Notes under the pieces: generated by a model
Told to the model about the DNA's origin: nothing
What the model saw: only the letters and a program-made list of their open reading frames with translations
Databases searched by the model: none
Assembly (NCBI GenBank): GCA_044892525.1
Contig: CM097886.1
Span: 2,294,001 to 2,358,000 of the forward strand
Direction of reading: 5' to 3'
DNA: 64,000 bases
Source: Schmidtea polychroa
Taxonomy: Eukaryota
Shown: positions 1-64,000 of the stretch, in pieces
Numbering within the stretch: the stretch's first letter is position 1
How the letters are laid out: each line of letters begins with the position of its first letter
Made by a program: the position numbers and the translations under genes

Positions 1-27
1 CTTTTCAATTGACATTGTATTTTTTAA

Positions 28-209
28 AAGGCTTGACTATGAATCAGTAAATATATCGATGTTTTTTTGATATTCACGAATTTTCGGCACTGCCTTTTTA
101 CCTTTTCCAAGTGAATTTGATCTTTAAATAAATTCACTTGGAAAAGGCAGTGCCGAAAATTCGTGAATATCAAAACATCGATATATTTACTGATTCTTAG
201 TCAAGCTCT
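28..209. mobile_element. Foldback MITE (long inverted repeat), possible TTAA target site
   Basis: Two near-perfect inverted arms of roughly 75-85 bp (gcttgacta..gatattcacgaattttcggcactgcc..ttttccaagtgaattt and its reverse complement) around an ~11-nt loop. TTAA lies on both sides (24-27, 210-213). Confidence 0.55.
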
Positions 210-940
210 TTAATAAATAAAATTAAAAAGTTTAAATTATTTAGCTTGTCTTTAGATCAGGGGGGACAGTAAATATTTCATAATTAACTCCATTTATGTA
301 TTAAAATCTATAATTTTAACCTAAAGGGTTAATAAAATAATCTTTGATAAAGAATTCGAAATTTAAAAGTTATGCGATTTCGGGGATAGTCAAAGCGATA
401 TAGGTCATTGGACATAATCAATAGTACAGGGTAAACTTAAATCCTGATAGTTTTAATTAAATGCTTCAGTGTTTCTATTTATTTATTTCATACTTGATTC
501 ATACTTTGATTTCATATTTCATATTTCATACTTTGATTGGTTATATCAAACCTTTTTACATGAAAAAGTACTATGGTCATAGATTCTATGGCATCAACTA
601 CTATATTTGTCCAATATGCGAGACAACACACAACATAAAATATAAAGATTTTTATAGGTTACATAGTAAACACCTAGATCAGTTTACTATTAATAAAAAG
701 AAAGTTTTTACTAAAATACATAATAAAACACATGTAAATACTACAAAAATTAAAACACGACCTATAANNNNNNNNNNNNNNNNNNNNNNNNNNNNNNNNN
801 NNNNNNNNNNNNNNNNNNNNNNNNNNNNNNNNNNNNNNNNNNNNNNNNNNNNNNNNNNNNNNNNNNNNNNNNNNNNNNNNNNNNNNNNNNNNNNNNNNNN
901 NNNNNNNNNNNNNNNNNNNNNNNNNNNNNNNNNNNNNNNN

Positions 941-1000
941 CAGTACCCTTGCGACCAATACCCATATGGGACAAAATATATTGTCGGATAAACTCGGATA
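941..1000. repeat. Fragment of the 'ggacaaaatgtc' MITE family, running into the N gap
   Basis: cagtacccttgcgaccaatacccatatgggacaaaatatattgtcggataaactc closely matches ~62777-62831. Confidence 0.6.
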
Positions 1001-1470
1001 ATATCATTTAATAAAAATTGTGATGTATCGTTCAATGAAATCCATGGTCGGGAAGTCTAAAAGATTTAATTTTTAAAATTTGATCTTAAAAAATGTGATC
1101 TTGACCTTAAAAAATATGACCTTGAATGATTCATTGTCTTTGTTTATTATACTGTCAAGTAAATCATCAATCACAAATGTTGGGATGATTGTAAAATTGT
1201 CATTCTTGATTGTTTAGGAGTCTTGTGCAATGAAGCAAAAAATATGGTAAGCTCCGTGTAATTTTCATTTGTCTAGATGTTTTGAATTTTTTAGGTTTGA
1301 GTTTTGACAATTGAAACTCTTTTGGTTCCGTGTAACTAGTTTACGGTGGTATTTTTTTTTGAATTTTTCTTTTTATTCGTTTTTTAATCAAATTCTTTAA
1401 ATTTCTTTCGTTTAGAGGTTTGAAAATTATTTTTTGAAAACACATTATTAATCTTTTATTTTATTCGATC

Positions 1471-1901
1471 CAGTGCTCGAAGTGAGGCGGGATAGCCGGG
1501 ATATTATCCCGGCATTGATTATGTAGGCGGAATTGCATCCCGGCACTTCATTTCATATAATCTATAGGTTTATCCCGGTACTTATTTCATTTTATAGGCA
1601 CACAAATACTGCAATTAAGGTCACACATAGTACATCCATATATGTATGTATATATATATTCTTTATTCTCTATTCTCTATTCAATTAAGAATTTCCCAAG
1701 CAGCAGTAATGGATAGGTAGGTATATTCTCTTATTTATTTTAGTTAAATCAGCAAGTTGTTTGTTGAGTTATTTATACTGCGACCCCCTCTATATATAAT
1801 GTGTGCGGTCCCCCAACTGAAAATTTCTGCATAAAAGCCTGGAATCCCGGGTACCACAGCATGCCTATCCCGGCACATATTTTGTTCCACTTCGAGCACT
1901 G
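1471..1901. mobile_element. hAT-type MITE, family 1, copy 1
   Basis: Terminal inverted repeats (TIRs) cagtgctcgaagtg / cacttcgagcactg. Perfect 8-bp TSD ATTCGATC (1463-1470, 1902-1909). No ORF. Confidence 0.9.
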
Positions 1902-2141
1902 ATTCGATCAACTTTGTTTATATAATGTTGATCCTTTTTTGTTAAATATATCTGTTCGAATTCGTAAATCATTTGGAAATTTCTAAGTAAAATCAAGAAA
2001 TAAATAACGATATTGATTTTTAGTTGGATTTTGAAATGCTAATACTAGAAATTTTCTATTGTTTGGATATGCTTGTCTTGCTATAAAAATCAATAACTGT
2101 TGCATCTCTGGGGTTTTTAAAAATTGTTAGATAATGTACAT

Positions 2142-2673
2142 TTAAATTACAAATAGGGTATTAATAATATTTGAATAAAAGAAAAATGACCACATCTCTT
2201 TTAAAATATCATGCATATACAGGTAGATGTTAAATGACGTGATAAATTTCCTGGGATTTTTCGTATCGGAATAATGATCATGGTTGAATTGATGCCATTT
2301 ACTTTTCACACAGATCACGAAATCTTTGTCGCATTGACATAAATCTTTTTTCTTTCTTGGTTGACCATCTGAAACAGTAATTGCGAGTTAATATGTATTG
2401 TGAATAGCAATGAAATCAATTGTAATTTTTTTATTGCTCTCTTAGTGAGGAAAATTTTCTCAATTATATTTTATAAAAATTTTTTTTTGTTTATGAATAA
2501 ATGTTTACTTACCACAAACGATGAATTTTTTAATGTTATAGATTGTGAGTTCCCATTTATACTTTGTTAAATAGGTTTTGGTATCTTCATACTTCTTACT
2601 CCATAAATTGAAGCAATTATCATGTATCATACAACACCTTAATAATAAAAGTGATCATAATTAGTTTATTACA

Positions 2674-2738
<65 letters not shown>

Positions 2739-2949
2739 TAAATATTTTAAAATCTAACAAAACTTACATGTCAATACCATCAATAGGTGTTTTCCCGTTA
2801 TTTCCGACCCCACAGTAATTACCGTACCCTATCAATTTCCCGGGATTTATATGAAGATATTTTCTCATCATATTATTGAGCTCCAGTAGCGATCCATTGC
2901 ATCCATAATGACAAACAGAAATTATAAAAATTCCTAAAAGAAATTTCAT
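2142..2949 (-). CDS. Secreted phospholipase A2 (group I/II/V/X-like), 3 exons: 2949-2768, 2637-2513, 2368-2142
   Basis: Signal peptide MKFLLGIFIISVCHYG, Ca-binding loop YGNYCGVG, catalytic CCMIHDNCF and C-terminal LCQCDKDFVIC. GT-AG introns with compatible phases. The 3' end of exon 3 is less certain. Confidence 0.85.
2674..2736. repeat. (ATT)n microsatellite in PLA2 intron 1
   Basis: Uninterrupted att repeats. Confidence 0.95.
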
Positions 2950-3384
2950 TACATTTATTGTTTTATTGATCTGAATTTGCACATAAATCGAATTTGACAG
3001 CTTGATGGTAGAATTGGAAAAAAAATTATTTTCGTAGTTGGGAAATCTGTTTCTCGAAATTGGAATCATTTCTGTCAAAGATTTGAAATTTGTTTATAAT
3101 TTGTTGAGATAAAATATTTTTAAATTTCCCATTTTTTTGTTTTAATCGTCAAATAAAATTTATTATTTAAAAATGAAATTTATTGACATGAATTAAGATT
3201 TGAATTTTGTAATGTTATTGGTATTTAGAGAAGCAAAAGATCTGTATGTATTGGCGGAATCATTGTAAATTAAAAGAAATTGTAGTTGAAGATAGGAAGA
3301 AAATAAGATTTGAATCAAAATAGACATTTTCCATTGTATTTTCCTGATTTACAACTTATTTAGTTATTCTAATTCATAAGGGTT

Positions 3385-6300
3385 TTGGGTTATTGAGTTG
3401 GTGCTAAATTTAAATGTTACTCTGACTCCAAGAGTGTCTTTGACTGATGCACAAGTTACAATTAACACTGGAGACGTTATTGAAAATCACAAATATTTCC
3501 ACACTGATACAATTGACTCAACAAGCTAACTATTATACCGTGTTTATTAAAACACTATGGTGAGGAATAGCACACTCGTATAACTTTAATTTGACAAATC
3601 TCTCACAACTGAGGAGTGTAATAATTGGTAATTTTAACTGGTTGTTCTCTGATTTTGACTTGGTTTTACTCGCCTAACTTTATTCGATTATCGACTGAAT
3701 AAACTCTTGATGATTCTCTTTATTTCTGTTTTCCTTTTAGTTTCTCTGCTTCAATTTAATTCAATTATTTCTTCTAAATTGTTCTCTCAATGGCTTCTCA
3801 AAACTGTTTGCAAATACAATTCTCCCACGTCTTCTTAATTTTACAATTCGTCTTTTCTATAATTTCTCTCTCCTGCTTCTGCTGTGCCATCTCCTTTTAT
3901 ACCTCGTTAACTTGTGGCACTCAAGATAATCAAGTGTTTAGCCACTTTCTTTCTCCTGCCGTCCCCGACTGTTTCATTTTTATCTCTGACGGCTGTCAAG
4001 TTATTTTCCCTCTTTCCTTTTTTTGTTTAACCGCCTTCTCCCAGCAATTACGTTATTACTGGCAGGCTGTCGAGATAAGAATATTGATGTTTTCCTTTTT
4101 TCCCGATTCCAAATTCCTTTTCCTTTTTGTACTAATTAATTAGTACTGACCTTGGTTTTTATTTTCATGTTTGATTTCTTTTCTTTCTCATCTGGATAAC
4201 TAAGGTTATAATCGGTTAGGATATGGGTTCGCTTGATTTAATTGACTTTCGAATGTCACTGTGTCTGTAACTTCCATATCGTTGATCGGGATCTTTTACC
4301 GTTTCTTTTTCATTTGTGTTCCAAATTAGATATTGATTTGACTGATTTGTTTGACTCATCATCCCTCTGGGTTTTTAATTTATATCACGTTTCTTGCTAT
4401 ATCATTTCTCTTTTCATTTGAGCTTTTACAATTTCTCGTTCCGTTTTAACGCTACCTCCTTGTCCACGCGCAGTTAGGATTGTAAAGGTTGAAATTTGAT
4501 ATTGTCATTACTGATTACTTGACCCATTTACATACTAACTACATATAACTCGATCATTTGCTGCATATACATCAATTTCTACATATACGTCTAATATATT
4601 TTTTGTTTGTTATTTATACATAAACATTTACATATGTACACTCTCTTTTTATTATTTCCATCTACACTTCCTCTTTAATTTCTACTTTACTCTTCGCACA
4701 ATTCTTCTTATTTTTCTTGGTCATCATCGTTTTCGTGTCTGCTGCCATTTCTTTACATTTCTCTCGATTTGCCGTTATCTCGTGTATTTTTAGTTCTGCT
4801 GACATCGCTTCTTCTTTCAGTGTAAGTATCGTTGTCATTAGTGTGTCATTTTCTCTTGCTTTATTTTCTGCATCTTTTCTCCATATTATTATCTGTTCAT
4901 TTTGTTTTGTTTCTTTCAAAATCAGTTCTCTTATTATCCTTCTTTGTTCCATACATTGTCTTCTCAATTCTTCGAATACGTTGAATTTTATTTGTTCCTT
5001 CAGGCCATTAGATTATCTTAGTACTTTTGTCGACTGCTGTTTTGCTGACATTGGAGGTTGACATTTTCTAATTTCTGACTGGTGAATTCTTTTTCAAAGT
5101 ATATTTGATTATTTTGTTCTGCAGCATTTCCTCGCGATCGAGTTTTATCCAGATTTGTTACATTCGGACAGTCATTGACCAAGTGCTCTGTTCTATTACA
5201 TTCGTAACACATTCTTATGCGACGACATTTCCTTGCTCATTGTGACACTCATTGTGTCCTTGCCGTTGGCGTTTGTTACAGTACTTGTTTGTACACGCGT
5301 CACTTTCCATATTTGGTTCGAGCTCACTTTTATTTTTTCCCGTGTTTCTGTCATGGTGCTTTTCTTGTGTTTCATTGTTTTCATTATTTCGTTTCTCATG
5401 ATTTTTGCTATTCTTCGATTTGCGGTCATATCTTTCGTTGACTGGTATCATGCGATTCGCTTGGAATGCTGTAATTTCAATCTGATTGTTGATTTCTTCA
5501 CGTTTTATCTGATTGTTCTCAATTGTTCTGATGTTTTGATGGTTCAATATTACATTTTCTATTCTTTCAATTATTTCGCTTTCGATACTTGTGTCTAGAA
5601 TTCTTTGTAAGTCTGGTTCTATGCTCGCAACTGCTCTAATCATATTGATTTGCATTACACTTCGACTTTTTCTTTTACGCTTTTCTTCTATCTTTCCCAT
5701 CTGGCTGTCGTTGGTAGTTTTTCTTATTATATCAACTTTCAACAACTCTTCCTTTCTCCCTCTCCAATTTTCTTCTTCTCTTCGTACTTGAGGTTCTTTT
5801 CGTTTACTCCATCTTTTTTCTGCTTTTTGTGCTTCTATGATCTGTAAGGTATTTTGTTGGGTTATTTTCGATTTGTAATCTGCTTCCTACGCATTGTAAT
5901 ACATTCATTCTTGATGGTTGATTTTGTTCCGCTTGGGATTGATGTTACTGCACAGTCTTGTGAAAATTGTTATCTGATTTTGAATCTCGGCTAGTTGATT
6001 TGCCGACATATCCGTATTGTCACTCCGTTGTTGGTTTCTTTCTTTCGTACATGTAACTGCTAGATGATCTCCTAGTCCGCATAAGAAAACTTTTCTGGGT
6101 ATTCTACATCTTACTGCGGTATGTCCTTTCTTACTACAATTTCAACATTTTCGTTACTCATGACATTCACCGAGCAAGTGTCCTTGTATCTTACAGTCAT
6201 CACAAACCTTTTCAATGTTTTCACTATTCGATCTCTCGCTTTTATTGTCATTTTCGTTTCTTCGATTATTGCCGTTATCCCTCCACTGTCTGTAGTATTG

Positions 6301-8620
6301 TGGTTGATTATCTGCGATATGCCTCATAGTTGGTAGTTGTGTTACTCTGGTGTACATTTCACATACATTCGCTGCCTCTACTGCTTCGTCCAACGTCTTG
6401 CAGATTTTGCATCCGACTACGTCTTTGATGTCATCCCGTCGCAGTCCTTTAACGAATTGGGTTAACAGTTCTGTTTCCATGTCTTTCTCACTGAACACCG
6501 GTTTGTCTATACGTCTTAGTGCGCTTGCGTAGATTATGTTTGATTCATTCGCTGTTTCTTCTCGATTGAAGAATTCTAGAAATTCGTATTGCGTATCTTT
6601 TGTTTCTCCGAATGTTTTTATCAGGGCTTCCTTAATTTCTTTCCAGGTTTTTGGTGGGGTTGTACATTCCTTTATTCCGACGTACCAATTAAAAGTGTCG
6701 CCGCTAGATATAGTGGGAATCTTCTAACTACCATTTTGGGTGTCCATTTTAGAGCGTCGCAATATGATTCAAATTGTTGGATGAAACTTGATAGTTTGTT
6801 CAATTTTCCCGACTTAATTCATTGCTCCACTTAACTGTGTCTTTCCTTGCTTCGGAAATATACTCGACACTATATCAGCAGTTGTGCTTGCGTGGACTCT
6901 TATCTGTGTCTAACTTTCCAACTAATTCTTAACTAGAGTCTACATTGTTCTTTTTATCTTCTCATTTATTATTTTTCTCTACATGACTATCTATTCTCGA
7001 TTCATTGTTCGTCTTTCCCTACTACAATTTGGTTTATTTTCGGTTTTATAACCGTCTATAATTTTGTCTATTTTCCCCTTCTCATTCTCGCTCATGTTAT
7101 CCTCAATAATCTAGTCTATGTTGCTCTCTATATTCTTATCTATAATCTCGTCTATGTTTCCTTCTAAATTCTCATCTATATTCTGACTGATATCATCGTT
7201 TGTTCCTGATTCTCTTTTGCCTCTCTTTTCTGTCTTTTTTCTACCACTTTAGTCTTTACACTTTTATCGATTCTCTATACCTCTCTCTGTCTTTTTCGTT
7301 TACTTGGTCTTATTTTTATTTCTCCTGCATGTTTCTTTTTGCTACTTTTGCGAGGTTTCCTTATTTTCCTAATTCCGGATGCGAAACAATCGGAATGGTC
7401 GATCTCCGATCGTGTAGTGATCTGTCAGACGCAGAAACGTTCCAGTATATGCGATGGGCCCTGTTCAACATCTTTCGTCAGAACAGTTGGTTATTCCCCT
7501 GGTGTTATTCGCACAAGGCTGAGCGTAGGTCATAGGTCGTGAATTTGTCAAACAAGTAAAACAGAATAAATCAAAATTAATGGAAAAGTTTTCCCTATTT
7601 TTTTGCTCTCAGATTTTCGTTATACCTTTATTCTCATTATAACATTGTGCTCTTAATTTACTTAATTCGGTTACTCTTGGTTTCTATTTCCCATTATTTT
7701 CGCATTTTGCTCGCTTGGTTAATATTTAATTGCTTTTACTCTCACCTATTTAGTTGGCTTATTTCTCGTTAATATCATAATTATTTGCTCATATTAAATC
7801 TTTTTCTTATTACTCGTTAGCATTTGTTTACCCACTTTATTCATTAACTTCTTACTCATTAATGGTCTATTTCTACTCAATTTTTGGTAACTTATTTCTC
7901 TTCTGTATTTGTATACTTTTCATAACTTTGATTCTTTACGTTATCCCACGTCGATTTATTTTATCGTAATGTTTTATCGTTTCGTTTAGCTTTCCGTTTC
8001 TACAATTTATTCGTTGATTTTTCTGTTGATGGATTTCTTTATTCAAATCCCTATATTTTGTTTTCGCTATTTTATATTGTTTTCAGCGATTTGCTTCTGC
8101 TCTCTATAACTTTCAAGTATTTGTGTCTATCGCTTATTTATATTTGCATTATAATGATATTATTTGTAGATTATTTCAATTTAATCAATGCAATTTTGTT
8201 TGTTATTTAATTCAATTACTGGGTAGAATTTTATACTTGGTTGTATGGCTATATTTATTTTCCTTTTCATAGATGTTACCTATGCTGCAATGTTTATTTC
8301 ATTCATTTTACTAAGGTCTGTTTATTCTTTATTTTTCGACGATATCTGTTGCGAAATCCATTTCTTATTGTTGTCTTATACTTAAATCTTTCGTTTGATT
8401 ATTATGTTGATATGTACCGGGTTATTCTTGTGTCTTGTGTATTTATTTTAATTAATTACGTTATTTATCTTGTTAATTCCCCGAGTCGCTCTAAACAATT
8501 TTTAGAATTCATTTTCTCGTGTGTATTCTGCATTATCTGGTGTCTGTGATGTTCGCCTTTTCTTTGCAAAGTTTCCCAATGAAGTTTTACTTGGTTCCCG
8601 TGTCATTGTCATGGGGATTT
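3385..8620 (-). mobile_element. Degenerate gag-only Ty3/Gypsy-like LTR retroelement (3' LTR ~3385-3608; 5' LTR not found)
   Basis: Minus-strand frames give a retrotransposon gag capsid-like segment (WKEIKEALIKTF...LLTQFVKGLRRDDIK) and CCHC knuckles (CDDCKIQGHLLGEC, C*NCSKKGHTAVRC, CYECNRTEHLVNDCP). The LTR start ttgggttattgagttggtg is shared with 52943. No RT or integrase motifs seen. Boundaries are approximate. Confidence 0.7.
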
Positions 8621-8809
8621 TTATTTCTATTTATTTTTGATAAATTCTTATACTGTGATTGTTTTTTGTGGATTTTTATGCTCATTAAATAAAATTAATA
8701 TATAATCGAAAATATTTAATGCTATCGTAAAATATTGTTTTAATAATGATTTATTTTATACATTTTTCAAAAATCACGAAATATTTAATTATTTGAATAA
8801 TTTTTGAAT

Positions 8810-9490
8810 ATGCCTAAAGAATCTAGAAAGTCTATAAATTTGTCGTTGAACATATCACATAATTCAGACTTTAATCCGTCAGGTAATAGTACTCCAAAAA
8901 GTAGAAAACCTAAAGACAAATATGAAATAAATATATCTGAATGCAATTCAAATAGTAAAAATACTTCAAATTTTCAGAAATCCAACGATAATTGTAAGCT
9001 AAACAATTCATGCAACGCTATATTTGAAAGATTTCAATGCATAAAAACTGAAATAAATGTTCATTTGAAACAGATTAAAAATCAAATTAAAAGTTTTACT
9101 GAAATTTGGAATGGATTTTTAGTTTTTGATGAAACCTATTTGACATTCGGTAGTGGAGTTTTAGTGGATATAAATATTAAAAAATATTTAAATTCATTTA
9201 AGGAATTTTACGAATTGTTGGATGCTGTTCGTAAGCATATCGATGATAAAATAGAAATGATTGCAAAAATCGAAGAAATAACTAAATTGAAAAACTCAAT
9301 TTCGTTTTCTTTTGAAGAGGAGAAAGAATTTCGTAAAGCATTTAATTCCTTCAAGGAAATGCAGCGCAACTATAAAGAATATTTGGAACAAGTTTTTATT
9401 CTAAATGACGGAATTAATCCTGGGTGTGACAAGATGAAATTCTCCCGAATTATCTTTGGTATCGGATGGATTGAAAACTGTTTAATATAA
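8810..9490 (+). CDS. Uncharacterised single-exon protein (~226 aa; Ser/Asn-rich N-terminus, helical C-terminus)
   Basis: Uninterrupted ATG-to-TAA ORF of 226 codons in very AT-rich DNA, where such length is unlikely by chance. No family recognised. Confidence 0.55.
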   Translation: MPKESRKSINLSLNISHNSDFNPSGNSTPKSRKPKDKYEINISECNSNSKNTSNFQKSNDNCKLNNSCNAIFERFQCIKTEINVHLKQIKNQIKSFTEIWNGFLVFDETYLTFGSGVLVDINIKKYLNSFKEFYELLDAVRKHIDDKIEMIAKIEEITKLKNSISFSFEEEKEFRKAFNSFKEMQRNYKEYLEQVFILNDGINPGCDKMKFSRIIFGIGWIENCLI

Positions 9491-9612
9491 TTTTTAAAGT
9501 TCAATTATTTTATTTATTATATTTTAAACTACTGCCTCTATATTTTGACATTGATATTTTAATTTTTTTTTAACCAATCATAATAATTGTTATTTTAGTA
9601 TGTACTTGTTAG

Positions 9613-10034
9613 CAGTGCTCGAAGTGGAACAAAATATGTGCCGGGATAGGCATGCTGTGGCACCCGGGATTCCAGGCTTTTATGCAGAAATTTTCAGTTG
9701 GGGGACCGCACACATTATATATAGAGGGGGTCGCAGTATAAATAACTCAACAAACAACTTGCTGATTTAACTAAAATAAATAAGAGAATATACCTACCTA
9801 TCCATTACTGCTGCTTGGGAAATTCTTAATTGAATAGAGAATAGAGAATAAAGAATATATACATACATACATATATGGATGTACTATGTGTGACCTTAAT
9901 TGCAGTATTTGTGTGCCTATAAAATGAAATAAGTACCGGGATAAACCTATAGATTATATGAAATGAAGTGCCGGGATGCAATTCCGCCTACATAATCAAT
10001 GCCGGGATAATATCCCGCCTCACTTCGAGCACTG
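9613..10034. mobile_element. hAT-type MITE, family 1, copy 2 (inverted relative to copy 1)
   Basis: Same TIR and near-identical interior. Perfect 8-bp TSD CTTGTTAG (9605-9612, 10035-10042). Confidence 0.9.
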
Positions 10035-10143
10035 CTTGTTAGTTTAGTGGATGTTGTGAAAATGCTATGTTTGGGGGTCGTTATTCGATGAATTGTTATT
10101 TAATGAGAAAATTGATGAGCCCGAAAGAGTCTCCGTTAAAACT

Positions 10144-10385
10144 TGTGGCGGGACAATCGGGGTGCAGGCTGTGTTTAGTAATAAGATAGTAACAAAATAA
10201 AATTAATAATCAACAATAATACTTATTGTACCAAAACGTTTATTAACCAAAACCAAATTAATACTTTGATTCCGAGATTAATTCGATCGTCGAGGGATAA
10301 CGCAGTACAAGGATTGGAATGGTCAAGATTGGGGAAGATTTTCAATTCGATTCCGTAATAAATTCGATTGTCAATAGGTAACACA
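10144..10385 (-). mobile_element. Probable solo LTR (~240 bp)
   Basis: TGTG...CACA termini. AACTT direct repeat at 10140-10144 and 10385-10389 overlaps the termini by one base. Minus-strand AATAAA lies near one end. Confidence 0.4.
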
Positions 10386-10902
10386 ACTTGAAACTAGCGT
10401 TATTTTCTGTTTAATTCAATCTTCTATATTTAGATTATTTATCGACTTTTTAATTTTGTAATTCATTTACTATGGTAAATTATCACTATATAGTTTGTTT
10501 TTTTTTTTAAAAAATAAAAAACCTTCTCCACGTGCAACGTGCAGAATTGTTATTTGCATTCAGACCATACAATTAACAAAACCAAAAAAATAAAGAATTA
10601 CAATACATTACAATAATGTTTAAAATGAAATTCAAATTTATTATCTAGTTTTTGGGATTAAATATTTCTATTGCACGAGTATGATATAGTAAGCGCGCCA
10701 TTCCACAAACACAATAGGTCAGATTAACATCTTCGATGTCATTTTTGGACCAAAAAAGTCGACTTATTGGCACACTCGGTTTAACCTTCCTAAGGCTGGC
10801 TAAAATTTCATACACGGTAGACCACATGGGGTAAATTTGTACCCCAATGCTTTTTTACTGTGCTATTGCTAGGTAAAATGTTTTAAATATAAAATTAAAA
10901 TA

Positions 10903-11083
10903 TAATAGGGGTTCGGCCCCTGTTCGCTTCGCTTCACCAACTCCGTTAGAACGTGGGCTTAATGATGTTCAGGGTATTCTTGGACAGGAGTAAGATAAGT
11001 ACAAAAGAATAAATACATCATAAAAAATTAAAAAAAAGTATAATTCCGATGGAGGGGACCCTTAGCTTTTTTATATATAGGGA
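10903..11083 (-). mobile_element. Possible short non-autonomous Helitron
   Basis: One end, taggggttcggcccctgttcgcttcgcttcaccaac, resembles the CTAG-plus-hairpin 3' end of animal Helitron-N elements. The other end reads tccctatatataaaa on the minus strand (TC..TATATATA 5' end). Confidence 0.4.
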
Positions 11084-11258
11084 GATTTTATGAAATACAA
11101 ATATATTACAGAAACAAGTGCTTACAAAATGAACATTACTTACATATAGCAACACATTACTTATCACAAGTTTTACTTATTATAATGCCAGTGGAATGTT
11201 CTGTACACACAAATACTGAACATTTATTAAATATTTTTCGACATTTACGAATGTGGTA

Positions 11259-11415
11259 TGTGTGACCTTAATTGCAGTATTTGTGTGCCTATAAAATGAA
11301 ATAAGTACCGGGATAAACCTATAGATTATATGAAATGAAGTGCCGGGATGCAATACCGCCTACATAATCAATGCCGGGATAATATCCCGGCTATCCCGCC
11401 TCACTTCGAGCACTG
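11259..11415. mobile_element. hAT-type MITE, family 1, truncated copy 3
   Basis: Matches ~9886-10034, including one TIR (cacttcgagcactg). Confidence 0.85.
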
Positions 11416-12700
11416 GCTGTAGCATACATGTATACATGCCATAAAATCAACAATTTCGACTGGATCTCCTCCGTACTGATTGACTGGTAATTTTTGACAG
11501 CTGGCAGAGTCGTTACTGTTGTTCATTGGAGTAGTAGACACTAGGATTTGCTCATTGATATTTTAGTTGATCGTCGCCATACTTTCCGGTTGTTTTTTGC
11601 TTCTCAAATTGTAGAATTTTCCTGCGACAACTTTTTCTCGTCTAAATTTTAAAAAGTTACAATTAATAGTCTTTACAAATTCTCTAGTAATTTCTCACTA
11701 CTTTATTTCAATAACTTCTAAATTTCACCAACGTTACTCGTTTATTTCAACTGCGCAATTAATATTCAAATTCCCTTTTCCTGACCACAATAATTTATTT
11801 TCACTTTCCGTTTCTTTCAATATTTCAAATATTCACCAAAAATCTTTAATCAACTACAAATTATTATATTCTTTTTTAACTTTTCTTCTATTTCAACCAC
11901 GACAATTTATTTCTTTTCTACTTTTTCAATTTAATTTCTCTTTTACAACTTTATCTCCACGTTTGTACCTCGAAAATAATATCCCACTTTCAATTAATTT
12001 TAATTTTCTCTTTTTTTCTCTCTCGCATGATATCCACCGCCGACTTTTATCACGTCGGGCTCACCAAAATGTTATTTGTGCAAGTCGGTATCACTTTCTG
12101 ACTCCTTCGTGTCCTTTGAAAATAAGTCAAACACCCAACACAAAATATTTATTCGAGATTAATACAATTACACTTTTGTTACATTGTTTATTGACTCCAC
12201 CACACTTGAATCTTCCAATGGGAGATGTCCCTTTCTGGTACGCTCGATTTAAATTATTCAATTGACACTAACTTCAAAGTTTTCTTTGTTACTCTCGCTA
12301 AATTTCTCGTTTCCTTTTCTTCGACCAACTGGTGGTTTGTTCACTTCTGAGTTCTCTTTATATACTGTTCACGAGAGGCCAATTATCTAGAAAATCGCTC
12401 TAAATTATTTCACCGGAACCCAAAATCAATATTTGAGGGATTATTTTAATTTGTTTACCCTTGATTAGTGCTCAAAATATTCCCTCTTTTATCTTGTTGC
12501 TCGGGTCTCACTGCGCATCAGGTTTTCTACAGCGCTCGGGTTTGCCATGGCTCGGGCTTCCTATTGGCTCGGGTTTACCATTACCGATTAACTTTCATTG
12601 TTAACACCTTATTAAATTTCTATTATTATTTTTTGAACTTGTCTATCAATTTGGCGTTCAACCATACCCGATATTGATTTTTAGTAAATTTTAATTATTT
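11416..12700 (-). mobile_element. Decayed retroelement-like internal sequence
   Basis: Same strong T/C-rich plus-strand skew and broken A-rich minus-strand frames as 3640-4200 and 53190-53850. No diagnostic domain. Confidence 0.3.
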
Positions 12701-15351
12701 TTGCACTTTTATTGATTTTACCATTATTTGTTATGCTTCCCTTTTATATATAAATTTTTAGTTTTTGCGCTAACCCTAACAATAGTAAAAATTAATCCAG
12801 GAAAAATACTATGTTTGATTCCACCTTTAGCCCCCCCCCCAATAGCCGTTCACCCCAATTATCCATCCACCTTCGACATAACTTAACCAAATATCTCGCA
12901 CTCTCGATTTTGACGCATTTATTCTCATGAAGACGTAACCCTAATTATATTTTACAAATATCCTAACATTATTTTAAGATTTTATTCAAAATAAAAATGA
13001 TGGATTTTAAATGCTGTAAATAATATATTGTATTTTATAAAATTCTTGCCCTTTCCAATATTTCCTTTGAACAAAATTATTATTAGAACTTAAATTCATA
13101 AAAAAATTTTCAATTATTTTAATTATAAAGGATGAAATATTATAAAAAAATTGCGAAAACATAAAAACATGTTTCTCAAGTTAATAAACTACGCAAAAAA
13201 GTATCACTTCAAACTAAATATTTTTCGATATATTATAACTTCGGAAATAAAACAAAACATTTGTAACCAAAATAGAAATTTTTTACAAAATTTTCAGACT
13301 TATTTTAAATATCACAATTAATATTTATAATCAATATTTTTTATATTTTAATTGATTTGTACATAATTATGTCTATCTACATTAGCTTTAAATAACCCGT
13401 ACAATACATCCACTTTAATTAAGATTAGATTTTGAATCTAGTGCTTTATAATAATAATAATGATAATAATACTTATAATTTTGTTTAAATCTATATTTTG
13501 AATTTGAATATTTTAATTTAACGATATCGGCAAGCTGGTACACAAATTACCTTTGAAATTTCATTTGATTTAGTAAGTTTTTAGCTTCAATTTAATTATC
13601 ATTTTTGCGCATCTAGCTTATAATTTTATTTTTAAAAACCATATACATTAATCGAATTCGTTTTTATATTTCAGTTTCCATCTCCAATATGGTGTCAACC
13701 AACTAGTGGAGAATTTCCATTGGTTAATATGAAATTTTAAATCTCAAGTAATATTTATAAGATGAAATTCTTAGTTTATGATCTATTTCAAAATATATGC
13801 TTTAAATATCAAATCATTTTTGGCAGAAATCGATGGTTATAATAATATAGTTCAATGAAATGAAAAACATTTGAAAACAAAAGTTATCCAGCAACAACAA
13901 TTTGTATTGCAGATCATGTTTCACGTTAAAAATTTTCTGTGCAGATAATCAGTTATACGTGAACAAAAATTTATCAGTAAATATTTTAAAAAGGGTTTGA
14001 TCCTAAAGGCAAATGGCAGAAATTTCTCAAGGATCATCAAATGGTTCAATGGATACATATGTTGTTACGAGACGGTTTCACTGTATTAAATCATGTAAGA
14101 TTAATTAAAAGTTAAATTTTGTAATTTAATAATCTTTTCCAATTGCTAATTTCCAATTTATTATTTGTTCTTTATATTCAACATAACATTTATGGAAGAT
14201 TTACTGAGTTCCTTAATTAGTTGAAAATCACATCTGATTTTGTAGACAGTCACTGATTTTTATATTTTTTACAAATCTTTAAAGCCTTATTTGTAATACT
14301 ATTGGTATTCTATCCATATTTTACATTGTAGCATCTCTAACACATGAAATTGTGCTCATACTGCTGCTAATTCCGACTGTGCTACAATTTCTAACTAAAT
14401 CTTTATTAATTTAGTAACATATATTACTCTTTCTCTATTACGTAGACTATTTAATATTAAAATTTTTGTTTCTAAAAATATAACCTTTATTTTCATGATT
14501 TTCAAATAATTTAGCATTTAGTGTTTTCCAAAGTAGGTCATATTCTCTTCAGGGAACATTTTTCAAATATATTTTAATTTTCATATATTTTTAACTAAAA
14601 ATAATATTAAATGATTTCTTAATTATAATTATGTAGCGATTAATATTTTGAACAAATCAAAGACTAATTTTTTCAACAAAGGAAATTTATTTAATTAACT
14701 ATTATTATTATTTTATTTAACAAATTGAATCTCTTTATATTTTCAAAAGTGAGATAAAACAAAACAATTTTCAATATTTGTTTGGAAATTGGAAAACAAA
14801 CATACAATATTAAAAACTAAATCAAATGCTTGTTGACTACTTGCTCATTGTAAGAAATAAAAGTTATTAACTTTACTAACAAAATAAAAGCGTTTACTTC
14901 TAGTTGATATATATAGTTATTACTTTACTATAGCGTGGTTGCAATATAATTCGCTCAGTTTATAAAACCTAATGAGATTTATCAAACAATGTTAGTCAAT
15001 TTTATTCATTTTTCTAACTTCTATGAAGATGAGATACGCAGGTCCTGAGACTTCTAGCAGTCGGCTTGGGCTACCTGATGATTGACTGATTCTTCTTACG
15101 ATACGGTGCAAATTTCTTACGGATAATAATGGCCAAAGACACAGTTTTTGTTAAATTTAATCAAAGTGAGAAGTTCTGTAAAGATGTACAGGCCAGGCTT
15201 TTGCAAACAAAATTCTGGGAATATTCTTTACTGTACTTTCGCCTCGGTGCTATAAATATCAGTGCTATTGATTACGTCACTGCCTGGTGGCTATTTACTA
15301 GTCTGTGAATTGAGTAGCGATGACCTATTTATTATAGTGAGTACATTAGAT

Positions 15352-15720
15352 CAGAGATTCCTAACGTTTATAACGCTGCTACCCCTGTAACCTGTTAGGA
15401 AATCAAATTTTACCCCAATTTTAAAATGTTATAATGTTATTCTAATGTTTATTAATTACAAAGTTGTCATTGCCCAGCAGTTAGTCAGAAAACTGGATAC
15501 ATTGTGGCTACATAAAAACACAACAATATTACGATATTTTAACTATGAACTAATAATAATAATAATAATCAGTGTGAGTTGAAATTGTTTTGCGTTTACA
15601 AGTTTTTTATGTTAGGTTTAGTGTCACTTCAGCCTTCGGTTAACAAACTGTTCTCTGTTACCCCTGAAGAATAGCGTGTTTACCCCCCGGGGGTAATTAC
15701 CCCAAGGTTCGGAACCCCTG
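15352..15720. mobile_element. hAT (Buster/Charlie-type) MITE
   Basis: TIR cagagattcctaac / gttcggaacccctg. Perfect 8-bp TSD CATTAGAT, which has the central TA typical of Buster elements. Confidence 0.85.
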
Positions 15721-15899
15721 CATTAGATCTTGACTAAGTCTGTATGTTAGATGTGATGATTATCGTGTATAGAAGTAGCCTGTCAAACAGTCTTGTAATC
15801 AAATGTGATTTTAACCTTAATATTCGACGGTACCTTGCCTTTTTTAAAAATATAATTTACTGGAATTCATGAATTTACTAATGCGGTTGTGATTCGTCT

Positions 15900-18640
15900 G
15901 GGGAAGTTATAAATGCTGCCGTGATATGGTCGAACGTTTTAGTCGATGAGAGGTTGTTATGTACCTTTTAAATCCCTTTAAATCTCCTATCAAGGTTCTG
16001 ATTCTGAAACTTGTGTGGACGATTTTGGGTCTCATCCTCGAGACAGACCTTCCTAGTAGTTTACTGTTTTAGTCACAGAAAATGTATTTTTTTATTTTAT
16101 AAATTTATTATGGCCGTTAACAACTATTTTTTATTTATAACTATAACTAATATGAACAATCACTAATGAGATACCTGTGCTTGTTTTAAGGAACATAATA
16201 GTTTTATATTGGGCTCAATATTTGAATGAGCAACTCGAAGTTCTTGGTCAAGGCCCTTCAAGCACGATCGCTTATCATTTTTTTATTAAAACTAGAGTTG
16301 AAAAACTTTCTTCACATATGTACGTGGTTGAAAATGGGAGCAGAACTTCAATAGCCTTTTCGGAAATTCGAGGATATTCTTCCTTAACCGCAATCCAAAA
16401 CGTATCCAATGGAACGTCGGAAAATTTTATTTTTAGCGTCCCATCGTTCCTCAAGTCAAAAAATTCGTCTCGAATTTGAAGGGAAAGAGCTACTGTAGAA
16501 TTTTCGGCATTCGCTGAAAAAGGATTTCGAATCCAATCGTATTGGTCTGTATTAATTATGTGAAAGTATTGGTGAAATTTCTGTTGTAGCAATGCTAAAT
16601 GTTGTTCGGCCAAACGCAATATGATCTGCTTGTTTTTTCATGCTTGTGCAATCCTTCCAATCGTCTGGTTGGTTCTTTGGTACATTTCTAGTGATCCTTG
16701 TTGTAGCTCCGATTGCTAAAGATCAAGTTTCTGTTTGAACCCGTCAACAAATTTTCATTTCGCCCTTGCATTTTTTTTATTAAGTTCATTCAGGTTTTCA
16801 AATATGTCAGCCATGTAGGCAAGTTTGGTCATCCAGTGATTATCTTGTAGGAGCTTGTGTAGTTCGGGCACATTTTGATTTAATAGAAAATTACTAACCT
16901 CTTCGCGAAGCTCAAATAGTCGTGCTAGAACTTTACCTCGGGACAACCAGCATACTCATGTGTGAAGTAATAAGGATTGATATTCCGATCCCATTTCTGC
17001 GCAGAGTATCCCAAAAATTCGCGAATTCAAGGCTTTTGAATTAATTAAATTTATAATGCTGATGCATTCATTCATTGTTGCCAATAGTTCCGAAGGTAAA
17101 TTTTTAACCATCAAAGCTTCTCGATGTATGCAGCAATGTGTAATTTGTATTGTCGGATTTTGTCGCTTCACACATGAGACAAACCCCTTTTTATAACCCA
17201 TCATTACGTAGCGCCATCCGTGCAATTACTCCATTGAATACCATAGGTTTTGAAGAATTCATCAGTTACTCGAAAAATTTCCTCACCGGTAGTCCGCTCT
17301 GGAAGTTCTTTGCAAAACAAATAATGTTCTTTTATGGACTCCTCGTCAACGAAACGTACAATATATATTAGTTGTGCTCGGTTTTTAATATCGGTTGATT
17401 CGTCAATCTGAAGAGAAAAATTCTCCGTCATTTTCAATTTTGTAATTAATGTTTTTAAAATATCGCTTGACATATCATTAATACGTCTTTTAACAGTATC
17501 AGCTGATAACGAAACTTTACTGGCTTCATTAATTTCATTAGGCCCAAACATTAATCGAATGATTTCCATGCATGCTGGTTTAATAAGGGTTTCGCCAATT
17601 GTGTGTGGTTTTTTCTGACGTGCAATTAATTAACTAGCTTTTAACGATTTGTCAGAAATTGTAACGGACGATCTCATAAATTGCCTCATGAAAAATTACT
17701 CATGAAATTACCATGAAAATCCGTATTGAATATATTCTGCATTGTATTGCCTTTTCACTTCGGTCTTTTTACATCATTGCTCGTGCTGGGTTCATCATCA
17801 TTTGTCGATAAAGTTGAACATTCTTTACGCAAAAACTTGTCCATATTTAAAATTATATAAAATAAATATGAATAAATATGAATATTTAATTGTCATATTT
17901 ATATATTAAAAATTATTCAAATTCAATATTTAGAATTGAGCGCTAGTCAAGTTATTTAGAAAAATAATTATTTGAATACTTACATTAATTTTTATCTTCT
18001 AAATTCACAAAATCACAGAGTACACTATAAAAGCTAACTTACGAATGAAAATTTAAAATCATCATGTGATTCAATAAAATAATGGATCACTTGTTCGAAG
18101 TCAACGAAAACAAATTTTTATGATGTATTTATATTTACATAAAAATTTATTGTTCTTAAAAATAAATTTCTCTAAAATTTCTTGTATTTATTGTTCAGGC
18201 TGTAAAACTTGGTAGCACAATATGAGACAATAAATTTAAATGTGAACAACCTGAAATGTAATTTTTTTAAACCATGTTTATTGACCGAATATTTTGTCAA
18301 CAACGCAATTATTTGTAAACAAGATAGATATAAGCATAACGCACGTGTCCGTCATAAACCCTATATTTTTTCTCGGGTAGGCATTGGCCGCGGCACACCA
18401 GTTGCGGAGCTCTGATCTAGTCGACCAAGTTTTCAAAGTGCACACGCTGTGTCCGACTTTCAGCGATTAGCTCGCCGCGGCTGCACTTGAGTCTGGTTAT
18501 CTTCTTTTGGAACTCATGTGCCTTATCAGGTTGGAGCCACAAGGCCTCCGTTTAATTTATGTTCTATTGGCGGCTCATCCGCTCCTTGAGTTTCTGGAAT
18601 TCACTAGATACTTGGTCGTCTACTTTAAGTTGGTTTATTA
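15900..18640 (-). pseudogene. Unknown family ORF-B, copy A (split by the hAT insertion; 5' part ~18420-18610, 3' part ~15900-16075)
   Basis: Minus-strand translation TEALWLQPDKAHEFQKKITRLKCSRGELIAESRTQRV aligns with YEGTWFSPPQMKEERKKILRLEHCRDSLLEESRCQRL of copy C. Contains internal stops. Confidence 0.55.
16075..18414 (-). mobile_element. Decayed hAT Buster/ZBED5-SCAND3-like transposon (transposase pseudogene 17844-16163; 3' terminus deleted)
   Basis: Frameshifted ORFs carry FSLQIDESTD, CTDGA, ITHCCIHREAL, WLSRGKVLARLFELR, KLAYMADIFENLNELN and LLPFSTTYICEESFS. 5' TIR cagagctccgcaactggtgtgccg ends at 18414, followed by ATCTAGTC. The paralogous empty site reads ATCTGGTC at ~20144. Confidence 0.9.
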
Positions 18641-18724
18641 TGCTTAAAACAATGGTTTGTGTTATTTACTTAATATTTGCGACATGACTGTAAGTATAAT
18701 TATATTTTATTAACCTTACCCTTT

Positions 18725-19385
18725 AATGACAACGGAACATTTGATAAATATTTCAGTGTTATGTATCAGTTCGGAATTCCTCGATAATTTATAATGATAT
18801 ACAAATCCATTATTTTTATCTGTTGGTTGAATTAATGCTTTATTGTTATTATTTCATATTTAAATAAGTTAGTTCGGTACGTTGATTGATCAATGTAAAT
18901 GTGACAGAATACTTAAATTGCCATTCTAGTCGTCCTTCATCAAATGAAAAGACATGTCGAAGCACGATTCACTGTAAATTATCATATTCAATTTTTAACA
19001 TCTTCCATTTTGTCATTGAATTCTCCACAATTCAGCTGATTTTGATTGGCTGTCATTTCCAATAATTTGTTTCTACATTTTCCATTGATTTATTGATTTT
19101 ATTTGTTATTTCAGATCAATGTTTTTTTTCTTTTACAATTTATTCTTTCTAGAATTTTATTTTTAATAATTTATCTCAAAAATTTATTATTTTACTTTAT
19201 TTCCTTTCAGTTGATTGGAATTGTGAAATTTGATGGCATATTGGCGAATTTCAGCTCGAATGGCCAGCTGAAATATTGTCACATCAACTGTTTCATTGTC
19301 TTCCAACAATCATAAATTTTCTATGCAATTATACAATTTTAATTTGAATACTAATAATCCAAATAATAAATCCAAATATTGGCGA
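18725..19385 (-). pseudogene. Duplicated 3' part of the TRAF-like pseudogene
   Basis: Direct-repeat copy of ~21025-21510. Reads ...LEWQFKYSVTFTLINQRT. Confidence 0.5.
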
Positions 19386-20330
19386 AGTTATAAATGCTGC
19401 CGTGATCAACGTTCCCTCTAAGCTGGGCAAACGGGAGGCCGCCCAGTTAAAAATTGACATTTGCCCACTCAGCATTTCTATCCGCCCATCAACGTTCCCT
19501 CTAAGCTGAGTGGCTGAGAGGCCGCTCACTTAAAATTGTAATCCAGCTCAGTCATATAATTATCCGCTCACCTGATATTTATTCTAATTTAGATAAAATT
19601 CATGATTATTGGATCAATAATAAAGATACGCGTGAAAAGATGTAAATAAAAATTTTGAAATTATTTTTTATTATCAAAATATTATGAATTTTTAAGTTTT
19701 GTTGAGTTTCTTTTTATTTATAATTTTTAATATATATATATATATATATATATTACCTGTTGAATTTTGTTTTTTTTTTAAATTTTTTTTCATTAAAATA
19801 TATTCTTTTCCAAAAGTTTGCCCAGTTTGTCTATTATTAAAAAATATTTGCCCACACGAATTTTCTGCCGCACATGTCGAAGAAAGATTAGTGGGATCGT
19901 TGGCCGTGATATGGTGGAACGTTTTAGTCGAAGAGAGGTTGTTATGTACCTTTTAAATCCCTTTAAATCTCCTAACAAGGATCTGATTCTGAAACTTGTG
20001 TGGACGATTTTGGGTCTTTTCCTCGAGACAGACCTTCCTAGTAGTTTACTGTTTTAGTCACTGAATTTTTAAATCTACCGCACACTAATATGGGAATGTA
20101 TTAGCGGAGTGTTACTTTGGGGTGTTCTTTGCTCGGTCGGCTATCTGGTCGACCAAGTTTTCAATATGCACACGCTGTGTCCGACTTTCAGCGATTAGCT
20201 CGCCGCGACTGCACGTGAGTCTGATTATTTTCTTTTCGAACAAGGCCTCCGTTTAATTTATGTTCTGTTGGTGGCTCATTAGCTCCCTGAGTTTCTGGAA
20301 TTCACTAGCTACTTGGTCGTCTACTTTAAG
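19385..20330 (-). pseudogene. Unknown family ORF-B, copy B (tandem duplicate of copy A)
   Basis: 20140-20425 repeats 18415-18720 and 19903-20065 repeats 15918-16075. Basic motif LGRSVSRKRPK lies near 20030. The W-x-x-P segment is deleted. Confidence 0.5.
19407..19902. mobile_element. hAT-type MITE with an internally duplicated terminus
   Basis: TIR caacgttccctctaa / ttagtgggatcgttg. Perfect 8-bp TSD GCCGTGAT (19399-19406, 19903-19910). The paralogous empty site is at ~15918-15925. The terminal motif recurs at ~19489. Confidence 0.85.
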
Positions 20331-21029
20331 TTGGTTTATTATGTTTAAAACAATGGTTTGTGTTATTTACTTAATATTTGCGACATGACTGTAAGTATAA
20401 TTATATTTCATTAACCTTACCTTTTAAGGAAAAGGGAAAATTATTTATCTATATTTTATGTTCATTAGAAAATATTTCTTAATCTATCATTTAATATTTT
20501 ATTTCTTTATGTTTGTTAGGATTAATTATTAAAATTGAGTATAATATATATAATTTCAAATGTAATTACTTTTATCTTTTAACAAACTGTAACGATCAGT
20601 ACCGTGTATATTTAGATAGTGATTGTTACTTATGTTAATTAACTTCAACTGAGAAGTACGTTAGTTCCCATCTTTTTATTATTAGATATTTTCATTGTGC
20701 TTAGGTTGACGAATGCTATATTCTTTGGCTGACACAATAGCTGTTTCAAATTGTGAATACATACGAAGTATAGGTTGTATTTTAGTGAGATGCTCTGGTA
20801 TTAAATGTATCGAGTGACATAAAATGAAAAACTATCTGCGATTTATTATAAAGGCAGTTGACGCCGCATTGGATTTTTTGCATTTACGTAATAGTGATTA
20901 ATTTTCAATGTCAGAATTTTCACAGATTTTAAATTTATACTAAATTTTCATTTTAAATATGTAAATTGTCGAAAATTAAAAAAATGAAATTTATTGATAA
21001 TGAAAATATTCAAAATACGAGTAAATGAC

Positions 21030-22205
21030 AACGGGACATTTGATAAATATTTCAGTGTTACGTATCAGATCGGGATAATTCATCCAAATCCATTATTTTT
21101 ATCTGTTGGTTGAATTAATGATTTATTGTTTGGGATGACTTCATATTTCAGGCTTATTTACATAAGTTAGTCCGGTACGTTGATTGATCAATGCAAATGT
21201 GACAGAATGCTTAAATTGCCATTCTATTCTCCCTTCATCAAATGAAAAGACATGTCGAAGCACGATTCACTGTAAATTATCATATTCAATTTTTAACATC
21301 TTTCATTTTGTCATTGAATTCTACACAATTCAGCTGATTTTGATTGGCTGTCATTTCCAATAATTTGTTTCTACATTTTCCATTGATTTATCGATTTTTT
21401 TTGTTTTTTCAAATCAATGTTTCTTTTACAATTTATTCTTTCTTCCTCCAACAATCATCCAATTTTCTATGCAATTATACAATTTTAATTTGAATAATAA
21501 TAATCCAAATATCAATAAAATCAATATTGCAATTTATTTACACTCGATTTATTTCCATGCCTGAACTCGTATTTTCTCTCATCACAGCATTTTTACCATT
21601 CAAATAATCTGTATTCAACTGATCAATTTTGGCGGATTTCTGATCATATTTCCTACAATTCTACCTCAATTCTCATTTTTCAATTGTCTCTATCTAATTT
21701 CAATTGTTTTGGTTATTTTCGGGCAAGATACAACTTAAATAACTTTATTTTCCTTTGCAGTAGAACCACGTACAACATATTCATATCAAAATATCCAGAT
21801 TAAAAATGAAATGTGACAATATTCTTAGTTAGCAATAATTTATTCTCTGCGCTCAATTATTTATTATTGACATTCATTATCTCTATTTCATTATTGAAAT
21901 TACCAACAACATCCATCAAGCTTTGTTAGCGTCGATATTTCAGATTGTAATTGATACGCAACTTTATCCTGAGAAAAATGCATTTAATTCATCCAATATA
22001 TTTTCACATCTTCTATTTTTACTAATTCATCAACATAATGACAAGACAATTCTGGACATTTCACGTCACATCTCTTTTCTTGCTTAAATATAGGTTCAAT
22101 ATTTACAAGTTTGGACAAATTTTCACTTTTTTCATTTCCAATTTCAATGATTGTATTCGTTAGGTTTTCGATTAGCCTATAAGCAACCCTATATAAAGCA
22201 ATCAT
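21030..22205 (-). pseudogene. TRAF-like (zinc finger, coiled coil, MATH/TRAF domain) pseudogene
   Basis: In order along the minus strand, with stops and frameshifts: DVKCPELSCHY (zinc-finger-like), INQWKM, KLNMIIY, SFHLMKG, EWQFKHSVTFALINQ, SLIQPTDKNNGFG. These match TRAF-domain landmarks (IWKI, FVIMRGEYD..L.WPF...VT..L.DQ, SF.RP...N..G). Confidence 0.6.
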
Positions 22206-22459
22206 TGACGATTTAAGTTATAATTTACAATGTAGGTAATTTATACTGCACAATTTATACTTGAAGAAGGCTTTTAATTTATACTCGATATATAGATTAA
22301 AGTTACGATTTATCATTTATAAGATCATTGTAAATTTTCATAAATACTCGCGTTCCTAATCCACATTTGATGGACAAATTGGGTCATACGTAGTATTATT
22401 AATTCCGAAGTTATAATTGGCAATTTGATACATTATAATTGTTGGTGTATGAAGGGGAG

Positions 22460-22790
22460 ACAGACATACGATCTCATGCATTAGCCTCAGACTCATCCCA
22501 ACATACATCACATGACTTCGTTAATATTCCCTCATGCGAGCCCGTGGCGATGGTTCCACGTTGGTTCTGCCCACACGGGTTGGAGTTGGTTAATAGGTGA
22601 GCCCCTACCTTAGGACTACTACTAACCCTCTCGCGGTACAGGTTCCAAGGTGCCTTAGAAGGACTTACCCTCAATCTCATACATCCTCGGACCGACCCTG
22701 GTCCAAATGGACGACCTTCCTACAATGCCAAACTTTTAGTTCATACATCGAATCGGGTGTTTCACTCATCGTTCACGTAAAATAACTCAT
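22460..22790 (+). pseudogene. Unknown family ORF-C (RW[YF]C), copy C, convergent with ORF-B
   Basis: SDSSQHTS...VPRWFCPHGLELVNR* (CGTTGGTTCTGC at 22559-22570) matches ...QRWYCTKGLSTRKK* in copy E, with the same position and orientation relative to ORF-B. Confidence 0.45.
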
Positions 22791-22965
22791 TAAACATCGA
22801 ATAAGTATATTAATTTTACAACACACATTATTTACAAAATAATAAAGGTTTCCCTAACATCCAATACACAATCACTAAAGATAAAATGAGAAGTTGTCAT
22901 ATTCTAGAGAGGTGGTTGCGAATACCCCCGACAAGGTGGATCAACACTGTCGTCACCTCGCGTCA

Positions 22966-23694
22966 TTAAAAGACTTCCCCGTCGGCGAACACTTCATCAA
23001 TGTCTGCTGGCAGGCGACGGTCCGCGAGATACTTGATGCCCTCGGCCGGTACGATTCGAAATATTTCTTTGGCCGGTATCACATGGGAACTTGAAATCTC
23101 CTTGAGGGTGGACTGGGCCACTGATAATGAAGCTTCCAGCGCTGCCATCGCATCCCTGCGCTTCTGATTCTTGGCGGCCCTGGTTGGCCGTTTCCTTTTG
23201 CGAGAAGGCATCGGATTATTTGTGATGGACGCGGCAGAGGGTGCCGCCAGGACTGGAGCCAAGATAGGGTCGGAAGAGCCTCCTACTAAGGGAGCTGGGA
23301 TGGTCGGCAGATAGGAGCCATGCCCTTGACAGTTTGATGCCGATGCTTGCGGCGCCTGGTGGTGCAGTGGAAAAACATTAGAACTGTCTAAAACGGGAAA
23401 TTCCCGAACTCGTTTGGCTAATTCTGCCTCCTTGGAGGGCTTCAGATTGCGCTTTAATTGTCAGCCGCTGACAACGGCTCTCCTCCAGCAGGCTGTCCCT
23501 ACAATGTTCCAACCGGAGGATCTTCTTTCGCTCCTCCTTCATCTGTGGCGGGGAGAACCACGTGCCCTCGTAGAGGTCAATACGCTTCTTCAGAGCCCCG
23601 ATATATTGATGTAATTGGGCGATGTCCGCGTTCTTGTCAGCGCAAGAAAAACGGGCGAAGCTCCTTGTTAGTATTGGACGATGTAGACATCTAA
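22966..23694 (-). pseudogene. Unknown family ORF-B, copy C (coiled coil, GTWFSP motif, Pro/Ala linker, basic tail)
   Basis: IDLYEGTWFSPPQMKEERKKILRLE. A frameshift near 23430 joins it to the listed ORF 23262-22966 (PSRKRKRPTRAAKNQKRRDAMAALEASLSVAQST). Confidence 0.7.
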
Positions 23695-24399
23695 AGATTG
23701 AATAATTTTCATGTTCCTCCGTAATATTCGTTTATGTGACATTTACAACGGGAATATGGGCTTTGAACATTTATAAATCATCCTACCCGGTGATGCCAGA
23801 AAATCGTTACTATTCATCTGTGCTCCCATTCATTTAATCATCAACATTCAATATAATTCACCCAACCCATGCAACTCAAAGAAAAGAAAACGGGGAATTC
23901 TCAAAAGAATTTACTTTCGGATTGGAAAATCCCGGTCTACTATACGTTTATACATTTAGTACGGTCAATCCTATTCCCTTATTATTTGTCGTAATTTTGA
24001 TAATTAAAATCTCGTTACTATGTCTTGTGAATTTGTGCGTATGTAATACTTATGAAATTAGAATCTCATGTCACTGGCGTCTACCCGGGTCATATTAATT
24101 CTGATTAAAGTTATAAAAAAGACTGAAATATATTAACTAAAATTATGTTATAAATTATGTTTAATTATTTTAAATATTTCACTGTAAGTGTTGTCATGGA
24201 GACGCCTACTCGTATGTAGTTATGTATTGTTCTTATTTTCTATGCATGCTGATATTCGTCATTATATCTGTTGAGGTGCAGGTGTTATTTAATTTGTTAT
24301 CAGCCTGTGCCGGTGGAATATCTAATGATTCGGTTATTTTAAAGTTGAGAAATCAAATTCCTTGCTCCTACATACAGTCTCGTTAATTCAGAGAAATTT

Positions 24400-25470
24400 C
24401 AGGTTGTTACATCATCGTACCATCAGTTGAGGTGTATGTGTGTCGTTGTGCATGGTGATCGATGAATATGACGCAGTGTTTGGACGTTTCGGTACCTTAA
24501 CTTCAATCGACGTCACCGAAAATTTGCTGCTCTAACTGCAGATCAATTTATATGTTGTCTGGTGGAAATTTATCTAGTGCGCACACATGCATTTATACTC
24601 TCAAGTCAAAACATTTGGAATCCCTGCAGGTTTCTCCAGAAAATCAGTAATATTAGACGAAACAGGGAGAGAAAATTGATCGTAACGAGTACGGGGTAAG
24701 TTATGAGTATACTTGATTCTACAATTAGATTCTCTTCTATCATGTTAGTTCAAGATAACAACTGTCAATTCGTTCGCTCCGCGACATCTACCAGAAAACC
24801 GATACTCAAGATCTCTTATCACACTATGAACGATTATTTACTACGCCTGACTCTAAACTGGCTGAGATTGGAAATCATCAATTCTTATGACAATCAATAC
24901 GAGTCTTGTTGGAATTTTTACGACAAACAAAATCCCCTATTAATGGAGGTTTAAGCAACTGCTATTCGAAAACGTAAGCAATGGTCCGCTCCAAATCTAA
25001 GCTCGATAGGATGCAATTGGATATATGGTAGAATGATTTCGAATTGGAAATTTTCCTGGAATCTGCTGTGGGTTCATTAGTGACATTAAATTTTTTGACT
25101 GCGAATTTTCGGTGGACAGGATCTCTACGACGACAATTATAACTGATCTCACCCGATGAAGAATTTTTCTCAACGCATCTATACCTCTCGCTAGATGTCC
25201 TCACCCCTCCTGACCCACCTAAGAGCGGCAATCATCGCTGCCACCGCCCTTAGACCGCCAGGAGGGACGATTCCATCTTCCCAATCATTACAACCTTGTA
25301 TCCATAAAAATTTATTATAAAGTTGACTGATATGATTAAATAAATTGATACATTCGTTATAAAATTGTTTACTATAAAAAGTTACTTGCCTGGCGACCAC
25401 GCCGCCTGAGTCTCAAATATGATGCCGTTTCATAATAATCGCAAGCGCTTAACCATTTCAATTTGTTGCC
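24400..25470 (+). pseudogene. Possible decayed tyrosine-recombinase (Crypton-like) ORF
   Basis: A long broken frame contains a Cys/His cluster (CCSNCRSIY..AHTC), then LTHLRAAIIAATALRPPGGTI..CIHK and YKKLLAWRP..DAV. These weakly resemble the R, HK and RP landmarks of eukaryotic tyrosine recombinases. Many stops. Confidence 0.3.
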
Positions 25471-25478
25471 ATACTGAC

Positions 25479-28305
25479 TTTATCCAGATTCTCAATATCA
25501 CTTCGAATAGCCATTCTCGTAACTTCTGTGTTTATTTGAAAATGGCTTTATTTCTATTTATTTCTTGATTTCTTGTTTATTTTCCTTAATTTCTGTTATT
25601 CCCTTTTTATTGTTATGTATGTTAGGTAATTTTCCTTTTCTATCTTATTTTTCATCTTATAAATTTCATTATATTATTAGTTATTTTTATTTCCTTTATA
25701 ATCTTATTTCTTTTATTGTTTTTCCCAATTTAGTAATTCTTATAGTTCTTTCGCGATTTTTATGAAATTTATTTTTCCTGTTTATTTATCCCTAACCCGA
25801 TTTTCAACATTCTCAAGATTTAGCCCAACATAATTTAAGCAGAAAGAGGATATACGGTTCCGGTTTCTTAAATAAATTCCTTTCATGATTGGCGATGTTA
25901 GGTTTATACATAATATATTTATACATAATATAGAATTAGTGCTATTTGTTTTCGAAGTTTCCCAAGTCCCGATCACAGTTTGGCATTTCTCCGCAACGTG
26001 ATCGAAGGCTCCAGACAGCACCGTCGCCAGTACCGTGAAGAAGAAACACTTTATTGTCAATGAATAAATTTTATTGATCTCAATATTTTAGAATAAATAT
26101 AAGCACATCATACAATAGAACCATATCCAGCAGAAACCACCTTGCAACCTCGGAAGCGGTAAAGGCCGACACGCTCGGAAAAAATTAAAAACGTAGAAAC
26201 GCTATGGCCGCGCTTGAAGCGTCGCTGTCCGTGGCACAATCAACTATTAATCAACTATTATTTATTTAATGCTGACAACACCTTTATTAATTCTAGTTAT
26301 TTCACATGCAGACACGCACTATAATTTTTTTTGTTCAGGTCTTTCGGAGGTCGCGCCACTTATATGGTACTTAATTATATAAATTAGTAAAGTAGAATAT
26401 ACCTGAATTAAAAAATAAAACCTTATGTTGTACTTAATTATATCAATTGGTAACGTAAAATATACCCAACTTTTAAAATATAATTTTATATCCTAATTAA
26501 ATATATATCGTATAAATGTGTACCACCTCCAAATTGGAAAATATAACTCGTACTATTTCTATTATCATTATACTATTCTATTATCATTACTATTATTATA
26601 TCGTGGAATAGTTATCGTTATTTAATACGAATTAAACTATAAACACTATTTCCACTTTTTATCGGAATTCGTCGGCTCTCTCAGTAGTACTAATGTGTCG
26701 TTAACAACACAAATGTTATGATGTTTATGTAATCGAGTTCGACAGGACAGGTGTTTTTCATAGATTAGTGAAAAATCGGTTCTAGCAGAAATCTAGATAT
26801 GGCATCGTCGATGTGGATATACTGGTGGATTCATCTGTACTGAAGGCAAGTGTTTATGTCTACTATTAGCGATTATAATTTTTGTTTAGATTTTATCCAG
26901 ATTCTCAATATCACTTCGAATAGCCATTCTCGTAACTTCTGTGTTTATTTGAAAATGGCTTTATTTCTATTTATTTCTTGATTTCTTGTTTATTTTCCTT
27001 AATTTCTGTTATTCCCTTTTTATTGTTATGTATGTTAGGTAATTTTCCTTTTCTATCTTATTTTTCATCTTATAAATTTCATTATATTATTAGTTATTTT
27101 TATTTCCTTTATAATCTTATTTCTTTTATTGTTTTTCCCAATTTAGTAATTCTTATAGTTCTTTCGCGATTTTTATGAAATTTATTTTTCCTGTTTATTT
27201 ATCCCTAACCCGATTTTCAACATTCTCAAGATTTAGCCCAACATAATTTAAGCAGAAAGAGGATATACGGTTCCGGTTTCTTAAATAAATTCCTTTCATG
27301 ATTGGCGATGTTAGGTTTATACATAATATATTTATACATAATATAGAATTAGTGCTATTTGTTTTCGAAGTTTCCCAAGTCCCGATCACAGTTTGGCATT
27401 TCTCCGCAACGTGATCGAAGGCTCCAGACAGCACCGTCGCCAGTACCGTGAAGAAGAAACACTTTATTGTCAATGAATAAATTTTATTGATCTCAATATT
27501 TTAGAATAAATATAAGCACATCATACAATAGAACCATATCCAGCAGAAACCACCTTGCAACCTCGGAAGCGGTAAAGGCCGACACGCTCGGAAAAAATTA
27601 AAAACGTAGAAACGCTATGGCCGCGCTTGAAGCGTCGCTGTCCGTGGCACAATCAACTATTAATCAACTATTATTTATTTAATGCTGACAACACCTTTAT
27701 TAATTCTAGTTATTTCACATGCAGACACGCACTATAATTTTTTTTGTTCAGGTCTTTCGGAGGTCGCGCCACTTATATGGTACTTAATTATATAAATTAG
27801 TAAAGTAGAATATACCTGAATTAAAAAATAAAACCTTATGTTGTACTTAATTATATCAATTGGTAACGTAAAATATACCCAACTTTTAAAATATAATTTT
27901 ATATCCTAATTAAATATATATCGTATAAATGTGTACCACCTCCAAATTGGAAAATATAACTCGTACTATTTCTATTATCATTATACTATTCTATTATCAT
28001 TACTATTATTATATCGTGGAATAGTTATCGTTATTTAATACGAATTAAACTATAAACACTATTTCCACTTTTTATCGGAATTCGTCGGCTCTCTCAGTAG
28101 TACTAATGTGTCGTTAACAACACAAATGTTATGATGTTTATGTAATCGAGTTCGACAGGACAGGTGTTTTTCATAGATTAGTGAAAAATCGGTTCTAGCA
28201 GAAATCTAGATATGGCATCGTCGATGTGGATATACTGGTGGATTCATCTGTACTGAAGGCAAGTGTTTATGTCTACTATTAGCGATTATAATTTTTGTTT
28301 AGATT
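25479..28305. repeat. Near-identical tandem duplication, 1413-bp unit (25479-26891, 26892-28305)
   Basis: Identical ORFs are offset by exactly 1413 bp (25565/26978, 25782/27195). No differences seen by eye. A third partial copy lies at ~28540-28665. Confidence 0.95.
26140..26255 (+). pseudogene. ORF-B C-terminal fragment (repeated at 27553-27668)
   Basis: PRKR*RPTRSEKIKKRRNAMAALEASLSVAQST compared with copy C's PSRKRKRPTRAAKNQKRRDAMAALEASLSVAQST. Confidence 0.75.
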
Positions 28306-29149
28306 ATCGACGTTATCAGTGACAGCATCAGGTCAATGGGAACGGGTTTTGACGTCAAATTTTCAGATTTCTCAGCAGGAGGATGGATCTAGCGGCTAAC
28401 ACGAGAATCAGGAAAATCGTAATTGCCATCTCATGGATCTTTCTTAACCGACTACCTAGTAGACCTTCTAAATGGCCTTCCTCTAACGAGATGAGCTTAT
28501 CGACAGAGTATGATTCGTTATGCTGGACGACGAAATCGACGTGATCGAAGGCTCCAGACAGCACCGTCGCCAGTACCGTGAAGAAGAAACACTTCATTGT
28601 CAATGAATAAATTTTATTGATCTCAATATTTTAGAATAAATATAAGCACATCATACAATAGAACAATCAGTTTCAAACCATACTTTGGATTGATAGAGTT
28701 AGATCTGAATGAACGAGTTGCTTCCCGAAAAGTGATTCCTGAATGTAATGGATCCTAATGAGGTTTGTGGTTGATGTAATTATCTTTCTGAAATCTGTCG
28801 TAGGCCTAAAATCTGTATTGGTTTTTTTTAAAGTCGTGGATTAAAAAATAAGTTTTTGCATGTATTGGTTTTTTGTAAAGTCGTGATTGACTGATTTTAT
28901 GCGTTACTTATATAGTTATTTTTGTCCAATCAGGATGCATTTAGGGTGTTTTTATTATTTATTGTTTTTTATCAATAAATTTTGTCTTATTTTTTTATTA
29001 ATGTTGGTTATTTTTCCTTTTTTTATTTAAATTTTATTACATTATTTTATTGCTTTATGTCACAGGTAACTTATTTCCTATCTTATTACTTAGTGATTTT
29101 ATTATTTATGTCGTTTTCTTTTAATATATTTCTTTGGTTTCTCTTTCTG

Positions 29150-29236
29150 TTACTGGGATTCTGGTTTCCGATTAAACTCTATCAACATTCGGAACTTAGC
29201 CTAACAAGAGGGAGACCTCGCAAATATCCATTATGA
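29150..29236 (+). pseudogene. Unknown family ORF-A (AT-hook) 3' end, copy D
   Basis: Ends LTRGRPRKYPL*, about 250 bp upstream of ORF-B. Copy E has the same arrangement (RKRGRPRKNLA*, 315 bp upstream). Confidence 0.45.
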
Positions 29237-29489
29237 TCCAGATATGATCATTAACCACGACTGGCAATGACAATGATGACATTTAATTTGTTGTGATAAA
29301 TACGTTTCTTAATCGTATTATTTCCTTTATTTGTCATGAAATTTTGTATAATAAATCGTTCTATTATCGCATCGTTATCTTTCTCTGTTGTAGTACACCT
29401 TAGCGGTCAGGCAACCCGACATTAATGCGCAATTAAACAAATTCTTCTTTTATGTATATGGATGCAAGTAATAAATTCTCTTATTTTTA

Positions 29490-29880
29490 TTGTTTAAACT
29501 GTTTGAGAATTTACGCAAAGACCGTGAGCAGGCCCAACAAAAAGCCGAAGACCTCCGAGTCCATGTCGAAAAGCTCAAGGTGAAGTGCCGAGAATTCGAG
29601 GGCACTTGGTTTAGCCCCGCTGAGATGAAAAAGAAGACTACGCAAATTCTCCAACTACAGACCCAAGCTGCACCGGACCAAATAGAAATCCATGCGCTGA
29701 AATTGCAAATACGTGCATTGGAAACCAAACAAAACGGAATGAAGCCGCAATAAGGCAAATACGGCCATTGGCCGTAGAGCTTGCGGAGATATACCCCCGG
29801 CTGCGGCAAACAAACCAAAAAGAAAGCGGTTAGGACGAAATATCCGCGAGAAACTGAAATACAAAAGTGAATTACAAATA
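29490..29880 (+). pseudogene. Unknown family ORF-B, copy D
   Basis: LFENLRKDREQAQQ...EGTWFSPAEMKKK. After a frameshift near 29750 it reads QIRPLAVELAEIYPPAAANKPKRKRLGRNIREKLK, clearly homologous to 61648-62133. Confidence 0.85.
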
Positions 29881-30002
29881 TCTAGAGGATTTGTAGATTG
29901 ATTAATGTTGAATATATATTTTTCCTGTATTATTAATTCCAGTCTCACACATCCATGAAATCAAGTTTTCTAACATCATGATTAAAACCAAAAATCGAAA
30001 CT

Positions 30003-30838
30003 AGAATTCCCCATTTTTGTAGTACTTTTTTTGGATTCGTTTATATTTTTCAACAGTTATTAATTTTAATTTCAAAAGCCTTGACAATATTGCATTCACT
30101 TGGTTATAAGTATTTGAATGTCCAGCCTTTTACGCTGCTAATAATTTAATCAAATGCTCAAACAATGAAATCGGATTGTCTGGGAAAAAGAAGATGCTGT
30201 GTTTAGTCCCTAGATCGGGACGTTGTCTATACGGAGTTCCTACGTCTGTACCTAATCCATTTCCATTTTTGGATGAACCACTAGAACTAAAAACTAGGCC
30301 TTGGGGTTTCTGAATCTTGAGTGATTTTACTTCTTGTAGGTTGTTTTATGGGTCTTGAATAATTAGATATACTATCTTTAGGTTCGAAAAGAACCATTTG
30401 AAAGGGTTAAGGTTAAGTCAGCAACTATATCATTATTAACTTGTAACTTTCCCACCTCATCGAATGCATTCCCTTCAATACATAAAAAATAATCCAGGTG
30501 TTAATTTATATTTTCTATTATTAACTGTATTAAAAATATAAAATAACCTTGGATGATTCAAAGTTTGAGGATATGATTTTAAATTCACATTAAATTTTAA
30601 TATTTGCAGAATCAATTAACTTCGTAGCTTCTGAGTTTGTAGCATCAATTGATAGTTTTTGAATTTCTTTGTTTTTTATATATTCTAGATGATCAGTTTT
30701 GTTTTTAATAAGATTATAATCATTCCACGTTTTGTTTGTTTTTGTTAATTTTTTCAAACTCGAGTTGTATTCATCATAATTAAAATTATTAGGATCGGAA
30801 ACTATTATTGTTGAACACTGATTGAAAATTTGTTCCAT
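30003..30838 (-). pseudogene. Polinton/adintovirus-type conserved protein, decayed
   Basis: The C-terminus reads KNGNGLG...FFPDNPISLFEHLIKLLAA*KAGHSNTYNQVNAILSRLLKLKLI. This matches the G-x-G-L ... P.DP..L..RL.LL.A...AG..N..NE...IL..L pattern I recall from animal Polinton/Maverick proteins. Confidence 0.6.
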
Positions 30839-30849
30839 ACGAAGTTCCT

Positions 30850-31228
30850 AAATTCGTAGATTTCATATAATTCTATCGTGAATTATTTTATTATTTGTAT
30901 CCAAAGAAATATCTTGTGTTCCAATGATTTTTAAAATTATTAAACTTTTCTTTTTCTTTCCATCAAGGTAGAAAATAAATCACTATAAATATTATTTTGG
31001 TCACGTTTATTCAATTCAAAGAATATATAAAATTTCCACGATTAGATCTAAGTAAATAGAAATAATTTTGGGAAAGATAAATACAAGAATTTGTATGTCT
31101 AGATCTTGTGAGTATGATTCCATGACTTTTTGGTTTTTTTCATTAACACAATCATGAAATATTACAAGGTTTTTATTGTTCTTGTCTAGATTTTCGCAAG
31201 ACACAATGTCTGCAAACTTGTTACTCAT
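30850..31228 (-). pseudogene. A32/FtsK-like packaging ATPase of Polinton/adintovirus type, C-terminal half
   Basis: LDKNNKNLVIFHDCVNEKNQKVMES, then with frameshifts YFTRSRHTNSCIYLSQNYF and FELNKRD. This gives a Walker B (hhhDD mutated to HD) and the TRxRH..N...IYLSQ signature. No Walker A found. Confidence 0.7.
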
Positions 31229-31801
31229 TGTTATTATTAGGACACTCCGTGAGACCTATAGTTTCACACAAATCATCAAATTTATTGCCTGGAGGGATTC
31301 TATCTTGAACAATTTGATCATCTGAGTTTGCAATTTTTTCTATTAGATAATCAATATCTGTGTTTTTTTACACATTTCTTTACTTTATTAGCAATTTCCT
31401 TGCTAGTTTCTTTATCTTTTTTCACTTATTTCATTTCTGTAAGTTGGTTTCTTGTTTGTCTTTTTCTTATAAAGATTCATCAACTTGATATGGAACGTTT
31501 AATTCACCACCTAAAACATCATTCTTTTTTCTTTTTCCTGTCCGAAGCGCTTTGATAGACTTAACACTATTTTGTTTAGTTCGTTTGTACTTGGTTGTTT
31601 TGTTTATCGGAACGTTGTTTGTCGACTTGTCTTTTTCTTCATTAGTTAACCCCATGTTTCTTTTTAGAGTAAATTTAAAACGGCATTATAAATAGTTCCC
31701 TATATGAACCATTGAATATATTTCTCAATAGTTATTAGTTTCGAAAAAAAATAAAATAATAACATAATCGATATTTATTCAGTAAAATACAATAATAATA
31801 T

Positions 31802-32071
31802 TTAACGCGGTGTAAAAGAACCTTTAAATGGACCACCGGATCTGCGTCCAACTGACAACATTCTACCACTTGTAGTAGTAAATGGGAAATTTCTTCTCGT
31901 AGTCATTTTCTTTCTAAATCCGGCGTTAGCGATATAACGTGCTTTGACTGGCTGTCCCAATTTATTCGGTGATGTTGCATAATTATCTTTTCTATTGGCC
32001 AGCATGTTATTTCTACGTTGATTAATATCAGTCCAAACGATCGGTTCAATCTTCTTCTTTGCTAACTCCAA
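31802..32071 (-). CDS. Small basic protein within the Polinton-like fragment
   Basis: Intact 89-aa Arg/Lys-rich ORF, co-oriented with and just upstream of the ATPase block. A viral core-like role is inference only. Confidence 0.3.
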   Translation of the reverse strand: MELAKKKIEPIVWTDINQRRNNMLANRKDNYATSPNKLGQPVKARYIANAGFRKKMTTRRNFPFTTTSGRMLSVGRRSGGPFKGSFTPR

Positions 32072-32532
32072 TTCATTTTCCGATGACCTTAACTCTAAAA
32101 ATCGATATAGAAAAAGTTCAATGGATAAAGATTATTGACAAAAACATCATTTGATAGTATGATTATTATACTGACAAAATTATAACAATATCTAAATCGA
32201 TTTTTTTTCAATACGTGCTGGAATAATAAAAACCGAGCTTATTAAATGTATTAAGGTTACTAAGGAATTCCTAAATCGAATGCTTGATTTAATTATCCAA
32301 AAAAACAAATTTAGGTTATAGTAACCAAATTTTATTTATTGAAAGTGATAAACTAAATATTGACAATTATTAGTCAAAAATAATTATTTTCTTAATCGAT
32401 AATCAACAGTACCGATGTGGTGAATTAGTAATAACAAAATAAAAAAGGGAAATTTCCGAAAAATAGTAACCAAATTTTATTGGCTGCTTGTCATTGGTTA
32501 TTGAAAATATTTTATAATTAAAATAACTTTAT

Positions 32533-35500
32533 CTAATAATAATAATATAAAACAAATAAAAATCGTCTATAATTTAATATTATCCAATAATAATCAATAA
32601 AACCTTCTACAGCTGACTCATTCTTATCGTCCTTATAATTTGAAGATTCTTGATTATCGTCCTCATTGTTCTCGTTGTCATCGTATTTGTTATCGTTATT
32701 GTCATCATTGTCTTCACTTGCATCATCGGAACTCACTGAAATGACAAATTACAATTTGATTGGCTGGGAAATCAACAATAATTACAAAGATCAATAACAT
32801 CGGGATTCTCATCATCCTCATCATCATCTTCGTCCTCATCATTATTATCTTCATCCATATTATCTTCATCATCTTCCGGTTCATTTTCATCAGTCTCATT
32901 TTCCTCTTCCTCCTCTTCCTCATCATAATCCTCTCCTTCGACGCTGTTTTCTTGGTCTGAGAAACTCTGAATCCTTCCATCAAGCAGCTGGGTCAATAAC
33001 GGATCATCAAATTCGGTTTTTGATCTATTTTCATCTTCATCTTCGGTTATTTCTACCTCTTCCACCTCCTCGGATTCAATTTCTATTTCTCCTTCACAGA
33101 CTTCGTCGATATTCTGCAATTGGCTATAATCAATCAATCCAGAAACCGATTGAGTAGTCTGAGGAAACGATTCCTGGATTTGGAGATCTTGACTAATAAC
33201 TTCCTGCATTACTACTGGAACATCTGGAACCCGGATTCGGCATTTTTTAATGGCATTGCTGTCGTGGGTGGAAGTTGTAGACTCCTCCATCAGACTCGTT
33301 CTCGAGTCGGGTTCAATCGATTTTTCGAAGCACCGTTTCAATCGATTGATATTAGGAGTAGTGCTGGTACTAGCCAATGAGCTGCTGGAGGAAAAACTGG
33401 AAACAGCTGGGAAAATAACCGTCGGAACCGAAGACGCAGCTAGTGCCTGAACAACACTGGCTGGCAGAGACGTGGTAACCGATGCTGTAGAAACGGAATC
33501 TGTAGTGCTATCGACTGCGGAACTCGATGGAATGACATGGAGAGCAACGGCGGGTATCGGACGAATTTCAGCGGTTTGTCGGGCAGTTGAAGTACAGCTG
33601 GAAATCGGTTGGGAATTTGGTGAGATTTGATTGGATCCCGGCACGATATTTTGTGGCTTCTGTACAACAGGGTGTATATTAGCAGCTATTCGAGCAACAG
33701 CCGGCACTCCATGACATGAAGAAGTAGTCGGTAAAATTTCACTGCTGTTTTCTTCACTGATTCCGTTTTCATCGTCCAAACTGTTTAAATTCGATCGATT
33801 TTCCATTTGTTTCTTTAATCTTTCATTTTCGAGTTTGAAATTCGTTAAATGACCTTCAATAACTTGCATTCGGAATTTGAGCTCGCTTTCTCTTGTTTCC
33901 AATAATTGGATGTTGTTTTGGTATTCTTTCGCCATTTTCTCTGACGTTTCGATGATCTCATTTGGATTATTCTGGCATTGCAAAATTGAACTGAGTTTCT
34001 TGATAAACTCGTCACTGGCTCGTGACACGGAATTTGAGCTCGTACTTGCCTGACTCAATTGCTGCTGACACTCTTTCTTCGATTCGTCTAATAATTGTTT
34101 AATTTCCACTATTTCTTTCTTCAATGCTTGCAATTCTTTGCATTTATTATCTTTCTCGTCTGTTACTTTCACAATTTCACTACTCAACGATTCGCTTTCA
34201 GTTTTATATTTTCTACCGATATCTCTCAATTGCGTTATTAAACCACTCAGTTTGTGAGTTTCCGCTTGAGTTTTATCATTAATTTCCCTAGAAATCAATA
34301 AATTGTGATTATTCTCTAAAATTTCCGAACTTCATCGATTCCAATTGATTGTCTTTATCTTTCAGAGATCTTTCGTATTCTTCAATTTGTGCTTTCAATT
34401 CCTCTAGTTGTTCCGAATTGACACGACATTTCTCTTCTTCCAGTAAAATTTGGTGTTGCAACTTATCTTTTTCTATGCTGAATTAAAAGTTCAAAATGTG
34501 AAAAATATTTATCAAAATAAAAATATGCAAAAATTTGATATGTTTGTTTTGGATTTTAGTTAATTTTAAGATTTATTGTTAAAATAATGAATAAAGAAGT
34601 AAGATATTTATTTATTTATTATAATATGCATTAAATATTTCATAGTTCACCTAAAATATCAAGCATTTAGGGAAGCATCTTTAATATGGTTATTAATATG
34701 ATTTCTGATATTATTATGATCTGGTTTTCGAAGTTCCTCGTTAACTGCTTGGGATATTGCAGTAAATCATTCATTGAAGGTAAATCCATCAGCTGAAGAA
34801 ACTTTAGTCCTTTCCCCATTTTTAATTTTGCTCAACACTTTCGATGGGGTTCAAAAATGGACTATTTGACAACTTTTCTATTTGAATAGTCAATGAAGAT
34901 ATATTATTGTAAATGGATTAGCTCATCTTTGGATATTGAGACCTCGATTTGTTGGTATATTGTTATAAATTCTATTGCCTACTCGTGATCTACCGAATCT
35001 CTTGTCCGTCCATGTATTGAAGAGCATTCATCTATGAATTTCTTGAAATGCAATAATCGATTCTGATGAAGTTTCTGACATATTCTCGTATATTTTTTAT
35101 AATTAATTAATTTTAAATTGAAAATATTTAGCCAATTGAATGTCCGCATGATAAATCAATGTCCTATAGTGTGTATTTTTTATTATAGAAATTTTGTGAA
35201 CCGTGTTTGTATGTATTTATTTATTTTTCTTCCAACAGCGATTTTTTCTATCTTTCTATAGTGTAATAGCCAATTTAATGTCACCTAGCTAATTCAATGT
35301 CCCTTCTGGCTATGACACAGACACACACACACATTTATTATAGGTAAGTTAATATTTATATTATTAAATTTGCAAATCAATGTCCATTTGATGATAATCA
35401 ATGTCCATTTGATGATAATCAATTGCCGGTTGGGGTATATTTAAATCAAATTTGCAAAAGTAATCGGAATATCGACTAAAATAAAATTAAGCAAATTAGC

Positions 35501-38500
35501 GATATTATTAGAAAATCTATGCAAAAAATATTATGAAATTTTTTAAAATTTGAAAGTAAATGCACTAACCAGATTTGTTTGAATTCTTCTGGATTTACTT
35601 GTTTTGATTTCTCAATGAGATTATCACATCTTTTACGCCACAAGTCTCGCTCATTTTCTAATGATCTTGCATCGAGTTTAACATTTTCAATTTCATTACT
35701 TTTCGCTTTCAATTCCGATTTTAAAGGTTCAATCGATTCGTTCAACTTTTCAAACTGCAAAGGAAATTAACAAACAACAATACATTAGAGCTACCTTCTC
35801 AGTAGTCTCAGTCAAGAGTTCCTTTATTCTTTGACGGTCAAGCCTGAGTTTAGAATTGCTTTCCATAAGCATTTGTTTGGATTCCATTTCGAGCATAATT
35901 TCTGCGTGTTGTTTTTGAGTTTCAGCTTCAACGACCCGAAATCTTCGTTCTTCTTCCAGAGTTTTATTTAACTGATCAATTGTTTCTTCTTGTTGTCTAT
36001 ATTGAACTTTTAATCGATTTAAATCGAGTTCATATTGATTTTTAACTCTTTCGACGTTTTCCTTCTCCTGTCTCAGGTATCTAGAAACAAATGAAAACCT
36101 TCAGAACAAAGTTCAAGAAGCGATAGGAAGCATACTGAATAACTTCATTCCAATCATTCTCGCGTTGAATAACAGCAAAATCGATACTATTCACAGTTGA
36201 TGGATCGAGTAATTTCTTCAGATTTACTAATTGATCGTTCAAATCAACCAGGCGATTATTCAAATACTCCTTTTGGGATTTCAATTCAGAAATTTCATTA
36301 TCCAAAACTCCTTTCTCAGCCAACCAAATGCTATCTCGATTTTCTAGGTCCGATTTGTATTTATCACGAAGTATAACTGTTTCTTGTAATTTTTCTGAAA
36401 GGTTTCTTTCTTGAGTTTTGATTTGACTCATTTGTTTATTCAACTCATCCAACGAGTCCGATTCTTGAGCGTGATAGATTAATTCCTGTTGGTAATTTTC
36501 AGTTGCGGTTCTTGTCATTTGTCTCTGTCGTTCAAGATCAGATATCAGCTGACTTTCTTTGGCTTTCAAAAGCGACATTTCGTTATTCAAGCTATCAGCG
36601 GCATTCGTTTTATCCTCCAATAATTTTTCAAATTCAGAAATTTGATCCTCTAATGATTTTTCTCGATCATTAAAAACCAATTCCAATTGCCTATTTGCTA
36701 ACTGAGTACTTTCAAGCAATTCCTCAATTTCAGCCTTCTCTTGAATTAATTCGTTTATTCTGTCCTGGAATTTTGACTCCATTTCTTCAATTAATTGAGA
36801 ATTATTAATAAGCTTTGATTCGGAATTAGCCATGAGTTCATGGTAAGCTTCAATCTGTTTTTTTAGACTGTAATTCAATACAGACAAATCTAAAGTTCGA
36901 AATAAATATTACATTATCTAATAACTTATATAATTTCTTTATATATAAGTTCATTAATTAAGGAAATAAATCAATTAATCGATTTTTTATTATTAATTAA
37001 TATTAATTAAAATTGATATAGTTAATTAACATTAATTAAATAATCGATTTAAACATAAATTTAATAAAAAATCAATTTATTATAAATATCAATTAATTAT
37101 AGCATAAATATTAAAGACTAAATAATACTATGTTCACACTGAATATAATGACAAGATATCTAATAGTAAGATTTGTAGCGTAGAGTCGAACCAATAAAGC
37201 TTTAGAAGTTCATTAATTAAGGAATTAAATCAATTAATCGATTTTTTAATATTAATTAAAATTAATATAGTTAATTAACATTAATTAAATAATCGATTTA
37301 AACTTTAATTTAATTTAGACTTTTTCGATTAAAATTTGATTTTTTATATTTAATCATAAATTTAATAAAAAATCAATTTATTATAAAAATCAATTGATTA
37401 TAACAGATAAAAATTAAAGACTAAATAATGCTCTGTTCACATTGAACATAATGACAAGATATCTAATAGTAAGATTTGTAGCGTAAAGTCGAACCAATGA
37501 AGCTTTAGAAGTTCATTTATTAAGGAATTAAATCAATTAATCGAATTTTTAATATTAATTAAAATTAATTAAATAATCGATTTAAACTTCAATTTAATTT
37601 AGACTATTTCGATTAAAATTGGTTTTTTTATATTTTTTTAATAAGAAATCAATAAAATAATAAATTACCTTCCAGCTGACTCTCCAAATCGCCAGTTTTC
37701 TCTATTTTTTCCGGAGCAGTCTGGAGAACCCCAACTGTGCACGAGTCAGTAATTGTCAAATTTGCCGAGGAACTTGCTCGATTTTCACTATTCAGTTGCG
37801 ATTTGAGAGTGTCAATAACAGCGTTTGATTCGCTGAATTTTGCTTGCCACATTTCCAATGAGCTTTGATATTTGGATTTTTCCTGTTTCAGCTCCAATGT
37901 CAATTGCTTGATTTTAGATTTCAGTTCGATCTGATCTTCATTCGATTGTTCTATTTGGGGTTTATTGAGATAGATTTGAATACTGCTGAGCTGGCTGGCC
38001 ATTTCACTGATACTCGACATGAGTTGGTATTTTTCATTCTTTTCCGAGCTCAATTGCTCCTCCAAATTTTCGACATGTTGTCTATTGAATTGCATTTGTT
38101 TAATTTCAGTTTCTTGTTCTTTGAGTCGCATTTGACAGGAACCAAGATGACTGGACAGCGACACATTTTCCTCGGATTTCTTTGCCAGTTTTTGATTTAA
38201 TTCCGAAATATCGTTTTGTAAATCGACCATTTCCATTTGCCGGTTGATGAGATTTTGTTCCAGGCTTGTTGCTTTTTCTTGATTGAAACTTATTTTAGCC
38301 ATAAGGTTAGCATTGGCTATTTTAACTTCAGATAGCGATTGATTGACATCTTTTATAGCATTTGAATGTTTTTCTTGCATAATTTCCTTTTCATCGCGTA
38401 ATCTATCGATTTCAGATTGTAATTTATCGATTTTCTCTTGACTTTCAGCTATTTTCCCATTTAACGTAGAAATAGTATTTAAATTGACCTGGTTGTTATT

Positions 38501-41500
38501 ATCACCGGTTCCATCTTGCACCGGGGACAATAAATGGGCACTATCGTCTGAAGGATCGACACCGATAACTCCACTAGCGAGCAGAGAGGATAAATCGGAT
38601 TTTCCATGGACCATAGTTAAGGCTTGGATTATATGCTTTTGGGCAGTAACAGTTTTTAGTAATTGTTTATTTTGTTTTTGCTTTTCTTTAATGTCATCCA
38701 TTTCTTTATAGGCCTGTTCCAATTTCTTTGCCATATCGTGCATGCTAACATCAATAGAAATGCATAACACATTTATAATTATTGATATAAAATTATTTAA
38801 TATAAAATTAATTGATATACATTAACCAAATTTTCATGGATATTTTTGATTTTATAGGAAATCCGGAAATAACAATAAAAAAACTCTATTTTTACTATTA
38901 TTATCCGTTTATTTCTCTCCTTTTCATTCATTTATTGACTTTTAGGCTAATTATAGATTTCAATGATAAATCAGCATTACAGTTTGTGAGAGGATATTAC
39001 TATTCAGTATTGATTTTCATAATTATACATTGAATATTTTTCACAAAACAAAATCGATTTCTTGAAAAATTATGATATTAATAATAATATTAAAAAATTG
39101 TTAAAATCAATAATTATAAAATCAATATAAAATGAATTGATATACATTAACCAATTTTCATGGATATTATGAGGAAGTTTTATGATGAAGAAATTTTTAA
39201 ATTGAAAATTTTAAAAATTAAAGTTTAGATTAATTTTTAAAAAATAATAAGATATTTTAATTAAAAATATCTTCGTAGAAAATTTGTTTAAATAAGATAT
39301 AATTTGATTCTGATATTTACTGAAATAAAATTTATGGAAACAAAAACTGATTTTAATGTTTTACAGGATGAACCTCCTAATAGATATTATTGATTTATTA
39401 GGAAATCCGGAAATAACAACAAAAAAACCTATTTTTACTATTATTTTTTACAAGAAACGATTTTATTATTTTCCGTTTATTTCTCTCCTTTTAATTCATT
39501 TATTGACTTTTAGGCTAATTATAGATTTCAATAATAGATCAACATTACAGTTTTTGAGAGGATATTACTATTCAGTATTGATTTTCATTATTATACATTG
39601 AATATTTTTCACAAAACAAAATCGATTTCTTGAAAAATTATGATATTAATAATAATATTAAAAAATTGTTAAAATCAATAATTATAAAATCAATATCAAT
39701 CACAATCAATTATCAAAATCAATTATAATTATTGAAAAGTAATTAAATCGATAATCTGTTACAAAAATATTATAATATGTTTAGTTAATAGCAAAAAAAC
39801 ACGGAAATGAGAAATATTTCCCTTGTAAATTACAATGAAATAAATAATTTACCTGTTTTCATTGATCATGTTTTCTGTAGCTTCTTGTTGTTCACTGAGA
39901 TCTCGGAATTGTTCAATTAAACGGATATTCTGCTGCTGCAGTTCACAGATGTTCTTGAAAGTCACTAAATGGGTGGTAATGATATCACTGGCTGTGATAT
40001 ATCGGCTGCTGGATTCCATTGAATTGTTGGCAATAATGAGCTGTGAATTCGAGTTGTTGAGACTGCTTTGATGGAAACTACGACGGCGACTGATGAATTC
40101 CGGCTCATTGGAATTAATAATCGACAATTCATCAGATCTGACAACTGTGCCCCTGTATGTTTCTACTTCTCTAATCAGGCAACAGACTTGTCGGCTGAGA
40201 TCAGAGCAAGTCTGCTCTTCCCGCTTCAGTTTTTTCGATAATTCCTCACATTTTTTATGATACTCGCCCAATTCCGATTGACAGCTGAATAGTTGAGATA
40301 GATTATCATCGTATTTCTTGCCCAATGTCGTCACAGATAGCTCCAGATACGAATGTTCTTCTTGTTGTTTTTTCAACAGCGGAGCTTTCTGTTCTAATTC
40401 CTCGAGAATTGACAGCATGTACTCATTTAATCGATCCCGGTCAACCCGTAACTCTTCTTTCTCGTTGACAACTTGCAAATATTCGCTGTAAATTTGAGTC
40501 ATACTGTATCCGCGCTTCAAGGCGCTAATAGCGGCTGCAGTTGCAGGATTCATGGATTTGATCTCTGATTCTGATAGGCCTAGAATTTATACTTTTATTA
40601 AATCAATAATAAAGTTTTTATTATATTGAGACAAATATTGATTAATATCATTAGATAATAACTGTATTATATAACTATTAACATTATATTATAATTATCC
40701 TTACTTTTCACTCGGAATTTCTCGAATAACTCATTAGCGTCAGTCAATTCGTTGTCTTTGCGATTGATTTCCATACGCAATTCAGAAACTTGTTGAGCAA
40801 ATCCAGCCAGTTTAGTTTCGAATTCCATTTTCATTTTGTCACTCTCTTCGACTGTCTCCTTAAGTGATTCTTGCAATTCTCTGATTGCATTGATGAAATT
40901 TTCCTCTTTCAATTCGTTCTCTTCAATTTTTTCTTTCAATAATTCATTGATTGACACTTGAACATTTAATTCAGTTCGTAGCAGATTGTCGATGTTCGTC
41001 TGGCTTTCAACAGCAGATCTCAAACTTTCATTTTTTTCAACATTGCCTCTCTCTAAATGTGAAATTTGCTCTTTCAGTTTTTCGATTGTTCTTTTGAAAT
41101 TTTTTATCTACAATGTTTAATTCATTTATTATTAACAGGTTTCAAAAAATAATGAACCAACCTCATTTCGTTTTCCGTCTAATTCAAGATTGAAATCATA
41201 AACTAATTTATTCTAAAAATTGCATAATTAATAAAATTAATTTGATTGTGAATTAATACGTGTAAGGTTTTTTCTTCGTGGTTTGCTTTTGCGCTTTCTG
41301 CAATTTTCTCTTCTAAGATTTGAATTTCTGCACTAAGCTTTTTAGTTCGCAACAATGACATTTGTTCCATCTGTTCAAAATCTTTTCTTCTAAATTCTAA
41401 ATCATTCATATTTAATTTAGATTCAATTTCTTTAGTTTTATATTCAGTTAATTGAGTTCTAAGATCTTGAATTTCAATTTTAGAATTAAGAAGTTCTTTC

Positions 41501-41930
41501 TCCCGACGAGAAATTAATTCAAGAAGACTAGTGTGTTCAGATTCCAAATTGTCGAATTTTTTGACAATATTAAACTACATGAAAATTAATTATAATACAT
41601 TTATTTAAAACCTAACTTTCTCCTGAGATAGTTCAAAGTAATTTTGGTTAACTGTAATTTTTTCTTGGCAACTGTTTTTATATTTCTCATCAAGCTCTTG
41701 AAAATTGATCATAAGATTTTCATAATTTACAGTTTTTAAATTCATTTCTTTTTTTAGGTTTTCAATTTTTAATTCATAATCTATCGTGACTTTATCTGTA
41801 TCAATAAAAAAATTTATTAAAGAAAAATAACTAATAAATCACCATAATCTCGCTTTAAGTTATCATTTTCTACTTTGAATGCTTCAAGTTCAGATTTTAA
41901 ATCTCTGTTAGTATCAAAAGGTTCATCCAT
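32533..41930 (-). CDS. TPR: Nucleoprotein TPR / Megator / MLP1-like nuclear basket protein, ~12 exons
   Basis: Exons: 41930-41843, 41795-41617, 41574-41260, 41107-40705, 40579-39853, 38744-37669, 36889-36136, 36080-35795, 35754-35570, 34477-34331, 34287-~32787, plus a probable acidic exon from 32735. Long coiled coil with the hallmark MNPATAAAISALKRGYSMTQIYSEY...LEELEQKAPLLKKQ, LVTFKNICELQQQN and YQQELIYHA. Acidic disordered tail. The 3' end is uncertain. Confidence 0.9.
34690..35130 (-). mobile_element. Tc1/IS630-like transposase remnant in a TPR intron
   Basis: With frameshifts: FIDEC.FNTWTDKRFGRSRVGNR...PTNRGLNI and SPFLNPIE.C*AKLK, the first D and the E motif of DDE_3-type transposases. 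The middle region is deleted. Confidence 0.75.
36945..37625. repeat. Degenerate AT-rich tandem repeat (~260-300 bp unit, ~2.4 copies) in a TPR intron
   Basis: aagttcatt(a/t)attaagga recurs at ~36947, ~37206 and ~37507, and gtcgaaccaat recurs at ~37185 and ~37488. Confidence 0.8.
38804..39700. repeat. Local ~330-bp direct duplication in a TPR intron
   Basis: ~38840-39135 and ~39380-39695 are nearly identical, as shown by the matching ORFs 38812 and 39356. Confidence 0.85.
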
Positions 41931-42303
41931 TTATAATATTCAAAATTATATGAAAACTGTATCATATATTTAAACAATCATTTTAAATTAAAATGATAAA
42001 ATCTTTAAATTTACAAATTATTAGTAATTTTATTTCAAATTTTGAAAATTACGGTCCTAAATAATTTTTATTTTAGAAGACCTTAATGAAGCTAAATGAA
42101 CAAATGGTCAAAAATGATTTGAATATGAAAATTTAGAAAATATAAAATTTATGATTCGGCTGTTCAAATATTTTTTAATTTCTATTCTTCATGGCATAGA
42201 AGTATTTTAGCTTGTTTAACTTAATACTTAAAATTAAATTATTCAAAAGGATTTTAAATCAGATATTTAAAACTAGCTTTAAATATAATTGTTAATTATT
42301 TCA
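41931..42303. promoter_or_regulatory. Probable bidirectional promoter between TPR and taxilin
   Basis: Only 373 bp separate the two divergent start codons (41930 on -, 42304 on +). Confidence 0.55.
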
Positions 42304-45300
42304 ATGGAAAATCATGGAGAAAGTAATATAAAAATTGAAACTCATGAAATTAAAAAGAAGAAAAATGATAAAACTATAGGTTCATTAAATTAATTTTGTT
42401 TCTGTAAAGTTAATACTTTTAGATCTCCTGAAACGTACAATGACCGAACTGAATACGCCTGATGAAAAAATTGATTATGTTTGTCAAAAGTACTCAGAAC
42501 TTTATCAAGATTATAAGAAAAGTTTGTCACTTAATCAAAATGCAGAAAAACAACTAACAAATGTATTTTATATAATTATAAATCGGTCACTTTAAAAGCA
42601 ACTTATGAAAGTAAAATATTTGACAAATCTTAATTCAGATTCAAAAGGAGAAAGATCATTTAACAAAAGAATATAATAAAGCTCTTTTACAAAAAGGAAA
42701 TTTAGAGAATCTTTCTCGTGAACTTCATAAACAGAAGCAAAAAATTCAGGTTGATAAACGTTTTTTGTAAAAGTGCATTTAATATATAAATGTTTTATAA
42801 ATTTATTCTGACTAATTTTCTACAATTGCCGTTATGTTACATGCATTATGCAATACATGTCAACGCCAGTTCGTTTTGTTTATGTGTAAACAAATCGTGT
42901 GCTGATTTTGTGAGGGGGGGTTAAGTTTGATTTTTAATATTATTATTTGGATTTCTTAAAAATTTATTCTGACCATCTTTTATGTGATTTATATTTTTAT
43001 TCTATTGCTGTTATTTTTTTTACATATTGTAGCTGTCTATCAAAATATATTAAACTTAGAGATAATTGGTTTAGGAATTCAGAGGCGACGGTTAAGTATT
43101 AGTTTTTTTACAGCAAGAATCGTAAGACGGTGAATTCTGGCTTTATTAAATTTGCAGTCTTTCCTATTTGTAATTTTTGACTCGGTGACGATATATTCGG
43201 TTCATAGTGTCATTTCCATCACGAGTACTGAAATATACATTTTTGTCCATGTCATATTGTTTGCTCGAGCCATCACAAATCCATGTGCCGATGTTAAATG
43301 CACAGTTAGTCAATAAAATTGCAATCCTTATTTATAGAAATGAGTTTAAAAATGTATTATATTGGATGTTATATTATATGTATGCAAAAATCACACTAAT
43401 TTAATTAATTGATTTGTTTTGGCATTTCTTTCTTGTAAAGATCAAATTTTTAGCGAAATATCAAGAAATATAAAATTAATATATGGAACAAACCAAATTC
43501 TGGACAAAACTGGGTGGTTAGCTAGTATTTTGATGCAAAAGCGTTAGAAATAAAAAGATTTGGCTGGGTTTATTTGCAGAGATTTTTAATGAAAAAATTT
43601 ATTTATGACAATAACTTCCTGATTGAATTCTAGACCCAAAATTTTCATCAACCTTCATTTTTTAATAATTTTCAGCAATAAATATAGATTTTCTTTCAGT
43701 TTATATTGGGTTTTTACGCTCGCCTCGATTTCATCTTTGTGAACTGATATTGTGCTTTATGAGGATGTACAGTTAATTCTTTCTGTAATATCAAAAGAAA
43801 TGATATCATTGCTTTAAATGTTTACTTTTTCACATGGAATTTGTATTATCTGCTGATTAATACTAATATTTTCATTGCAAATATAAACTGATCGTTTATC
43901 TTGTCATCGGTTATAATTGCTATCATTCACCTTGCGTTTGTATAATTACATCCTTTGTATATCAATTTTTCATTAGATTTTATTTTACGTGAACATTTCC
44001 TCATCCATGATCGCTTACAGTGTAATATTGGATTTATCGTCAGCCTTTGACCTCGTTTCTTTCATTATTAAAGTTTCTAATTGGAATTATTGTAAAATAT
44101 TAAAAAATATAAAGATTGAAGGATTATTATAAAGCCAGTATTACAGAATTTTTATATAAATAATTGATTTTCATATCTATTGGCTGTTATGAATAAATTT
44201 TACAGAGATTAAAATNNNNNNNNNNNNNNNNNNNNNNNNNNNNNNNNNNNNNNNNNNNNNNNNNNNNNNNNNNNNNNNNNNNNNNNNNNNNNNNNNNNNN
44301 NNNNNNNNNNNNNNNNNNNNNNNNNNNNNNNNNNNNNNNNNNNNNNNNNTCAATTTATTTCACGCTTGACTGATTTGTGCAACTGTGAATCCCAGTGAAA
44401 ATATTTTAATTAATATAAATTTATTGAAATTTGATTGGATAAAAATTTAAATAAATTAAATTCATTTTAAATTGTGAAATTATTTTAATTAATTTGATTT
44501 ATCAGTTGGCTTTATGATGCTTCAATTTATTTCACGCTTGACTGATTTGTGCAACTGTGAATCCCAGTGAAAATATTTTAATTAATATAAATTTATTGAA
44601 ATTTGATTGGATAATAATTTAAATAAATTAAATTCATTTCAAATTGTGAAATTATTTCGGCTAATTCGCTGTCGGCATCTGTCAAGCTAATTTCATTTTC
44701 ATATTAAGGAGGAAAGTAACATCCGCAATCGGTTGGAAGAGGAAAAGCGCAAGGAAATATCGACCTTATTCAAAACGAAAATATCGGAAATCGAAACCCA
44801 AATGATAACATATCAAGAAAACAATGAGAAATTGCGCGCCGAGAACCAAGATTTGGCAACTAAATTGTCCAAATTCCTTGAACAATATGAAATTAAAGAA
44901 CAGCACAACACAAAACTCCTACAAACGAAACAGTTGGAATTCCAGTTGGCGGAAGCTAAGCTCAAACAATCTCAGTGCATTCTCGAAGAGTTCAGTGCGA
45001 AATTCAAACAGGAAAAGGAAAACTCCGACAAGCAGCTGGAGGATCAAAGAACTAGAATTAAAATGCATGAGCAGATTGAAGATAAAATGAAAGAACAAGT
45101 AAGTTTTGTAATTTATTTTTGACGTTTCAATTGATAGGGAAAGTGAAACCGGGTTAAATATAAGCTGGGTGTGAATGAGGACATAAAATTATCACTGTTA
45201 TTTATTATTTTCGGCAGAATTTTTGCCCCTGGGAAAATTAGCTCAATTGACAACGAACCTGGCTACTTTGTGTGTGTGTGTGTGTGTTCTGGGATTGGCG

Positions 45301-46370
45301 GGTACAGTGACCAGCTGATAGTGGCAAACATTTCTCATAGAGATTTGTATATCACATAGAATGATTAATAAGCAATTTATGTAGCATCCGGACCGCTTAT
45401 AATTTGGATGCATTGAGATAATTCGATTGTGTGTGTGTGTGTTATATTTGCCTTGACGCCTGATGAAGATTTACAGTTCCTCTACAATATATTCAATGGG
45501 ATTTCTTTTCTTTATCTTTAGTTTATCTTTCTTTATATATTATATAAAATTTAGATCGAGTTCTACAGATCCAAATATGAAGGTTTCCAAAAAACGCTGA
45601 ATGACAGCAACCAGATATTCATTACATACAAAAAGGAAATGGAAAAGGTAATTATATAAATTTATTTTGTTTTAAATTTTTCTCCTTATTCCCATTTTTT
45701 TAATCTCAACTACAATTTCGTGTTTATATGAGTTCTGGTTGAGGCTAAATGTATTGTACCGTCTTAGTACCAGCTCATTCAATATGCACTTGATAGGAAT
45801 ACTTTTCTTTCATCCTATTTCAGCGTACCGGATAATTTGTTATCAATATATACAGTGCTAGGATCTGTCGACTCTTCAAACTCTTTCTAATTCTCCGAAA
45901 GTCTAATTCGGTTCTTGCCCAATATACCTATTTGTCATTTTGTTTTCTCCATTATATTTAGTCTCACATATCTTTAACTGTTGGATATGATTTTAGATGA
46001 CGAATAACGTAAAGAAATTAGAAAAAGAAAATGTTCAGCTTAGACAAAAATGGGAAAACAGCAACTGCTCTGCTCTAACATTGGCCTCTGAAGTATTATT
46101 ATTATTATTATTAATGAATAGAAACGGTCATAGAAATATTCCATCTAGAAAACGAAATCTGATGAGCAAATAGGCCGTATGAAAGCGAAAATAGAGAAAC
46201 TAGAAAGCTTATGTAGGGCATTGCAAACTGAACGAGGAAATTTGCAGAAGTCATTGGAAGAATGTAAGAAATTTGATTCAATTGAAAAAGCTTCTGACGT
46301 ACAGCAATTGCCTGGTGACATAATAGAAGATGACAAAAGAATTTTAGTTAATTTAGATCCAGCAAATTAA
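42304..46370 (+). CDS. TXLN: Taxilin family protein, 7 exons: 42304-42379, 42423-42562, 42639-42749, 44709-45098, 45555-45647, 45997-46092, 46149-46370
   Basis: Taxilin hallmarks TPDEKIDYVCQKYSEL, LENLSRELHKQ, EEEKRKEISTLF, FQKTLNDSNQIFITYKKEMEKM and KIEKLESLCRALQTER. All introns are GT-AG with consistent phases. Confidence 0.9.
44350..44660. repeat. ~172-bp tandem duplication abutting the N gap
   Basis: tcaatttatttcacgcttgactg starts at 44350 and again at ~44522. Possibly an assembly overlap. Confidence 0.75.
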
Positions 46371-46516
46371 TTACGATATGATACGTTTTCTTGACGCATG
46401 TTTATCACCTGTAAAGCTTAAAATAAGCTGATAGTTTTATAAATATCTATAAATTTAAATGAAAATTATGACGGATGATGAATCTATTTTATCTGTAAAT
46501 GTTTACATTCTTCTAT

Positions 46517-46843
46517 TCAGCGCTGAATATAACAGAGCCGTTTCAAGCACGTCGACGTTTCTAAAGGGCCTTGACAATTCGTGCATTTGTTGTTCGTTAT
46601 TGCGTCCACATATTCATCATAATTATTTTTTGATTCGATGTCGCACTTAATAGTTTTCGGGTTGTTGTTGACAGAGGGAAGGTAAGCTCCTATCTGTGCT
46701 GGACAACTGCTCAGATCTTCTTTCACATCAAAGGCTTTATAAACCGGACAGACGGTCGTCTTGTATGGCGAATACGTGCACGAATAATTGATATGGGGAT
46801 AGCAATAATCTAGTGGCGCTTTTGGTTTGATGTTTCCGTACAT
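46517..46843 (-). CDS. Small Cys-rich protein or exon of unknown family, convergent with the taxilin 3' end
   Basis: Uninterrupted 108-codon ORF with 8 Cys and coding-like composition. Preceded by a possible acceptor AG or a short hydrophobic stretch. Confidence 0.45.
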   Translation of the reverse strand: MYGNIKPKAPLDYCYPHINYSCTYSPYKTTVCPVYKAFDVKEDLSSCPAQIGAYLPSVNNNPKTIKCDIESKNNYDEYVDAITNNKCTNCQGPLETSTCLKRLCYIQR

Positions 46844-47539
46844 TCTACCGCAGATATATATTAGAATTATATTCGGATTGATTTAATTATTGTTTCAATC
46901 GCAAATGCTTAGCGATTATTTGAATTTAATCCATTCTTAATATATATTTATTATTTTTTAAAAAAATTAGACTAACCGTCTTGCAAATTTTATTTAAGAT
47001 TTGTATGAACTGTATAATAAGTCGTTATTTATGAGAATTATTTTTTAATATGGTTAAGGTTAAAAATAATTCTTAAAGCTTTTAAAATTTTTGGCTCAGA
47101 AGGTTAGTAATTAAAACCCAACTACAATTAGTTTGTTAATTAGAATAAGACGTTGCAACTGTCAACATAGACATTTATACCGCTATAAATATATTTAAAA
47201 TAATAAAAGTTACCAATTAAACCTATTATTAAACAAAACACTTAATTAATAAATAAAACACTAATAATTAAAATTAATGAAAAAGCAAGAAGTGGCGAAA
47301 AGAAACACATTAAAAAGCACAAAATAAAAAATCACATGCATTAATAAATAAAATTTCTAGTCAAATTTAGTTAAATTAAATTACAATAATATCCGATTGT
47401 TTAATCGAATCAAAATATTAAATAGACTATCAACCAATGAGGTTCATCTGTGGCCAATTTATCTACGATCGTTGATAAATGAATGGTCAATACTCCTGAT
47501 CCTTGCACAATTTTATCTGAATGTAATGATATTATTGAT

Positions 47540-47730
47540 GTTGGTGGGTTACTGATGATCAAATATTTTGCTCTTTAGTGCTGTTACCAGCGTAACCCAA
47601 GATACAACATGGTTTACGGCTTGATACCCGCTGAGTGATCAACGTTGGTACTGTATCAAATGGGTGAGTGCTCGCAAGAAGTGTCCGATTTATACTGGCC
47701 CCTTTGCTAGATTGTGTTCTCAGATGCATT
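47540..47730 (+). pseudogene. Unknown family ORF-C fragment
   Basis: SAVTSVTQDTTWFTA*YPLSDQRWYCIKWVSARKK|CPIYTGP. Reverse-complement homolog of ~62250-62470. Confidence 0.7.
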
Positions 47731-48423
47731 TACACCTTCATCATCTCATTATATCTACATAAGCATACACATCTACACACACATATACCTATATACATAC
47801 ACACATATATTTTTTATAACGAACCTTTATTTCTAAATATACGTCACACCTGTTTTAGCTAAGTCTGCTGATTCGGTTTCACTCACATATCGACCACCTA
47901 TCCTATCAACTCTGAAGGTGCAGCACTCTCGATTCCTCGCTTTACCGATTTGGGTTTTAATTATTTTTAGTTTTAACAAAATATCGATTGACAGATGAGA
48001 AGCACTGCTATTCATAGACAGAAAGATAATTTTGGTGAGAAAAATAAAATACAAACACGCATCCAATACACACAACAATCCTGTAACGAGAACATATGTA
48101 GACGGACAAAAATTATGGGTAGTAATAAATTATTACCGGAATTTTTAATTATAAAACAAAATTTATAATTTATTTAAAAAATTCCAATTAAAAAATCTGC
48201 AAAATGATGATAGAATTGACAGAAGTTGTGGAATACATGGAAGAAAAACATCGGAAAACGTAATTCGTAATTAAAATATTATATTTAAAGTTAATTATTT
48301 TTAATACTTACAACTTAATTAAAATATTTATCGAGGTCATGAAACAAAAGAAAAATAACTGCAATAACAAAAAAAAATTCACGAAATTATTTATAATTGA
48401 AAAATTTTATAATTGCTTTAAAA

Positions 48424-48777
48424 CAGGGATGCGCAAAGTGCGGCCCTTTTGAATAATTTATGCGGCCCTCGTGTATATTTATTTAATATATTTAATTAAA
48501 TATTTATATAAAAAATTTCCAGATTTAATATAAATTGCATAAATTTAATAAAAATTGCACAGACTTAAAAAATTAAATTGTTAATAAAACAATGTCATAT
48601 TGCTCCAAAAAAAAATTAAATTAATTATTTCAACTAAATTGAAATGCATTTTTTGTATATAAAAACCGGGTTATAATTTAAAATTTTACAGATTAGGTGT
48701 TTTTTTCTAAATGTGGCCCTAATAGAATGTATTATAAGAAAATGTGGCACCCATACTGAAAAGTCTGTGCATCCCTG
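48424..48777. mobile_element. hAT (Buster/Charlie-type) MITE
   Basis: TIR cagggatgcgca / tgtgcatccctg. Perfect 8-bp TSD CTTTAAAA. Confidence 0.88.
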
Positions 48778-49721
48778 CTTTAAAATGTATTAAAATGATA
48801 ATTTAATAAATCTTATAGTTTTTAATAATTATATCCTAAAATTGATCTTTTTAAATTACATTATTAATTAACTTTGTTTAAATTAATCTTTTATATTTTA
48901 ATTTCTCGTTTACCACTAGATGGTAATTAGAAATTTAATATTTTTTTTGTGATTTTAGGAATTTAAACAGTACACCGTAATTTACCACTAAATTCGGGTA
49001 CACTTGGGTAACAAGTATTAGTGATTTTCTTGTCAATTGTGTTTATCTTTATTTTGTTTTGGCTTAGAGTAAATTTTATTTTTTTGTCATGTTATCTTGT
49101 TGAAGCTAAAATTAAACCATCGTCATTTTGATATTACTATTCGCCAAACAGCCTCCGTGCGCTCACTGTACCCCATGCTATAGTGTCAACAGATTATGGA
49201 ATCAATCGTTATTGAATATAGTGGAGTGTGATCAACCATTCTATGATTTCCGTTTGTGCATATAACTCTATATTTTTTAGTTTTTAAAGATGGTGTTAGA
49301 AACATTTTTGTCATAGACTTTTGTGATTTGCATTGTCAACATTCTATCATCGAAAAATCAATCGTCCGAAAAAGTGGCAGGAATTTTTTGTTTTGGTGTG
49401 TGCAAATTTTTTCAGAAAACAGAATGAAAAGTGAAGTTTATTTACTAATTAACTTTATACGCATATGCACAACATGCATAATTTTTTACTGTTCATACAT
49501 TCACCGCGAAACATTTATCATAAAACCAGAATTACTATTTCATAAAAATTTTAATTAAAGTGAAATTGTTAAAGAAAATTAATAGTTTGAATCTTTATTT
49601 TCTAACAAATAATAAAATTAATTTTTGAGCACAGCTAAGCCAGCATCTTAAAATTAACATAAATTTATAAATATAAGAATGGAATGTATAATTAGTCAAA
49701 TAAACAATGAAATTTATAACT

Positions 49722-50314
49722 TTAAGTGTTTCTCAACATATCCGCTGCAGTTGATCGCACAGTCTGATTTGATAAAGCATCCTTGCTGAATTCTTCTTTG
49801 GCTTTTTGTAAACTTCCTCCAGTTGTTCGAAAATATAAATTGACACGTATAATAATGTAAAAACAGGCGGCGAGATTCACAGAGAATGCAGTAGCAATGA
49901 TCAACATAAACACCATTACACCTGTGTTTTTATTTGCCATAAAAGATACTATCCATCCACTGACAAAAATGTAAATAAATAAATTTAATGCATTTTCTCG
50001 AGTTAAAAAAATNNNNNNNNNNNNNNNNNNNNNNNNNNNNNNNNNNNNNNNNNNNNNNNNNNNNNNNNNNNNNNNNNNNNNNNNNNNNNNNNNNNNNNNN
50101 NNNNNNNNNNNNNNNNNNNNNNNNNNNNNNNNNNNNNNNNNNNNNNNNNNNNNNNNNNNNNNNNNNNNNNNNNNNNNNNNNNNNNNNNNNNNNNNNNNNN
50201 NNNCTATCTTATAGTCGAAAATTCTTTCATTAAATACATTATTTACAGCAAAAGGCTTAAATTATCATTTTATTGTTTTAATTAATAAATGCTGCTACCA
50301 AGCAATCATCATTT

Positions 50315-50348
<34 letters not shown>

Positions 50349-53300
50349 TTAATAATATTAAACAAATAAATGATAAGTGGAAATTCTTAGAAATTTTTGA
50401 AACAAGTCGTCCGATTAGCACTGAGTCTTTAAAAATACCCACGTCCTACATTTCTGGAATCCATTACAAAGAAAGTTTCATTACTAACTCCTAATGTTGC
50501 CATCACTTCACTGCTAAATCGACATGGCCTAAACTAATTAACTTGATTATAAATCCATTTTCGTGAGCTTTACCAGTCAATACGTAAACCTACAAATTCA
50601 ACAGACTGGTTAAAAGTCTCCACATTCTTGAAGCATTTCAATATAGTTTTCTGGAACCAATCCAGTTTTATGGCATTCAGCTTTAAACTAATTAAGGTAA
50701 TTCTCTATATAGAAAATCCTTTTACAACATCAAACTCATCAGATTCCTTTTAATTAAAGTTATCAACTCCAATAGCTGTCATTTACTTTTTTATATTAAA
50801 TAAATTATAATACTTTAACCACTTTACACGCGGTCTCACACGGGTGTTGGTATTCAGAAATATCCTTTATACGCGGTGTTTAGCCCATGCGGGGATATGG
50901 AAATATGATTTAAACGCGGTCCAATATATAAATGTCATTGTATTTGTCTCGAATAGATTGTGGACTCTTTCAACATTTCATTTCAATTAAAAAAGGTTCA
51001 TATTTGAAAATTCATGTCACCGCTTATTTGTACTTAATTACATAAACTTCTATGCATATTTTTTTAAACCAAGATTAGATTCATTTTATCAACTTAGTAT
51101 GTGTTAAAATGGTGCCACGTGGCAATTAGCAGAATGTGAATGAACAAGTGATTGAAAAATTACATTTATTTTAACATCAAGAAATATTTTTAAATAGTTT
51201 GTAAAAAAATTTCCATAAATTTATCATTGAAAAATCATTCAATCTCACCATGCTCCAAGATATTTTATTCCGAGTACTTGGATAATGAGCACAATTATCT
51301 GGCTTCCGAATACAAAGAAAAATAAAAAGAAATTGAAGCTGCTATTATTTCTAAAAAATAATGACGATTTTAATAGATGCTCCAAGATACATAATTATTT
51401 ATAAAAATGATAAAATTCAATGATTTTTGTAGACATTCAATCCATATCAGTGCAATGCGTGTTGATGTGCCGATTATTTGATACGATTCATTAAATTATC
51501 TGTCGATTCCATGATTCCATAAATGCTGGTCAATATTTAATTTATGCTCTCTATTATCTGAGCCAAATCGCAATTAAAAATCAAAACAATAAAAATAATT
51601 TAATTTTTCAGTTTTCTGTTAGATAACAAGAATTACGTAATATTGTAAAAAATTATTAAATTTAACAAAAAATATTATTTAATTGAAATTTATAAATTAT
51701 TTAGTTTGATTTTTAAAAATTTTATGATTTTATTCGAATAACAAATTTAAAATCATTATATAGTTATTTGGTTTCTACCTGAACATGACAGCGAATGTGT
51801 CGAAATATATAGTTTAGGTGATGTTCGATTGGCGTTTTCAATAGCCAATCAATGTCAAATTTTCATTTGTTATAACAAGAATAAAAAGGTAGGATTGTTC
51901 GGGAAGGGGGCAAAAAAATTGACAATTATATTTTATTTAATGAAATATATCATATCTTTCCGAATCAGTTTTTGCTTGAAATAATCTTTCCAACATAATG
52001 CGATTGAAATGTTTTTGTAGCAGTTAAAATCTATTTTTGATTTGAATGTTCTCCAAAACCGCTCAATGAGTTCAGTATGAATGTTATTATCATCAAAATC
52101 GACAAACGCAATACGATGATTTATTCGATTATGGACATATTTGATGTCTGATAAGCCATTATACCCACCCCACCTATCAGTTATAATCGGTTTCTTCTAA
52201 CACGTTATTGATTATAAAATCATGGCAAGTTTCTCTCGTACGATTGCGTACTAAACAACACCGAACATTTTTAGTTCTTCTACAAAAAGCCCCGATCATT
52301 GATGAATTTAGGACCTATATCATTATGATTGAAAAAATTTGAGTGTGTGCTTGACAAGATAAGAAAAGAATACCAGATCAGATGCATATTAGTTATTGTG
52401 AGAATTGTGATTGTGATAACAGATAAATTTATTGTGTTGGGTCTTTCTCCTTTGAATATAAGGGACACATGGAGTCAGGCTAACCGAAGCACAAATTGAT
52501 TTCTGCTAATTTCTGAAGTAAATTGAAGATTTATTTCACCCGATATGTTCCTTACAATTCTTAAGGAATTTTTTTTTTTGTTTAAAGGAAATACATGTAT
52601 TTATATTCGTTTACGTATCTTCAAGAATTAATATTATTTTGCTGGTGCGCAATATTTCAGTTGTTGCGTGTTTGTTCGTGTTGAGCAGTTTGACGAATTT
52701 CGATTTGTATAGAGCAGTTAACAATTACTCCCTCTGTCCAAAAATGATAGTCCAGTTTGAATTTTTTGGCAATTTCTTTTATACGTAACAGTGATACTTA
52801 AAATGCAGTTTTGTTATTTGTTCATTCAATAAAATAAAATTATTTAATGTGTTTTTACTGTAAAAGGTTTTACAAAACCGTTCAATTTTTTATATTCTCT
52901 ATTAACAATCATTTTGGGGATAAGGCTAAAATGCAACTGGACTGTTGGGTTATTGAGTTGGTGACAATATTTCTAAATTCAAACCTTTAATCTGGCTCCA
53001 AAGCATGTTTATTAATTCGCAATTCAACACTCCCGAACACAATAAGCTTTATTAATATCCACAAGTAATAGTACAAATTTTAATTACAACCAATTAACTA
53101 ACAACCAATTTATCACACAGAGCTTATTTCGACACTATGTGAAGAACACCCCTTTCTGTAACCACAGCAATAATCACTAGCCGTCAACTACTCAATTGCA
53201 GAATATGTTGATCGATTGTTCTATTTGCTTTGACCACACAATTTATTTACTCCACTTTTACTTTATATTCAATTTTATAAAAGATTCTTGTCACTTCTCT

Positions 53301-55194
53301 TTTCACTTTGTTTTGATTCCCCTTTTTACTCTGTCGTCTCTAATTTTACTCTATTTTTTTGTCTCTAATTTCTTTTCGTTTTGCTCTCAATTTGTTCTGA
53401 TATAGTTGTTTGGTTTGTGGCACTGGTGACAGATTCTGTTTATCATTTTCCTTTTCCTCTACATCAGCCTTACCTCTGGCAGATGTCAAGATATTTTCCC
53501 ATTTTCCTTTTTTTGTTTTTCTGGAATTTGAAATTCCACCTTCATTTGTACTTCTTAATTAACAATGACCTTTGTTTTAATTTCTTGTTTGTTTCCTTTT
53601 ATTTGATTTATCTTTCTCATTTTTAATTTATTTTTACTTCTGTTTTATTTTCTGAGTTTTTATAAAGTTTTTATTTAATTTTTTCTTTAATACTTTCGGA
53701 TCGCCTTGATTCGGATTTGTTTTGGTTAGTCTATGTTTTTTGGTTATATTTGAGTACAATACGTCTTGCTATCTTTTATATTTTCTTTTATTTAGATGTT
53801 TTAACTTTTTTATGTGTTGGTGTTCTTAAATGTTTGGTTTTTTACTAAACTTAGTGCTGAGTTGCATGTTATGTCACTTTTAACGAAGTGATATAAAAAA
53901 ATGGAGAAATTGCTTGAGCTGACGGGAGATCAATGATATGTTGAAATAAACGGAGATCTCCAGGTGAAACCAGAAAGGTTGTCACCTTAGATTTTACCCC
54001 ATAACCGTCCTGCATACGCCACTAACTTGGATTGTACATGTTATCCATATCTATCCTTTACTGATATCATATTATTTGTCTATCCCATTTAATGCCATCA
54101 ATTTTGATTCGCGTTATTGAATATTTCCTATTATAATTATCAGCACAATATCCAATTTTTTATTTAATATAAATCTCGAAATTTTATTCCATTTGTAATT
54201 CCATCGCTAATTTATTTCACAATTTTTCTGCAAAGTATTTTAAAAAATTATAGATTTTTTTCTTATATATAATTGGTAAAAATTCCACTGGCAGAAAATT
54301 CGACGAATAGAAATACTCCGCAATAATCAGCAAAATAACAACATTGTTAATTATATGCATATTACGAGCAAAATAGAATCAATAAAAACGAATCAATAAT
54401 TAACAAATATTTTAACATATTCAGTATAATACTTAATATTTTATAAGTAGTATTTAGAAATCGGTTTTATTAAAGTAAAATTTTTTATTTATTAATTAAT
54501 TAATCAATAATAAATATGAACTTACTTAAAAGCCTTGTAAAGTGGCCGAAACCAGAAAACATATGAAAGTGGGACAAATAGAAAGAAGTAAAGCATTGAT
54601 AAACCAAACAAAGGTCCACTTTCGTCACCGAGGTTGACAGATATCATGTATGATAAAGCTCCAAATATGTTTATAAACAAAGTCACAGAATAGCAAATCC
54701 AGAGAATGAAGCCTAGTCTAACTATCAAACGATATTTTTCTGGAATTTCCACATCGATTGCTTGATAGAAACATGGTTTTATAGGACAGCATCGAGGAAT
54801 TGGAGGAAAGTTGTTCCTAGACGCTAGATGAACGTTTAAAATATCATGGTAATTATATTGCTTATTATTTCTACCAGCATATTCCGGTTGGTTAAATCTT
54901 TCTTCTTCTTCTGCAAGTCTTTTAGATCTCTCTTCTAAATCTCGTTGCATTTTTTCTAAATCTTCCACAGTTACTTTAGGCTTAGCTACCGGAGTTGCTT
55001 CTGTTGGCAAAATAGCCGGTTCATTATTAAATGGCTCGTAATCATCGATGACATTTGTCTTTACTGTTGGTTGAAAATTTTGTGAACTTTTTGGTTTTTC
55101 TTGGGTATATGTATCAGGAATCTATTAAATAATTACAAATTTAAATTTAAATTCATAAGTATAATACACTGAATGGATTAAATGAATCGCTCAT
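49722..55194 (-). CDS. SCAMP: Secretory carrier membrane protein; exons 55194-55168, 55121-54526, [unlocated], 49959-49722
   Basis: MSDSFNPFS start, NNFPPIP..IKPCFYQAIDVEIP, WFRPLYKAFK and GWIVSF...YFRTTGGSLQKAKEEF. The exon carrying xDSS and TM3 was not found. Confidence 0.9.
50380..50782 (-). pseudogene. GRB2/Sem-5-like SH3-SH2 adaptor pseudogene inside the SCAMP intron
   Basis: MTAIGVDNFN*KESDEFDVVKG...ENYLN*FKAECHKTGLVPENYIEML resembles the GRB2 N-SH3 (NWYKAE...GFIPKNYIEM). It is followed by KWIY...ETFFVMDSRNVGRGYF*RLS, which is SH2-like. Several stops and frameshifts. Confidence 0.55.
51950..52470 (-). mobile_element. Merlin (IS1595/ISXO2-like) transposase remnant
   Basis: IG.FCRRTKNVRCCLVRNRTRET and, after a frameshift, IITDRWGGYNGL..YVHNRINHRIAFVD....IHTELIERFWRTFK. 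Confidence 0.75.
52943..53850 (-). mobile_element. LTR (~52943-53165) plus truncated internal sequence, related to the element at 3385
   Basis: Starts tgttgggttattgagttggtg (19 bp shared with ~3385). Minus-strand AATAAA, followed by the same T-rich tract. Abuts a mariner/Stowaway-like MITE start (tactccctctgtcc, ~52726). Confidence 0.55.
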
Positions 55195-56039
55195 TTTAAA
55201 GATATTTCAAATTTTTAACTTAATTTTCAAAAAATTTATTTGAATAGAAATTAGCGCATTTATTTTCTAGTAAATTTAAGTAGGAAGACCAATTAAATTG
55301 AGCGCGTTTAGAGTTAATTTAAAGTGTATATTTAAAGAAAGCATTTAAAATTGAAGTATAATAGTTTATTTACAAATTTCATTGTAGTATGATAAGAAGT
55401 CATCCATAACTAATTCTTAAATTTATAATAAATTTTTGTAATTATTAGTATTAATAAAATTAATAAAAAATAAGAATAATTAGGTTTTGCATTATTGCTT
55501 AACCGTTTCAATAAATTAAATTAACAACTGTTCTAAAGAATTGATATTTTGAAAATTAGATTTTATAAACTTTTTTGTAGAATCTTACGGAAATAAATTT
55601 TTAGATTTGTTATTTTTGAATTCTGTTTGCGTTAATCTGCATTTAATAGAAACAACGAATGGTAGTGAGATGTTTGCTTTCCAGAGAAGAAATCGCGGAG
55701 TTATTGAGCTTTGTTATTTCTACATCATACTCCAAGAAATCTTTTTGCATCTGGTAATTTTAAATTCTAAAGACGCACGGAACTTTTAATATAAAACATA
55801 ATGTTGGTATAAGAAAGCCCAGCAACGAAAATTAAGCATAAAATAATTAAAATGAGTAAAACAATTTGCTAGTAAGTCGATCCGAAGCCACAAAACATAG
55901 AAACCACTTGCAGCTATTTAAATAAACGAAAAATACCAAGTAAACCATTGGTGAGTTACATGTGGAAAGAATCTTTCACTTTCGACACTTTCGCTATATT
56001 CAATTTCCCATAGAAACTGTGCCTAATCATTTTAATCCA

Positions 56040-56190
56040 CGACTAAACGCCTATCGCAAGTGACGTTGGTACTGCGATTTAGTGGTGGCTGTTTGAAAAA
56101 TGTGAGCTCTACCCTAAAAACTGCAATGAGTCGACCAGCCTCTGGATTCACGATCAACCGTAGAATGTATAGAGCTCCATTTTTCTCTTT
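56040..56190 (+). pseudogene. Unknown family ORF-C fragment, highly diverged
   Basis: CGTTGGTACTGC (RWYC) at 56064-56075, then gtgagc and KNCNESTSLWIH, compared with ..CN..SSTLWVH in copy E. Confidence 0.45.
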
Positions 56191-58829
56191 TCTCTTTATC
56201 ATTTTAAATTTCACTGAACCTCTTACTTGTTAGCAACTACTCCGTACTATCCTGTCAGAATTTCTCTTGCAAACGACTTTCAAAGAGTTCAAAAAATGCG
56301 AGATAATGTGACAAGAGCTGTCTGTTTAATTATTTCCGTACCATAGACTCTGCTCGCTCTTGTTTCCGAGCGGCTTCTGACGTATATCGAGCTACGTCCT
56401 CTCGAAATTTTTTCATTTTGTTCAGTGCAATTAGATTTATTAAATTTATATTAATGTCGCAGATGGTATTTTTACTGCATTCCACATTTTCTATAAGGAA
56501 ATATTAATTAATAATAGTATTATTTATTTTGACTGTTAAAAGATTTCATGATCACTAAAAACATTCAGAATTGTGTTTTGATTTACAAAATTTATAGTTA
56601 TAAAAACTATTTTATTGATAGATTTTTTGGAGTAGTTTAAATTTACTTATTTCTTTATATAAGTTACAAATTCCTACCGATCAAAGACAATTGTTCGTTC
56701 CACTTTATTATTATGTTGTTTTTCTCATAGAATCTTATTATCAACAAAACTGTTAAACGAGAATAGATGAATGGTAAACTTTGATTTAAACTTTTAAAAT
56801 GAAGTACAAAATTTCTCTTTCTCTAATTTTTTCTTAGATTGACCTCCTGCTTTCTTTTCGACCATCTTGCAGTCATCTTTCCAGTTAATGTTTCTTTGCA
56901 TAAAAAGTTAAATAGACCAGAAACTGGAATTCTTTTTAGCTGATCAAAGAATAATTGAATCTGAAAGAAAAGTTTTTGTACCTGTTTATAAATATTTTAA
57001 ATACATAAAAAGATTAAATAATATAATATGCTTATTTGTTTTTATAGATTTATAAAAATAAATTTGACCTATAAAATCATTAATCAATTCACAAATTTTT
57101 ACTCTTTTTCTTTTCGTTTATTCGAGAACCCACTTCTGGAAGCATACTGTTGGGCTAGAACTGATTTTTAGACCCAAAATACTAATTGTGACTGAAATGT
57201 GTAGGTACACAGCAAGTAAAAAAGCACCAAGTATAGTTAAATAGTAAAAATACACCAAATAAACAATATTAATTAAAGGAGAAAACAACAAAAGCATAAA
57301 CACAAAAATTAAATAAAATTATACAAGAGCAAGAAGTTATGCAAAATCTAACTCAAAAATAACCGAATAAACATAGAGTTATAAAAAACAAACTCGAATA
57401 ACTTAAAAGATGGTAAAAACAGTAAAAGATTCCAGAAAAACCCAGAAAATTCCATAAAAATGGCGATGACCATCATAAAAGCTACCTTAAACAGTAAAAG
57501 TTAGAAAAATAAATAAATTAGTAATAAAAATAAAAATTCTTAAAAAGAAATTCGTAAAACATCAATTAAAATAAAAATTAAATTAAAAGTAATATAGAAT
57601 GTTCTGGAACCGTTCCAAATCCATCATGGACGTAAAATTAATGAAAAATAATTAAAAATTTGAACTTTAGAAATAAAAACAAAAATTATGGCACAAAAAT
57701 TGCCAATAAAAATATCAAAATCGCGAAATAGAAAATTCTGGAATAAAAAGAATTCGAGTTTATTTTAATGCATCAATACATACACGTGTACAAAAAAGGT
57801 ATATATACTGACACGTTTCAGTCACAAGGATCACTTTTTATGCCAATATTTTTTTGAACGAAAATTTTGTCCAGAAAACTAATAGTAAGTAGTTTTTCCT
57901 TTTTGATGTTCATCATTTTCATCATTGATATTAGTATTTTTATGTTTTGATTCATTAATGTAAATTGTTTTAATGATTTTAATTGATTTTAATCCTCTAC
58001 CTAACTTGTTTTTACCTTTTTGACTAATCAGCGACGTCTTAGTGCGTCGCTATTTAGTCCTGCATTTGATATTGATTTTTAACTAACAATTTCACAGGCA
58101 GACAGGCAATATCTTTTATATATTTTTTTTGTTCGGTCATCGGAGGTCGGCCACTTCATGGTTCTACAATGGAGTTGTGTCGATAAAACCCCTCCGCTAT
58201 GGCTCCATATATTTATTTATCGGTCGACAGTGATGTTTCGACTCAACATTACAATAGGGCTTGTCGTAGCGGTCACAGTGGGGCCGTGTAAGCAAGCATT
58301 CTTCCCGAGTTCCAATGCAGTACACATTTAAAATCAACATTAAAAATTTCACACACTACTTCACACTAGGATCATAATTGAGTAGATCTCAGACCCAAAT
58401 TAAACACAGCAATTACAATTCAGTTAATGTAGTCGGTTGGGACCTCCCCACTTAGGTGTTGGACGAACATCGTTAGTAAATAAAAACTTTTTATCAATTA
58501 AAATTATAACTATAGATTATTTATAAAAGGAAAAAATTTATAAATTACAAAATGGAATTTGTATATAAAGTGTAAATTAAAAACATCCTATAACCATGAA
58601 TTCTAGATTATCTCATAAAATATAATCCTATGCTAAGTTCGAACCCTGGCTTATATATATGAGCGGCTATGTATAGATTATATATGCACGATGATAATAC
58701 AATACAGGCCTTAAACATAAGATACGACCTATAATTGGTAACTCTATCTCGATTATTAAGTGTAAATGATAAGTGGTTATCTTAATTATAAAAATACAAT
58801 CTAAAAAGAATTATACATAAAATTTTTAT

Positions 58830-60100
58830 TACAGAAATATAATTTATAAATGGTGATATATAACTTTGAATTTAAAATATAAAGTATAAATACTTATGGG
58901 AAATTATTAAACTATAATCTATAAAGAATTATACCCAAAATTTTATAAGAATATAAGTTCTCAATAGTTTTATGCAAATCCGAGTTTGAAAATATAACAT
59001 ATAAATGGTTATATGTAAATTACCAATGTATCTTGATTATACAATTCGATCTACAAATGATTGTGCAAAAATTTTTTGGCCATGAAAATATAATTTCTAA
59101 ATAGTTAGGTATGAATTTATATTTAGGGATATGAATCATAGATAGTTACATATAATCCTATATATACTTGGACCTTAAAAATATAAACTATAAATAGTTA
59201 GGAAAAAATTTTTTTTTACTTATAAAAATGTAAATTATAAATAATTATATAAAAATTTTTGATTATAAAATATAAAGTATAAATAGTTATATATAAATAA
59301 ATAGTTATATATAAATTGTGTACGGATATGGATCATAAAAATATAAACTATAAATAGTTAGGAGTAAATTTTACTTATAAAAATATAAATTATAATTAAT
59401 TATATAAAATTTTTGATCATAAAATATAAAGTATAAATGGTCATATATAAACAGTTATAAATAGTTATATATACATTATATACGGATATCGATCATAAAA
59501 ATATACTCTATAAAAAGGTACGAATAAATTTTATTTATAAAAAATAAATTATAAATAATTATATAAAAATTTTTTTTGATTATGAAATATAAAGTATAAA
59601 TAGTTATATATAAGTAGTTACAAATAGTTATATATAAATTATATACAGTATCGATCATGGGTCATAAAAATATACTCTATAAAAAGTTACAAATAAATTT
59701 TACTTATAAAAATATAAATTATAAATAATTATGTGAAAATTTTTTGATTATAAAATATAAAGTATAAATAGTTATAAATCGTTATATATAAATTATATAC
59801 AGTTATTGATCATGAAAATATAATCTATAAATAGTTACGAATAAACTTTTCTTATGAAAACATCAATTATAAATAATTATATAAAAATTTTGATTATAAA
59901 ATATAAAGTATAAATGATTATATTTAAATTATAAACGTATATCGACCATAGAAATATAATCTGTAAATAGTTATGAATAGATTTTACGTACAAAATATAA
60001 ATTATAAATGATTATATATGAATTTTGATTGTAAATAGTTGATTATAAATTATATAGGTATATTGATGGTTACGATTTAATTTTACAAAAATATCAACTA
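58830..60100. repeat. Very AT-rich composite satellite (~140-150 bp higher-order unit built from ataaa-type subrepeats)
   Basis: Repeated blocks aaaatataaagtataaatagttatatataaa and gatcataaaaatata. Confidence 0.85.
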
Positions 60101-60970
60101 TAAGGGATTTTATATAAACTTGGATTGTAACAATATAATTTATAATTGGTAATATATGATACTGCATTACAAAGTAGTTCCAACAATTATCAGCATAAAA
60201 TTAGTTCTCTATCACAAAATTTAACTTACCTTGACAGTTGAAAAATTGTATATCCAAGCATTCAGTGTACAAATGTAACAGTAGAATCCCAACTGAAATA
60301 CCCAGCCATGATCAGGCTAATAATCTCCTTTGGAAGGAAAACTACAGGGTGAACGTTACCGATGCAAACTCGGCACTGAATCTGCATGAAAATTGGGCAT
60401 AAATCCACGATTGTAATATCACCGTAGCATGGATATTGAACTGATCCGGAGATAAAACAAACAACCAAAAATTTATAATAAGATGGTCACCCTGAACACG
60501 ACAACCCCGTCTAAGTGAGGATGAGGTGGGAAACCAAGTTCCAACAGCTCACCCAGCACCGACGGAGCTGGTTGATTCAGAGGTCAAATTCAATTAACCT
60601 AAAATAAAATCTTATGTCAATGACATAACAAACTTTAAAAATGAATCATAAAATATCAATAATTAGATTAAATAAACAAAGTGAGATTTATTAATGATTT
60701 ATTTTTTTTTTAAAAAAAGTTGAATTGCTGAATTAACCCTGTCAAATAGGATTAGATCTTCAGAAATTAATTTTGGTATTATTTTTATTTAGCCATGGGT
60801 TTAGTGAGTTTTCGGCGGCACTGATCTAACAGTGGGAAAAGGGAAATTTTTTTTTATTTGATAAATTATATAACGGATTAATAACCGAGATTTAAATTAA
60901 TATACGCTCCATTCAGCAAAAGCAATCATTCCCCTACAAAAATCTCTTTTAATTGGGTTTATTTGGCAGA

Positions 60971-61333
60971 ATGTCCCAATCAAGCGAATCCGACGAAGTC
61001 GAATACCGGCAGATGATAACACGGCTCCGGACCCGGTACATATGGTATCGGATACACGACTGGAACCGGGGGTTGGACCTCGATAATTATGGTCCGGTCA
61101 TCCGAAGTGGCCCAGAACCCGATGCCCCGGCGTGGGTGAAAGTAGAGCCCACCAACAACGTGCTCCGGGAAGCCCGCAATCGAGCGGCCGATGAGGTGGT
61201 GGAGGCCCAAAAGCGGCTGAGGAGACTCGAGCTCCAACTCAAAGCCGAAACACTGGGGGTAACTCTTGAAGAGCTGGAGGAGACCGACACCCCTCCACGA
61301 AAACGGGGAAGGCCCCGCAAGAACCTGGCCTAA
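60971..61333 (+). CDS. Unknown family ORF-A, copy E: 120-aa protein with a coiled coil and a C-terminal AT-hook
   Basis: Intact ATG-to-TAA ORF, visibly GC-richer than the host genes, ending PPRKRGRPRKNLA (canonical RGRP AT-hook core). Confidence 0.7.
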   Translation: MSQSSESDEVEYRQMITRLRTRYIWYRIHDWNRGLDLDNYGPVIRSGPEPDAPAWVKVEPTNNVLREARNRAADEVVEAQKRLRRLELQLKAETLGVTLEELEETDTPPRKRGRPRKNLA

Positions 61334-61647
61334 CTCATCGACAGTCGCGGCTTGAATGGAATGGTTTTGACTGATTTCATCCAGTGATATTTTACCTTGT
61401 AGTAGCATAACGAATTGTATTTTTCTTTTGTTCATTAAATCTTGACAATATAGTCTATCGTGTATCTTCGTAGTGCAATAAATTAATTTTTATTTTGCTA
61501 TTACATTTTGAACTTTATAGCTAATGGGGTGTATTCATGATTGAGGTGCCCCTTTTCTCATCACCCACTTATTAATTTCATGCACGTACTCTAACCAACT
61601 TTGCGCACCTGGATGCGAGCGATGGAATTTATTATTATTTTCCTTCA

Positions 61648-62133
61648 GTGTACCAGTTACTTGAAAATCTACGAAAGGACCGCGAACAGGCCCAGCAACA
61701 ATCCGAGGGTCTCCGAGGTCGGGTCGAAAAACTCAAGCTGAAGTATCGAGAACTCCAAGGTACTTGGTTCAGTCCAGCCGAGATGAAGAAACGGACGACC
61801 CACATCTCGCAACTCCAGACCCAGGCGGAGCAAGACCAACTCGAGATTCGAGCGTTGAAGCTACAAGTACGCTCGCTCGAGAGCAAATTGAATGAAAAAC
61901 TCATCCAGGACACCCTCCAAGAGCAGATTCGACCTCTTCAGGTGGAGTTAACCAAAATATACCCACCAGCCCAGACAAGCAAGCCGAAACGTAAACGGCT
62001 CGGGCGGAATACCCGCGACAAATTGAAAAGGGCCTGGCTGGCCGAGCAGGAGAAGTTGAAAGAGACTGAAGCCAATCCACGACCCCGAGAGACGTTCGAG
62101 AGTGCGACCCTCCTGGGTAAACAAACTTTGTAA
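61648..62133 (+). CDS. Unknown family ORF-B, copy E (intact frame, probably entered by splicing)
   Basis: 161 codons without a stop, containing QGTWFSPAEMKKR and KPKRKRLGRN. No ATG at the start, but preceded by the acceptor-like ttatttccttcag. Confidence 0.75.
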   Translation: MYQLLENLRKDREQAQQQSEGLRGRVEKLKLKYRELQGTWFSPAEMKKRTTHISQLQTQAEQDQLEIRALKLQVRSLESKLNEKLIQDTLQEQIRPLQVELTKIYPPAQTSKPKRKRLGRNTRDKLKRAWLAEQEKLKETEANPRPRETFESATLLGKQTL

Positions 62134-62166
62134 CATAGTAGTGGTTTAATAAATAATTCTTGTTGT

Positions 62167-62620
62167 TTAACGAGTATGTGATTGAACTTTGCGGTTGTTT
62201 AAAACAAGAGGATGGGTAGAAAGGCGTTTGGGGAAAAACAATCTCGATGAGGGACCGAAACAAATCGGACATGTGCCTTCTATCGGCGTCCGTGAACCCA
62301 TAGAGTGCTCGACAATTACAGTGCTTGACGCGCTCACTTTTTGCGAGTACTCAACCCCTTGGTACAGTACCAACGTTGATTGCTCAACGGGTACCAGGAG
62401 GAAAACAACGTTGTATTCTGGGTTACGCTGGTAACAGCACTTAAAGATTCAACCACCAGTAACCCACCAATACTTTCTTTGCGAAACTGTCATTCTTTGC
62501 TATATTCTTCATTGGCTTTCTTCATGGATTCTGATTGCTCGCTCTTATCACTTATCTATGTCATTTTGTGTTCTTCCAAGATGTTATTAGTAGCCAGTCG
62601 GGAAACAAAAAATTCGAGGT
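62167..62620 (-). pseudogene. Unknown family ORF-C, copy E, convergent with ORF-B
   Basis: SAVTSVTQNTTLFSSWYPLSNQRWYCTKGLSTRKK*...SSTLWVH...EGTCPICFGP. Confidence 0.55.
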
Positions 62621-62659
62621 TTCCCTATCGTACTTTTCTCCGCTTGACCACTCGAAGTA

Positions 62660-62874
62660 GAGGTGGCCGGACAAAATGTCACCGGACAGAATGTTATGTG
62701 GACAAAATGTCGTGGACAAAATGTCATGGTATAAATGTTGTTGATAATATACCATTGCGACATGTTGGGTGTGATCAGTATCTTTGCGACCAATACCCAT
62801 AGGGGGACAAAATATTTTGTCGGATAAACTCTGAGTATGTATATTTTGTCCACGACATTTTGTCCACGTTGCTC
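62660..62874. mobile_element. MITE with ggacaaaatgtc subterminal repeats (Mutator-like)
   Basis: Imperfect TIR gag..ggacaaaatgtc / gacattttgtcc..ctc with repeated ggaca(a/g)aatgt motifs. The TSD is not clean. Confidence 0.6.
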
Positions 62875-63467
62875 ATCGAGTAAAAGTAAATCAATGATGA
62901 GAACGAAATGACAACGATGATGCCAACAAAGGAATTAGAGCATTATGAAGGCTTACAGTTGTGAAAGGATTTGAATCAATTGACAATAACTTTGAGAGAA
63001 ATTCGAAAGTTGTTAAAAGATTGCTAGACAACATCACATGCTACACTAAATTCTTCGAGAAAGAACGAGATTCTCAATTATGCAAAAGTCACTGACATCT
63101 TTTTCTAAGCCAGTGCCTCAAATACCCTCACCTTCAAATCCTATCATTCAACAGCCATCATCGCCTCAACAACCATCAACATCAACGCTAGACTCTCCAC
63201 CGAGCAAGAGAAAAAGAGTCGTTTAAGGGTCAGATGACGAGTCTCAACTATCTCCTTTAACCTTCTTCAATGATATTAAATTTTATTTACCTTTCATTAC
63301 GTGTTTTATTTTTAAATTGAAACTGTTTTTTCATTATTATTAGTTTTAATATTAGTTTTATTGCACAAATAATAAATTATAGTGTAAACAAGTTTAAAAA
63401 AGCAAGTGGCTCGCATTGCGTCGGTTGTCTGGAACCATACCCGCCTTATTACTGAGATGTACCTGTA
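62875..63467 (+). mobile_element. Tigger/pogo-like transposon, 3' remnant
   Basis: FESIDNNFERNSKVVKRLLDNITCYTKFFEK resembles the Tigger C-terminal DPN.ERS.KV...CY motif. It ends in ...ttactgagatgtacctg-TA, a Tigger-like CAGGTAC TIR with a TA target. Confidence 0.6.
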
Positions 63468-64000
63468 CATGAAAAAACTTTTCGATATAATACAATTCCT
63501 AATCATTCCTAAGTGGAATTTTACTTTGATATATCTTGTTCGACTTTATTTTTGGAAAGTTTTCAACTCTTTATTCCTTGATTTCCTTTCTAGTTAAGTT
63601 TGTTTGGTTTGGTTTTGACTCATTGAGCGTGTGAGTTTTCTGGTTGCAGAATTTTGTTGATTTTGAGTGTTTGTTGGTTTGAGAGTTTTCCGGTTAGTTA
63701 TCTTTCACCTTTGTATGTTTTTGGTAAGCTGGTTTTTGTTAGCTTTTGTTGTTTTTATGTTGTTGGTGCTAGGGTATTTATACCTTTTATTCAACTCAGG
63801 TAGCTTAGCGTGTCATTCTAACCACCCGACCAATCATTTGCGTACGTTCAGGGAAGTGCCATTGAATTAGTACTTACCTTTATAAAGATAAAAACTTATA
63901 ATTCAAAAAATTACGAATTCAATTGCTCAATCAATTATGTCGCTGAAGCCACAAACATTACAGCAGACAATCTATAAAGAATAGAAACAGACATAAACCT

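Follow-up and report, generated by a model that had tools for sequence, protein, structure and literature searches.

The family pieces described here, from a 64,000-nt stretch of Schmidtea polychroa DNA (contig CM097886.1, positions 2,294,001 to 2,358,000; hereafter the window), are tentatively read, with a confidence slightly short of even, as dispersed copies, most of them dead, of an old, diversified and unclassified repeat family that is apparently confined to planarians and that represents a mobile-element fragment or a non-autonomous unit. The family unit is ~1.3-1.6 kb long and comprises an open reading frame of 160-210 codons (ORF-B) and, 230-400 nt later, a 13-nt motif, GCAGWACCAACGT, in a hairpin-prone block; the E-type subfamily additionally has a 120-codon AT-hook ORF (ORF-A) ~250-315 nt upstream. 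The copies fall into two subfamilies, record a past constraint on the protein, have a foreign base composition, lie next to unrelated genes and belong to a unit that encodes no enzyme.

The window contains exactly five copies of ORF-B (E, D, C, A and B). When all six-frame fragments were compared with a core profile that includes outside relatives, the E-values were 3e-35 for E, 9e-35 for D, 3e-29 for C, 4e-9 for A and 5e-6 for B, with no further match in the window below 0.6, and the same five were recovered by tblastn with the window copies and the outside relatives as queries. Both searches bear out the five copies listed in the preliminary description of this DNA, and the two tail fragments given there match the tail of C. 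Copy E (61648..62133, plus strand) is open over 161 codons, with a reading frame open from 61576, but has no in-frame ATG upstream of the conserved core. Copy D, also of the E-type (29490..29880, plus strand), contains two frameshifts and has lost its 3' end. Copy C, of the C-type (22966..23694, minus strand), starts with an ATG preceded by an acceptor-like AG and contains at least two frameshifts. Copies A and B are decayed C-type cores and parts of one segmental repeat with a DNA identity of 78-88%: A (18420..18560, minus strand) has in-frame stops, lies within the repeat unit 18415-19381 and is 58% identical to the database relative P0007 over 33 amino acids (1e-10), and B (20115..20339, minus strand), which has stops and an internal deletion that takes out the W..P motif, lies within the paralogous unit 19903-21529. 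A C-type tail fragment with one in-frame stop (26121..26257, plus strand) shares 74% identity with the C tail (2e-8) and directly adjoins a minus-strand exon resembling a signal peptide, at the 5' end of that exon; the second tail fragment (27534..27670, plus strand) is the product of a 1413-bp tandem duplication, the copies of which are 99.9% identical, so that both tails represent one event. Decay is seen at every stage, as frameshifts, stops and truncations, and in both orientations; most copies in the window are dead, and proof of function exists for none. The G-T-W-F-type core motif noticed at the outset is real and takes the form G-T-W-[FT]-x-P, in which T39, W40 and P43 are invariant across six aligned members.

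ORF-A is whole only in copy E (60971..61333, plus strand; GC 0.59, GC3 0.67), where 120 codons run intact from ATG to stop and the C-terminus carries an AT-hook with an R-G-R-P core among basic residues. An AT-hook ORF ending 250-315 bp upstream of ORF-B had been claimed for both D and E. The distances stand, at 315 nt in E and 254 nt in D, but all that D retains is the final 10 codons, AT-hook core and stop included (29207..29236, plus strand); the upstream part is lost, and the rest of the ORF listed there is unrelated AT-rich sequence. This remnant is identical to E at 6 of 10 residues with the stop in register, and its E-value is 4.2 window-wide and ~0.01 when only the 400 nt in which it is expected are searched. 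No ORF-A was found upstream of ORF-B in copy C. The proposed conserved A-B-C gene order is complete only in E, and its third member, a convergent RW[YF]C ORF reported in C and E, is actually a reverse translation of the 13-nt DNA motif and not an ORF. The spacer between ORF-A and ORF-B of E (61334..61647, plus strand) has an AATAAA and, ~30 nt ahead of ORF-B, a short block conserved with D; a pyrimidine-rich, acceptor-like AG stands immediately 5' of ORF-B of E and is common to L001 and L002. A splice model fusing ORF-A to ORF-B was rejected: an in-frame donor and acceptor can be drawn in E, and that acceptor is absent from L001.

The 13-nt motif occurs at four sites in the window against 0.03 expected, for a pattern derived from those same four sites: 3' of ORF-B in E and C, and at two solitary positions. 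The peptide contexts around the sites are unrelated to each other. The non-coding block downstream of E (62335..62470, plus strand; 13-mer at 62364-62376) is hairpin-prone, with a fold z of -4.6 and one compensatory pair, and is 78% identical to a solitary block without an adjoining ORF-B (47541..47683, minus strand; 13-mer at 47642-47654). The weak counterpart in C (22495..22582, minus strand) contains an exact 13-mer at 22558-22570 in the same orientation as ORF-B, 396 nt past its stop, and has an nhmmer E-value of 0.22 window-wide and ~1e-3 for the expected place. It was recovered only through the profile search and the 13-mer; when the DNA that follows C was compared with the E block by simple local alignment, the score was not significant (reached by 37/300 shuffles). 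Its structure is not unusual (z = -0.9). A second, weak solitary block (56058..56109, minus strand; E 0.46) contains an exact 13-mer at 56063-56075, and its stem sequence differs. Copy D lacks the downstream block. Some covariation exists among the four sites, and with four sequences a shared structure is weakly supported.

The two subfamilies, the E-type (E and D) and the C-type (C, A, B and the tails), share ~30% amino-acid identity, and both keep the core motif and the downstream 13-mer. Across 82 codons of ORF-B, E and D are 71% identical in amino acids, with pN 0.14 and pS 0.92. This comparison, which the preliminary description had called for, indicates that the ORF-B protein was under constraint and that most of the divergence arose during selection. 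Between E and D, divergence at synonymous sites has reached saturation, which, together with the distance between the subfamilies, agrees with the initial view of the family as old and diversified. The observation that the family ORFs are richer in GC than host genes also holds: their GC3 is 0.52-0.67 (ORF-B of E, 0.60; ORF-B of C, 0.59-0.62), against 0.24-0.44 for all other coding pieces in the window. Unlike the family, the window's hAT and gag-like remnants are host-like, with GC3 of 0.28-0.40; for reference, the mean GC of Schmidtea mediterranea coding sequences is 36.6% (PMC6739440). The GC-rich islands are gene-sized, each 1.3-1.6 kb, and are bordered by AT-rich DNA. Beyond the ORF, the flanking DNA of the copies cannot be aligned, and the ends of the unit are therefore undefined. 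The copies adjoin unrelated host genes, both in the window and in database gene models. The assembly is interrupted twice, at 44216-44349 and 50013-50203, both times in AT-rich sequence that appears non-coding (GC 0.26-0.28); these gaps touch no family ORF, and the nearest family part is 2.3 kb away. Because of them, only the scaffold connects the cluster at 15.9-30 kb with the pieces at 47.5, 56 and 61-62 kb.

A search of 1.84 billion proteins yielded only nine outside relatives, namely seven unnamed gene models and two proteins on short metagenome contigs. L001 and L002 come from two ENA samples, ERZ2271643 and ERZ2270917. Five of the seven gene models join the family domain to a host domain of no relation to it (CH, SNF, ribosomal L21, DAD and GDC-P), which is the expected outcome of dispersed insertions beside genes. 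The C-type relative P0007 has a PPxY-like motif, and P0004 carries an RBBP4-like fragment that swamped a further homologue search with alignment A7, the sole yield of which was P0020. Word-indexed searches with ORF-B and ORF-A of E were empty, an exact-product look-up of the window ORFs found none on record, and Pfam holds no family for either ORF. The PDB sequence search matched only the RBBP4 part of P0004 and coiled coils at chance level. For ORF-A, the Pfam and word-indexed searches, PDB sequences and Foldseek against the PDB returned no homologue; its sole Pfam match, DUF5551, which has no mention in the literature, scores 16.5 bits and so falls short of the cut-off of 25. Foldseek comparison of both models with the PDB gave only generic helical hairpins, and the ORF-B fold matched only generic coiled coils in BFVD (best E 0.05), so that the structural search once recommended for ORF-B led to no assignment. 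Scans of IMG/VR and the JGI metagenomes with two protein profiles, and of IMG/VR with the DNA of the downstream block, were empty. Matches of the kind that the preliminary description had set against its own reading, to an annotated host family or a catalogued transposon ORF, did not emerge; all relatives found are unnamed.

Structure models (AF2) suggest what such a unit might have encoded. ORF-B of E (pLDDT 82) is predicted to form a helix-turn-helix hairpin with its turn at G-T-W-F, followed by one more helix and a basic K/R patch, and ORF-A of E (pLDDT 70) is predicted to form two long helices. The ORF-B product may be pictured as a helical-hairpin protein that would pair via a coiled coil and whose basic R/K patch would bind nucleic acid; the AT-hook could tether ORF-A to AT-rich DNA, and the 13-mer block may act as a cis-acting site. 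Such a unit would be a mobile element, non-autonomous or fragmentary, that spreads or once spread with the help of an enzyme encoded elsewhere. The small number of relatives, the 3' blocks that stand alone at 47.5 and 56.1 kb and the simplicity of the predicted folds, which are helical hairpins with basic tails, speak for a repeat family of this kind.

The suggestion of a mobile element whose enzyme is elsewhere survives in one part: no transposase or other enzyme gene stands beside any copy. The signs of mobility itself were not found, since the copies in the window show no shared termini, target-site duplications, terminal inverted repeats (TIRs), long terminal repeats (LTRs) or empty sites. 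In the self-comparison of the window, no LTR-like direct repeats bracket any copy, the 3' side of E being partly visible (1.9 kb to the window end), and the only match in the TIR/LTR search around E is an unrelated MITE-like unit. Pfam scans of selected ORFs of at least 75 codons (15.9-32 kb and around E) revealed no reverse transcriptase (RT), integrase, tyrosine recombinase, PolB or capsid. Rep and helicase domains were likewise not found, and no defined terminus was located for the hairpin-prone block. With respect to non-LTR elements, both an RT ORF and a poly(A) tail are lacking; the solitary 3' blocks and the copies lacking ORF-A would fit 5' truncation. The Rfam scan gave no match even at E <= 1, ribozymes included, and the tRNA scan was empty.

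Two further features argue against mobility and lead to the rival reading that survives best. Seven family pieces lie inside 46 kb and database members are few, so that local duplication of a resident locus fits better than random transposition; in addition, the acceptor-like AG before the ORFs and the AATAAA after them resemble ordinary host gene signals. The family could instead be a lineage-specific host multigene family of small nuclear coiled-coil proteins with basic tails, evolving by local duplication and by birth and death with many pseudogenes, a reading that we consider unlikely, albeit with an appreciable chance of being correct. Clustering of the C-type pieces at 18-28 kb, where A, B and the two tails plainly arose by segmental or tandem duplication, is in line with it, as are the purifying selection between E and D and the failure to find transposon termini. 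The acceptor-like AG just 5' of the ORF is present in E, C, L001 and L002, and the gene model P0002 has a junction at the equivalent point. However, the family GC3 is far from that of the host exons in the window and from the AT-rich host coding average, and resident genes that had diverged to synonymous saturation would be expected to have taken on the composition of the host. The fusions to five unrelated host domains imply scattered locations, no named or annotated family matches, and most copies here are dead.

The foreign codon composition, retained in both deeply diverged subfamilies, would be accounted for if the copies were captured repeatedly from an exogenous planarian replicon richer in GC, for instance a virus or a virus-like agent, with two small genes for DNA- or RNA-binding proteins and a hairpin with a conserved loop motif; this is rather improbable. 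Gene-sized GC-rich islands in AT-rich DNA, conservation of the protein and the 13-mer amid unalignable non-coding sequence, the unusually good folding of the E block and some covariation among the four 13-mer sites would also suit such a source. On the other hand, the C downstream block is ordinary in structure, no replication or capsid gene lies nearby, and the searches of BFVD and IMG/VR yielded no viral relative, which leaves the endogenous-virus cassette of the preliminary description without a counterpart. A delta-agent-like rod was tried and rejected, as the fold of 60950-62480 (z = -1.2, 10% long-range pairs) is not rod-like, no ribozyme was matched and the only delta-antigen match in the PDB is at chance level (E 0.62). 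The more specific proposal that the copies are endogenisations, repeated over a long time, of a small GC-rich planarian replicon, virus- or plasmid-like and devoid of a recognisable hallmark gene, with two helical nucleic-acid-binding proteins and the hairpin loop GCAGWACCAACGT as its cis-acting site, is more doubtful still. Least probable is that a large catalogued element of the giant Gypsy/Burro, Polinton or Crypton kind carries these genes as an accessory module, of which the window shows only fragments: planarian Burro-type elements do carry extra ORFs of unknown function (PMC6431247) and gag-like remnants occur at 5.2-6.7 kb in the window, but those and the hAT remnants have host-like GC3, the islands are short (1.3-1.6 kb) between their AT-rich borders, no LTR-like repeats flank the copies, and the ORFs scanned around A-E include no linked gag-pol (protease, RT, RNase H, integrase), no Crypton/DIRS tyrosine recombinase and, with their flanks, no Polinton set (PolB, integrase, capsid, bracketing inverted repeats); no evidence ties the family to the carriers first named.

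Planarian genomes consist mostly of repeats, a large share of which is unclassified. The present family is a clean example, with two orphan genes, a record of purifying selection, a codon composition without parallel in its neighbourhood and a short DNA motif that does not vary and may mark the cis-acting end. If it is mobile without a linked enzyme, it would be a new non-autonomous element and a pointer to its partner; if an exogenous relative exists, that relative would be a novel agent of planarians; and if it is a resident gene family, its base composition needs explaining. In practical terms, copies of the family contaminate gene models as false fusions.

As a repeat family, it resembles the unclassified planarian repeats and Burro accessory ORFs in being planarian-restricted, dispersed and mostly decayed, with orphan ORFs and chimeric gene models, but it differs from Burro/Gypsy elements in its unit of ~1.5 kb without nearby LTRs, gag-pol or env and in a GC3 far above that of the transposon remnants in the window. 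The retroelement ORF1 and Gag proteins offer a second likeness, since ORF-B encodes a small helical protein with probable coiled-coil oligomerisation and a basic tail, P0007 has its PPxY-like motif, and the solitary 3' blocks resemble 5'-truncated copies; the family nevertheless lacks a downstream RT/endonuclease ORF, an RRM, CCHC or Transposase_22 domain, a poly(A) tail, a terminal repeat and any match in sequence or fold. ORF-A recalls HMGA-type AT-hook proteins in its terminal R-G-R-P core with basic flanks, kept in the D remnant, although it has just one hook, on a two-helix protein that is unrelated in all other respects, and no HMGA or Pfam homology. Finally, although the family has no Rep/helicase or RT gene and no defined terminus, its downstream block is comparable to rolling-circle stem-loop origins and to stringent-type LINE 3' ends: in it, too, a short invariant motif sits in hairpin-prone sequence with stems that vary by copy; the motif lies at the 3' side of the unit and is also found alone.

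In the window, the gene for the repeated helical protein, ORF-B, is present in several diverged and mostly decayed copies. With the window's own copies as tblastn queries, copies E (61648-62133, plus strand), D (29490-29880, plus) and C (22966-23694, minus) were linked and two tail fragments (26121-26257 and 27534-27670, plus) were found, and the N-terminal piece of C as query yielded copies A (18420-18560, minus) and B (20115-20339, minus). A core profile combining eight outside relatives with three pieces from the window matched E at 3e-35, D at 9e-35, C at 3e-29, A at 4e-9 and B at 5e-6, with the next match among the 2705 six-frame fragments at 0.6, and the outside relatives alone matched the same five places; for ORF-B, the repetition noticed in the preliminary description is real. 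ORF-B is open in E, with no in-frame ATG ahead of the core; in D two frameshifts break it and the 3′ end is missing, and it is interrupted by at least two frameshifts in C, by in-frame stops in A, and by stops and one internal deletion in B.

The independent ORF-B events number fewer than seven, because A and B share one segmental repeat (18415-19381 and 20143-21529, 78-88% identity) and the two tails go back to a single event, copied by a tandem duplication of 1413 bp (99.9%). By comparison with unit B of the segmental repeat (19903-21529), unit A (15918-16080 and 18415-19381) is split by a 2.3-kb insertion holding an hAT/DUF4371 remnant (16278-17629, minus; sub-threshold DUF4371 and hAT dimerisation matches). 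The tandem duplication spans 25476-28305, with a third partial copy at 28539-28667, and each copy has a minus-strand, signal-peptide-like first exon (25785-26087, 27198-27500 and 28358-28630); the ORF-B tails lie about 60 nt from the starts of such exons.

Outside the window, word-indexed searches with ORF-B and ORF-A (the upstream AT-hook ORF) and scans of viral and metagenome contigs returned no relatives; seven proteins emerged when 1.84 billion representatives were searched exhaustively with a profile, and P0020 (a later search) and P0008 (a cluster look-up) bring these to nine. P0001 and P0008 are stand-alone ORFs of 157 residues with an ATG and a GC3 of 0.60, on two short low-coverage metagenome contigs. 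The remaining seven are unnamed gene models from one batch, which also includes near-copies of a Schmidtea mediterranea RbAp48 protein (P0027). Five of the seven join the ORF-B domain to an unrelated domain (CH, SNF transporter, ribosomal L21, DAD or glycine-cleavage P) and a sixth, P0004, to an RBBP4-like fragment; such chimeric models are the expected product of dispersed copies beside genes. The RBBP4/RbAp48 fragment is itself dispersed in more than 20 planarian gene models (P0004, P0009-P0019 and P0021-P0031), frequently fused to unrelated sequence (in one model, P0004, to an ORF-B domain and in another, P0023, to a gag-like segment), and looks like a captured host-gene piece carried by some repeat. 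Part of P0023 is 54% identical over 103 residues to a gag-like ORF of the window (gag-like ORFs at 5218-6723, minus, with a zinc-knuckle-like motif). No Pfam family covers the ORF-B domain, no PDB sequence matches it, and in comparisons with PDB and BFVD structures the models resemble generic helical hairpins only.

Two subfamilies can be distinguished, with about 30% identity between them: an E-type (E, D and the database proteins P0001, P0008 and P0002) and a C-type (C, A, B, the tails, P0003-P0007 and P0020). In a six-member alignment, L29, T39, W40, P43, I53, L56 and E66 (E numbering) are invariant across both. At the DNA level E and D alone align, across ORF-B only (about 67%). Over 82 codons, these two copies retain 71% amino-acid identity with a pN of 0.14 and a pS of 0.92; the protein is kept while synonymous sites are saturated, and the D lineage accordingly spent most of its history as coding sequence.

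The ORF-B model (pLDDT 82) comprises a helix (2-37), a G-T-W-F turn, a second helix (43-104), a linker and a third helix (120-142) with a K/R patch; by eye, this patch is seen again in the unaligned tails of C, P0001 and P0002, where basic residues surround R-P-x-[RK]-A-A-[RK]. Close to the end of P0007, a C-type relative, lies a PPxY-like motif. ORF-A is intact in E (60971-61333; 120 codons, a terminal AT-hook, two predicted long helices at pLDDT 70), and is absent from C, A and B. In D, where an upstream AT-hook ORF had also been proposed, the last 10 codons alone survive, with six identical AT-hook residues and an in-register stop 254 nt before ORF-B (315 nt in E); this match is not significant window-wide (E-value 4.2) and reaches about 0.01 within the expected 400 nt. 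From the general properties of coiled coils, AT-hooks and basic patches, the ORF-B protein may be oligomerising, nuclear and nucleic-acid-binding. An acceptor-like AG directly precedes the ORFs in E, C and two metagenome sequences (L001 and L002), P0002 has a gene-model junction at the equivalent point, and AATAAA follows the ORFs; the genes therefore carry host-type expression signals.

The convergent RW[YF]C ORF previously placed downstream of ORF-B is not an ORF, the peptide being a reverse translation of the DNA motif GCAGWACCAACGT, which has four sites at one mismatch or fewer in the window against 0.03 expected. Two lie in the orientation of ORF-B, 231 nt (E) and 396 nt (C) after its stop, and two are solitary (47642 and 56063). 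The conserved block around the motif in E (136 nt) shares 78% identity with the solitary copy (47541-47683), and folds much more stably than shuffled sequence (z = -4.6), with one compensatory pair. Plain alignment of the region downstream of C to the block is not significant, nor does that region show unusual structure (z = -0.9); a two-block profile ranks it fourth in the window (E-value 0.22, or about 1e-3 if limited to its expected place). Seven of 13 pairs covary among the four sites, which, thin as four sequences are, is suggestive of a fixed 13-mer in a hairpin whose stems vary; the block is taken as a candidate cis-acting site rather than a gene.

Seven family pieces and two solitary blocks fall within 46 kb, compared with only nine relatives among the 1.84 billion representatives. 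The clustered pieces are deeply diverged members, and random insertion of a family with so few database members does not explain such tight clustering, which may instead be due to duplication in place or to a tolerant region. Physical linkage between the 15.9-30 kb cluster and the more distal pieces (47.5, 56 and 61-62 kb) hinges on the scaffold. Around the gaps at 44216-44349 and 50013-50203 GC is 0.26-0.28, and all family parts are at least 2.3 kb away. The sequence bordering the first gap on its right (44350-44485) recurs 172 nt on at 44522-44657 (98.5%), beside a taxilin exon (44691-45119), probably a gap-edge duplication of assembly origin. Besides the taxilin exon, the window's complement of ordinary animal genes comprises a candidate long coiled-coil gene, TPR-like by eye (32.7-41.5 kb, minus), and a SCAMP exon (54522-55010).

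Nothing in the window demonstrates movement of the family. Searches around the copies turned up neither shared ends nor target-site duplications, LTRs or TIRs, and the ORFs scanned there, the inserted hAT remnant excepted, yielded no reverse transcriptase, integrase, recombinase, PolB, Rep or transposase domain. The sole inverted repeat near E belongs to an unrelated MITE-like unit immediately following that copy (62640-62870; perfect 25-nt arms at 62698-62722 and 62843-62867), of which a partial copy at 941-998 (90% over 59 nt) abuts the gap at 768-940. An AT-rich satellite-like array (58779-60157, units 65-75% alike) lies directly upstream of the E region; just past the MITE-like unit, a short plus-strand ORF (63080-63225) ends with a proline/serine-rich stretch together with a K-R-K-R-type basic tail, with no relation to the family found in the searches made.

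The family is tentatively regarded, with slightly less than even confidence, as an unclassified dispersed element, non-autonomous or fragmentary. A lineage-specific host gene family with pseudogenes, to which host-type signals and past constraint would not be foreign, is rather unlikely. At about 29% GC the window is AT-rich and matches S. mediterranea (genome 29.9%, CDS 36.6%; PMC6739440). This match, the gene-model batch with its RbAp48 near-copies and the resemblance of the gag-like ORF to one of those models suggest that the host is a triclad planarian, Schmidtea or a near relation of it. As the preliminary description had it, the family ORFs are GC-richer than host genes: GC3 is 0.52-0.67 in the family pieces, including decayed A and B, compared with 0.24-0.44 in host exons and 0.28-0.40 in the hAT and gag-like remnants (gag-like 0.34-0.40). 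AT-biased mutation in the host should erode such values at saturated synonymous sites in a long-resident lineage. High GC3 could be compatible with long residence only if selection maintains composition or if the history was partly spent elsewhere, and composition is the strongest, though indirect, argument against an ordinary host gene family. Repeated capture from a hypothetical GC-rich exogenous replicon is considered improbable.

The preliminary description was largely right in observation, and its mobile-element or viral reading, although unproven, is reasonable. Its named carriers, giant Gypsy elements such as Burro, Cryptons and Polintons, are unsupported by any reverse transcriptase, integrase, recombinase or PolB in the scanned ORFs, and a module of a catalogued giant element is very improbable. 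That a planarian genome holds an unclassified repeat is no surprise by itself; orphan proteins, past constraint, foreign composition and an invariant 13-mer make this one a worthwhile, if moderate, lead.
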